Positions 1 through 64,000 of a DNA stretch of 64,000 nucleotides are shown here, piece after piece. The stretch lies in assembly GCA_963924565.1 (NCBI GenBank), contig OZ004607.1:24304001-24368000 (forward strand), read 5' to 3'. Position 1 is the first letter of the stretch, and every line of letters begins with the position of its first letter. The DNA comes from Ascidiella aspersa. Taxonomy: Eukaryota. Made by a program: the position numbers and the translations under genes. The notes under the pieces are model-generated. The model had not been told where the DNA came from, searched no databases, and saw only the letters and a list, made by a program, of their open reading frames with translations.

Positions 1-3000
1 CCCTGTCAACTGGCACGGCAATCATCGAAAGCGACGCCAGCGTCAGTGTGAGCGGAATGTCTGCTACTCCGGTTTTGTCCAGCTACTTGCCGAGCGATCC
101 CACCACGACCACTGAGGATTTCGCTGGTGGCGCACACGGCAGCTTGGGCGGCGGCTGGTATTCGGCCAAACGGCAGTGTATGACGTCACAGGGATCCTAC
201 AAGTCTCCAGCGATCTCGGGCTTCGCCGGAAGAGGTCTCGTGACGAGCAACGGAGGCTCGCGAATCAAGATCTCCGCGCATCATCTTGCCTTGGATGGAA
301 GCCTGCTCGCCAACGGCGCGGATGTCGTGCTAAAAACGTCCGAATTTCCGGCCGGTGACTCGCGAAGTGGCGCCGGGGCTGGATCCGGGGGCAGCATCTG
401 GATCGAGGTTTCCGGTCAGATCGACGGGCGCGGTCACATCTCGGCTGCTGGTGGCTCCTGTAAGATCAGCTCCTACTCACAGCTGACTGCTTCGGATCAG
501 TCGCGAATGGCGGCGATTGCGAACTCGCGTTGTGGAGCCGGAAGCGGAGGGCGTGTGGCTATTTACGCAAGTCACGATCACAACCAATACGTGGGAAGAT
601 TCTGGTAAGTTTGATTAAATCTCCAGATACTTTTTAACTTTCGGGTTTTAGATAAAGTGACTTCCAAATTATGTAAATAATGAAACATATAGGGAACATA
701 GGAACATAATGACTAAAGGTTGTAGTTAGACGTAACATTAGTATCAAAGAACACACAAGGCAGCTAGCACAAATGTTACAATGAATGTTTTTTTTTTAAT
801 ATTTAAAATATGCTACCTTCTTCTGTATGATCTTTGATACTCATTCTACGTCTAAACACAGAACAACAATATCAAAATATTGATAAAATTTATCAAATAA
901 AAGTAAATTTTTGTAAACTGATAAAATATTATTGGTATCAAATAAATATTGTTGGCAAATCGACATGTTACAAATGTAAATCGTAATTGTTATTCAATAC
1001 GTTATTTCTCATTAGCGTCGGTGGAGGAGGCTCTGGTGTAGTGACGTCAAGTTACTATGACAACACTCCTTCTGGACTTGGGGGAGGCCCCGGGTCAATA
1101 TACATATACGATTTAACGAAGAAGTACAAGAAACTCATTGTTGGAAACGACAACGAGCAAAAGCAGATCTGCTATCCGCTGATTGACGTCGACCTGACTG
1201 ACGTCCTGATTTTGGACGAGCTCTATTTGAACGACAGCTCAAGGTTGACCATGCTCGGGAGTGGTGGATCCAAAACGAGTAATTTGCAACTTCAAATTAA
1301 CGAAATGCTCGGTGATAGATCAGGTTGGTGTAATATTTATTTTTCTTAGAAAAAAAGAAGCAAGATCTAAAAGACAGTTTCTTAATATAAAATTCAAAGC
1401 AACAAAGAAGCATTGATTAACGAAATGCTCGGTGATCGGTGGTGTGGTTTAATATTTATTTTTCCATTGATAAAGCAAGGTCTAAAATACATTTTTTTAG
1501 ATAAACTTATAAAGTAACTTAGCAGCTTTATTTAATGAAATGCTCGGTAATCAGACAGGTTAATTTTTTGTAGTTTTAAAGCAAGGTCCAACTATTGATA
1601 TATTAATAAAAAAACATAGTAGCATTGAAGGCGAGTTACTTTGTTAGTAATTACACGGGAACCAAACAGTTATCTCTTTTTATAAGGTGTTCTTCACATA
1701 CTGGCAAACCACACCATCACGCTTCGGCCCGACACAAAGGGCAACGACACGAGCATCAAACCGCCAGTCAACTTCGAAGTGGAGCACGAGGGCGTGCTGA
1801 AGCTGGCCACGCATACGCACATCATAGGCACCGGTTCACCGGCGCTCAGGTTGGAGGGCGAGGTGCACGAAGTTCAGCACTTGGTTTTAGGCCAAGAAAC
1901 GCGCGCAGTTTTCGGTTCGACCGGCAGAATTGTTTCGGGTTCATCGGCGACATCTACAAAGCAGCAGTCGGATCTGCTGACCGGGCTCGTCGAACTTGCG
2001 AGCCTAACGCTTGACGCGGGCAGTAGGATGGAGTTCCCCAAAGACACCGGGGCCAGTCTGATTGCGAGTGATATAAGGATCAAGACCGCGGCCAAGATCA
2101 CGGCCGATTTCATGACGATCCAAGCCGGGAGTGTGCATACCGAACCCGGAAGCGTCATCACGTGTTCCGGGGTCGAAAGGTCTACTTCCAAGTCCCACGT
2201 TCAGTACGATGAGAGTTTGTCGGCTGAAGAAGGAGGCGGGCACGCCAGTGTCGGTGGATCTGGAAAGGTATTCTAACAATTAGAAAAAAATTAATCACGG
2301 CCAAAAAAATGCTATTTTCCCATCTACAGCCAGTTTATTTTTTAAGTTTCTTCTAGGTATATCGTTTGATGAAGGCCTGCTAAAAATACTGTTGTGATTG
2401 ACCGCGTTTGACACCGCATTTTTGTTATAGACAAATTGGTAATTATGCGTTATGACAGTGGTTTTCAACCTTTTATGGCTTGCGACACCACTTGCAAAAA
2501 AAAAATAATGAATAGATTGCGGCACACCTACAAGATTTTTCCGTAGGTGTAATTCACTAGAATGTCACAATAAACGAAACTGGAATGACACACGTCAACT
2601 CTACACAACGTAGGATGTTATAATTGGATTTATTCCACTCTAATCTTTCACAAAAAGTTGTAAGAGTTGAGCAAAAATTATCAAAGATTTTCAAATATCT
2701 CTCGGCACCCTCAAAGCACCCGATTGAGAACCACTGCGTTATGATAAAGAGCCAATCGTATTTAAATACAATCTCGCAATTATAGACTTTCTTAATAGTA
2801 CTTGTTTGGTTTACATTAAAAATTTTACTTACCTAGCCTTATATTCTTCTGCCCAGGATAGCGCAGGAGGAAAATTCCATGGATCAGTGCATTCTGCACA
2901 GGATTTTGGTAGCGCTGGTGGTAACCATGTTGCACAGCCGACTGGAACTCAGCCCAGTGGTGGGTTAGGCGGCGGTTACATTTCCATGATGGTGACTTCC

Positions 3001-6000
3001 TTGACAATTGATGGACTCCTTGAAGCTAATGGGGCTCCTGGAAGATCATCATACGGAGGAAGTGGTGGAAGTGGAGGATCTATTGCGATAAAGACGCGGT
3101 TAGACATTTCATTTCATCTCTTGGTTTTAATAAGTTTTATTTTCCTGATAAAATCGAAGTGTTTTGATAAAGATTTATTTGTGCTAATTTTAAAATTAGT
3201 ATTCTGATAAAGATTTATTTGTGCTATTTTAAAAATTACTATTCTGATAAAGATTAATTTGCTCTATTTTAAAAATTAGTATTCTGATAAAGATTTATTT
3301 GTGATATTTTAAAAATAAGTATTCTGATCTTACTGATAAAAACACTCGTTTTTTATTTAGAACCATATATGGGTTTGGACAATTGGAGGCATCGGGCGGT
3401 GCTGGTGCTTCTGGAACTGGCTCCACAATTTATGGCGGTGGTTCTGGCGGAAGAGTGTCGCTTGTCGTTAAAACTGTTTACAATTTCAAGGTACTTGAAC
3501 ATCAACCGTAGTTATATTTTTGACAAATAATGCCGTACTGTGTTTTAATAGATCGAAATACATTCCTTTTATCCTGCCAGGGTTCATCAAGCGCAGTTGG
3601 GGCAAGAGGATCAAGCGGTTCTAGCAGCGGACGTGCTGAAGATAGACACGGCGGCCCCGGTTCCATTTTTATACAAACCACAAGAAACCAGCTTCAATAT
3701 TACGAGCTGAATGTGGACGGAAACAACCTGGACGTGTTCAAATACGTGTCGCTGACTGCGTCAGATCTAACCCTGACTAACGTCTACGACCAAGTGCGTG
3801 TTATCAGAAGGGGTGGTCTCAGAATCGACGCTACAACTGCAAATAGCAACACATCGGATCATCCTGAACTATATATATTGAAGTTCTACGGAGATCGCAC
3901 CGGTTTGATTCGGGCATATTCCAAGCAAACCATTCACCTGGGAATCGATAAAAACGGACTTTCTACATCTTCGCCGTCAAGCTCAAACACAAACCCAAGT
4001 CAAGCCTTTTATAGACCTTTTGTCAACCTGGTTATTGAGTCGGGCGGTGAAATGATTATGCCCGGAAGATTTTTGGTTTCGGGAACAGGCGTGGCACTCA
4101 ACAACGACCCTGAATCGGACCAGAGCCTGTTTGGCTTCACAGATTTCGGGGCTGTGTCCTTTTTGTTAAACGGAAGACTGACAAACGTCCAGCACTTACA
4201 TGTCGGAAGCAACAAAGTCGCGGTTATGGCCAAACACGGACACTCAGCGTTGAAAGAAAAGGGAATTTACGTTAGTATTGGAGGGGATGGCGATTTCCGA
4301 ATGGGCTCATTGGACTTATACACTGGTTCAACTCTTAAGTAAGTACGACCTCAGTATTATTAAGGTTAGTTTAATATTCTAAAACGGATTTCTTGAAGCA
4401 GAAATGCAAACAATTAAGGTAACATAATAACAGAATCCGAGTTGTTAACAGCATATTAAAACTGTTTATCTATTTTTTTGAACGTTAATTTAAACGTTAA
4501 CTCTTATTCGCCAGGTTTATGCCTGATCTTTCAATGAGTGGAGGCTTCTGTACCCTGAAGCTGGAATATAAATCAACCCTTTCTGCCGCTTCCTACAATC
4601 TTAAAATTGGCCAACTCGAAGTGGACGCCGGAGCCTTAATGACCTGTTCGGGGACAGACAGAAGTCGGGATACTTACACGCCAAGTGTCGGTGATGGCAA
4701 AAACGGTGCCGCAGGTGAACTTACCTGAGATTTGGTTGATGTAATGTAATCGATTTTTATAATTAACATATTATATAAATAAATATTTTGACGATGTAGT
4801 GATTTAACCAATTTTCATATTTGTTCTGAATTTTAAAAAGGGTAATTCACATTGTCCTAGATATATTCAACAGCAGAATACAGTGTAGTAAACAAGTCAT
4901 TTTAAAATGTAAGTCACAGTCAAGTCATTTTGGAAAAAAATAAGTCAAGCCTCAGTCCAAGTAATCAGTTGCCCACGTAAGGTCAAGTCATAGTAAATGC
5001 AAGTCAATTTCAAGTCAATTCCTTATCATAAAATTTAAATGTTAAACTATTCAAATTGGTAAACTAGTCCGAATATGTGCGGTAACTCAACTAAATAGTA
5101 ACACAAAACGCAACATATTGCAAGCAATTTGTTTTATGTGGAAAACTAAAAGGTTATTTAAATGTAACCGTGTTAGGTGGTTATGGATCGTTTGGAGGAT
5201 ATTCCTCGTCATCTGGCGATCGCGGAGATTACTTCGGCACACTATATCTTCCTCGCGAGATGGGAGGATCCGGGTCAGGTGGAAGTGGACATAGAGCGAG
5301 AGGAGGGAGCAAAATCGAAGTACACGTCGGAGTTTTTATCCGAAACGAAGGTAGGACAACCAAAGTTACAAAACGTAGTCACGCCCTTAAAAGTAACATT
5401 AGACGTATAGGTATAACTTAAATTACGAATTATTAAAATTTTAATTATTATTTTTTTTATATTTCAACTACATTTTTTGACAGTTTATACATGTTTGTCT
5501 TTTCTGCAGAAACTGTTAATGCATATTCATAAGACGAAATATATGTTTCTGTAATATTTTAACAAATGATTTTATGTTTTACACCTGTTTTTATAAACAG
5601 TGTAAACAGCAACTGAAACGAAAGCAAGGATCTTTTCCATTTTATTGTCGAAGTGAGATACCTTATATTCAAAAGTGTTTTAGCTTATAAACTAAAAAGG
5701 CATAGTCTAAAAACATTCCGAAATTTGAATCATTTCCCTCAAGGCTAAATACAGTGTAAACATGTTAACATACCAAAAATGCACCGATTTATAATCAAGA
5801 TTTACTATGTGCGTTTTAAAAGGTAAAGTAACCTAACTGTATTTTGTGGAACCGGTCTCTCGCCAAAATTATTAAAGTTGTAAGACAGGCTGCCGACGTA
5901 ATCAAACTATAGCTTCTCATTTAAGCCTGTTTTATACTCCAGAAACCCTAATAACAATCGTGAATTTCTACTTCAATGCAAGAAATGGGTGACATACATG

Positions 6001-9000
6001 GGTGGTTTTAAAACGATGAATATATTAATATCTGAAATAAGCTTATGATATTAATATATATAAGCTTATATATTAATAATTCGAATACTTATTCAATCGT
6101 ACATTGTATAACTTGTTCACCGAGCTGGTGGTTATTATTGTACAGCAGTAATTCTAAATAGGAAACTATTGTATTGATGATAGCGGTGGCCGACTGGCTG
6201 TGGACCCAGGAAACAGATTGGAATTATACGTAGGTAAATCACAATTATACAGCTAACGAGTTTTTTAACACCAGGTACAATTTCGGTGGACGGGGAGTTC
6301 TCATCAGCTCACGGATCGGGAAGTGGAGGTTCGATCTTGGTGTTTGCTCACCACATTTCAGGACACGGGACATTCTCAGCTTCCGGAGGCTCTGGAGCAG
6401 CTGGTGGTTCCGGTGGAAGGATCGCCATATACACCAACCAGACGACTTCTTTCCAGGTAAAACATGCAAACAGTGTTTTTTTTTAATCAGTGTTTGGCAA
6501 ACTTTTTTGTCGCGGCCAAAAGTTTTCTTTTCCGAGCTATTGAAGGCCCACTACATAAAACAACTACGAAAACAGTGGCGGATCCAGAATATTTGTTCTG
6601 AGTTTGAGGCATCAGAATGACGTCACAAAGTTACGCCATAAAACAATTGTTATCATAAACACCTGTTGTTCCCATAGTTAAAGTTGGCAAAAAATATAGT
6701 TTAACAGGCACTATAAGTGCCACATTATAGACAAATATAATTCTTAGCCACATCTACTTGTAAAACACAGTACAATAAATGAACGGCTATTACGCGGCCC
6801 ACAACTACTGATAACACTAACTGTTCAAAAATAGTTCGCGGTCCACTAAAAATGACTCTGCGGCCCTTTGGGCCGCGGCTCACAGTTTGCCGACCACAGG
6901 TATAGGTCCATCAGCAATGCTTATTATTGTCCAAAAGTGAAATTGTTTGCCGTCGACCAAAATAATAACGGCAGTTAGAAACGATTTGCCCATAAAACGG
7001 GTAAAAAATTTCACAACAACCTTTTTTATAATATTTACCACAAAAACTATATACTCTCATTTTTAGGGAAGCTACAACGCTCTGGGAGGCGCCGGTTCCT
7101 GCGGCTCTTGCCATGGGTCGCCCGGCTCCGTTTACGTTCATCAATTGGTGCCAGAAAAAAATACGGAAGGCGTCACAGAGGAAGGAGCTTTTAAAGTTGA
7201 AGAAGCGCTCATCATAAATGGCGCTGGCCGACCTTGGGAAAACAACTATTACGTTCTCGACGAAGAAGACGAAAACGCGACCACAACCGATCACGTGACA
7301 ACCTTGCAGGAGATCCAGTTGATGAACGGCGCAGCTCTTCGGTTGCCGAACGACGGTTTGCCAAGAAGTCTTCAAATTGTAAAGTTAGTAAACGTGTTTT
7401 TTTTCAAATAAATGAGTGGGTATTCACGTTGGTCTTGTTAGTGACACTTGTAGAAAAACTGTGCTAGAAAAAATGACAATTTCTTGCATAGACGCGCCTA
7501 ACCTGATTAATGGGAACAAGAGCAACTTTTACATAGATTTTAATTGCTAAGTTATTTAAAGTACCTTGAATAGGTCGAGTAAATGGGCATATTCTTAAAA
7601 AAATGACTTTTCGATACACACTTGTATCATCAACAGTTAATGTGACTGAAATATATTTAAAAGTCAATTATAAAAGGTGGCACGCAATTCCTATCATTGC
7701 GAGTTTCTCAATTTTCAAGCTATGGAACTCTGCTTAATAAATTCCAGGGGGATCTTTTTATATTAGCAAACTTATTTACGCAGGTTTACGGGTGATCTTT
7801 CCGGCTTAGTGCACATGATGGTGAACCACACATATTACATTTCAACTGCTGAAACAGCTGCAACCGTGATAAAGCCCCGTGCGAGTGTATGGGTCGACGA
7901 AGGGGCAAGTGCCCATCTTGCAACAACCACCGATATCATAGGTAAAACTCCTGTCGCAAATAAACTGAAGTAAAGAGTTTTAAGTAATAAGATTCCTCTG
8001 ATTCGAATTGGCGCGACATTCGGAAACGAAAGCTTTGTTATCGAGTATGTTGCCTATTTGTATAGGTACTGGACCACTTGCCTTCCGCTGGCACGGTGAA
8101 ATTGTAGGAGTACATCACTTAAGGATCGGTCAAGGCAGATCAGCTGAGATAGGCTCCCGGGCTCAGACAAGCCATGTGGTGGACGGGGTTAAGGATGCTG
8201 GTTCGCCAGGACATTTCAGGTAGGACAAATTCACATGAATTAACGTTCCTTTGAAATAAAATTTTTCTTTATGCTAACATTTGTGAATAATGAATGACTT
8301 TTGTTTTGCATAAAAAGGTTACGGTTACAACATGATAGGAATCTAAAGCAATTTTCAAAGACATTGCTTTCCAGCGAAACCTTATCGACAACTTATCGCA
8401 GGTTAACCGTGTGGGAACTGGGCTCCGAGTCTACTGCAACGATGACGCCCCCTTACGGAATGACGTTTACGACTACGACCCTCGACATGAAATGGGCGGC
8501 GGTTATGACTGCCGAAAATTACACGGTGTTTGCAACTGACGTTCACCTGGAACCGGTGGCTACTATGTCTTGTCGCGGAAGAGGACAGGACTCGCTGCCC
8601 GGCGAACCAACCCAATGGGGAGAAGGCGCATCTTACGCGGTCGATGGCGGATACGGTTAGCAGTTCCTGTAGGGCGGTCGTCATGAACTGTATTAAACAC
8701 TTTAATTTGGCGGTTCAATACTAATGAAGACTATAAGTGCATAGAAATTTCTTTAGGTGTGGTAGGTGTTGAAAGCGTTGTATTTGTCGTAAAGCAAAAA
8801 TATTGCTTAGAATCATGGTTCGACTGTTTTTTAGGTGATTTTTCGGAATTGATAATACAGGAATTCTAAACTGTTTCGGAAAACTCAACAAATGACATTT
8901 GTTTTAAGATAATTCCAATTTTTTTAATATTTGGCAAATTTAATACTGATGAAGACTAAAAGTGGGTCGTAGGTTTTGAAAACGTTGTAAGTTTAGTAAA

Positions 9001-12000
9001 GCAATAACAAATACTAATCATTCTAAACTGTTTCGGATGACTCGGTAAAACATATGAGATTTGTCTCAAAATCATTCCAAATTTTCAGGCTCAAATTCCA
9101 AGACAACTGCAAACAAGTACGATTCGATTTACGAACCTGTGATGGGAGGTTCACGAGGTGGACCGGCATCCAACGGAGCGTTGGGATCTCGTGGTGGAGG
9201 AGTTTTCAGGATGAAGATTGGGAAGGAATTGTTCCTCGACGGAATCTTAGATGCACGTGCCGGCGACGCAACGTCCAACGCGGGCGGTGGAAGCGGTGGT
9301 GCTGTTTGGATTACTGCTGGTCAGTGTTTTGTGTTTTACGAAAGATACAGTTTTTTTTTCAGAATTAGAAATCCATAAAAATGTCACAAATGTAGGGGCC
9401 AAACTTTGGCACTGAACATATGGTTGAAGATTCAACCGAAAACTATTTGCTTACAAAAAGTAAATTTTTAACAAATTTTTACTAAAGCGTAATTTTGTTT
9501 TCTCGAAAATAGAGATTGTTATAAAACGTTGGAGCATAATGGTTGGAGGTTGTAGTAAGACGTAATAAGAATATTATAAAACGTCTTTTTGAAAAAAAAA
9601 AAGTCAAACTATTATTCAAAAACAGTTCCTCTGGTAATTGTTGCTCTTAATCAACTTTTCGGCCACCTATATGCCAGGGGTTCCCAACCTGTGGGCCTTC
9701 GCCCCCTAACCCGATTGAGCTTTAAGAAAGATAGCTTGACCACATTTTGGGCAAAACTAAACAATTCGTACCTTTAGCTTAATGAAATGGTCATGCCATT
9801 GCTGTTGCTTTTCTCATCAACATGAGTTTGTGAATGTGGGTTTTCAACAATGTTACTTCTGAAGACAAAGCAGCGCAGTGTCTTGGATATTCAATATGAC
9901 ACGCGGCTTGGCTCTTTCCACCACTAAACCAGCAATTAAGACATTGTCAGAGCAAAAACATTTATTGTGTGTTGTATATTATTTTATCACTACCCCTTAC
10001 TTTATGAACCATTTTTTAATAAAAAATGACGTTTCTTATTTTTTTCAAAAGGTTGAAAAAATATAGGGGGGCCATTGATTTCTCAAAATTCTCAGAGGGG
10101 CCACGGTGTAAAAAAGGTTGGGAACCCCTGCAGAATATGCAATGCTTTCGGTGTCATTCAAGCTGCCAAGGCGACTTGTATAGGTTGCCAAAACGTTAGA
10201 GTCGTTTTTGACTTATATTACTATGCCTGGTAGGAACAGTTAATATAAGCTCAAAGCCTTATAAGAATATAACTGCTAAACCACGCGTGCTGCTTTTAAA
10301 GGATCCTCAAAAGGTCACGGTCTCATGGATGTGACTGGAGGCAAGGGTTATGGCGGAGGTGCAGGAGGCAGGATTGCTCTTCACGTGAGAAACAGCGTCT
10401 ACCGAGGCGCCCTGGTTGCTGTCGGAGCAGCCGGAAGTCATGACCACGGAGGAACTGGAACCGTGTACATTGAAGATGTTCGGTTTGAGGATGGACCGGA
10501 CCCCGTCGAATACTTTCACACCACTTTGATTCTGAACAACCTTGTAAGTAATAATATTACAACACCTCTTAAAAAGCATATCGCTTAATTTGGAGTGAGG
10601 AATCCATAGAGTTGTGTTTATTTTTTTTCGCACTGATGTTCGTTTATTTTTCTGTCATATTCGTATGTCTGTAATGCTGGGCCTAAAGAGTAGCCTACTT
10701 TGTAATGATTATGCTAAATGTGTTGCTTCTGATTTTAAGAATTTTTATCGCACTTATTGGTGTTCGAAGATTTTTTCTTTCACATCCGTATATCTGGTAT
10801 GCTGTGCCTAAAGAGTAGCCTACTTTGTGTTGATTATGCTAAAACTGATGCGTCTGATTTCAGAATCGCTTGCCATCCAAGCCTTTCGTATTATCGGAAG
10901 TGAATCCGCGTAACGTGACAGTGCGAGATCTCGCGCTATACAACGGCGCCGATTTCACGTTTGACGAAGTTTCGTTGTGGGGAAGAGTGCTCTTCCAAAT
11001 CGAAACTCCCAAGACAACCGCTTTATTCCAGTCGGCAGGACTCGCAGGTTCTGTAACGCTGATTAACATTCGTGGCGACGGAAGTTCCTTGCTTCACGTG
11101 AGGCAAAACCAGACGTTCTACGTTGAGTATACACCCGCGGAAGAAAGGTAGTACTGTGTAATGTTAACTTTACAACTAAGATTAGTTTTTTTGCTAAATC
11201 GTTGGTAAAGGAATATTTTTAGTTGGGCTTTGAAAAACGTTCACAAAACCCCATGTGTAAAATTATTATCCACATTATTACGCCTAAACCGCCATCCCGA
11301 CTGTTGATAAAAGGAAATGAATTGAACCACATTTTTAGTTACAATACAAGCCTTTTTTTAGTTTTATTCTAAGTAATACTTTTCACCTAATACTATTAAT
11401 TCTGTTTGGATTTTAAACAAAACTTTCATTTTACTAACGTCTGATTATTATTTTTTCACGTAGGCGATCGAAGCCACCTGTCAACTTCGAGGTCCTGGAA
11501 ACAGGGGATCTGGTGATGTCATCTGACACGAGACTGATAGGAAACGAGGTGACGCCATTAAAGTTGTACGGAAACCTGATTAAAGTTTTGAACCTCACTT
11601 TACCGGAGGGAAAGATTTTGCTTCTGGGAGTAAACGGTCAGATCCTTCCATCAAGCGAAACAAAACAACCAGGTAAAGTAGTCATTGCTTCCGAGTTGTT
11701 GTCGGTCATAAATGCCGATTGTAGATGCTGCTAATACTGTTTGAACGATAGAATTTGTTTTTGGATAAATGTGTCGGTATATTTATAACAGCATTGCGTA
11801 CGTTTACCTAGGCATCAATGTCAACCTTGGAGTTCTCCTGATGGAGGCATCTTCAAGCGTTCGCTACGTGCCCGATAAGACATTCAAAATGGATGTGGGG
11901 ACATTGACGATGAGATACGGCGCATTCATAGAGGCTGACCTAATTTTGATCAAGGCGTTTGCAATTATAATGGAAGGAGGTTCATATCTTGACGTTTCCG

Positions 12001-15000
12001 GCCGAGGCCCTCAACCACAAAACGTAAGCCCTTCGCAAAAACAAACATAAGATGTTTCGAACCGCGTTTGGTTGATCTGTACAATGTTCAATTGTACATA
12101 GTATGTAGCTCAATTCGTTTTATGGTTGTAGGGACCTGGAGCCGGTCTATCTGACAACGTTGGTGCTGGCCATGGCGGAGTGGGCGGCGGAAAGACCGAC
12201 AACAACTACACTGCTGGTTCTGCTGCGGCCTACGGTTCCTACTCTGCTCCAGAACTAGTTGGTAGTGGAGGAGGCGGGACTCAGGTATTTAAATATTTCT
12301 TTAGTATTTCAACTTTTTTTCTTTAACGGTGTTTATAACGGTTTCAGGGTGGTCGTGGTGGAAGTCGAATTCGCATCGATGTCGCACACACCTTTCACAT
12401 GGACGGAATGCTCAAGGCAAACGGAGGATCAGCAACAACGGGATCCAATAATGGCGGTGGATCGGGTGGCTCCGTTTACGTGGTTACTGGTAAGTAATTC
12501 CTTGTACACTTGTTGGCATCCAGTTAAGGCGCTATAAATCATCACCACGGAACACTGTACTTTGCATAGTATAAGGTCACAGGTTTGTCAAAAATTTCCA
12601 ACAATATATCTGCACAGGTAAGCAGCAGCGTAACATTAAACGTAGCAAACTGAATATGAAAAGAATAATCTATTTAAGTCGTATGTTTCAGTAAATAACA
12701 AAGTACACCACTTGTTATTACATTTTTTAAAATGTTTAAAGGTACATTCACCGGACATGGTTATGTGGATGTAAATGGTGGAAGTGGACAAGGTTACGGA
12801 GGCGGTGGTGCCGGGGGGAGAGTTGCTGTCAACTCCCGTGTATCCATGACCTTTACCGGAACATACAGGTTGGACACACTTTAAAATTGCAATAAAATAT
12901 CCCTTAAATTGTTTTCCACCTGTCCGACATTGCAGTAAACTTCCAAGATGTTTAAATTGGGATATGCCATTTTATTAATTCTCTTAAACACGGGTGATTT
13001 GTTTCACGTCTAGTGCCGTCGGTGGACTTGGAAACGACGAAACTACACACGGGGGAGCTGGAACTGTGTTTCACATTGGACAGAGCTTGCAACTTTACGA
13101 TGGCCGTCAGGTATTTGGCGTGAATATCTAAACTAGTGTGTTCATGTGTTTAAAGAAAAAGAAAACAGGTAAAAATACCAATATAACTGTGCCACATCAG
13201 GTTTTAATATATAAACTGTTGCTACCAGGCATAGTAATGTTAATAAAAAAAAGCTTGTTTGGTAACGTTGGTAAAGAATTATCATTAACAGAAGAGCTGT
13301 TTTTTGATCAACTTCCAATGTTTTTTTAAAGACGTCATCCGAGGATTCAGGTGGCTTTTACGGCAATCTGCTGATCGACAACAACGACCGTTTCTCCCAA
13401 ATGCCAACAGTCGTGATGCTGAGCAGCGACCAATCCAATCTTATCGAGCTTACCGAGCTTCAGATCTACCGTCGTACGAGGGTCGTGTTTGAGGGACAAG
13501 ACACGAACGTCGTTATCCACAAGTACGTAATAGTGTTGAAAGCACTAAAGCAATACAATAGCAACTCATTTTAATATTAATTTAATGTTAATGGATATAA
13601 CATTTCTGAACATGAATACACAGGGCTTGTACATCTGTGACACAAAACATAAACAAAGTCAAATCATAATAATATATGTTTCACGGAGCACTGAATATGC
13701 ATTCATTCGAATTAAGATATACTGACGATGCTTTGCTGGCAAAAAAATATATATATATATATTTTATCATCTATAAAAAGCGTCTGACTTAAATTACTAT
13801 ATTTGCTAGAGTATTCTGCTATTATTTTTCACGGATATAACATTTTTAACATCGTATACACAATACAGGTTTGCTGGAGATCGCACTGGACTTGTACATT
13901 TGCGTCATCGGCAAATATTAAACGCCGATGCGTCTGGTCTTGAGTATGGTTTCACCGTAGCACCAGTTTCCTACCAGGTACCTGTATTTTACACAAACAC
14001 AACTTTTACACAAAACTTGTTTATCATATTATAAATACATTTTTTTAAAGATCGATGAAGATGCTGAGCTGGTTCTTCCTCACCGCACAATGTTCCTGGG
14101 AACAACAACTGATATCAAGGGACTTCTTACTGGATCAATTCATCTACAACTTGCCAGCGGAACGTCAATTGTATTTCACTCTACCGCAAGGTTTGGATCG
14201 TATTCCTATAAGAGGATATTTGAGATAAAGCTAATTTAGTTGCGAGTGTTTAACTTCGAATTCGTTACAGAACTGGATTGTATGAAAACGGGGAAACTGT
14301 TGGAATTACAAGCAGAGGAAATTTGTCATTTGCAACTGTGGAAATACACAGGTAGGAAATTTACTGTTTTTGCTTATTACAATTCAATGCGTTTACCTGT
14401 GATTTATTTGACACATCATGTTGCAACGCCAAAATGCTTTGATATCAACGCAATACACGCAATGCGAATTTTGTTGAAGTCGTGCTATTTCTGACAATTG
14501 TTGTTTGGTTTCTGAACGCTTGTCCCGGTGGTACTTGTCTTTAGTTAAGTGGATTTGGTATTAACACTGATGTTATTTGACGTTAATTAGAAACTCCAAA
14601 GTCACGATACAAGACGCAAGTGAAATCCCTACGCTCAGTGTCGGTAAACTGCTCCTCAACTATGAGTCGCTTCTCCAAATGATCAGAGGCAAGATCATTT
14701 CCGACGACACGGACTTTGAAAGCGGGGGAGTCTTTTCCATGGTTGGAACCGGTTTCTCATCGGAGAAAGGTTTTGGCAAAGGAAGATCTGAAAATGGCGT
14801 CGGGTACATAAAACGAATCGATGTTTTAATGAAGTTATTCTAATGTAAAAAATATATTTAAAAAAATCAGTTAACTGGATTTCGTGTACACTCGAATTTA
14901 AGAGTTTTAATTCTTTACATTTATAATCATTAGCTCATGTTTTTCTTTTTTCAGACTTGGAGCAGGTCACGGAGGATATGGTGGTTCGAACAAAGATGAT

Positions 15001-18000
15001 GTAAGAGGTGGAAATTCCTACGGGTCTCTCTTTGCACCAAACCACCTCGGAAGCGGCGGTGGAAATGGACAGGTGTGTTAGTGCTACATGAATATGGTGA
15101 ATCTCATACAATTTTGCGCTTACGCAAACGCAAGTAACTTAAACAAACACATTTCTTTTTTTGTGTTCTTTGTTAATTTGTTGGCTGTTTGATTCGATCC
15201 CGTCATAATATGTCAAATTTTTGTGGTTTGCTTTTCTAAAAAAATATAGGGACAACAATCATAACATTGAACCTTTTTCACATTTGTTTTTCCCTTCCAC
15301 AATTGCTGCTATCCATTCAACCAAATGCCAAAAAGATATGACCGTAATATCCCAACTATAACAACAATATTTCGTGATATTTGTGCGTTGTACAAGATGC
15401 GCGTTATAGCTATTTATTGTGATTAAAATTTTCCTCATCTCTACAGTTAAGAGGTTGCAACCGCCAACTTATTAAACGTAGTCATCCAATCTATTTGAAT
15501 AAATAACAATGTTTAACACAAAATTTAGCATCAGGAAAAGTTGAGTAAAAAAGAAAATCATTTACCCTTATCTGTTAGTTTAGCGATTTAAAAATCTCAT
15601 TCACCCTATTTGCTAGTTATACAATACAAAAATATTGCGTGAAAAATTTATTTCAAACCTGATCAAATATTGAGCTATGGTTTGCGCGTTTAGGGAACTG
15701 GCGGAAGCGGCGGTGGTCTGCTGCATTGGATAAACGCGGGCAAGTTTTACATGGACGGACTTCTCGACTTGTCTGCGTCTGACGGCAGCGGACAGCATGC
15801 TGCTGGTGGCAGCGGTGGTTCGGTGGCCATCAAAACGCTCAACTTCACAGGTAAACTTACAAAAATGTAGCCGGGCACTTTTTTTTAAATTTATAAATTA
15901 ACAAACAATAGATAAATGCTGGCGGTCCTGGCGTGTCTTTCAGTGTTTATATGTATTCCAATCTGTAGAGTAGAATTAAACACAATCAATGTGAGTAGAT
16001 TTATATTTCTACTTTAGGATCTAAGTACGATTATTTGACTCCAATTAAATTAAAAATTACTGTTATAATATTAAACAAACAACAAATTGACTGACATGTA
16101 TGTGTTGTCTTGGTAGGCATACTCATTTTACACAATTTTTTAACCCTTTTATGTGACTAACACTAGATAAAAAAACATATGTTTCTTTCAAACAGGACAC
16201 GGCGAAGTCCGTGTAAACGGGGGTAGTGCAACTGGTAACGGTCATGGTGGATCGGGAGGCAGAATTGCGGTTCGCGCCCAGTGGAAATACGACTTTCCAG
16301 GTAAAATAATAACATGGGTTTCCAAATGTGCAATTTTGTTTTTACTTGAGCGTAATGTAATTTTCCAATATGCTAAAACAGTTGAAAAACATCTTACGCA
16401 ATTTAAAAAACAAGAACAACTGAAAAAAAAAATTAGCAGCTTGAAAGGTGCACCGCTTTGAACAAAAACCAACCAGCAAGGTTTTAAAATTTATAATATG
16501 ATGCCAAGTATATGGAATCATCTGTTTTTCTATACAAATAAATCGTAAAAAATGTTTCAAATATTAAAGTGTAAAATAAATAAATACTACGCAAAACTAA
16601 CATGAACTGAGACAAGCTGCGTGTAACAGCTACAACCACTAAAGAAAAATAAGAACGATGATACGTGAAGCGGCCACTGATAAAAACCCGACCCAGAGGG
16701 AAGCGGTATGTGAGTCAGTGACGTAACGAACACACAGGCAGATAAGGATTTAATGACTAGCAAACGGTGGAAGGGCTAAAGATAACAACAGATTAGCAAG
16801 GAAATAGCATGAAACTCACAACCCGAAAATAGGGCAGTACAACGCACGACGAAAAAACTAAAACGAAAAACACAAAACCGCCGAATTTGGGTACCGAAAT
16901 TAGGGTAACGAGCAAATGGTGGAATGGCAATATTATAAGCTTTAACACATTGTTGTCTGATTTTTGTTCGAAGCGGTGCGCTGTTAAAATAGAACTTTTA
17001 TCGTTGGCATTATCGCGTTAAGTTGTGGGACAAGATTTCGGTATGGAAAAACATACTAAGCGGAAAAACAGTTTCTAAGACTTAAGATATGATATATGCA
17101 CAGGTCGCCTGCGTTTCGTTGGCGGATCGGGGACAGTCCCGGGTGCGGCGGGAACCTCGTACGTGGAAGAGACGGCTCGTGGCCCGCAGTATGCTCAGCT
17201 GAAGTACGAGAAAGCCGGGGCAACGGTTCCTCACGTGTACGCCGATCATTCCCTACTCATCGTTGACGCGGAAGACACCCACGAGAAGATCCACCAAGAC
17301 AAGTAGGACACTGAATTATGGCGTATTTTATTTAATTTTGTTAGTATGTGTAGAAACTGATTAATTTATAAGTCTTAGCAAAAATTCAGTGGGTAAAATC
17401 ATTCTTTTATTTGCTTTGCAGAGATCATAAATCGTGATACCGTCATCTAGTATTATTCAAAACTGTCTAATAAGCTTTTGCTTCGTATACAAAACATCAA
17501 TTTCACAATTAAACAAGCTGAAACACTTTAGAAAGTAAGGAATTTCCCGCAGACAAAAAAATGTAAAATAAAGATTGTTGTTTTCGTATCAGATGATATA
17601 AGACTGTTTATAAAAACAAATAAAACATAAAACCATTTCTTAAAAAAATTGTTTCTTTTAAGAAATGATTTTATGTTTTTTCTGTTTTCATAAACAGTCT
17701 TAGATCACAATTAAACAATCTTTTTCATGAAACAAAGTAGAATGATTTTACGTTCAGGTATCTCGTTCCGTGGATATACACAATGGTCCAGGGCGGATTT
17801 TCCGTTGAGGATGGGCGCCCGAAGGATGACTACGAGTTCGACGAGGCGCGGATAACCCGCCACGCCAACGTTAGGTTCTTCCACCCATCGCACGACGGAC
17901 TGGAACAAGACGGACCAAACAGGTATACAGACAATCTTTCTCTCACTAAATAACGTGTGCCGACAACGGGTGAACGAACCAAGCCTAGTATGTTTATAGA

Positions 18001-21000
18001 TTGCTTTATAACAGGGGTTCCCAACCTGTGGTACGCGTACCACTGGTGGTACGCGACGGTTTTCCAGGTGGTACGCGAGTACCTTCCGTTTTTTTTCACA
18101 AAAACCTGGATTCACAACTTTATATTTTGTTGATCTGGTTTTTTACAAAAAAAATCCCTAAAGCCTATTTATTGTTACGTAATTATTTCTGTTGTTTCGT
18201 ACCATTCCGATCTTCAAAAGACAGGCTATAGCAATTGTCGACAAGTAGCGCATTTGCTTTGTAAAGCGTACAACGCTGTTGAACAGTGGGCGTTAATTAT
18301 GTCAAACGATTGCTCTTGATAGATATAATCTACTGATTTATAGCTTAATTTACAAATAGCATTGAATAATGCTAGTTGTAAGCTAAAAACAGGCAAAAAT
18401 ATGATTCGATCAAAATAGTTGTTCTACAACAGTGGTTCTTAACCGGGGGCGCCAAGCAAATCTTAGGGGGGCGCAAGCACTATTCCAATATTTACTTTTT
18501 TTTAATGTTTTATCAGTTCCATGTTGCTTTAGTTACTCAATCTGCTTGTATGCTGTCTTATACATAACATCAAAATTACACATGTTTGGAAAGGTAACTG
18601 AAGAAACACGATCATAATTTAGCGATTTGCAAACTTTGGGGCTGTACTTATTCAGAACAGTATGATATGGTTGAAGAAGATCTAAGTTGTGCAGCATGCC
18701 ACCCTCTTCTTTACTTTTTGCGCATCACTAATTGGGGGGAACTCGGACTTTATTGCGCCAATTTGTAATGTTATTTGCAGTATATAGCCTTTGCATTGTG
18801 TGCCATCACCCCTTTTAAAACACGATTAACGCAATGTTTCATTTTTTACAACGTGTTTGTCAAAATTAGCTCGATGAAAACCAATATATCAAGCACGAGC
18901 AGCTTTTGTGTGTTTCGAAAATTAAGGTTTAGCCAATACAAACCAAATAAACGCAATTTCTTTCGCGCTTCACACTACAAATTTACTTTATTATTGTTGT
19001 TTAATATCTAAGGGGGGCGCAAGGCTCAGAAAAATTACCAAAGGGGGGGGCGCGGTAGAAAAAAGGTGAAGAACCACTGTAATACAAGAAGTGGTACGCG
19101 TGGCGTTAGAAAACGTCTAAGTGGTACGGGATTGGAAAAAGGTTGGGAACCCCTGCTTTATAATGATTTCCTATACTAAACAAGCTATCGGACACCTTTT
19201 TCAGAATGAGGTGCGTAACAATTCCGAACAAGATTATCCTTAACGGTTTTCCAAAATATGTGTTTGGTGACGATAAATTGAATGTTCGACATACATAAAT
19301 TGTACTAAAATTCACATCAAAGCTGTTACCTGAAAGTGTCGTATTTATTAGGACTGTCACGATCGTGCACAAGTTCCTGGGAGATCGCACTGGAAAAGTC
19401 AACGTTCGATGCAACCAAACCTTGTACGTGGAGTTTTTGAGAAACACGGCCAATGAAACGGCAGCACCCTGCAGTTACAGGTTCGTACGTATTATGATAT
19501 CAATAAATATTTCGCCTTTTCTCTTAATTCAAGTTGTTACTTAAATGCTTGCAGCATACCTTTTATACTTTAACTAAACTAAAGTATTGCAAGTACAAAC
19601 GTCATATTCACAGATCGTCATAACCAAGAAGTGCATTGGTGCTAAGCATTGATTGTTTGAATTTCATAGGGTTGATGTCGGGGCCGAAATGTTTATGCCG
19701 ACCAAGTCAACGTTCATCGGCACAAGAACGTGGATTGAAGGAATGCTGGTTGGTGTAGAAGACCTAAAGATCGGAAACGGCGGAGATTTGGTGTTCTTGA
19801 TTACCGCACAGGTCGCTTTAGTCGAACATGGAAAAAAGGTTAACTCACCAAAACTTTAATTTTTTACAGTTTGGCATTGTTTTGTAAGAACGTAGCTCTA
19901 AATAAAGGTCACCAAAGATTTTTTAATATAAGACCCGTGAATGTAAGGCTTAATGATCGCGGGCCAGATATATTTTGTGTCGAACTTTATTTACTTTAAA
20001 TCGTTAAACGAAGGAAATATAAATGACTACGCGACAAAAAATGTAACCAGCTTTGATGAATTGTCGTTCAGTTTAAAATTCCATCAAGGTTTGGTTTAAA
20101 ATGGTATCCGACAATAATTCAACTTTTAAGGAAAAATGCCGCGGCCCGGTAGAATTAACTCTGCGGTCCGAATCGGTCCGTAGTTTTGTAACCCCTGCTC
20201 TAAAGCGTTGATCCATGTGTAATAAACAGGCAACGTTATATATTGTTGTGTATGTCATGCGATCTTTAATATTATGCTTACAATCGAACCGTAATTTTAA
20301 CAGAGCCATGTCACCGAACCTGGTCGTTTCGACTTCTCCAGTCTTACTGTCATGCGCAAAGGACAAATCGAGTTCCTGAAAGCCAGCAAGTCCGTATTTA
20401 TTGATCTGGGTCTGCTTAAGGTTCAGTATCAAGGCAACATGTTCCTGTATCATACCTTCATAACGTCTGGACTTGGCGTCTTGGAAAGTGAAGGTAAACG
20501 TGTTTAATTATCGCCTACCTGTGACATTTGTTAAGAACAGTTTTTTAACAACACAATTTAATTAAAGTATAGCTTTATATAATCTTTAAAATAGATATAC
20601 TATTAGTCCTTGAAAAAATTATGTATTACTTGTTCTATTGGGTGTAACCCAAGAGTCGTTTAAAGTACGCCCTGCTACCATCATCTGATTTCCTACACAA
20701 ATTTTATTACGTTTTTTAATAAAAAGCGAAATTTGAATCATACTAGTCCAATATATTACCTAACCATGGAACAGGAAAACTATAAACCATGGAACTAACA
20801 AATTTATTATTTATTTGCAGGTATTTTGCATATGGATGGCACTGGGCACTCAGCCGGGCTTGGATTGGGATCTGGAAAGTCAGTAGACAATGTCGGAACT
20901 GGTGCTGGTCATGGAGGACAAGGAGGTGGACCTGGTCCAGCACTAGGCGGAGATCCGTATGACTCTGTTTACCGACCAAGTCAACCCGGAAGCGGTGGTG

Positions 21001-24000
21001 GAAATGCAGGTGTGCTTCGTATCTCGTACAATGGCTGAGCAGCAAGGATCTTGTTTCTAATTCTGAAGCTAAACATAAGTCTGTACTTGAAAAACCTGAT
21101 AACAAATACAGTTTATCAGATTTCCCATGATGAACACTAACTATACAGCGATAAGACATATTTAAGAAATGCATGTTGTCACTAAGTGTAATAAATTTGA
21201 AGAAATAACAATTGTAGAAATTAGTTCTATTTTTTAAAACCGGCAGCAAAGCACCAATATGTGCAAATTTATACTCAAATTATTTCAGAATATGTTGCCA
21301 TTTGCCATTTTAGGATCAAATCAGGGCGGATCCGGAGGTGGCTATCTTCATTGGAAGGTTGGTGAACTAATTGAACTCAACGGTCTGTTGTCTGCTTATG
21401 GAAAGAATGGCAGTGGTTCTAATTCCGGGGGTGGATCTGGAGGCTCTATTCTTATTGAAACAACCAACATTACTGGACACGGTACAAATAATTTTCTTAT
21501 AAGATGATAAATAAGATGATATGTTATAAGAAAATGCGCTTAAATTGTTGCTTCTGTTTTTTTGTTTCGTTGTTCATTTTCCTACCCCTTATAAAGGCTA
21601 ATTTGTTAATATAAAATATGTACAGTTTACAGTTACACAACCTTAACATTTCCGCACGGCTGTAACCCATGCGTCTAAGATTGCTGCCGCCGGTATTTTT
21701 TTTGCATCAATGTTTCTATTGAAACTTCCAGGTGAGATCAGCGTTCGTGGTGGTAACGGAGGATCGGGTAAAGGAGGTGGTGGAGCAGGTGGAAGAATCG
21801 CCGTTTTATGTAGATGGAGATATCAATATGGAGGAAAGTACAACGACGCTGGTGGCCTGGGCGATCTCGGTTCTGATTCAGATACGTACACCCTTAAGCA
21901 CGGAGCCGCAGCTGGTAAGATCAAGTAGAATATCAAAATTCAGGCTGTTTTCGACACCGTCAATTGCTGTTAAAAACTTCACCCCTGCACAGATTTAAGG
22001 TTTTAATAAGGGATAATCAATGTTACTGCAGCTGGCAAGATAATGTAAAATTAGGTTGTTTAGGACATTTTGCTAAATTGATATAAATTCACACCTATTA
22101 TGTTTTATTAGTGGACAAACTATTTTGTTACTGTATGACCGAAATACAATAGCTCGTTTAAGCATGTTATACGATTTCCAGGTACGGCCTACGTGGAGGA
22201 AAATCTAAGACCACCACAGTATCGCACCTTGAAGTACAACCCGAACACCAATATGTCGTACCTGGCGGTCGACCACACTTACGTGCATGTTGACAACGAG
22301 GGTAGAAACGTTCCGCCGCCTTCTGTTATCATGGAAGAAGGAAGGCGTTTTTACGAGTTCGATGAAGCGGAGATAACCGGCTATGCTCGTCTCGTGTTCT
22401 ATCACCCGGACGACTATGAAACGGTTTGTGGTAGCATTTATCGCCAGCACCGCTACGTTTCTTACGATTTGTTTATTACGACAGAACTCGACAAGCGATG
22501 CTGAAGACTTGACGATCGGCGTTACGATTGAGATTCACAAATTCATTGGAGACAGGACTGGACTTTTGCATCTGTTCGGCGGCCAACGATTGTTTGTGGA
22601 ATATACACCCTCAAATTGGACAAGAACCATGGCGCCTTGCAGTTTTTACATTGAAGCTGGCTCTGAGATTATTTTACCGCAAGAGGTAAGATAACAAAGC
22701 CTTTACAAACGTGTACAACTGTAGAACAACTATGATCTAGGCCTTCCGAAATCGCTTTTTGATCAACGATAACGTTCTATGTTTTGTTCTGTGTTTTGCT
22801 TGCTTTACAAAATAATATCTACCTGCGTTAAAAACGAACGTTTAAATATTGAGAAGCATATTAATTTATTAATTAATATCTAGTCTTACATATGACTGAA
22901 TAAAATGAGCGTAAAATAAAAATGCCTCTACGATGTTATTATTATTACATTGGTTTGTCTTAAGACACATCTCGAAGGAACCCGCAGCAGCTTTTTCGGT
23001 CGAATCACTGGAATCCACAAGCTGTACGTGTCGCGTGGTGGCAACGTCGACTTCCATTCTTCTGCCAACACCGCGCTGCCTAAAGACGGTTCGAACGCCA
23101 CCCTCGTGCTGTACGATCACATGACACAGCGCGGCAACTTCTCCTTCAGTTGGTTTTACGTCAAAACCGGCGGCACCGTCGAGTTTACGGACATCATTGA
23201 CTTCTTGCTTCTTACTGCAAGTGACGTGAAGGTTTGTCATGTTGCCGTTTTTGTGGTTGGGTTAATGTTTCAATGTTTGTCATTCACTACAAATCTTTAA
23301 TACCGGAAGAAAAGATATTTCGACACTGCGATTTTTTTTTCGTAGGTCATTGAAAGGTTTAATCACTTTATTCAATCGACTACTACAGCATTGCAATATA
23401 TTTATCTTTTTTGTCTGATACTCGCAAAAGACAGATGTTTTGGTTTGCAGGTGAAATACAACGGTAACCTTTACATGAACGATGCCGAAATCCAATGCAG
23501 CTGCGCAAGAATCGAGAGCGGTGGAATATTTCACCTTGACGGCCGCGGTTACAAAGCTGGACTGGGTGTCGGTGCAGGTTCATCCATCAACGGTAAATTT
23601 TTTTGTGTGTCTTCTCATGGCTATCTGCTGTTTGTGACCATTTTCACCTACAAGCCAAATTGTTGTCGCAGGCAAGGGACAGGGTGCAAGCCACGGAGGG
23701 CAAGGAGGGGGAGTCAATGACCCGACTGCTGCGTACGATTCTGTGTTTTCACCAGTCCTTCCTGGAAGTGGTGGAGGTAAGCTGGCTATTAGATAGTTGT
23801 TTCATTACTATTGATTGTTAAAAGAGAAATGCTCTTTAAAGCGGATACATATCGAAGAAAAGTGGTTTTACAAACCCAAACAAAGATAAAACCACCTTAA
23901 ATAAATGTTGCTCAACATTTATTTAACTCTACGTTTTCTTGTTATAGTACTAGATATTTTTTTCATTAAAATTTTAAAAAAGAAACAGGTATACGCCATT

Positions 24001-27000
24001 TTTTCACGGTCCTAATTTTCTAGGTAATGGTGCAAGTGCGTCGGATGTCGGTGGATGCGGTGGAGGTTATCTGGAATGGAACGTCGGTCAGTTGTTCGAA
24101 ATGGATGGTTGGTTGGCACTACGTGGCACTGACGGAAGTGGAACGAACTCCGGTGGTGGATCGGGCGGCGCCGTCCTTGTTAAGGCTTTTAATATGACCG
24201 GTATGGTTCGCTCTTAACTGAACACGACGCATCGATGTTAAAAACGCGAATTGAATAATTCTTTTTCTAAAGGTCACGGAGTGATTGACGTGAGAGGAGG
24301 AAGAGGAGGAAAGAGAGAAGGTGGAGGAGGAGCAGGAGGAAGGATCGCTGTTCATTGCCAGTGAGACTTCTACAATGTTCTAAATATTGTTAACACTTTC
24401 TAATCACCACATTTATTTAGGGATATTTTAGGAAATCGTTGAAATTTAGATTTTACAAACATGTCGTGCGTCATTTGTTTACTTGTTATTCGTTGTTGAA
24501 GCTCGACAGAATAGCCATTTTTTTATAGTTGATAGCAAATAGCCATGTCGCCATTTTACAGGTACCGTTACTCCTACGGAGGAACCTTCCTGAATCGCGG
24601 TGGACCTGGTGGAAGCAGTCCCGAAAGCGATTTCGATCCCACTTTAGGGGAATACCAGGACTATGACGTCGTTAACGTGGTTACGGATCCGCAAGGTGGC
24701 GCTGCTGGCTCTTCGTACGTCGAGGAGAACATGAGACCGCCGCAGTATCGCATCTTGAAGTACAACAAGGACGCCAATACTTCCTATTTGCAAGTTGATC
24801 ACAGGTAAACGATTCCCAGGTTCAATATCGGTCAACGCATAAAATTAGCGCCATCCCAATTTTAAATTTCTGTTTAACAAATAAGTCGGAACATATGTTT
24901 TCCAACCGAGGCATTTTCCATTTTATTCAAAGGTACATCCACGTGGACAACGAAGGCATATTGGTTCCTGTTGCGTCTGTGATCTTGCACGAAAACTCGT
25001 TCGAGTACGAAGTGGAGGAAATGCATTTGACAGGAGCAGCTCGACTGATTATCGCTCAACCGGTTTCCAACGCTACGAATCACTCTACGACACCTGACGA
25101 GTTGGGAAGAACGGGACGTTTGCTCAATTTCGTCGTGCACAAATTTTTGGGAGACAAGACTGGAAAAATGCACCTTCGCCACAACCAAGTGAGTTATTCC
25201 AGACCGACAGGCATCTAAGCGATAGATATTTGTCTCACTGGCAATTTATAAGGATTCCCTCTTGAAAGCTGAATCTTGTAATTCAGTTTTTTAAAAATTA
25301 TATAAATTTTGGTTGCTTGCTATTTGCTTAGTTTAAAAGCTTTGGTCTGCATGCATTGTTAATAGGCCAATTGTATTGTAGTTTTGGTTTGCATTCTTAG
25401 ATTTTGTAAATGCCTGTCTACGTAAGACTATCGAGCATAGAACCTTCGCGACTACGTTTTAATTGGATGTGCCACGATTAATAGATCACTCGCAGTCGTG
25501 ATAAAATGTGTAATCAGTGGCCATAACAAATACCAAATACGCAACGCAATAATTGTAACAATATACAACATAAGGTTTCGCCCAACTCACTTTAGGTTAT
25601 TTAGGTCAGAAAATAATAGCGTTTTCTGAGCTGATTGATTTCCACTATACTCTAAACTCGTAAAAGCTAATGAAATACCTCGACAGGTCTTGCATGCGGA
25701 AGTAAAAGAATCAACCAACAACAGAACGGAGGCTCCATGTAGCTTCCTCATTGATGTCACTGCAGAAATCGAGCTTCCAGCCGAAACCCATTTCCATGGC
25801 GTCGACAGCGAAATACATGGTAGAACCACACATATTAAGCTGTAATCAACATAAATCAATCATAAAGTCTATATAGTGAATGTATAGTATTCAGGTGAGA
25901 AACTGGCTTAAAATTTCTTAAGGCTTAAGTCCCGTTTACACTACCGCAGCGCTGAGGTAAGCAAAGCGTAATTTACATTTGATTTCTATTATGGCGATCG
26001 CTTCACGCTTTGCTAAACTTAATCACCGTACAGCTAGAAAAAAGTGAAGCTTTGTAGCGATTTTCACGCTTTGCTCGACTGTCATCGAAGCGTGAAAGTG
26101 ATTTTGCATTGTCTGCTAGGCAGCCATAGTAGAATCGCAATTCACGCCCACCTCAGTTCAGCTGTAGTGTGAACGGGCCTTCACTGCGATTTTATAATTA
26201 ATTTTAATTGAGTGTAATTTTGCCTTTGCAATCTGTTTACTAAGTGTGCTAACTTGTACAGGAACAATGACCGGTGTCCATGAGTTGTTTATCGAGGACG
26301 GAGCCACAGTCCACTTCACGTGCACTTCACGAACAGCGCTGCGCGTCGCCGGGGCTTACGACCAAGTGACAGACCGCGGCAATTTCTCGGTGAGCGTGGC
26401 TGACATCAAGTACGGGGGCTCGCTCGTCTTCACTGACCAAGTGGAGAACGACGGAAGGGATATGCTGGTCACCATTCCGGATTTGGAAATCAAGTATACC
26501 GGAAGGATCCTGCTTCGGAACAGCGCGATCATCGAAAGCGGCCTGGTCGACTTGGAAAGCGGGGCGTTCATAACTCTAGATGGCACCGGATACGAGAAAC
26601 TGGTTGGCAAAGGAGCAGGACAAACCGAGAGCTACGGTGCATCTGGTGCTAGCCACGGAGGAGCCGGCGGCCACAATTCGGGTTAGTGTAAGATTTAGTT
26701 TTAAACACACGACCGCAGAAACACAACAGAAAAACGTATACCTAGTTATAGACTCCACCTCATAATATTAACGCGAGATAAAGTACATCAAAATAGCGTT
26801 GGAGAAAATGGTCCCGTGGTCAGTTTGTAACTGAGTTTCTCTTTGGAAGTTTTGTATGACTTTTTAGGGAACAATTATGGACTTATGATCAGGGGTTCGT
26901 TAAATCTTGATTTGGTAATTTGTTTTTATAGCATCGGAAATTGTTAAGAACAACACTCACGACACCCTGGCTATTTTCCACGGATTTTATGGCTCGGTGC

Positions 27001-30000
27001 TCACTCCGAAGGACAAAGGAAGCGGAGGCGGTGGCAGCGGCGGAGGTTCTGGTGGTGGAGCGCTCGATATGCGGGTATTGAACAATTCTTTAACACATCA
27101 CATTAGTTAGCCCGGTAAACAATGTTTTTTTTATCATAGTGACTTCCAATGGAGTGAGCAATTCAACAAATAATTTTATAGCGTCGAACAACATACTTGC
27201 GTCGTTCGCTGATGAATAGCGTTTTACAGTACAGTTATCGTATAAAGTAGTGGTTCTCAAAACTTTTCTGGCTTGCGGTACACTAAAATATATTAAATAT
27301 TTCGCTGCACACTCGGAACAGAACAACAATAGAGGAATTTTACAATCGGCCTTACAACACAACAATCTATATGAAAATGTCTTAATATTATTAACTTGTT
27401 ATGATAGTGCGTATTATTCAAGTCTGAAATGCTTGCGTGTATGCCTATTGGTAATATATAAAACCTATTTTCCAAAGTTTCCAAAAAGCACACTTAAGGC
27501 ACACAGTTTGGGAATCACTGGTATAAGTAATTCTTCTCCTCGTTAGGTCGGTAGAACACTTCACCTCGACGGACTGCTGTCCTCCAAGGGCGCGGGTGCA
27601 ACTTCCCCGCAATCAGGCGGAGGCTCTGGTGGAAGCATTCTCATCGAAGCCACAAACTTCACCGGACACGGAGAGCTGTCAGTTAAAGGAGGCGACGGCG
27701 TCGGACAAACATTGACCAACGGGAACCAACTCGTCGGCGGTGGAGGCGGCGGAGGAAGAATCGGAGTCCATCTGCGCCACATAAACAACTACGGCGGTCT
27801 TTATACGACCGAGGGCGGCAAAGGCTACCAGGGTTCGTCTTCGTCGAGTAGCAAGCCACTGGACGGTTCCGCCGGCACCATGTACAAGTACGAGTCGCGC
27901 CGGGGTCCGCAGTACCGCGAGCTAAAGTACGGCCTACACAACGAGACGACGTTCAAGCCGGAGCACTCCATGCTGAAGGTGGACGCCGGTTCGAGGCTGG
28001 GATTTTTGTCTTCCGTCGGTTACACCGCTCTGCCCACAATGGTAATGGAAAGCAACACAAGATTTTACGAATTCGACGAGGTTCAACTGCACGGGGTCGT
28101 CAGCGTTCTTCTTTATCACCCTGAGGTACTTTTTTGTTTTGCGGCTAGGTGCAAATAATGATGTGCGATACTTGACATTTTATTCGGATACCTATACCCG
28201 GTATTTTGGACAAAAAGTATCGCGATCCGATCCGATACCAAAAGACATCATTACTATGTTTCAACAATCAAATAGTCAAAATTGAAACATTAAAAGATTA
28301 TTTTTCCAATTTATTAGACAAAAACTTGCTTAAGCGTTAGGAATTTCAGTTATCTCTAGTTGCTAACCTATATAGTTTTTTTAAGTTAACTTTATCATTA
28401 TAATCGCTGCGATAAATCGCAAATCATGGCTGGAATTCTTGTATGAGTTTGGTATCGCATCAACATCGATGCCGACCTAGTTTCCTACGAGTATCGATAC
28501 TACAACGTGGCATCAGACATCATCACCTATCCGAGATTATTATCGGAAATAGATTTGAAATATTCAATAATTTCATAAACAATAGCATGTTTTTAAGTGA
28601 TACAAACTTGCGATTGCGATAGGTTGTTCGACAACGTCGGTCGACCGCAAGCGACAGTGTGAAGGTGGTGGCTCACGAACTGACTGGTGATAAGCAAGGT
28701 GTGATCACCGTGCGAGACCGCCAGGTGCTCTACGTACATTACGTGGAATCAACGCACACCTTTTTGGATGCACCTTGCAGGTAAAGTCTTGATTTAATGT
28801 AAAACTTTATTGAATTGTTAAATTTTGTCACATATCTAACCAAAGTAAGGTGACACAATGACTCATGCTACTTTCACGTTATTAAAACGAGTTGTAATAC
28901 TATACAAGATAAATCTTTCTCAAACTTTATCTTCGCTCGTATATTTTTGCAAACTCTCATGATAATTCTCACAAAGGTTACACACCTATCTTTTGTTTAG
29001 AGCTGCCTTTATATGTTCCACATGTTGTTCAATATTGATTTAATCACGTATTTCTTGCAGTTTTGACGTTGAACAAGGCGGCGAAGTGGTGCTGCCCACC
29101 ACCGTCATTTTACGCAGCCGTGTGACCAGGTTAGCTGGAAGAATGACCGGTGTCCACGAATTGGTGATGGAGAGACAAGCCACATTCTATATCTTGGATT
29201 CTGCTCACACAAGCCAGGTGACAAATTAAAAAATCTACATTTTCTTTTGACAAAATTTCTCTGTTTCGAAAGATATCTTTATTAGTAGCGATAACACATC
29301 AATCTCACATGAAAACCAGGGCATATGTAAAGTTGAACTTTCGCAACTATTTAACACCATTACTACATGGCAACTTGATTCACATATTTTCTATTGAGTA
29401 ACTTGAATGTTTTCTCAGTTGGCCAACAAATCCAATCCGTACGACGCGAATCGGTTAGGTATACAAACACCAAGCAACTTCAGACTCGGGGTTCTGTCCG
29501 TGAACAACCAAGGAAAAGTCATCGCTCGCATGCCGGCAACTTATTCCTACAGCACGTTTATTCCCACCTTTAACGTTGCCGACCTATCGTTGAAGAAGGG
29601 TGCTTTGTTCACATCGGAAACCAGACGAGTTCAATTTGACAGCACAAATACAGTAATTGAATCCGGTACGTAAAATAAAAGTAAAGCATCCAAATTTTAT
29701 TAATCGAATAGTTAGGCATAATGTGCATAATTCGAACGTATTGGCTCACGCTCAAAATAAATTTGGTTGTAGGGGCCAGACTTACAGCTGATAAGGCAGG
29801 CGATGGAGCAAGCAGTGGGTATGGAATGGGATCTTGCGGAAGTTACGGCTGTTCAGGTGGTTCCTACGCTTCATCTGGTGGACGAGGGTTTGATGTATCA
29901 GCTCCTGGACACAGTCGGGTTCCATTCGACTCAATATTCCGACCCATATCTGCTGGAAGTGGGGGTGGAGGTAAAGTAGTTAGCTTTTACATTATAGTAA

Positions 30001-33000
30001 ACGCAACCAAGTATAGCTTATAGTTTAAGTTTCCCTAAGATTTTTATTGGTTGGTACCAAACAGTGTTGTAAAAAAGTCATTTTGTCCCAGTCAAGTCAT
30101 TTGAAAAATAACTTAAGTCCAAGTCACATCCCAGTCAAGTCATTATGAAAACAAGTCAATTTTAAGTCTTGCCATTGACATAAAAGGAAACTGTTAAACT
30201 ATTAAAATTGTTAAACTCGTTCGATGATAAGCAACAATTTGAAAAAAAATAATTTAATGTGAAAAACTTTAGATAACATTTAATGAAAAATACTTAATTT
30301 AATCCAAAGTTATTTGACAAAATGACTTAAATCCAAGTCAAGTCATTTGTCCAAAAGACTTCAGTCAAGTCAAGTCATTTAAAAACAGTGACTTTAGTGC
30401 ACTTACGTCAAGTTAATGATATTAGTCATTACAACACTGGTACCAACCCTTTTAAAGTCCTATAAACTACGTCATCCTACATATTTCAAAATTTTCCAAT
30501 TTAAAATAAAAATTTTTGCAGTACAGCAAGGAGATACATTGGATATACTTGCTCTAAAAACAGTGTGCGTGGATCTAAAATGCAACCGTAGATATTCCTT
30601 TTTGTCATTAAGTTGGTTTGTTGGTGTTGTACCAGGCTCTCGCGGTGGTCGCGGTGGTGGTCACGTTACTTTGGTGGCTGGTCGAAGGCTCACTTTGGAT
30701 GGAAGCATTACTGCTGCAGGAGAACATGCCTTGGTGAACGACAAGCAAAGCTCTGGCGGATCTGGAGGCTGCTTGGTGATCGTCGCCACTTCGATGGCTG
30801 GAGTTGGAACAATGACGGTACTTGGATTTTTTGACTGCAAACTACGAACATTTAGGATTACTATAAAAAATTGTGGGCATTTAGTAAAAGTTATATAACT
30901 TTTGAGTAACTTTAGCCTATTTGTTCTCGTATGGAAGAATGTAAAATAGTTGTTACTGTATTTTTTTCTTCTTAGAATTTATGCTATTTTTTCGTCGCTA
31001 CTATTTGCAACTGCTTTTATGTATACTTTTAACTTTTTTAGAAGGCATTCGTATATAGCGCTAACGTAGTTATTGGCATTTTGTGAAATCTATATCTAAA
31101 TTGAGTAAGAATGTTTAGGGTTTTTGTTTGGAAAAATAGTTATTTTTTAAAGAAGTTATTAACTTTTACGAGTAATAAAGACAACGAACTAAAACATATT
31201 TTTTTATGTAACCGCAAAATAAAGTTATAGGCCTATACATTTTGTTTTTTTATGAAGTGTTCATTATTCAACTACAAACTTAGATATTTTCAGATCTCGA
31301 ACTAATTTGGCTATCGGGATATAATCCAAAAGTATTCACTAATCTAATCGTGAATCGGCGAATATCTTACTATTTTTGCTTCCTGATTTTAGACTCAAGG
31401 TGGCCGTGGATACAGTTGGACTGAACACATTAACAACAAAAACTACGAGTTCGGAACCGGCGGCGGAAGTGGAGGAAGAATTGCGATCCACGTCACTCAG
31501 AGGTCTTCAACATCCGCTTCCAGCTCCACCTTGGAGGGATTCCAATTCCGCGGCAGCACGACAAGCAACGGCGGTGTCGGATACGGTTTCGGTTTTCCGG
31601 GAACAATTTACGTGGAGGAGACGCTGGAAGAACTCGAAAGTCTGTTAGGAAACATGACCAACTCGACCGACTCTCAACAGAGTTCTTCACTATCAAGTTT
31701 GTACCTTTTCCGAAATTCCTAAATTCCTACTTATCCATACGTAATTTATTATGTTTTGCAGATTAAAGTGTTAATTAAAAAAACAAAATCAAGCGACCTT
31801 GTTGCTACAATTTTTGACACAATTTATTAGTAAAACTGCCACCAAGTGCGTTTGAATTACAATGCTTTAAATCAAACTGCATTCCTTTTTATGTCAGTAA
31901 CCACAAAAACTCGTGTAAACAATCCTTTAAATTATAGTTGCAGACCGTCACATACTGCAAGCCGAGGCAAAGAAAACTCTCATCGTCGATAATTCCAAAG
32001 GCGACGCGAGCAGTTTGCAATGCGTCATGATCGGCTGGTACGACGATCTCGAACTAAGTTGGCAGGGCAACGACCAAGCATCGACCCTGGCTTTGACCGA
32101 ACTCCGATTGACCGGCCGCGGTTGCGTCTACTTGAGGAATTCCGCGAGAGTCAAAGCAACCCAGAACGTCGCGGTTGAGGTGGACAAACTGTCCGGTGAC
32201 GGAACCGGCTGGGTGCTTGTCAATTCCAACCAGGTGTTCAGTGTTTCTCCTCAAGACGATAGGGTTGAGATCGACTCCAATGTCAGACTAGACAGGTGAC
32301 ATCATAAATCAGCTGTTTAAGCATATATGTGTTTTTCAGGTATTAAATGCTACGTTATTAATCTATTCTATTTGACAACCTCTTGTGCTGTTTTGTAAAT
32401 TTTACAACTTACTTCATAGTTATATCTAATTGGCATAGTTTATAGGCAAGTTTCTCGTACCGCTAACAGCGAAAGAATGTTATTAGAGTAAACCGACATT
32501 TGCCGTTGTCAGTCGTTCAGGGCAGTATTTTTTAAATACTTGTTTAGAAGCGGCATCCTGCGTGTGCCAATATGTACCCGAACCAACGCTCAGTTGACAG
32601 TGGCCGGTCACCTTTCCGGGGCCCTGCACCTGACGGTCGGCACCAGTCATGGGGATGTCAGTCTGCAAAAGACCGGATTCACATCGACCAGCAGATGCCA
32701 GACCAACTTGAAGAGCAGCAACACGACTTGCGCGGTGTCGGCCGAAAACCCAGGCACTTATCGATTCTCGAAGCTCACTGTGTTGGCGAACGCTCGCCTC
32801 AACTCTCAGGACACGAACATCAGAGGCGCCACCGACAACTACAACCCTATAGTTCTACGAATTTGCAGCAGGTAAGTACCCTTGCTAACACTGCGTAGGT
32901 TTTGTTTTCACGCCTAAACGTTTACACGGCGTCGTTGTGCGAAGGTTTGACGTCGATGCCAGGTCTGTTTTCAACATTGGCGACTCGGTGAACGTCGCTT

Positions 33001-33995
33001 CCAGACTCTTTAAGCTGGAGCTCGGAGCAACTGTTAACGCCAACAGCGCTGGATACGCGGCACAAAGCGGGCCTGGGGCAGGACGAACTTGCAGCTGTGG
33101 CGGTGGAACTGGAGCAGGACACGGCGGCGTTGGAGGCTATGCAGATTCACAGTGAGTGTATACTATGAAATTTATTCGAATCGTTTAAACCTTATTGTTT
33201 AACCGCGTACTTCAACTGCAGAAAATGCCCTGGCGGCCCAACTTACGAAACTGCGTGTTTCCCATCGATTGTCGGAAGTGGAGGTGGAAATGGAAACGGA
33301 GGATCAGGTATGTTTTCTACTAATATAAATCATTTGTCGGGAACCTGCGACGAGCCTGACAACCTAATGAAACTGGCAGCGGAATGTTGTAAAATTTTAA
33401 TACATGGCATCAGTACACACCTGGTAATGTTGTACAATTATTCCCTTTATGTGACTTTTTTATAATTGGCAATTTTTTATGAAAAAAATTAAACGTATTG
33501 TAACATGAAGTACATGTAACATAAAGAAATTCAAACATTTAGTAACTTATTTTTATGACTTTATACTCGCACGATCAGTTTTACTCGTAAAGTATTTTGC
33601 TTGTATTGTAAGTGTGTCTTACTTTACGATGTTTTAATGTAGGATTTAACATTTAATTTTAAAAGGCGGCGGTGGCCTTCACCTATCCACCAGCTCCCTC
33701 GGTTTACTGGACGGCATCTTCACCGCAAGGGGCGCCAACGCGGGTACCTACGCCGGCGGCGGTTCAGGAGGCTCCATTGCAATCAACAACTTCTGGTCGC
33801 AAGGCTGGGGTCAGGTGAAGGCGGATGGCGGGGACACGACAGGCTCCTACACCTGCTATCGATGTTGCACAAGAGTAGGTGGCGGCGGAGGAGGCGGACG
33901 ACTGAAAACTCACTCACCTACCGGCATTTCGAAGCCTCTATTCTGGCACCGATCAGTCAAGGGCGGAACCTCGCCTTCTTACCATGGAAGCGTCG
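1..33995 (+). CDS. Segment: about 10.5 tandem glycine-rich repeats (about 430-480 aa each), exons 1-62
   Basis: The motif order GAGHGG, YGSxxxPxxxGSGGG, LxLDGxL, GGGSGGSI, GHG, GGGAGGRIA, GTxY, LxVDN, YxFDE, HKFxGDRTG, APCxFxID recurs. GGR[IVL] markers near 547, 3447, 6412, 10365, 12815, 16256, 21788, 24335, 27751, 31472, 33892; GDxxG markers near 1311, 3890, 7791, 11074, 13877, 19380, 22548, 25150, 28686, 32195. Confidence 0.85.
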
Positions 33996-36900
33996 GCTCG
34001 CTCTGTCCGGTCTCATCTGACAGCTACTTCAAGTATTTCGATTCCGATAACGAGTTGTCGTCTTGCGGCTGTTCGTCGAACCTAACCATCGCCCTACGAA
34101 GCCACTTGTGTTCCGACCGCGGCTACTACAACGAATCGACCGCTTCGTGCCAGTGCGACGCCGGCTACGTCGGCTTCACCTGTCAGTACCAATGCGATGA
34201 TGAGACAACTTGCAACGGACACGGCAGCTGCAGTCACGAGACCGGCTGCTGTGCGTGCTCCGACGGATACGTTGGCCTGCGCTGCGAGCACTCCTGTATT
34301 TCGCAGGAGCACTGCAGCAACAACGGCGTGTGCAACGAGTTTGGAGAGTGCGAATGCAACCCTTGCTACAGCGGCAAAAACTGCGATCTCTTCTGTGGAA
34401 CGAACGTTACCGACCCAACAGCCAGTCAACGCGGCGTTTGTCAGAATGATCAATGCCAGTGCGAAACATGTTATGCTGGTGAGAGAGTGTTTAATACATG
34501 ATTTAATATGTATGTATTCATTAATATGTAGTGTCCATGGTATAAGATTGCGCACGCTATGTTTTGGAACTTTATTATGCTTAAAAGGCATGTACATTGT
34601 ACAAACAACAGCGCGCATCATGCTCTTTATACTTGTCATGATTATAGCCATTTATCATTGTCAGCAGCCTAACCTTTGCATATTATATATCATAAGGTCA
34701 ATATTGTGAGCTGGAATGTTCGTCTCGGGGATCCTGCGTCCACTACGATGGGCAAACTAAATGCGGTTGCGACGAATACGATCACTGGACCGGCGACAAG
34801 TGCGAAGTTCCGAGGTGCGCGGGTGCGGTCCTCGTCCCGGTCGAAGAAACGGACGAAGGCGGTTCGAACAGCACCGTCACTAAATATTGCTCCAATCACG
34901 GAATCTGCAACACCGCCCAGCACACCTGCTTCTGTGAGCCAGAGTGGACTGGCGCGGATTGCTCGGTGCCCGATTGCCCAGGCGAACCCGATTGTTCCAA
35001 CAGCGGTGAATGCATAGTCTCTTCCGAAACTGGGAAGCCAGTCTGTGAGTGCCGTGACCAATACTACGGATCTGCGTGCGAACGGCTTTGTGGCCAAGGT
35101 AACGTCACTGGCGACCAGTGCGTGTGCGAGTTGTGCTACACTGGGAAAGACTGCAACGGCGTGTGTTCCGGCTTCGGAAGTTGCGATCGAGATCTCGGGC
35201 GTTGTGCTTGCGACCCGCTCTCCGGCTGGCGCGGGGACCTTTGTGAAGTCCCAGGCTGCCCCGGTTACGACAACCAAGACTGCACCGGTCACGGGGAATG
35301 CCTCAGCGCCACACACGAGTGCGTGTGCGACGCGGGTTGGCGAGGCGTGGCCTGCAACGAGCCTGATTGTCCCGGGGAACCGGACTGCTTCGGCAAAGGA
35401 AACTGCTCAGCAATTAAACCAGTCGCTCAAGCTGACATATCTAAAGACCTGCTTGGAAGAGATATATGGTCGCCTGTCTGTGTCTGTGTCTCAAGTTGGA
35501 TGGGCGCCGACTGCAATGAACCGTGCCTTCACGGCGAACAGGTAAAGCGTATAAAACAGTTTGCGTTGTCCGATTACATTCCTGCTTTACTCATGTGATG
35601 TAACTTTTACGCACTTCTTGTTTAAATAGGTTCCGGCCAACAGCGGAAACTGTGTTTGTGAAGCTGGTTGGGCGGGAGTCGGATGCAATTCGGAATGTTC
35701 CGGAAACGGTCAAATCGTTAACGGCATTTGCGAGTGTTTTTACAATGCTGGCTTTAAGGGCGAATTGTGCGACGTGCCAGGTGAGATTTCGATTCGGAAT
35801 AGATTTGAATCTAAGTTCAATATTAATGAGGAGTTGTAATGCAGGATGTCCTGGTTTGAATGGATTGGATTGCTCGAACCGTGGTGATTGCGACAGCGTG
35901 ACTGCAGAGTGTACGTGCAACCCTGGCTGGCGAGGAATTGGCTGTGAATACCCGGATTGCCCAGGTCAGTAATTTAAGATAATTTAATCGCAGGCTATAT
36001 AGCCATCAAAAAAACGGCTGTGCCTATTAATGTTACAGTTTTATTGTGTTTGTTACCAATTAGACAGATTGAATAGAGGCCGTATAATACGCATTATACA
36101 TGCCTTTAGGTGAACCGGATTGTCACATGCGAGGAACGTGTAACGGGAATGTAGATCCACCCGTGTGCGTGGATTGTCATTCGAACTGGATGGGAATCGA
36201 CTGTAACTCCCCATGCCTTAATGGAGTGCAAGTATGTGACTTGTTTGTTATTTTTGTAAACAATCATTTAACGTCTAGTATTGGTGATAACGGGTTTCAA
36301 ATTTCAATAAAAATATGAAAGCCATAATATTCGATAAAATCGACATTTCGCAGTTTACAGACGTTTCAGCAATACCTCGTGTCAGGTTAAAAATCTATGA
36401 AAGATAAACGCGATAAAAAAGTAAAAGATAAACGTGATAAAAAAATAGCAAAAAAAGAAGGCGATGTATGGATCAGTGTGTACCGCTAGGTTCCAAAGGG
36501 TTTTAAATTGTTTTTACACCTTATTTCGTTCTATATTTTACCGAAATCGATAACTGCTATCCTAAAGGATTTTTCTAAATCTTTTTTTTATAACTGTATC
36601 CAATTTAATTGTTAAATGAATTAAGTGTTTTTCACGAAATTATTTGCAAAGGAACCTGCGAACAGCGGAAATTGTGTGTGCAACTCCGGTTGGTCCGGTT
36701 CCGGATGCAACTCGGAATGCTCGGAGCACGGAAAGATCGTGAACGGATCTTGCGTTTGTGATTACTCCTCCGGGTGGAGAGGACCAGTCTGCGACATTCC
36801 GGGATGCCCGGGATTGAACGGACTCGATTGCTCAGGACGAGGTAAACCGACATTTGTTCATCTTCAATTTTTGGGGGTGCATGATCTTAGGACTGTTTAT

Positions 36901-39900
36901 AAAAACGGGTATAAAACATGAAATCATTTCTCAAAATTTTACAGAAATATATATTTAGCCTTATAAATAGGCATCATCAATTTCCTAATCGAAGTGTTTC
37001 AGATTTTTGGATACACTATATGCACGGACCTGTAATGTGGCTTGATAATGAGTTAAAAAGCCAAAAAGGTCGAGTAGATCGATATCTAGATTAAGACGTT
37101 TCGATACGAACTTGTATCATCTTCGCAGCGTCTTAATCATGACGATATCGATCTACTCGATCTTTTTGATTTTGAATTTTATTTTCAAGTTTCAATATTT
37201 TTGTTGTTATTATGAGTTGTTAGGCTCCCTAGTGTTAGTTATTTACATATAACACGTAAGGCTGTAGTCCTAAAAATTATTTTAAAATAAAAACGTCAAA
37301 TTTTCAGTCAATAATACAACTGAGTAATAAGGCGGACTATACTAAAAATAAGAATTTTTTGCAAGAACTGTAGTTAAACGTAAATAAATAATTAGGCTTA
37401 CATGAAAAAAATCATTGACACTTGCCGCATGGTTGTTCCTCGACTCGCTCCTCTCTGAGCCTGTGTAGCTCAGTTGGTAGAGCGAAGGTCCCGGTATGAC
37501 CGGAGATCGTGAGTTCCGGCCTCACTGCAGGCTAGTTGTTTTTCTGGCTTGTCCTGCTTTATTATTATTGATCGACAGATTGGGGAAGTCTGCGATGGCA
37601 TTTCGTTGTACTATTAGAAAAAATAACCTGCACATCATTTTCTCCACACTGCAGGAACGTGCAACAGCGCGACAAGCTCGTGCGAGTGCAGGCCTGGTTG
37701 GGTGGGCATCGGTTGCGAGGAACCGGACTGTCCTGGTGAACCGGACTGCAACGGACGCGGCAGATGCGACCAAACACAATACGATCCTCCGCGCTGCGTC
37801 GATTGCGCCTTGAAATGGATGGGAGACGGTTGCGAGAAGGTTTGCCTGCACGGCGTCCAGGATCCGCCCAACAGCGGAGTTTGCCGCTGTAACGCTGTGA
37901 GTGCATTGTCAGTTTGATTAAAATACATTTTTCTGTAAATATATAAAAATGTCAAACAATTATTGAAAACGGCCAATTATGAATCGCTGCCACTTATTTG
38001 TTTGGAATAGGGATGTCCGATATTGACCATTATATTCCGATACCGATACCCGATATTTTGGACAAAACTTATCGCCATCCTATTCTAAATGACGTCATAC
38101 CTATGCTTAGTACATTTAAAATAGACAAAATTAAAACGTTAAAAGTTCATTGTTCCACATCATTAAGCCAACTGGAGATAACTGAACTAGTGCAGTTACC
38201 CCAAGTTGCTAAACTATTTTTTTTGAAAAAAGATTCCTTTAACATTATTAAGGTTGTGTTGAACCGCAAATCATGGTTGAAATTGTTGTATTAACTTGGT
38301 ATCGAATCGGCAGAAATACCACCCTAGTATCTAACGAGTACCGATACTACCTCTTGGAATTGGGTATCGGCGCCGATCCGATATTATTGAAAATCCCTAC
38401 TTTACAGTGCATATTTTTTCTTAAAACTTTTAAAAAAGTTTCGTGCGGGAATGTTTGAGTTGTATAACATTCTATTGAATAGAGACGTAAACTTCTTATG
38501 ACCTTTAAAACAATAGGACATTCTCAATAGGAGGTGTAAAAGTAAAAGCAAACGAAGTAGAACTCTGAGATATGTAGCACGTAATTACTACTATTTCAAT
38601 ACAAAATAAAAAAAAACAAAAAAACACTGCACTAAAATAAAGTTATGCGGCGACCTGAGAACCTTATCCATGCTTAGTGCTACGCCGGCTCCGGTTGCAA
38701 CGCGGAATGTTCTGGGCATGGTTCTTGTGACGGATCGACTTGCTTATGTGACGTGGGCTACTGGGGCGACCTGTGCGAGATTAAAGGCTGCCCGGGAGAT
38801 GTGCTGTCGTGTTCTGGCAAAGGAGTCTGCAACGTTGAAAACCAGGTAATTTGGAGATGCAAATTGATTCTTCTTTTGTCCCATAATGAGGCCTATTTAC
38901 GGCATAGTTATTATTATTGTGTTTATTAAGCTTGGTTTGAAAAAGTAAGTTGCCTGAAAATTTTATTGCACAAAAATGTTTTTCTTCGGGAGCGTCGTGT
39001 TGATTTTTTGTTAGGTGCTTCGAGGTCCCAGGAAATTGTCTCGCGGACCCCAAAAGGACCGCGGACCCCAGTTTAAGAACCACTGGCTTAGGGCTTGAAT
39101 TTAACAGGCACTTTAAAGATTGTTATCAGCACATCGTTTCTTGAAATCAACTACTGAGTAACAAACATAATATGCTCTAACCACATGTGACTCTTAGCGC
39201 GTTTTATGTGGCTCTTTTCTTTGTGTTGTATTTAAGTTTTGTTAGGATGTACAGTGCCAATTTAAATTTCTTATAGTTACCGATTATTACCGTTTCCTAC
39301 CAAGGGTCTATAATTTTTTATAAAAATAAGTCAATAGATTTGAATAAATGCAGTCTAACAAGGGTAGGTTTTATGAAGGAGGAAGGAGAAGAATTGCATT
39401 CGTTTCTATCTTTGTGTAAGCTGTGCTTCCACGCGTTTAATAAAATGAGAAATGCGACTATCGGCCTCCTACTGCTTGTTCACCCCTTCTCATTATTATA
39501 TAAAAATAAATATTTTGTCAGTAAATAACCTTTTGTAAATCGTCTTTATTCCACCAATGTTGGACTAAAAAAAATTGTCGTTTCAGGTATGTGTTTGCAA
39601 CGAAGGCTGGGCCGGTGCAGGTTGCAACGAAACGAACTGCCCTGGCACCCCCAATTGCAACGGTAATGGAGAATGCTCTGCCGAGCCTTACTACATGATG
39701 GTTCCCGATCAATTCGACTTCGGTAAACTGGTCAACAGGCTCGTCGAAATACCTCGGTGCTTATGCAACGACGGATTTATCGGAAATGGTTGTCAAACGC
39801 GTTGCGTCAACGGCCAGAAGGTGAAAATACGTTGCAAATGGCAAAACTGACTGGCGTATAAGATATTGTATATACAATGTTAAAGGCGTTTATATGTCGG

Positions 39901-42900
39901 CAAATACGTTGTAAGACAATGTATGATATTTTGTTATGGACTAAACGAAGAGTTTAATTATTACTCTTGTTCTGGAGAAAAACTATACCAAAAATAAAAT
40001 ATATAATTAGAAACTATGGGCCTTTCTATTTAGATCATCGAAAAAAAAACAGTGTTGTTAAATGGGGAATTATTCAGATGATTTCCCATATGAACGAATT
40101 ATTTCCTATTATTAACTATAATTCGTAATCACTATATTATTACTATAAAATAAACTGTTATCGAACCATTTATGTTGTTACAGTCTGCCGACGGCCAAGC
40201 TTGCATATGCGATCGTTGCTACTCTGGCTTGGAATGCGACATTGAGTGCTCAACCCAGGGAACTTGTGACGTCGATTTGGATGAATGCGTTTGTCATCGT
40301 GACGTTGGCGACGCGTGGGTCGGGGACAAATGTCAATATCAAGGTAAAGTTTCATAATGAGGTCAATATCAAAGGAAAGTTTAATTAATAGGCCAAGGTA
40401 ACATTTTATTCTAAAAGGTAAAAAAATATACGACCATTGTGTTTGTTGTGATCAATGCTTTCGTATTCTTCTTTGTTGTGCTGACAACATTTACGTTTAC
40501 GTCGGTGGACTAACTTATTATTAAACTCTTGTTTTGTTACATTCGTATACCTCTAACTAGGAGAGTTACATTCGTAGTGCATTTTTGAATTCCAAGCATT
40601 ATTAATTTATCAAGGCTGTAAAGCCCTTACAGCGAACTCATACTTGCGAAAGGTTGTATTTTTCTTTATAGATATTTGAGATTCACATTTTTAGTAGGTG
40701 CGTTGATTTGCAAATATGATTGTAAACCTGCAAGCTACGTCTACCGTAATAACGCAGGTTGTCCGGGACTCGACGGATCTTGTAACGGAAATGGAGCTTG
40801 CTCTGTTGAGAACGGACTGTGCGAGTGCTACCCAGGGTGGGAGGGCGACGATTGCTCGAAACCTGCTTGTCCCGAGGGCTGCAACGGAAATGGGGAATGT
40901 CTGAACACTTCGCCTCGACGCTGCAAGTTCGTAAAAAAACATTTAATTTTTTACGGCAATACAATGGTCCCGAAGGAGTCAACTGGTTTGCTTCACTTAT
41001 TCGTTAAAAAACGACAATTAACGTACTTATATGTGTGATTAATTTTAACTATTTGTGTGGTTAATTAGCTTCGGTTGATAAGCGCATCTTCACTGCGCCT
41101 ACAAATGAACTAACAACGTTAGTAAAATTGTAGTCGTTATTCATCTTAAACTCAGGGGTGAAAGTTGGTCGATGCGTGCATAAATATGCAACTGAAGTTG
41201 TAGGCTAAATGCATCCAACGAGCTTGTGACGAAGCTTTTGTAAAGCAAACATTGTGATTAACTTTGAAGTAGGTACTGTTAGGTAATATTTTGGAGGGAC
41301 TTAAAAGCTGAACAATAAATCGCCCTGTGCACTTAAGACATGTTATTTTCGCACTATTGAGAAATAATAACTAACTTTTTGGTCAGGAACTCAACGAAAT
41401 TGTCTAATTTCGAACATCAACCTTGGCTACTACCATCGAATATCCCTGGTTTATTGGTTAAATTGTCAAAAAAGGAGATGATAGTGAGAGCACTGAAAGT
41501 TAGCGCGCAATGCAAGTGCATTTGCAAAACTATTGGTTTTATAAAGTGACGTTAGATGCACCGGCTTTAGACCTGAAAATGTCATTTAAAAAACGCTAAA
41601 ATATTCCAAAACCAAATATTATTCGCGCGAAAAAAGCACTAACGTTTTCAAGTACAAGATTTGAATAGGCCAAACATTGGGACATGGTCTCGTGAAGAGT
41701 GATTACATGTTCACCGGTAAGCTGTTCCCGGCATAAAATCATCTACCGAAACACTTTTACGGCCGAAATAAAGGTTTCGGACCGTTTCAGATTAGTTTCA
41801 GCACTGTCTAAACTAGTGTGATCGACTTGGCAGGTGTGAAGCGAACTGGGGTGGCGAGTTCTGCTCCGAACCTTGTGTAAACGGAACAAACTCGGATGGA
41901 TTCGGGTGTGTTTGCGAACCGTGCTACGCGGGCGTTGGCTGCAACTCTATCTGTTCAGGTAACTTAAAACTCACCTTCTCTGCAAGAAAAACACCTTTCC
42001 TATCTTATCTAAAATTATATTAACTAATTAAACCCTAGTTTTAATGGTTAATTTTATAATATATAAAATCAATAAAGAATTTTCAAACATAATAATCAGT
42101 TTAAGTTTGGCCTATGAACAATTTATAATAATAAAAAATTACACTTTGAAAACAAAATTTGATAACAACAATTTTGTTGGTAGACAGTGTAATTAACTGA
42201 ACGTGACAGGGAGATCTGGAAAAAACAAAGCTATGCCTCAATATATGTACATAATCTCTTTTCCAGGATTCGGAGAATGCCTACAGAACAGCGCCGACGA
42301 GTCTTACTGCCAATGTTACTTCGAACAAGGTTACAAGGGCCCCACCTGCTCTGTGGGCGGTTGTCCCGGTTGGCCACTTGATTGCACTGGACACGGAAGT
42401 TGTAACTTGGCTGTGAAAACTTGCGAGTGCAATCCAGGCTGGAAGGGGGTCGCTTGTCATTTGCCTGACTGCTTTGGTGAGTAATTGAGCGAAAGGTTTC
42501 TATGAGCCAGTTGTTTTCAAACTGTGCGTTGCGACGCCATAGTAATTCCGATTCGTATCTACCCTCTGTTGCCGTAATAAATGCTTGCAGGTTTTATTAT
42601 TATTCCCTGACATTCGCTTTCGAATTTATTCTTTGAAAAAATGCTGTAATTGATTATGACGTTATGAAACAAACCAACAATTAAGTTTGCTTTTCGTGAA
42701 AACTAGTAAATTCCTATCCCGGGTGCGTCCCAAGTCCACCCATCTATTTTAAATGCATCGCATAGTTTGAGAAAAACTGATCTGACTGCAGTGATGTAAT
42801 TTGGTGCTGTGATCAGTCTAAATTATGACTTGAATCTTGAAGTTTGATATTTAAAATGCTTCCTGTGATAACGGGTTATACAAATGACTGGTTCAGGTAA

Positions 42901-45900
42901 AGACAAGACATTTACATTAACCATCCAAATTTACCAAACCAATAAATATATCTCGAATAACTGAGGGCGCGAGACCACTTCACACAAAAAACTATTTTTT
43001 TCTTCCCTATACGCAGGTGCGTTGGATTGCCTTGGTCGAGGCATTTGCAATCCACCTCGCGCGCATATCGAAAACGCTTCAATCGCTCCCGAGTCCCTCT
43101 ACCAATATGAGGAGCCCTACTGCCAGTGCCAGGAGCCCTATATGGGCGACAGCTGTGAACTGAGATGTGAGAACGGGTCGCCGCGTCGTACCGTCAACGG
43201 CACTTGGTGGTGCGAGTGCGATCCTTGTTACGCCGGCGAGGCTTGCGATCGCCTGTGCAACTTGCAGGTAGAGGCTTACTTTTTATCGTGACTGTGGGAT
43301 AATGTTTGTTATTTATAATAATGCGAGAGCGGACAATTTGTTCGATTAACGGACAATTTGTTCGATTTGTTTGAGTCGATCACTCTTGAGACTTTGCAAA
43401 TTCGCTATATTTTGTGTTTTGAATTTGGAAATTTTGCGTAATTTATCTCGGCGGATTACACTTTCTAGAAACTTTTTATTTATTACAAAATGACCGTAGA
43501 AGGTATTTTAGAACTTGGTTTTCGGCTGTAGTTTTAAAACTTGGTTTTCCGCTGCTCAAATTAAAACATTACACGCGACGTCTATAAAATAAGCCAAGCT
43601 TTGTAATCGCCGACCCTTTTTTCACTTCTGAAATTCTTCGTTACAGGGCAACTGCACCGAGGCTGGCGTGTGCGAATGTGGCTTCGACGGGTGGCGAGGC
43701 GACAGGTGCGACGTGCCGGGCTGCCCTGGACACAAGATCGACTGCAGCCGGCACGGCGACTGTAACGCGGCGGCCGGCGTGTGCGTCTGCGTACCAGGCT
43801 GGTCAGGAGTTGGCTGTCACGTACCCGACTGTCCTGCCAATCCCGACTGCAACTCACACGGCTCCTGCGTTGAGCCGCCGCTGCTTCCGGGCGACGACGG
43901 CGTTTCGGTGATCGACCGCTTGCCTGTGTGCGATTGCGACGCGGGCTACTACGGCGTCGCTTGTCAGTTCCGCTGCGCCTACGGCAGCATCGACCAGCAG
44001 CACCAGAACTGCAGCTGCGAGCTTTGCTACCACGGACACGCCTGCGACCAGCTCTGCTCTGGCGTGGGAAGCTGTGGCACCGACGGGTGTGTGTGCGGCT
44101 TCGACGGAGGACGCGGAACTTACTGCGACGAACCGGGTTGCCCAGGTAGAGCTTTCGGATAAGTCGTAAAATGAGGGTTCAAACGTGAAGTAGCATCAAG
44201 TAACAAGTTAATATAAGTTTCAATGTTACCTTTACACGCAAATACAGACCCGGTACTCGTACATTTTTACACATACGTTTCGTTCATCACACTACTGCGA
44301 CGAACCGGTTGCCCAGGTATAGTATTTTTGATACGTCGTAAAATGGCTTTTGGGGTGAAACTTAAAGTAGCATCAAGTAACAAGTGATTTTAAGTTTCAA
44401 TGTTACCTTTACACGCTAACATAGACCCGTTACTTGTACATTTTTATACACACAGCAAAAATGTTGATATAGCCATACCGTTTCGGTCATCACAAATATA
44501 AAAGTTTAAGTCTACGTTTAAAAAAAGTTAAAGTGACGTTTAATTTCAACGATAGTTTATTATAAAAATTCTTACAAAATATAATCGTATTTACACTAAC
44601 CAGTGGCATATGACAAAGGGTTAATTTCTGCCTTGAAAGTTTCTTTCTATAACCCTACAGCTACTTCTCATTGCTGAGTAATTTGAAAGGCCAAATTACC
44701 AAACACCTTTCATTGACTGAACAGGGATGAACGGCATCGATTGTTCCGGCCACGGAAGTTGCATTTCATCGACCGGTCAGTGCATTTGCAACCCTGGATG
44801 GACCGGGAACGGATGTCACCTGCCCTCATGCGAGCAAGATTGCCACGGTAGAGGCGAGTGCTTCCCAAGCGACCCAAGTTCACCACAGTACATCCAAGGT
44901 TGGTGAAATCGTCGGTATATTTCCGTATAAAAAATGAAGTTAATAGGAAATGAACCTAGTTTTTTATCCCTTATGATTGAAAATGTCTATTAATTTAAAG
45001 TTGTTTATTGATTTATCGTGTACAGATAAAAATCACGAAAAAACAAAAAATAAACAAGATATCTACTGAAAATAAATGTTCGGCCCATATAATTAGGAAC
45101 CACTTCTGTAAACAAGGAAAAGAATAAAAGTTCTTTGATTTATTGGATGTATTTTTTACCGCATATAACATATATGATTCTGCATCATACTTGGGTTCTA
45201 AAATTTAAATTTGTTTTGCTTTAAAGTAAACACAATACTAATTTAATGCGATTCATTGAATCTTTCGCTCCAGGATCATCAGTAAATGCCTTACCTTTTC
45301 AGGCATCGTCCCGTATTGCCGCAACTGTTCGGAGGGTTGGATGGGAACGGCTTGCCAAACGCAATGCGGACCGGACCACGGTCGCCAAGTCCCGATGGAC
45401 AGCGGTGTGTGCGAGTGTGACGCTTGCTACCATGGCGTGTCGTGTCACAGTCTGTGCGGTGGTCAGGGTAACTGTACTACTGGCAACACGTGCGATTGCA
45501 CTGACAGCGCCGGGCTCACCGCTGGCTGGTGGGGAGCGTACTGCAACCAGGCAAACTGCCCAGGAATTGGTAAGCCTATGCTTTTATGTGTTACCGTAAA
45601 AAACAACATGAATAGTTCGAGGTTTTGTGAACGATCGGGATTCAGCAGGCAATGGTGCTTGGGTTGTTTTTTGATCGACGGTCCCGGTATGACCGGAATT
45701 CGTGAGACTTCACCGCGCAGGCTAGTTGTTTTTCTAGCCTGACCTTGCTTGCACTATAATCCTGACCAGGCTAACTAATTCCAGTAAGCCTTTCCGAAGG
45801 TATCCTGTGTATATATCCAGACAGGTTAACAATAGGCCTACTAAAGATTTGTCGCTTATTGGCCAATCTACTTTTAGCACGGTCGACAGCATTGGTAGAA

Positions 45901-48900
45901 TGAATAAAGTTCCGGCAAATCAATTTGTTTCTAACAAAACCCACTTGTTACCTGTTTTACAGACGTTCCGTGCAGCAACCACGGCAAATGCAATCTGTTT
46001 TCACTGCAATGTTGGTGCGACCAGGGCTGGACCGGCAGCGGCTGCCACATTCCCGATTGTCCTGGCGAGGTGGATTGCAACGGAAGGGGAACGTGCAACG
46101 CTAACACCAATCCACCGTCCTGTGTCAATTGCCAAGAAGGTCATTATACAATTACAGTCATACGTACCTGACGGTGGTCTTTAACCGGATCACTGTGGGT
46201 TTGTGTCCTGGCATTTTTTTTGCTGGGTAACACCGGGTTTTTTTTGGCCAGTAAAATACTAAAATTATTACCTTACTGACACTATTACCTATTACCTACA
46301 CCACAAGCAAAAAGGCGAAAATGTTGACCTTCTGCCGATGCGCAGGTATAACTTGGATGGTGCCTACCTCCAAGTGGCGGCACCATCTCCCTTTGGGAAT
46401 GGTTGTCCTGAGGACTGGGCCTGAACCTATTACTGACATTTCAGACATTCCCGGCCTTCTTTTCGGCCAATCGGAAGAATTAGCCACTACCCCTTTACCC
46501 TTTACCTTACTCTTACTTTCTTTACTTTCTTTTGGTTAAAAAAAAATCTTTAGACTATACATGATTACTGGCATAATATGCTATACTTAATATTATGTTG
46601 GTATGGACGACATAATATTCTGTATATTGATGATGAATGCTTTCTATGCCTATCATTCCGTTTTGCTTATACCGCTTGGTTAATAACTGATAAACCCCAA
46701 TGTAGTGCTGGTCATCACAGCTCTTTAGGAATAATAAATAAAATATTAAGCATAGATGTAAAACGAATTAGGTAATTATCTGTTTTCTACAAATGCAAAT
46801 CGAGTTACTAATTAATTGTGTTTTGCGAATTAGGTTGGTTTGGTGAAGCCTGCGAAACCAGCTGTTTATACGGAACTCCTTCTGAATCCGGCCTCTGCAT
46901 TTGCGATTCGTGCCATACCGGAATTGCCTGTGACCAAGAGTGCAGTGGACAAGGAACTTGTACAAACGGAAAGTGTGGCTGCAACGCAGCGTGGTGGGGT
47001 AGGTCTTGTTCTTTGTTTGCTGCGCTAAATGTGTAATATTGGAAATAACCTTGACCGGTGCAAGATACATATCGACCTCAATTCCCGATCAGTGACAGCA
47101 TAATATTCAATCTAGTAATTCAGTTAAGACAATTTATATATTTTAAAACAACTTAAAAGATATATTTTGCCGATGAAGGCGTCGGTATATTTTTATTCGA
47201 GTGAATTCGTATATAAATATCACAATCTATACAAGGTGTCTGCCCTGAATTACTAGCTTTGCTAGACTACTCTGCTGTTTTTGTTTTTAAGATAGCAAGT
47301 TTAGCTGTAATTCTAACGCACGTTAAATCAAGCGATGTCAATCAAGATAGAAAATCAAACAAAGGGTTGTAATTTGAATCGATCGGCGCTTTTGGCCAGA
47401 TATATGTAACGCAAATGCTCAACGTGAACATTTTTCAACAGGAGCGAAGTGTGAAATCCAAGGATGTCCAGGAATGGGAAGCTATTGTACAGGCCGCGGT
47501 CATTGCAACTTGTTGGAACAGACCTGCCACTGCTATAGCGGATGGAAGGGCGACGGCTGCAACACGCCAGACTGCCCTGGAGTGCCCGACTGCTTCGACC
47601 GAGGTAGAATTCAGGATTACTAAGTGAAAATATAGATAAGCACATTGACCCATCTACAAATGTACCTTGCATATTCAGCGAGCTCATTGCTTAATTTGAC
47701 ATTATTTTTTCGCCAAGTTAAATACCAAATGTCACGTTGAAATGCTTTATTGTTTCATATACGTATCCGACTATAAAATAACGACTTAATCAGTTTAACG
47801 AATAGTAGTAAATGTCAGAAACACGTGACAAATGTGAAATATAGCGCTTCCTGCTATATTAGCAACTATATCGGCACAGTAACTTGAAGCGCTCATGTTG
47901 ATATAGAAAACTTTAAGGCCGCGTAGTCTGTTCGGCAAACTTCAAATACAAAGTTTAAATTGCGTTTAGTGGTGTCTGATACTTGGTATTGGGATACCGA
48001 ACCGCGATCCGACGCGATACCTAATGAGCTTATTACTATGGTCAAAGAAATGATTTAAATAAATCAAAAACCCGTGATTAATAATTTTTAAGCTATTCTA
48101 GGCCTAAAATACCTTTTGCGTTAAGCCTTTTCACGTAAAAACAAAATCCTGCGACGAACAAGCTAATTTTGTATCGAATTGCCAACAATAATCCCGATTA
48201 TCGGACGAGTACCGATAAATGTTACTTTACATCGGTTACCAGCTGCGACAAAAATTATCCGAAATTCTCAGTTACGTTTATTGAAAGTGTACAACTTACT
48301 ATCCCGTTTCTCAGGAACCTGCGACGGAATTAACTTCTCGATGCCGCGTTGTGTGAACTGCAACAGTGGCTGGATCGGCGTGGCCTGTGACGTCAGGTGC
48401 ATCTTCGGGGACGAGGTGGCGACCAACAGCGAGCTGTGCCAGTGCTCGAGCCAGTGCTACACGGGAGACGCTTGCGATGTCGAGTGCTCAGCGCATGGAA
48501 AGTGTTCCAACGGAAGCACGTGCGTCTGTGATGAAGGTACGCGGTTTATGTTTTTGCAACAGCAAGTAACGATAAAGTAAAAAAATAGGTTTGGTACTAA
48601 AAGCGCTGCTTCGCAAAGTACACAACCCCAAATTTTCGCCCAAAGCATCAGCTTGAATTTAGAATATACCCACAAAAAATATCACTAAAATCAAATTATA
48701 AAAAAATCATTGAGACTTTCCTACAAGAAAATCTTTTCAGATATCGTCTCCAGTGTTCCCTCTGAGAAGAAATTTTACTGCGCAAACATTTTTTTTAGTG
48801 CGCAAGAATCTTTTAAGGCTGCCTTGCCAGGGTTCCGGGGAAGATCAACGTTTTTTTATTGGGGCAAGTCGTGAAAATTGTATAGATGACATCACTTTTG

Positions 48901-51900
48901 TTTTCTCACTCATTTTGCATCAATATAATTGCCAATTTGTGAGGGACATTGACCCAACAGCTCTTATATGACTGTAAAAAAATGTAAAGATTTTTAACTT
49001 CTAAACTGGAAAAGATAGCAGTGCGCAAATGGCAAATTTTACAGCACAAATTGTCTGGTAGCTGCGCGCCACCGCCTTTTTACTGCTAACCAATTCTTCA
49101 ATTTAAACTTGATCCTTTTCAGGTTTTCAGGGAACATCCTGCCAGTACCTGAAGTGTCCTGGAGAGGACATATGCAACGGACGCGGGAGCTGTGTGCGAA
49201 TCGACGAGCAGTCTGTTTGCATTTGCAAGCCTGGCTTTGCTGGGCCTGATTGTTCGGAGCTGGTCTGCCCTGGAACACCCTCTTGCAATTCAAGAGGTAC
49301 TTTTAACGTTCATCATGAAGAAAATAAAAATGTCACATTTAACCCATTTTATTTAAAGTAGCACAGAAGGCTGGTGAGTTTTAGTTTGATAAATAAGGCA
49401 CAAATAAATCTGATATACATTTTCATAGCCTGACTTTGAGCACAAATGTTTATCGATGTTGCGTGTATAGGCTTACAAAACAACTTTCGAAATAACTAAG
49501 ACCTATCATTAGCGGCCGTGTTATTTGTGCCGTGACCCATATCACTTCAAACCCTTGTTCGTATATCTAAGATTAACTAAAACGCCATCAACAGTTATAT
49601 TATAAAAGCTAATTCCCAAAATTAAAGGGGATAGAATTAAATTTTCACGATTTATTACAACTTTGAAACAGGATCGTGTCTGCTGGTCAATGAAGTGCCG
49701 CAGTGCGTTTGCGAGCACAACTTCGACGGCGCGGCATGCGACAGATGCAAGGCGCGCTACACCGGATCCAACTGCGAGCGCTGCCAGACTGGAAGCGTGG
49801 GCTTCTCCAGCGCTTGTGAGGTAGGCTGTGAAAAACACATAAGTAGGACGCCTCGTGAGCTAAACTCTGTCCTGAAAGTATTTTTTACTGTACCTTTTTG
49901 GCAAAAGTTTGGCTTTTTTATGGACTTGCTATATTTGCGTTGTCACATTACAACCAAGCTGCAAACACTGAACTGTCATTTTGTCCCTGTATACTTTTCA
50001 AAATTTAAGTGACACGCGACGATGTTACACCTCTTAGCAATCTCTGTTTGTTTTAGATTCGTAAAAACTGTTTTGAGCGATGATTTAAGTAGTCCTATAT
50101 TATAAAACATAGTAACTGTTTAACCAGTGGCTTCCTTAATATTGACCATTTTGCTGTAAGTCAGGTAGTCAATAAAATAATAGGATAGTATGGGAACTCC
50201 ATTATTTAAGGTAATAGTTTGATGAAGAATAAAATATTATTTTATAAAGATATGTATCATCCTCTAAACATTTTTGCGTAAGTTTATATAAAGTTATACT
50301 ATGAAATACGTAAAAGAAAAGTGTGCCTATCCGTTGCAACGTCGGCCCATATACAAAGGTCACAACAAAATGGTGTAATTGGTTATTGCAGGTACCTTGT
50401 CTGCACGGATATGGGCTGCCGGGTAACGACACACAATGCGTGTGCTATGATGACGACACCAATGGCCACTGGGTGGGAGAAACCTGCGACAGGTAAGCGA
50501 AATAATTGGAGCATAAGAAGGAATGATATACCCATACAATGGGTCGCTTACATGAGATTTCTTGTGCTCTCTTTCCACAAACGCTATATCTACTTCGTTG
50601 TGAACTATACACACAGCTGCAAGACCGGTTGGAATGCGCCGCTGTGCACAACGTGCCATCAAGACTACGTCGGTGAAGGACATTGTACGATCGAATGCAC
50701 TGCAGCTCAAGGAAAATACAAGCATCCACACGAGGGCAGTGGTGGCACTCACAGGGTCGAGGTTTGTGATTGAACGAAACGACTACCTGCGGCATCACAA
50801 TGCTAATATATCGTCTAGGTTTATCTTGTATTTGTCTCTATAGTTACATTTTTTATTTAGTATTTCGTTTATTCTGTTAGTAATTAATTTGTTGCGGCAT
50901 TTTTATATTTTGGTTAGTGTTCAGTTTATTATACCAAGTAATATATAGTAGAGATAAAAAAGGTTATACAAACTTTATTATTCTTAATAGCCGTTGGTGA
51001 ATTGCTACACCCCTGCTGTCGAAGAAAACGACGGTGTCGTTTGGTTTGGTTACAACAACCTTAATTCGCACATCTTGAAATTGGATGCCGGACCAAGCAA
51101 TCATTTTATCGTCGACAAACTGGAAAAGCGTAACATCCAAGTTAACTTGGGACAAGTGACGCAGTTTTATCCAGGAAAACACGACTACGTGTTCAGCGTG
51201 AGGTACAGTAAATTTAATTCATAGACGCGCAAAGATATGAGGGCATAAGGTTTAACACAATGATACTTGTTTCAGTTTGGCCAAGGAAACGATTGTGCAT
51301 TGGTACCTGAAGAACCCCCTTAGTCCTATTGCTGGCTTGATGGCATCATCGGGCAACAGCAGCGTACCTGAGTGTAATGCGTCACAAACTGCCACCAAGG
51401 TGAGTCGAAATAGATTTAGGTCAAGTAAAGAAAATAACGTGTTCGGGCTAAAAATTTTTGTTTAATTATACTGGGTTTTATTTAAGGTGATATATAATAT
51501 GTGGTGGTATTTCTATTTTATAACAGATAGTGCTCAAAATCGATTACTAAAAATAAATTTGAAAAGGTATATATTGGACCGTCGTATTTTATAGCTAAAT
51601 GTTGTATTTCTGCTGTTCAAAACAAAAAAAGCCTTTGGCTGTTTAGAGAACGACTTGTCTTGGTTATTTTACGCACTATTCATGTTTACCGTTTTGCGTC
51701 TGATGTCCGTTTACCGTAACTCTTAGATCGGTGGTCCGTATCCGGTCGCGTCTGACGATCCGGGCTCGTGTTCTTGCGTGCACGGCTACTGGGGCCTCAA
51801 GTGCCAGTACGAGTGCCCGGGCGGCGGCTTCAACCCTTGCTTTGGCCACGGCACCTGCGACGCTGCCACCGGGGAGTGCGCATGCCAACCCAACTTCCTG

Positions 51901-54900
51901 GCTTCGACGCACTGCGAAGCTTGCGTGAGCGGATGGTTCGGACTGGACTGCACGGTGGCCACCTGCCCAGGTACGTAACTTGGTCCGACTTTGTTCTGAT
52001 CGACAATGCAAGCTTAAGTGCTATGTACAGACTATTCGGGAAATATGTTGTTTCTCGACTCGCTCGTTTCTGAGCCTGTGTAGCTCAGTTTGTAGAGCGA
52101 ACGTCCCGGTATGGCCGGAGGTCGTGAGTTCAAACCTCACTGCAGGCTAGATGTTTTTCTAGCCCGCCTTGCTTGCGTCTTTGATCGACAGATTCGTTTT
52201 TACTCTGCGATGGCTTTCGGTGTAATATTGATATGTAAGCCGTTATCGTTGGTCAAATAGCGACTTCAGAAGGGCTAGGTCAGAGAGTATATGTGTGACC
52301 TTTCATTCAACACCCGGAATATAACATTTTCGTGTTTTATTCTCATCTCGGAAGTTTATGTCCTAAAACAACTTCAATCATGTATTGTATCCCGTTTTTC
52401 ATCGTGTATATTGCGTTTTCGCAACAATATGCGTATTAAAACCTTTAATTATATTAACAAACTATATTGATTTTTCGTTGATAACAATTTTTCGTTTACA
52501 TTTGCAAAACACTTCTTGCAGTTTCACATGTTTGCGTTCCACAAAACACGAGCACACCTGCCACCACCAACCAGACGGAAAGCAGCGTACAGGATCAAAC
52601 GAGAAATACCTATGTTTCTCTTGCATTTTCCTCGTCCCATTTCACTACATTCGACGGGGCCTTGTACAATATGCAGGGAAGCGGAGACTACATACTCTAT
52701 CAAATGAAAGACTTCATTGTACAGGTATAGCATGGCAGTTACATGTGACAATTATTTAAACAACGTGCATTGTTTGTGTAGTGGGCAATTTGGAGTTAAG
52801 CCTTGCTTTTAAAGCCATGTTTTTGGTGGAAAACAGTAAATTCACATTTGTTTTTAGATCCGCACGGCCCCGTGCTATGGTTTGTCTGCTCCGTGTATCT
52901 CATCTGTTGCTGTCCAAGTCGACCAAAATGATGTCTTGATAATACAAGCAGGGTGCGTATTTTAATTCAATAACTTTTAATTGGTCTGGAAACGTTTTAA
53001 AATGCACTTTGTGTCAAATGCTTTGTTTCAAAATATATTTCAATGTACCATAACATCAGGTATAACGAAAAAGATGTCGACGGAGCGATTTGCATGAACG
53101 GCGAAACGTTGCTTGTCGGCGAAGGGGTGATAATAGGAGGAACTACCCAAGTAACACATCCTGCTGCAGGAAGCTACCATATCAGCCAGAACGACACAAA
53201 GGATGTTAATGGAACCGGATTCAGGTATTAATGATTATAGCGACGACGCAATTATCATAATGTCAGCTTTTAAATTTGTTATTACGAAAAATTGTCAACA
53301 CAAAGGAAAAAAATTACGATTATAAACAGGTTAAATAGTGGGTCAAGGATAATGTATCAGTTACCTTTTTTTTATGATATTCACATTGGAACATTTGTTT
53401 ACAGCCTGCAAGTACAAGTTGCCGGTCTTTATCTGAATTTAATGCTGAAAACGGGAAATGATCATTGCAAGGATGCGTCTGGTCTTTTCGTCTCGTGCAA
53501 CTCGGATCCTAAAGACGATTTCAAAACAAGCGACAACTTGGTATGGATATTGGATATGACAATTTTACGTTATTATTTTTAAGAATGAATAAACAGTCGG
53601 AACACCCGAGGATGTTGTTCTCTCTTCTATTAGGAGTCAGTTTCGATTTTAACGAAATTACAAGGGAATTTCTAAAACTTAACTTTTCCTATGTAAAAAC
53701 GCTTTTCAATGTCAAAATGTGACTTTTGAAAACTAACGTTTATGTTACACAAGCCTTGCGTTAAGCAGTTAAAATTTTTTTAACTTAAAAAGGAACAAAC
53801 CATATTTTATTCTTAACTTACCAAGTTCAATGACTATACGGTGCACGTATGCCGTAGCCATCCCTGCAAAGCAAAATGCTTTTTCTCATGCAGGATTTTG
53901 AACTCGACAAACTAACGCCGGAAGAAATCGGGCGCTTCACTGAGACCTGGAAGTCCTCCTATGGCGACAACGCGCCTTCGCTCTTCACTCAAACCTGTAG
54001 CGTCGCGTACAGGAGCCTCTCGCAGACCGGCTCCGACAACTGCCTCAAGCTTAACGGCTCCGTAATATCGACCAGCAACAAGCAGCCCTTCGTCGACTAC
54101 GACGTCACGTTTGAGTTCGACTTAAAAGCGTACGTCGGTGAGGAAGCGCAAGGCTGCTACGACGTGTTCCGTTACGTGCGCCTGGAAACGAAGATCGTTA
54201 AGCTGGTGGCCTGCGCCGACTCGCCCGGCCAAATGAACTTGCGCGTCACCTACGAGACCCAGGAAACGGCGAGCCTGACCGCCGAGCACGTGCTCCCCTT
54301 CAAAGTGCAGACCGGCGCCTGGTATCACATCGCGGTCACTTGGAAGAAGAACGACGCCCAGATGCAGGTAACCCCAATGGCCGTCTTGTAGTAGCTCACA
54401 AGGCATGTTTTCATTTCCAAATCGCTAATCTGTTTGTAAAGCGAGGGTGGTCAAAACCGAACATTTGGGTCACACGTGTCCTACAACCTTATTATCTTTC
54501 TCCCGCGGGACGTTAAATCTAAGCATTTTTTATTGGTCATCGTCGTATCATATCCACTTAGTTTAGAATTTAGAGCACATTTTTAATGTTTTAATACATC
54601 GTCTTACTTGCTTTTGGGAAACCATAAGGTCATGCACACTTGTATCCATAAGGTCATGCACACTTGTACATACGTTAAGTCGTTCTGTGCTTGCATCATC
54701 ATGCAGAGATAGATGGAGGCGAGAAATCTATGTCTGAATTTTAAACGACTGGTTGCGTGTTTTGATAGGGGGTATCGGTGTTCAAGCTTGCTTTGATTTT
54801 TGGCATCTTGATTTTCATTGGTGTAAATGCCTTTGTTCCACAATCGTGGGTGCGCGCGCAAATAACCGGGCATCTCTAATTTTACTACCTCCTCAGGTAA

Positions 54901-57900
54901 TTCTGTTTGACGCCGCGGATTCGGTCGGCTCTTTGTCGCGCCTGTCCTTCGCCGATCTGAAGGAGAACATCTTCGAGCCGGACGGTTCGATCGTGTTCGG
55001 TCAGTGGCGATCGCCAGCGGAGAACAAACCGCCATTCGTAATGTGGCTCGATGAGGTGCGAGTCTGGAACGTGGAACTGTCCAAGAGCGAAGTGCAGGGC
55101 AACATGCGTAAAGTGATCGAACCGTTTGAAAAGAACCTCGCCAGTCTGTGGACCTTCGCTACTGGTAATTTATCATGACAATTTAAGTTTGTTGTTTTTC
55201 CCTTTACTGATTACTTTCTATCTGTTGTTGTCCCATACTTCAATCGTATACAGTTTAAGGAGTACGTATGCTTATAAGGCAATAGTTAATAACGGTTTAG
55301 TAATCACCCTCTAATCATCCCCCGAAATGCAACCAACTCATATAAGGAAGGGCCCTAAAAACTGCCGCACACCCTTCAAACAGTAATCTTATGACAAATG
55401 TTAGGAAATTCTCCGAGATTCAGTGGTAAAATCAATGTTATTACAGCAAAGCTAGACTGGATGCATACATTCTTTACTCTTACTTCAACGTCTACTTATA
55501 GGTCAAGGAGAAATCGCCAAGGACTACGTTTCGGGCAACGACTTCAACATAATGGGTCGTGGTCGACCGCGTCCTGTGTGGACACGCTGCTCGCGTGAGC
55601 GCCTTGTCGAAGGGATGCAAATCAACGACGAGATCAACCCCAATACGAACGAAACCTTGGCCTCCGACGTTAGGTCTACATGCCAGGCCATGATTTACAG
55701 CCAGCAGTTGAACGACAGTTGTAGCAGCCTGGGCGCCGGCGTCGCGATGTACTTCTACCAGACTTGCGTGTCGGACTGCATGGGCGACGGTGGTCTGCGA
55801 CTGGCTTCTTCCTCTGTGGTGGCGTTTGCTGATTTCTGCCAGGTTGCCTTGTGTCTAACCACCTGGCCTTGTACTTCGTTGTGCGCGAGCATGCCACAGC
55901 TCATGGGATCCAGTTACCGCTGCCAGCTCTCCTACGACAATTCCTGCATTTCGGGCCAAACCAATGCCGAAGGTAAGAAACCATTGTTTTCCGGTTTGCT
56001 TTTCGTTAAACAGTCCTTGACATTACGTCACACAATAAAACGTAGTGACCTTCATGCAAGAAAAGGAAAAACTGTAAAAAAATGAAAGTTACCCCGCATG
56101 AACTGTACATTATTTAATGTATGGCGTGTAAAGTAATAATAGTTTTAGAGTTGTTAATATGCTTTATTTTTTTCTAGCAATGCGTGCTCTTTTAATTATC
56201 TATTCCTGTGCTTCTCAACCATTTTAACACAATTAAAATAGCTTAACGTCAAGTGGGAAGCGCCGGTTCAATGTACTTGAAATTCGCTACATGACAGAAA
56301 TCCAACATTAGATCCAACGGTATTTAAACTGTTCCGCCCATCCCTTCCTTGCAGGTGCCTGCGTGTGCTACAAGGGCTGGTACGGGCGCTCGTGCAGTCA
56401 ACAGTGTCCGGGTGGAGCGGCTAATGCGTGTAGCGGGGTGGGAACCTGCGACGCCGTCACCGGTCGCTGCTCGTGTCCAGTTAACTTCGACAAGTCGAGT
56501 CCCGACTGCTCGAGGTGCGCCGCCGGCTATGTGGGCTCGGATTGCAGCCTGTTTGCTGTCACCGCCAACGACACCCTTCAGCAAGTGACCTCGACCGCGT
56601 ACGGATACGGCGAGCATATCACTTTCGACGGATTGACTTATCGCCTGCCGACCGACGGCGAGTTCGTGATGCTGAATTCGACTGAACTGGGCGTTAATAT
56701 TCGCCAGGTAAAACTACTTATTCCTTGTTAGGAAGTCGGTCTGTTAAAGATTTTACAGGTTTAACACTAATGTATTTGTATAGTTATGCACAAAAAAATA
56801 TCTAAATAGTTGTCAATTTACTTATAGGTTTATACAAATTAACCGTATAGCTAGATATACGAGTGTTTCCCCAGGTTTACAATAAACTATGTGTATACCT
56901 TAGAATAACTTTTACCCGTTCAGTCGCAATATATGTTTATTTTTAGACTCGCTGGAGAAGAAGTGCTACTGATGAGCGAGAAACTCAGCAGGACCCACCT
57001 CTGTTTTCCATCAGTCAGGTTTCGATTTGCATTGGCAACTCCCAAGTTGTAATACACGTGCCTTACCCACAGACAGGCCTGCTCGAAAAGCCTTCCTCGT
57101 TTAACAGTTATGGCGAGCCAGAATACGATCCAGTGTTCTTTATAGACGGTAAGCAAACCAACATCCAAACTGGTTTGGAATCCGGTCTCAGTTTACCAGA
57201 CGGATCCAACATCACCCGCCTCTCGACCGTCTGGGTGGAAATCGTCAAAACTCACGAGAATCAAACAACCGCCAATAAGACCAAGTGCATAGTTCGCGTT
57301 TGCGTCAAGTCAACATTGCTCAACGTGTTTGTTACCATTGACAAGCCGGATAGGTACGGTGGACCCGCAGGTGCTGGAATACTCGACATACTTTCGCCTG
57401 GCCTAAGTGGAACACCTGACGATGACATTAACAACGACATCGTAGGACTAAATGGCGCTTACGTATGTGCGAGCTGTGCTTCGCAAACAGTAATTCTTAA
57501 CGACTTCAGTCAAGTGACTTCAATCAGCACGCATCCACATTCCACCTTCGTGTATCAGTATGGACCATATTACGAACCACGAGTCGGTACTGACGGTGGC
57601 AATTGCTTGTACTTTGGTCGTTTCGATGAGTTGGCCTCATGCAACCAAACATGCCGTGAAAAGGGTTACTTGAATGTCGAATTGGAACTGTCAGGATCGC
57701 TAGTTAGTCAGACAGACGACGTTGCCTTCGAATGCTACGTGAAATTGGCCCAATCCGGTTTCGGCGTTATTCTTTCATACCGGCCTCCACAAAGCGCAAC
57801 TGATCAGACCGGCTTTGATCTTGCTTGCGTCAACAACACGCTGGTTCTAGGCTGCGGCGGAACTTGGCTCGACACAGGAATAACGGTTTCAAGCTCAGAT

Positions 57901-60900
57901 GTTTTCCTCAATTGGGGACTGGTCGTTGTCAATTGTCAACGCGGTACGGGCGACGTTTGGATCAATTACGTCGCTTCAAGCGGATCCGTGTTTATTGGAA
58001 GAAAAATATCCGCTTCCGAGATCCGCGGGGCCGTAAACCTAATCGGCGGAGGTTCGTTGTGGTTCTTGCCTGGTGGAAACGTCACCCTTGGAGGAGCAAC
58101 TTTCTGGTCTGAAAACATCACCGGTTCAGTCGGCAATTCAGGATATTTGCTCCCATTCGTTGGCAGCATTGATGAGTGTCATTTATGGCGACGCACATTC
58201 ACTCGAACCGAATGCCAGCAGAACTTTGGGATCAAGTTTGGCGCGCAATCCTCTGTAGATGATAAGTCGCTCGCCGGAGTCTGGACTTTTGACGAAGGAG
58301 CTGGAGCAGTTTGCAAATGTTCCGCGACAGGTAACTCGCTCTTTTTCGAAGCTTCATAAGCATTAATTAACTTGTTAGTTTAAACCTAACTAACCAAAGC
58401 TATTTAAAGCTAGTTATATATAATCAGTCTGTGTTGCATTAATAACCAAACAATTCTCATTGTTTAGGATGTCCTGACATCCATATCTCGTACACGAACT
58501 CTAGAGGTGGTTCCGGAGGCTCTGGTGGTTCAGGAGGTTCAGGAGGTTCAGGAGGAACTGGCGGAAGCGGCGGATCCGGAGGAACCGGAGGCGGCTCTGG
58601 TGGGACCGGAGGCAGCTCTGGAGGTTCCGGAAGTGGTAGCGATTTATCTTCTGGCGTATATTGGACTCACTCGGATGCTCCGGTTGTAAAAGTTATCGCA
58701 GATCCGATTTCTCCTGACGACTGCGGATGTGAAGGGTGGGTAACTGCACTCTACAGAACAACGATTACTATTTGTTTTGTTTGTAATCACTTTGGAATAA
58801 CAGTTTAGAAAACAAAGTTAGTATACCACTATTAAACCTATTTATTTTCAATTAATAAAGTTATTTTTTTAAATACTTAAAAGTACGTTAAGATTTAACT
58901 TAAATATATATTATACATACCTTTCAAAACAGGCTAAAATGTAAGTCTAAGAGCCTATAACATATATTACAGATAAATTATTTAGGCTTGTGTATTAATC
59001 GGACGACAGGTGTACAGCATGGCTTTAATACTGCAGGGTCATGGAAAAGTCAAGAGATAGTGATTTCTTGTCAGATTATAAGGGCACTTTGTTTTTCAGG
59101 TCAATCAACATAGGGTTCAAAGCAATTACGGACTTCAACCAATTTAGGTTACGCGAGTGTGCTTACTTTCACAGACTTCCGTATTCACCGGTCTTGGTCT
59201 TCTGCAACAACGACACCACGTGGGCGAAGGAAGCCTGCGAGAGCGCCCTGACACCGATGATGAACAATCCATTTTGCAAAGAGGGTCTCGGCGAGAACCA
59301 GGACATCTTCATGGAGCAGTGTATGAGAGATGTTATCGCTCACAACGACACGGCCTGTGCCGCTCAACTTGCCGATTCATATATCGCAGTTTGTCGGTAC
59401 GTTTTTACTGTTTCCTAATCTATTGGCGCTTGTTTCAACTAATTTAGGGCTTGCAAAGTATTTAAACTGGAGTTTTGATATCTTCTGGCTTGCAAAGTAT
59501 TTAAACTGGAGTTTTGATATCTTCTGGCTTGCCAAGTATTTAAACTTGAGTTTTTTTATATATTCTGTGTATAGAACTCTCAGTTGTTCGTTTCAGATTC
59601 ACACTTGACCTCCCCGACCCGTGTATTTCGAACCCGTGCCAAAACGACGGCGTGTGCGACAAGCTGGACGGGGGCACGAGCTACCAGTGCAATTGCACTT
59701 GCGGCTGGAACGGAACGAACTGCGAAAACAACATCAGTAAGTTTTGCAGCGTCATTGGATATCGCAAAAGTTGCTAACCTTCGATTTTCTTCAGACGAGT
59801 GCGAAGTGCACCTGTGTCAGAACGGCGGAGAGTGCATCGACGAAATATGCGGTTATCATTGCGTCTGCCCAGCTGGGTATGCCGGTTTCTTCTGCCAAAC
59901 ACGTAAGAAAGCATAACATACTTTTTATCTTTATGGGGGACGAAGAAAATAAGTGAGATACATTCACTACTATTTTAAGGTACTGTAAGATACCATTAGC
60001 CCAACCATTTAGCCACCAACTTTTAAGTAACATTTTGTTGGAGAGCAGTAATTTTCGCAGATTCCAGTTAACAGCTGATGTCCGTGGCCCGGATTGGTTT
60101 CTTATATTCCATAAAACTACACGTTGGATTTACGTTGTGCTGTCCGAAACCTTTGTTTTTCCCAAGGCATAAGCGGTTGGTGTGTTTTTAACCAAAACAA
60201 AATGACGTTGCAGCTTGTATGAATGCGCTCGGAATGGAATGCAACGATATTCACAACGACCAGCTTTCCGCTTCTTCCGCATTAAAATACAGGATGTGGT
60301 TCTCATCGTGGTCAGCCGACAGGGCTCGTCTTAACCATTACGGATGGTGAGTGCTAGCACTCAACTTGACTGGGTTACGAACATTGTGCAGCTACAGTAT
60401 ATTCATTGAACACTGTGTAATTTGCTAAAACGTTAATTAGTTTTATGATTTCTTGTAATAATTTATTACGAATAAGTCGTAGTCTTTACTGGTGTATTTT
60501 TTATCTTTACATTTATACTTTATTCCTATACTTATGACAACAATTTTAGACTTGTTTTTAAACATTATATACTATCTACATTTAGTAGTCATTTTGGAAG
60601 ACTCGACTGAAAATTAGAAAAGAATGCTTGACTGCTTGTGTAAATTGGCGGGTCGCATGAAATTTAGCAAATGTTGGCTTTGCGAATAGTGATAACCCGA
60701 GAAAACCAATTAGCCTAACATTTCTTGGTTGTCTAGGGCAAATGCTTGGATACCTTCTGACGACGACTGGCAGCCCTGGATCCAAGTTTCCTTCTCCGAG
60801 ACAAAACGAATAACAGCTATCGCTACTCAGGTATTAGCTACTAAATCTCTACTTTTCACTTGTGCACTGATAACTCATTTTTTTATTGACAGTATAGTTC

Positions 60901-63661
60901 AGAGGTTCCCAAACTTTTTTATTCCGTGGCCTAATTTTATTTCATAAAACAGTTTGTGGCCCACCATTTGCCGTTAGGTTATTGTAATCCCAATTTATGC
61001 CTACATAGTCGGACAATTTCCCATTTAAAAACATTGATTCTAACAACATCCAAATAATCCATTTTTAGTTCCGGCTCATTTTAGATTGGAATTAAATATC
61101 TCGATAAAAACAAACTGAATTTAAAATTAAGTGCCGTGCTAACAGCGTAACGAAACAAACATATGTCGTGAGATTTTGCCTTTACGTATATAGTTTTCAA
61201 ATAGCCAACAAAATTGCCCCCTTTCTATTAGTATACCATATTTAGTTGCAATATTTGTAAATACCTCTATGGCCCAATGAAAATAGTCTTGTGGCCCAAA
61301 CTGTGGGCCATGGCCCCAAAACCCCTAGTATAGTTGATTCCCCCAAAAACATGACATTTTAAACTAATGTGTTTTTTTTAAAAGAGAGGATTAGTTTAGA
61401 TTAGAGTAAACAAGCCAAATGTTTGTGCAAACAATTCGAAACTTGTATACTTGGTAGGGGCGCACGTGGATATTTTTATTTCGATATGATTTGATTTTCC
61501 TTCTAACATAATTTTCCATGCATCGTTTTATCTTGATGCTTTATAATAGCCGAGGGGGTTTCTTACGTAAATAGTTACTGATTGTAATTTTTTTTTAACA
61601 AACTATATTACCATTTCCGAATTACAATGTTCCATTTTGGAGCATAATGGTTGGAGGTAGTAGTAAGATGTAATAAAAATACCAAAGCCCATACAGAAGT
61701 AGGTATCATTTGAACGTTTCGAATATATCTTCGCTCAGGGAGTTTACTACAATGGCTGTACTCCGTCGTGGATTACCAAGTACGAACTGCGCACAAGCGA
61801 CAATGCCACGCACTGGACCACTTACCCTAACAAGTTCGAGGGCAACTTCGACGACGAGTGCCCAGTTAAACGAGATGTTCTGCCTCTGGTTTCTGGACGA
61901 CATTTCCGAATCTACCCCCTCGAGTCCAACGAGAAACGAGCTTTGCGGTTTGAAATCTACGGTTGTCAAGCGTGTGGTGAGTACATGGGTTCACTTTACA
62001 CACATTAATTCTCTTGGTTTTATATAACCCATTAATCGTGTATTAGTGCTGTACTTTAACCCCGAACAATGTTCAATGTCAAGTCTTAAGTCATTTTCAT
62101 AGCAAACCAAATCAGCAATCAAAGTAAATAATATACACTATTTAAAATGATAACTTTTTTCCATTGTAAGAATTATTTTGCATCGCAAACACGTAAACAA
62201 ATAAATAGCAACCATACTTGCTTGCCTCGAATGTAATGAGTTAAAACCGTTACTTATTTTACCCATTTTGCCTAAGGGACAATTATTAAGTCCAAGGCCA
62301 TTCTTTTGTCCAAAAGAAACTTACGTCTAGGTATTTCAGATGAAGTACTAATAAGTCATATCATTTTAATACGGTGTCTTAGGTAACTAATTACAATGAT
62401 TCTTCGTTTTATGAATACAAAGTATAGCTTACGCTAATGCGAAATCCGTTCTTTTAAGCTGAGGCCAGGCACTGTTAAACGACGTTTCAATCACTAAAAT
62501 TGTTATAGATTGCTGTGACCCTCTGGGTGTGGAAAGTTGTGAGGTTTGGGACAGTCAAATGAGCGCCTCGTCGACATACGGTCTGCGTTGCAGCACCTGC
62601 TCCAGCTACAGAGCTATGTATGCCCACAACGCGCGACTGCATTATGGCACGTTTTTTGGAAAAGGTTGGATGCCTGCTTCAGGCGACGCAGAACCCTGGC
62701 TCCAAATAGATTTCGTGCTCCAGAAGAACATAACCGGTGTCATTACACAAGGTCAGCATTTTGATTGGCATTTCGCTATTTTTTACATGTTTAAAAAAAT
62801 CGTTTAGATTGCCAAACATACAAAATATCAAGCTGTTAAGGTTTTGATGTAAATAACCGCTGAAAATGTAATCTAACTGAGAACAAAAACTCGAGTAGTT
62901 ATATTAAAAAAACAATACTTTAAGTCAGTTATAATCTTGTTAATGTAGTTTATTAATATTTCGTTGAACGTTGTGTGTAACTTAAGTTGTTTAGTTATCG
63001 CATACCATACCGGTAATGCAATATATTTGATTTTTACCCTTAGGCGGCCAGTATCGATGGAAACGATCCTATGTGAAAACATTTAACGTGTCCTTCAGTT
63101 CCGATGGCGGGAATTGGACAATGATGAACGAGGTACCTACGCCATACATTAAGTTCTTCGTTGTTTTTCATTTATACAAATGATACTCTACTGCCAAAGT
63201 TGACATAACGGAGTCAATTTTTGTGACAAAATAACATGTTTGGAAAACAAATGACAAATTTTACAAAATAAACGCATAACCGTATAGCATTTCGAACAGA
63301 ACTACTCATAGGTCCTTCGATATAGAGGCGAAGTATACCTACAGTTTCTAATCTGTTTTACAATGCAAGACAATATTGCGTTTTGACATTAGAACATGTT
63401 ATTAATTTTTCTGACACACAATCACAAAAAACACTGTTACAGACGTTCGAGGGAAACACGGACTGCTCAGGCACAACGAAGACAACGTTCGAGCGGGCCT
63501 TCATCGCACGGTACATTCGAATCCACACGATATCATCCGTGGGAGGCGGTGCCCTGAGACTCGAGGTTCTCGGATGTCGCCCTCTTAAACCCGTCAAACC
63601 CAAGAGCAATGTCGACAGTTACCCGGACAGCGACGGCAACTCCTTTTTGCCACCTTACTAA
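1..63661 (+). CDS. Giant multi-exon, probably secreted extracellular protein, 5'-partial, >8,400 aa: Gly-rich repeats, EGF array, 2x(VWD-LamG-C8-like), EGF-EGF-F5/8C-F5/8C
   Basis: Hand-traced GT-AG exons with compatible phases: 1-604,1016-1323,1687-2267,2857-3098,3361-3490,3581-4338,4515-4714,5177-5350,6275-6456,7067-7383,7784-7941,8066-8219,8402-8655,9089-9319,10302-10543,10864-11147,11464-11672,11812-12023,12132-12284,12348-12489,12742-12868,13014-13110,13332-13522,13869-13977,14051-14190,14271-14351,14591-14803,14955-15072,15694-15850,16196-16300,17104-17302,17758-17922,19352-19480,19670-19838,20304-20493,20821-21009,21314-21481,21732-21914,22182-22423,22485-22685,22965-23231,23451-23592,23672-23776,24024-24200,24273-24360,24562-24804,24933-25188,25687-25819,26262-26681,26932-27074,27547-28125,28623-28780,29061-29217,29419-29665,29773-29970,30636-30817,31393-31696,31938-32295,32548-32871,32945-33151,33222-33307,33666-34478,34697-35541,35630-35780,35845-35964,36110-36231,36652-36841,37655-37896,38678-38845,39587-39820,40184-40343,40758-40926,41834-41958,42267-42476,43017-43267,43647-44145,44725-44898,45303-45569,45963-46139,46834-46998,47442-47603,48315-48536,49123-49296,49672-49820,50392-50492,50617-50761,50991-51202,51276-51399,51727-51970,52522-52724,52858-52952,53060-53224,53405-53540,53894-54367,54897-55164,55502-55972,56355-56707,56947-58330,58468-58735,59175-59396,59597-59736,59795-59902,60214-60346,60737-60830,61739-61976,62509-62751,63044-63132,63443-63661. 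The sum is 25,400 nt; minus 2 leading nt this is 8,466 whole codons including the stop. Repeat motifs continue across junctions. Individual boundaries may be off by a few nt. Confidence 0.88.
711..870. mobile_element. Palindromic MITE-like repeat; related single arms at about 9531-9580 and 61639-61687
   Basis: Arms tagacgtaacattagtatcaaaga (727-750) and tctttgatactcattctacgtcta (831-854). The motif ggagcataatggttggaggt.gtagtaaga.gtaataa recurs in two other introns. Confidence 0.55.
1296..1630 (+). repeat. Three degenerate tandem copies (about 115-120 bp) starting in the last codons of exon 2
   Basis: ttaa[c/t]gaaatgctcggt at 1297, 1417 and 1532, each followed by aagcaag.tc.aa. Confidence 0.8.
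2456..2736. mobile_element. Non-autonomous hAT (Buster/Charlie-like) MITE
   Basis: TIR CAGTGGTTTTCAA / TTGAGAACCACTG with a perfect 8-bp TSD CGTTATGA on both sides. Confidence 0.9.
3165..3328. repeat. 40-bp minisatellite, 4 copies
   Basis: Unit tgataaagatttatttgtgctattttaaaaattagtattc. Confidence 0.92.
4881..5150. mobile_element. Truncated copy of the AAGTC-rich hAT-like MITE (full copy at 30062-30439)
   Basis: Starts CAGTGTAGTAA, has many AAGTCA subterminal repeats, and shares tgttaaactatt.aaattg.taaact.gt with the 30 kb copy. Confidence 0.7.
6488..6899. mobile_element. Degenerate hAT-like MITE
   Basis: CAGTGTTTGGCAAAC / GTTTGCCGACCACAG ends with GCGGCC subterminal motifs. No TSD retained. 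Confidence 0.6.
8700..9088 (+). repeat. Two degenerate tandem copies (period about 225 bp), each with a hammerhead-like core
   Basis: aatact[a/g]atgaagacta...gtagg..ttgaaa.cgttgta...gtaaagcaa...attctaaactgtttcgga occurs twice. Confidence 0.75.
9675..10130. mobile_element. Non-autonomous hAT MITE
   Basis: Perfect 16-bp TIR CAGGGGTTCCCAACCT / AGGTTGGGAACCCCTG. Flanks ctatatgc and cagaatatgc form an imperfect TSD. Confidence 0.85.
10681..10866 (+). repeat. Tandem duplication (period about 125 bp) including the 3' splice-site region
   Basis: gcctaaagagtagcctactttgt...tgattatgctaaa...tctgattt occurs at 10681 and 10806. Confidence 0.8.
16337..17070. mobile_element. Long-TIR (foldback/Mutator-like) element filling most of intron 30
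   Basis: Inverted arms 16450-16499 and 16930-16979 (gcaccgctt.gaacaaaaa.ca...ttataatat) with weaker outward extension and a purine-rich core. Confidence 0.55.
17599..17702. mobile_element. About 104-bp palindromic MITE; related arms at about 5540-5600 and 36888-36960
   Basis: TAAGACTGTTTATAAAAACAAATAAAACATAAAACCATTTCTTA / TAAGAAATGATTTTATGTTTTTTCTGTTTTCATAAACAGTCTTA. Confidence 0.75.
18012..19155. mobile_element. Non-autonomous hAT element, host of a nested insertion
   Basis: Perfect 16-bp TIR CAGGGGTTCCCAACCT, GTGGTACGCG subterminal repeats at both ends, perfect TSD CTTTATAA (18004-18011 and 19156-19163). Confidence 0.93.
18430..19079. mobile_element. Nested hAT MITE inside 18012-19155
   Basis: TIR CAGTGGTTCTTAACC / GGTGAAGAACCACTG (14/15), GGGGGCGC subterminal motifs, flanks ttctacaa and taatacaa (6/8). 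Confidence 0.85.
19903..20197. mobile_element. Degenerate hAT-like MITE
   Basis: Right end GTTTTGTAACCCCTG, decayed left end, GCGGGCC/GCGGTCC motifs, and ctctaaa on both flanks. Confidence 0.5.
25929..26179. mobile_element. PIF/Harbinger (Tourist)-like MITE
   Basis: About 30-bp TIR GTCCCGTTTACACTACCGCAGCGCTGAGGT / ACCTCAGTTCAGCTGTAGTGTGAACGGGCC, TAA on the left flank, internal TTCACGCTTTGCT repeats. Confidence 0.7.
27248..27520. mobile_element. hAT-like MITE
   Basis: TAGTGGTTCTCAAA / TTTGGGAATCACTG with flanks gtataaag and gtataagt. Confidence 0.75.
28156..28530. mobile_element. CGATAC-rich hAT-like MITE, family copy 1
   Basis: Colinear with 38008-38399 (gatacc.atacccg.tattttggacaaaa.tatcgc.atcc; aaattgaaacattaaaag; cgcaaatcatgg.tg.aatt.ttgtat; acgagta.cgatactac). 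Confidence 0.75.
30062..30439. mobile_element. AAGTC-rich hAT-like MITE, full copy
   Basis: Perfect 11-bp TIR CAGTGTTGTAA / TTACAACACTG, TSD gtaccaaa and gtaccaac (7/8), many CAAGTCA subterminal repeats. Confidence 0.88.
34109..50761 (+). CDS. Segment: tenascin/teneurin-type EGF array (about 55 modules, about 1,870 aa)
   Basis: Repeated CxxHGxC...CxCxxG[WY]xGxxC pattern. Twelve CPGxPDC-type markers near 34975, 35368, 35958, 37728, 39637, 40868, 42470, 43829, 44829, 46058, 47573, 49266. Confidence 0.9.
37062..37168. repeat. Near-perfect interrupted palindrome (hairpin)
   Basis: Outer arms 37062-37086 and 37144-37168 match 24/25; inner arms 37089-37098 and 37129-37138 match 10/10. Confidence 0.88.
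37432..37615 (+). mobile_element. Dispersed about 184-bp repeat with internal tRNA-like core (37459-37532), copy 1
   Basis: A box TAGCTCAGTTGG, D stem GCTC/GAGC, T stem GTGAG/CTCAC, acceptor GCCTGTG/TGCAGGC. Aligns end to end with 52047-52229. Confidence 0.8.
38008..38399. mobile_element. CGATAC-rich hAT-like MITE, family copy 2
   Basis: Ac-like ends TAGGGAT / ATCCCTA, CCGATA subterminal repeats, homologous to 28156-28530. Confidence 0.78.
39010..39085. mobile_element. Orphan right end of a hAT MITE
   Basis: CGCGGACCCC twice followed by AGTTTAAGAACCACTG. No matching left TIR found. Confidence 0.55.
41153..41806. mobile_element. Degenerate hAT-like element
   Basis: CAGGGGTGAAAGT / AGTTTCAGCACTG with flanks cttaaact and tctaaact (6/8). 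Confidence 0.55.
42508..42779. mobile_element. Degenerate hAT-like MITE
   Basis: CAGTTGTTTTCAAACT / AGTTTGAGAAAAACTG with TGCGT[TC]GC-type subterminal motifs. Confidence 0.6.
44121..44493 (+). repeat. 172-bp tandem duplication of an exon 3' end, its donor site and the intron start
   Basis: tactgcgacgaaccgg(g)ttgcccag|gta at 44121 and 44293, followed by aagtagcatcaagtaacaagt...aagtttcaatgttacctttacacgc in both. Confidence 0.92.
45663..45752 (+). mobile_element. Internally deleted copy of the tRNA-core repeat
   Basis: ggtcccggtatgaccgga.tcgtgag...gcaggctagttgtttttctagcctgaccttgcttgc matches the copies at 37.4 kb and 52.0 kb. Confidence 0.75.
46296..46533 (+). mobile_element. Possible SINE/LINE 3' fragment with a (CCTTTA/CTTTA)n tail
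   Basis: GC-richer about 190-bp intronic block ending in ccctttaccctttaccttactcttactttctttactttc. Single copy in the window. Confidence 0.35.
47967..48235. mobile_element. CGATAC-rich MITE, family copy 3 (degenerate)
   Basis: tagtggtgtctgatacttg...cgcgatccgacgcgatacc...ttattactatg...gtatcgaat...acgagtaccgata. Confidence 0.55.
48751..49085. mobile_element. Degenerate hAT-like MITE
   Basis: Left end CAGTGTTCCCTCT with TGCGCA subterminal motifs at both ends. Right TIR decayed. Confidence 0.45.
50991..51399 (+). CDS. Segment: about 110-aa non-EGF beta-rich domain (PLVNC...WFGYNN...GPSNHF...GQVTQFYPG...VFSV...HWYL)
   Basis: Two exons (50991-51202, 51276-51399) in frame between EGF modules. The motif string resembles an unnamed domain of bacterial secreted proteins (from recall, not searched). 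Confidence 0.6.
51727..55900 (+). CDS. Segment: cassette 1, EGF/laminin-EGF, VWD, LamG/pentraxin-like, C8-like
   Basis: VWD: HFTTFDGALYNMQGSGDYIL and SGLFVSCNSDPKDDF...FTETWK. LamG-like: WYHIAVTW, GSIVFGQ, LDEVRVWNVELS, LASLWTF. C8-like: CQAMIYSQQLNDSC...YFYQTCVSDC...VVAFADFC. Confidence 0.75.
52047..52229 (+). mobile_element. Dispersed about 183-bp repeat with internal tRNA-like core (52074-52147), copy 2
   Basis: B box GAGTTCAAACC inside a perfect GTGAG/CTCAC stem. Colinear with 37432-37615 including 27 nt upstream and about 82 nt downstream of the core. Confidence 0.8.
54622..54668. repeat. 24-bp perfect tandem duplication
   Basis: ccataaggtcatgcacacttgta(t) twice. Confidence 0.9.
55920..59396 (+). 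CDS. Segment: cassette 2, EGF/laminin-EGF, VWD, LamG/pentraxin-like, C8-like
   Basis: CPGGAANACSGVGTC parallels CPGGGFNPCFGHGTC of cassette 1. VWD: HITFDGLTYRLPTDGEFVML. LamG-like: FVGSIDECHLW, LAGVWTFDEGAG. C8-like: AKEACESAL...PFC...FMEQCMRD...ADSYIAVC. Confidence 0.72.
58506..58640 (+). repeat. Coding 9-bp tandem repeat encoding a (GGS/GGT)n linker of about 45 aa
   Basis: GGSGGSGGSGGSGGSGGTGGSGGSGGTGGGSGGTGGSSGGSGSGS in exon 58468-58735. Confidence 0.85.
59448..59556. repeat. 39-bp minisatellite, about 2.8 copies
   Basis: Unit ggcttgcaaagtatttaaactggagttttgatatcttct. Confidence 0.92.
59597..59902 (+). CDS. Segment: two Notch-type EGF domains, the second with a Ca-binding consensus
   Basis: DPCISNPCQNDGVC...YQCNCTCGWNGTNCE and NINECEVHLCQNGGECIDEICGYHCVCPAGYAGFFCQ. 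Confidence 0.88.
60214..63661 (+). CDS. Segment: two F5/8 type C (discoidin) domains and C-terminus
   Basis: First: CMNALGME...QLSASS...ARLN...NAW...PWIQVSF...ITAIATQG...FEGNFD...RIYP...LRFEIYGC. Second: CDPLGVE...QMSASS...ARL...PWLQIDF...ITGVITQG...YVKTFNVSFSSDG...FEGNTD...ARYIRI...LRLEVLGC. Stop TAA at 63659-63661. Confidence 0.92.
60900..61327. mobile_element. hAT MITE with damaged right TIR
   Basis: Left CAGAGGTTCCCAAAC, right ...AACCCCTA, GTGGCCC subterminal motifs, perfect TSD GTATAGTT. Confidence 0.85.
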
Positions 63662-63733
63662 AACAATTTTCTTTTTTAGTGTTTTAGGTGAAAACTGTAG
63701 CTTTTTTTATCAGTTGTCGATTCTGTAGATATT

Positions 63734-63739
63734 AATAAA
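63734..63739 (+). promoter_or_regulatory. Candidate polyadenylation signal AATAAA
   Basis: AATAAA 73 nt after the stop codon, followed by a GT/T-rich tract (gtttgttgttttcttgtg) about 20-35 nt downstream. Confidence 0.6.
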
Positions 63740-64000
63740 CGGTAGAGGCATTTAACGTTTGTTGTTTTCTTGTGATTTGGAATAAGCTAAGCAGAACAGA
63801 TAAAAGGTACTAATACCTGTTATAAAGCTATATTTATTACTTACAAATTAAAAATAACTTTAACGTTTGAAGTTTGAACAGACTAACGTGGCTGTTTACG
63901 GAGGGGACAGCGCATAATGGTTTAAATAATGATTAATTAAACTCAAAATTTCACCTCATCTGTAGAGTTCCGTTATGTATTATCTGTAAGATGAGCAAAG

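What the first reader, a model, noticed from the sequence alone, without database searches (positions are those of the whole stretch)
1..63661. One >8,400-aa extracellular mega-protein with a domain architecture I cannot match to a named protein
Seen: 108 exons splice into one open frame of about 8,465 aa (roughly 0.9 MDa) with the N-terminus still missing and no transmembrane or obvious GPI tail. Known: VWD plus C8 plus F5/8C occur together in insect hemolectin/hemocytin and SCO-spondin; long EGF rods occur in tenascin and teneurin; EGF-EGF-C1-C2 is lactadherin. None of these has the Gly-rich repeat half or the LamG inserts. Inference: a polarised tether with a multivalent N-terminal head array, a long EGF rod, a polymerisation or lectin module and a membrane-binding tip. 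It is a candidate for an undescribed invertebrate adhesive, matrix, mucus-net or clotting system. Automated pipelines would probably split it or label it tenascin-like.
Basis: partly seen in the sequence, partly recalled or inferred. Interest (0 to 1): 0.88.

Follow-up and report, generated by a model that had tools for sequence, protein, structure and literature searches.

The report
Tail of a 2-MDa secreted protein gene
The window holds the last 8,500 amino acids of what appears to be one enormous secreted protein gene of a sea squirt (about 19,000 amino acids in all, starting 85 kb upstream); relatives exist, unnamed and split into pieces, in many marine invertebrates, and nobody seems to have described them.

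Summary

The architecture is largely confirmed:
- ten ~455-aa Gly-rich modules with no Pfam or NCBIfam family, predicted as right-handed beta-solenoids;
- about 49 teneurin/tenascin-type EGFs;
- a small beta domain;
- two paralogous EGF-VWD-LamG-Cys-rich cassettes;
- EGF-EGF-F5/8C-F5/8C, with no TM segment.

New here: the frame continues upstream in module register to an ATG with a signal-peptide-like stretch at -84,860. That gives a gene of about 148.5 kb, about 238 exons and 17-19 thousand aa (about 2 MDa).

The architecture is not unique. Collinear but fragmented "uncharacterized", "TENX-like" or "Tenascin-X" models exist in Ciona, hemichordates, echinoderms, amphioxus, bivalves, an annelid and a sea anemone. 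A pearl-oyster model keeps the order modules, EGF rod, beta domain, cassettes and ends in a TM anchor.

My reading is a giant secreted filament or tether whose C-terminal end lies near the cell. No RNA evidence could be obtained. The scan's other notes on this stretch (s1-801814, s1-802275, s1-802163, s1-802363) agree.

The parts
1..63661 (+). Last 109 coding exons (8,505 aa) of the giant gene. Stop codon at 63659-63661. The first exon continues 224 nt upstream of the window.
   Evidence: Own gene model. The full exon list is in notebook entry 3.
1..34090 (+). Ten tandem Gly-rich modules of about 430-475 aa (16% Gly, 0.9% Cys). Anchor motif GG.GGR[IVL] at 3437, 6403, 10355, 12804, 16246, 21779, 24326, 27742, 31462 and 33884. 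Predicted beta-solenoid.
   Evidence: Self-BLAST period of 450-475 aa with 30-50% identity. Anchors. No Pfam or NCBIfam family. AF2 models with pLDDT 89 and 86. VIA-align: EtpA Z 14.0, Awp1 Z 12.4.
27547..28125 (+). Largest single exon inside a module (193 aa). Used as the search and fold query.
   Evidence: phmmer gave 334 relatives. AF2 pLDDT 86.3. Weak VIA matches to PPII-bundle antifreeze proteins, Z 6.2 and 5.4.
33666..34478 (+). Bridging exon. The end of the last Gly-rich module and the first teneurin-type EGFs lie in one open exon.
   Evidence: Pfam EGF_TEN, EGF_Teneurin and EGF_2 at residues 144-269 of the same 270-aa exon that begins with GGSGGS/GG.GGR motifs.
34090..50761 (+). EGF rod of about 1,890 aa with 294 Cys, or roughly 49 EGF-like domains. 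Teneurin/tenascin type, with laminin-type EGF at 49672-49820.
   Evidence: Pfam on 13 exons. Cys count. 40-50% identity to Ptychodera XP_070533134.1.
50991..51399 (+). Small Cys-poor beta domain (111 aa, two exons) between EGF modules. No family match.
   Evidence: No Pfam hit. The same domain sits at the same place in Pinctada P0201, where residues 3143 and 3144 run on across the 50761/50991 junction.
51727..56354 (+). Cassette 1. EGF pair (51727-51970), VWD (52522-53540), LamG_3-like domain (53894-55164), Cys-rich C8-like end (55502-55972).
   Evidence: Pfam VWD E 2e-5, LamG_3 hits at 16.8 and 15.5 bits on consecutive profile parts, weak RGM_C. VWD C-terminal exon recovered. 37% identity to P0201 over the whole cassette.
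56355..59396 (+). Cassette 2, a paralog of cassette 1. EGFs plus the VWD start in one exon (56355-56707). A 461-aa exon with the rest of VWD plus LamG (56947-58330). A (GGS)n linker (58468-58735). A C8-like end (59175-59396).
   Evidence: BLASTP of cassette 1 against cassette 2, E 2e-19 and 5e-6. ESM Atlas: 24 of 30 nearest clusters are Laminin_G_3, score 0.96. No direct Pfam or PDB sequence hit for the 461-aa exon.
59597..59902 (+). Two EGF domains, one per exon.
   Evidence: Pfam EGF E 7e-4 and hEGF E 1e-7.
60214..63661 (+). Two F5/8C (discoidin) domains, exons 60214-61976 and 62509-63661, followed by a 25-aa hydrophilic tail.
   Evidence: Pfam F5_F8_type_C. Profile positions 24-53 and 57-127, then 3-53, 55-80 and 86-127, collinear over six exons. 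No hydrophobic tail.
63734..63739 (+). AATAAA polyadenylation signal 73 nt after the stop codon.
   Evidence: Pattern search in script.

Best explanation
The window contains the C-terminal 45% of one very large secreted, non-membrane extracellular protein gene of an ascidian.

Gene extent: it appears to start at an ATG with a signal-peptide-like stretch 84,860 bases upstream of the window and to end at 63661. That is about 148.5 kb, about 238 exons and 17-19 thousand aa, or about 2 MDa.

Domain order from N to C:
- signal peptide;
- a short first module;
- F5/8C;
- about 30 tandem Gly-rich beta-solenoid modules, the last ten of which lie in the window;
- about 49 teneurin/tenascin-type EGFs;
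- a small beta domain;
- two EGF-VWD-LamG-Cys-rich cassettes;
- EGF-EGF-F5/8C-F5/8C.

Shown: the continuous frame, the domain content, the predicted solenoid fold of the modules, and collinear homologs in other phyla.

Inferred: the modules stack into a stiff rod some hundreds of nm long, extended by the EGF rod. The VWD/Cys-rich cassettes give disulfide-linked multimerisation or matrix binding. The C-terminal discoidin pair holds the molecule at the producing cell's surface, on lipid or glycan. This puts the discoidin pair in the place of the transmembrane anchor found at the equivalent end of the pearl-oyster homolog. The protein would then be a cell-surface-proximal filament or tether of the apical extracellular matrix, for example between epidermis and tunic or in a mucus or adhesive layer. 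It would be analogous in principle to Drosophila Dumpy or to PKHD1L1 coats.
For: One frame with 109 GT-AG exons.

Domain classes are joined within single exons: 33666-34478 and 56355-56707.

None of the exons after the doubtful junctions offers a start codon with a signal peptide.

The Pinctada P0201 protein (7,318 aa) is collinear at 37% identity over 2,553 columns, through the EGF rod, the beta domain and cassette 1. It runs unbroken across 49296/49672 and 50761/50991.

Ptychodera XP_070533134.1 is collinear at 40% identity across the boundary between modules and EGF rod.

The upstream chain stays in module register back to -84.8 kb, with an ATG and a hydrophobic leader at -84,860. The F5/8C domain sits about 265-400 aa from that start, matching residues 256-386 in Saccoglossus XP_077861759.1, which has a clear signal peptide.

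The Saccoglossus models P0038 and P0166 end and begin on consecutive exons of the tunicate gene, at -41,367 and -40,833. Both are reported on a contig of 288,578 nt.

Ciona LOC104266654 maps collinearly from -72.0 to -46.4 kb and is cut in mid-module at both ends.

Fold: pLDDT 89.4 and pTM 0.87. The best VIA-align matches are adhesin beta-helices: EtpA Z 14.0, Awp1 Z 12.4, Awp14 Z 11.9.

P0201 has a TM segment and a cytoplasmic tail. The tunicate has no TM segment.

A stop codon followed by AATAAA closes the gene, and a convergent unrelated gene lies downstream.
Against: No transcript evidence of any kind was obtainable. Continuity therefore rests on reading frames, splice consensus and other genomes' gene predictions, which are themselves computational.

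The chainer has no intergenic state apart from an ATG start, so it is biased toward joining exons.

The upstream model used a homology bonus and may read through a few in-frame introns. The total length is uncertain by about 2,000 aa.

The signal peptide at -84,860 contains an Arg in its hydrophobic core and shows no significant BLAST match to hemichordate N-termini.

Tunicates use operons and SL trans-splicing, so a hidden boundary cannot be formally excluded.

The function is pure inference. No expression, localisation or binding data exist.

C8 was not detected by Pfam. The VWD of cassette 2 is seen only through its paralogy to cassette 1.
Confidence: 0.6

Rival explanations
1. Two or more tandem paralogous genes rather than one. 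For example, an N-terminal gene of the Saccoglossus LOC144342564 / Ciona LOC104266654 type, followed by a second gene that contains the window. They might be transcribed as an operon, or from an internal promoter such as the ATG at -258 just before the window's first exon.
For: NCBI models in Saccoglossus, Ptychodera and Mya are separate loci on one scaffold or chromosome. An in-frame ATG followed by MQVHLLLCLLVG lies 34 nt upstream of the exon that opens the window. No RNA data are available. Tunicate operons are known (general knowledge).
Against: Every proposed break falls in mid-module with no stop codon, and the next exon continues the module in register. The -258 'leader' is simply the translated polypyrimidine tract of a good acceptor (score 3.0), which is matched by a strong donor at -314 (score 3.7) in a compatible phase. 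The split database models lack signal peptides at their starts and lack natural ends.
Confidence: 0.2
2. A gel-forming or net-forming secreted polymer (mucus net of the pharynx or endostyle, adhesive, or clot) rather than a cell-anchored tether. The VWD/Cys-rich cassettes would drive mucin- or VWF-like disulfide multimerisation, and the discoidin domains would bind glycans of prey, particles or matrix.
For: VWD with a C8-like region is the multimerisation unit of mucins, VWF and hemolectin (established knowledge). The domains are present here. Most taxa found with homologs are ciliary-mucus suspension feeders or users of temporary adhesion. There is no TM segment.
Against: There are only two VWD cassettes. 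No TIL, CTCK or mucin-like PTS domains were seen. The oyster homolog is membrane-anchored. The taxon distribution comes from a capped hit list, not a survey.
Confidence: 0.25
3. The beta-solenoid modules are carbohydrate-active or carbohydrate-binding units, acting on tunic cellulose, sulfated glycans or hyaluronan-like polymers, as in the G8/PbH1 proteins CEMIP and TMEM2 or in bacterial lyases. The giant protein would then be a matrix-remodelling scaffold.
For: Right-handed beta-helix matches include pectate lyases, galacturonases, tailspike depolymerases and the TMEM2 ectodomain at Z 8-9. The echinoderm and bivalve homologs carry a G8 domain, PF10162.
Against: The best matches are adhesins, not enzymes. 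The enzyme matches lie in the Z 8-9 range, which the tool itself calls common for repeat folds. No catalytic motif was identified. Thirty tandem copies fit a structural role better. No G8 domain was found in this gene.
Confidence: 0.1

Closest known systems
Uncharacterised predicted homologs: Pinctada imbricata FSP39_005732 (7,318 aa), Mya arenaria 'TENX-like protein', Ptychodera flava XP_070533134.1, Saccoglossus XP_077861759.1 and LOC100369350, Ciona intestinalis LOC104266654, Patiria miniata LOC119725183 ('Tenascin-X' in UniRef)
   Same: They share the same Gly-rich module family at 35-61% identity. The order modules, teneurin-type EGF rod, beta domain, EGF-VWD-LamG cassettes is the same in Pinctada. 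F5/8C lies near the N-terminus in the hemichordates, as in the upstream part of this gene.
   Different: All are unstudied computer models, and most are cut in mid-module. Pinctada has more cassettes and ends in a TM segment plus a cytoplasmic tail instead of EGF-EGF-F5/8C-F5/8C. Some carry a G8 domain, which was not found here.
Bacterial and fungal beta-helix adhesins (EtpA TPS domain 8cpk, Candida glabrata Awp1 7o9q, autotransporter passengers)
   Same: The predicted right-handed beta-solenoid fold of the module (VIA-align Z 14.0, 12.4 and 10-11). They are also extracellular, rod-like and adhesive in context.
   Different: There is no sequence relationship (8-17% identity). Foldseek finds nothing at E<=0.001. 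The animal modules have long Gly-rich segments in each rung, are tandemly repeated about 30 times, and are fused to EGF, VWD, LamG and discoidin domains.
Drosophila Dumpy, and PKHD1L1 / fibrocystin-type giant apical-matrix proteins
   Same: Multi-MDa extracellular filament made of hundreds of small modules (EGF in Dumpy, beta-helix/G8 in PKHD1L1). A cell-proximal C-terminus is proposed here.
   Different: There is no ZP domain, DPY module, TM segment, IPT or TIG here. The resemblance is functional analogy recalled from general knowledge and was not tested.
Lactadherin (MFG-E8) / Del-1 / EDIL3
   Same: The C-terminal EGF-EGF-F5/8C-F5/8C arrangement.
   Different: Those are proteins of 400-500 aa. 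Here the arrangement is the last 420 aa of a far larger chain. Lipid binding was not tested.
Hemolectin/hemocytin, SCO-spondin, sea-star Sfp1
   Same: VWD, EGF and discoidin domains occur together in a large secreted invertebrate protein.
   Different: Those proteins have TIL, C8, TSR or LDLa arrays and no beta-solenoid modules or teneurin-type EGF rod. The sea-star footprint paper (PMC9382459) mentions no tenascin-like or beta-helix component.
Glycine-rich PPII/polyglycine-II bundle domains (springtail antifreeze proteins, phage S16 gp38, ALK/LTK GlyR domain)
   Same: The Gly-rich stretches are predicted with high confidence but have no DSSP strand or helix. The window's own exon model is closest to 7jjv (Z 6.2, 104 residues aligned) and 2pne (Z 5.4). 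gp38 also appears in the list.
   Different: These Z values are below the level the tool calls meaningful. ALK did not appear. Pfam Gly_rich did not match. This is a lead only.

Membership tests
Tenascin (the name carried by database relatives: 'TENX-like', 'Tenascin-X') | N-terminal assembly domain with heptad repeats, followed by tenascin EGFs, FN3 repeats and a C-terminal fibrinogen globe | tested here: not met
   Only the EGF type matches (EGF_Tenascin 22 bits; EGF_Teneurin, EGF_TEN). No FN3 or fibrinogen hit appeared in any exon scanned. The C-terminus is a discoidin pair.
Teneurin | Type II membrane protein with eight EGFs followed by NHL, YD-shell and Tox-GHH domains | tested here: not met
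   The EGF_TEN and EGF_Teneurin profiles match the rod. There is no TM segment, and no YD or NHL hit appeared in any exon scanned.
VWD-C8 multimerising proteins (mucins, VWF, hemolectin, SCO-spondin) | VWD domain | tested here: met
   PF00094 at 25.3 bits against a cutoff of 22.9 on exon 52522-52724. The VWD C-terminal motif lies in exon 53405-53540. Cassette 2 is paralogous.
VWD-C8 multimerising proteins (mucins, VWF, hemolectin, SCO-spondin) | C8 and TIL domains directly after VWD; CTCK or PTS regions | tested here: inconclusive
   No Pfam C8, TIL or CTCK hit. There is a Cys-rich stretch with a C8-like spacing, but it follows an inserted LamG domain (by eye). Scanning exon by exon lowers sensitivity.
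Laminin_G_3 / ConA-like lectin superfamily | Match to the LamG_3 profile | tested here: met
   Two exons match consecutive profile parts (52-93 and 120-151; 16.8 and 15.5 bits, each below the 27.6 cutoff). ESM Atlas: 24 of 30 nearest clusters are PF13385, score 0.96. The homologs P0010 (41.9 bits) and P0201 (precomputed PF13385 and PF02210) also carry it.
Lactadherin/Del-1-type tail | EGF-EGF-F5/8C-F5/8C order at the C-terminus | tested here: met
   Pfam on eight consecutive exons.
Lactadherin/Del-1-type tail | Phosphatidylserine or membrane binding by the C2 spikes; an RGD motif in the second EGF | not testable with these tools
   RGD motifs occur at model residues 956, 1581, 4941, 5107 and 5796, none of them in the terminal EGFs. 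Lipid binding needs an assay.
Right-handed parallel beta-helix (pectin-lyase-like fold) | Stacked three-faced beta rungs forming a solenoid | tested here: met
   The AF2 model of one full module of the homolog P0016 has pLDDT 89.4 and is all-beta. VIA-align gives Z 14.0, 12.5, 12.4 and 11.9 to EtpA, Awp1 and Awp14. This is a prediction, not an experiment, and Foldseek found nothing significant.
PPII / polyglycine-II helix bundle domains (ALK GlyR, snow-flea AFP, gp38) | A lattice of Gly-rich left-handed PPII helices | tested here: inconclusive
   Best VIA matches for the window exon are 7jjv at Z 6.2 and 2pne at Z 5.4. Foldseek E>1. Model coordinates could not be inspected. There was no Pfam Gly_rich hit.

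The most novel reading that the evidence does not exclude
A single protein of about 19,000 aa and about 2 MDa, which would be among the largest secreted animal proteins. It would be conserved from cnidarians through bivalves, annelids, echinoderms, hemichordates, amphioxus and tunicates; no vertebrate or arthropod relative appeared in the (capped) hit lists. It would be built from about 30 copies of an undescribed domain that combines a beta-solenoid with stacked polyglycine-II-like segments. It would form a previously unrecognised class of apical-matrix filament or tether in marine invertebrates.
Probability: 0.35. Interest if true: 0.8.

Novelty: new variant of a known kind. Interest (0 to 1): 0.66.

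Why it matters
If it is one gene, this would rank among the largest animal protein-coding genes by product size. It defines a conserved family that current annotation hides by cutting it into 'uncharacterized' or 'tenascin-like' fragments.

Its repeating unit has no Pfam or NCBIfam model. That unit would bring the bacterial-adhesin type of beta-solenoid, possibly with a rare polyglycine-II element, into animal extracellular matrix biology.

The hit lists showed it in many marine, mostly filter-feeding or temporarily attaching phyla and in no vertebrate or arthropod. This points to a matrix, mucus or adhesion structure lost in those lineages. It also offers a concrete candidate for the molecular basis of tunic attachment, mucus nets or bioadhesion.

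Practically, it is a warning for gene-count and orthology studies in these genomes.

Tried and rejected
1. Pfam and NCBIfam on the Gly-rich exons gave nothing. The only row was a chance-level AgmC hit at 18 bits against a cutoff of 275. ALK-type Gly_rich (PF12810) was expected from memory and was not found.

2. Foldseek against the PDB found no match at E<=0.001 for either model.

3. A sequence search of the PDB with the 461-aa and 156-aa cassette exons gave nothing.

4. The search for homologous proteins with the 461-aa exon gave nothing in its length band. The tool's length band excludes long relatives.

5. Five micro-exons (18015-18030, 19013-19065, 19205-19210, 20131-20148, 49359-49373) were rejected as artefacts of the chainer, because the flanking exons join directly in frame. 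The oyster protein also runs on without them.

6. A gene end at -46.39 kb, suggested by the C-terminus of the Ciona model, was rejected. The module continues in register on the next exons and there is no terminal exon.

7. A gene start at about -70.9 kb, at the Ciona model's N-terminus, was rejected. That model begins in mid-module with no signal peptide, and the exons upstream match it.

8. An internal start at -258 is judged to be a translated polypyrimidine tract.

9. An alternative TM-bearing 3' exon downstream was looked for and none was found.

10. An alignment of cassette-1 exons to the 461-aa exon for folding was too poor to use. The second fold job went to the window's own module exon instead.

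11. Literature searches for the locus names, for giant ascidian ECM proteins and for beta-helix/EGF/discoidin giants found no description.

The joined (spliced) protein was never sent to any database, family or fold tool. Those searches were done exon by exon, by reference. The joined model was assembled only inside scripts, to check the frame and for local BLAST against proteins the tools had already returned.
Full report
**Observation.** The window is G000:C1:24304001-24368000 (+) of a 308.6-Mb genome. Earlier notes of this scan take the genome for an ascidian. That fits the 50-83% identity I find to a Ciona intestinalis protein.

It uses codon log-odds and GT/AG weight matrices, both trained iteratively on the window, and allows no in-frame stops. 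It returned a single + strand chain from base 1 to a stop at 63661: 111 exons and 8,318 aa. With a bonus for homology between repeat modules it returned 114 exons and 8,498 aa.

Five micro-exons were artefacts. The donor/acceptor pairs 17922/19352, 19838/20304 and 49296/49672 join directly in frame. The oyster homolog also runs on unbroken across 49296/49672. A 7-nt exon was replaced by 53405-53540, which encodes the recognisable C-terminal part of a VWD domain and fits both neighbours in phase.

The final model has 109 exons, 8,505 aa and 0.897 MDa. All introns are GT-AG. Median exon length is 189 nt and median intron length 310 nt. The same parameters score 2,223 on the + strand and 292 on the reverse complement. 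That control is biased, because the parameters were trained on the + strand. No TM-like segment is present, and AATAAA follows the stop by 73 nt.

**Domain content inside the window.**
- *Gly-rich modules.* Residues 1 to about 4,630 are ten tandem units of about 430-475 aa. Self-BLAST shows a period of 450-475 aa with 30-50% identity. The anchor motif GG.GGR[IVL] occurs ten times. No exon of these units matches Pfam or NCBIfam.
- *Bridging exon.* Exon 33666-34478 contains the last Gly-rich motifs and, in the same open exon, teneurin-type EGFs.
- *EGF rod.* The rod runs to 50761 and has 294 Cys in 1,892 aa, about 49 EGFs. It matches EGF_Teneurin, EGF_TEN, EGF_2 and EGF_Tenascin throughout, and laminin-type EGF at 49672-49820.
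- *Beta domain.* A Cys-poor 111-aa domain (50991-51399) has no family.
- *Cassettes.* Two paralogous cassettes follow (E 2e-19 and 5e-6). Each has EGFs and a VWD; cassette 1 scores 25.3 bits against a cutoff of 22.9. Each then has a ConA-like LamG_3 domain. Two exons hit consecutive parts of that profile, and the ESM Atlas gives 0.96 with 24 of 30 nearest clusters LamG_3 for the 461-aa exon. Each ends in a Cys-rich stretch that looks C8-like by eye but has no Pfam hit. In cassette 2 the EGFs and the VWD start share one exon.
- *Tail.* The tail is EGF, hEGF and two F5/8C domains. Their profile coordinates run collinearly over six exons, which supports those splices.

**The Gly-rich module.** phmmer with exon 27547-28125 against 1.84 billion representative proteins found 334 relatives. 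Sixteen had E<=1e-30, and many had 3-9 matched stretches.

A 610-aa relative (P0016; 36% identity to the window's modules, E 5e-68) covers more than one full module. With a 44-row alignment, AlphaFold2 gave pLDDT 89.4 and pTM 0.87, all-beta. Foldseek found nothing at E<=0.001. VIA-align against 48,161 PDB representatives gave right-handed beta-helix adhesins at the top:
- EtpA secretion domain: Z 14.0, rmsd 4.0 over 214 residues.
- EtpA: Z 12.5.
- Candida Awp1: Z 12.4.
- Awp14: Z 11.9.
- Pet, Vag8 and IcsA: Z about 10.

The window's own 193-aa exon folds with pLDDT 86.3. Its Gly-rich stretches are confident but have no DSSP strand or helix. Its best VIA matches are the PPII-helix-bundle antifreeze proteins 7jjv (Z 6.2, 104 residues aligned) and 2pne (Z 5.4), and phage gp38 also appears lower in the list. 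These values are below the level the tool calls meaningful, and Foldseek agrees only weakly. A polyglycine-II element is therefore a lead, not a finding. The known classes of such bundles are listed in bioRxiv 10.1101/2023.11.25.568672. Another first-reader note on this stretch (s1-801814) proposed the same mixed fold.

**The gene does not start near the window.** I fetched 140 kb upstream. The chain of module-bearing exons continues on the + strand, with no minus-strand matches, back to -84.8 kb. From -85 to -107 kb the chainer finds only noise. An unrelated LRR gene lies at -137 to -134 kb.

At -84,860 an ATG opens MFMPKGRVAFWLGILIRLVVNTVSVEA in the same open stretch as the first module exon. 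A 1,221-aa exon (-78,679..-75,015) carries an F5/8C domain (E 3e-8). It lies about 265-400 residues from that ATG. In Saccoglossus XP_077861759.1, which has an obvious signal peptide, F5/8C is at residues 256-386. BLAST of the first exon against the Ptychodera N-terminus was not significant.

The whole-gene model from that ATG has 238 exons, 19,159 aa and 2.0 MDa over 148,522 bases. It used a homology bonus and may read through a few in-frame introns, so I quote 17-19 thousand aa.

**Is it one gene?**

For:
- Every place where a database model of another species ends or begins falls in mid-module here, with the next exon continuing the module.
- The Ciona LOC104266654 model (3,181 aa) maps collinearly from -72.0 to -46.39 kb. 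It begins with '...GDDTGYLHIPP' and has no signal peptide. It ends where the tunicate sequence simply goes on.
- Saccoglossus XP_077861759.1 ends at the exon ending at -41,367. Saccoglossus LOC100369350 ('LOW QUALITY PROTEIN') starts at the next exon, at -40,833. Both are reported on a contig of 288,578 nt.
- Ptychodera XP_070533134.1 crosses the boundary between modules and EGF rod at 40% identity over 1,975 columns.
- Pinctada FSP39_005732 (7,318 aa) aligns at 37% over 2,553 columns, through the EGF rod, beta domain and cassette 1. Its residues run on across 50761/50991.
- A scan for ATG plus hydrophobic leader in front of all exons found only the leader at -258. That is the translated polypyrimidine tract of a good acceptor, paired with a strong donor at -314.

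Against:
- All of this is computational.
- The chainer favours joining exons.
- Tunicates have operons.
- No RNA evidence could be obtained.

I put about 0.9 on the window part being one gene and about 0.65-0.7 on the whole 148.5 kb being one gene.

**Relatives and novelty.** A search seeded with the Saccoglossus protein lists long relatives in:
- Ciona, Saccoglossus and Ptychodera;
- Patiria, Asterias, Diadema and Lytechinus;
- Branchiostoma;
- Mactra, Mya, Mytilus, Potamilus, Solemya and Pinctada;
- Owenia and Actinostola;
- Salpingoeca rosetta.

Weaker, short matches to bacterial beta-helix proteins also appear. Names given by the sources are 'uncharacterized', 'hypothetical', 'TENX-like protein' and 'Tenascin-X'. 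The ESM Atlas places the module among 'hypothetical protein' clusters with no Pfam family, mostly molluscan. Literature searches found no description. The architecture is therefore not unique to this animal, but it belongs to an unnamed and unstudied family whose members are mis-split.

**Mechanism (inferred).** The modules are predicted solenoids of the kind that make stiff extracellular rods in microbial adhesins. About 30 in tandem plus about 49 EGFs would give a filament hundreds of nm long. VWD with a Cys-rich partner is the disulfide-multimerising unit of mucins and VWF (established knowledge). Discoidin C domains bind lipid or glycan in lactadherin and factors V and VIII (established knowledge).

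The oyster homolog has, after its last C8-like region, a TM segment (about residue 6,850) and a 440-aa cytoplasmic tail. The tunicate has the EGF-EGF-F5/8C-F5/8C tail in that position and no TM exon downstream. I therefore read the C-terminus as the cell-proximal end and the solenoid array as the distal part. On this reading the protein is a secreted apical-matrix filament or tether.

The rivals are a free gel or net polymer, a glycan-active scaffold, and a split into several genes.

**Limits.** The joined protein was never submitted to a search or fold tool. Exon-by-exon scanning lowers sensitivity for domains split by introns, such as C8, TIL and the cassette-2 VWD. The joined model was used only inside scripts, for frame checks and for local BLAST against proteins already returned by the tools.

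Noticed in passing
window 695-860: An intronic stretch of about 160 nt matches dozens of places on many contigs of the same genome at 70-92% identity, on both strands. It is probably a short interspersed or MITE-like repeat.
   Followed up: no
window 17989-18228 and 9580-9774: Two introns share an open stretch that translates to '...GSQPV(V/G)(R/L)...'. This looks like another dispersed repeat. It misled the exon chainer into calling micro-exons.
   Followed up: partly
window 58470-58733: Cassette 2 contains a run of about 45 residues of pure (GGS/GGT)n, coded without a simple DNA tandem repeat being obvious. It is probably a flexible linker between the LamG domain and the C8-like end, and it is absent from cassette 1.
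   Followed up: no
L009 (window +70.8 to +71.7 kb), minus strand: Open stretches resemble a polypeptide GalNAc-transferase ('...DPIRAPTMAGGLFAVKKSFFAKIGTY'). This would be a convergent neighbouring gene that bounds the giant gene downstream.
   Followed up: no
L017 (window -137 to -134 kb), plus strand: A leucine-rich-repeat protein gene lies here, and other unrelated coding stretches lie at -131 to -127 kb. About 20 kb with no convincing exons (-107 to -85 kb) lies between them and the giant gene's start.
   Followed up: no
L007:1549-2412 (window -48,453 to -47,588): An exon in the upstream part carries a domain of about 130 aa ('...ALSEVEVYADG') with a weak Laminin_N hit (E 0.036). It looks like a galactose-binding-like jelly roll inserted between modules.
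   Followed up: partly
protein P0010 (JGI metagenome contig of 14,196 nt) and P0048 (15,480 nt): Intronless ORFs of 4,300-4,700 aa on short metagenome contigs carry the same modules. P0010 also has LamG_3 and teneurin-type EGFs. The source organism (protist, bacterium or virus) is unknown, which raises the question of where the module family arose.
   Followed up: no
protein P0201 (Pinctada imbricata), residues about 6,850-7,318: The oyster homolog ends in a Cys-rich TM segment ('...IILCMTLICCCCCWYH') and a long, low-complexity, acidic cytoplasmic tail. The family therefore has both membrane-anchored and secreted forms.
   Followed up: partly
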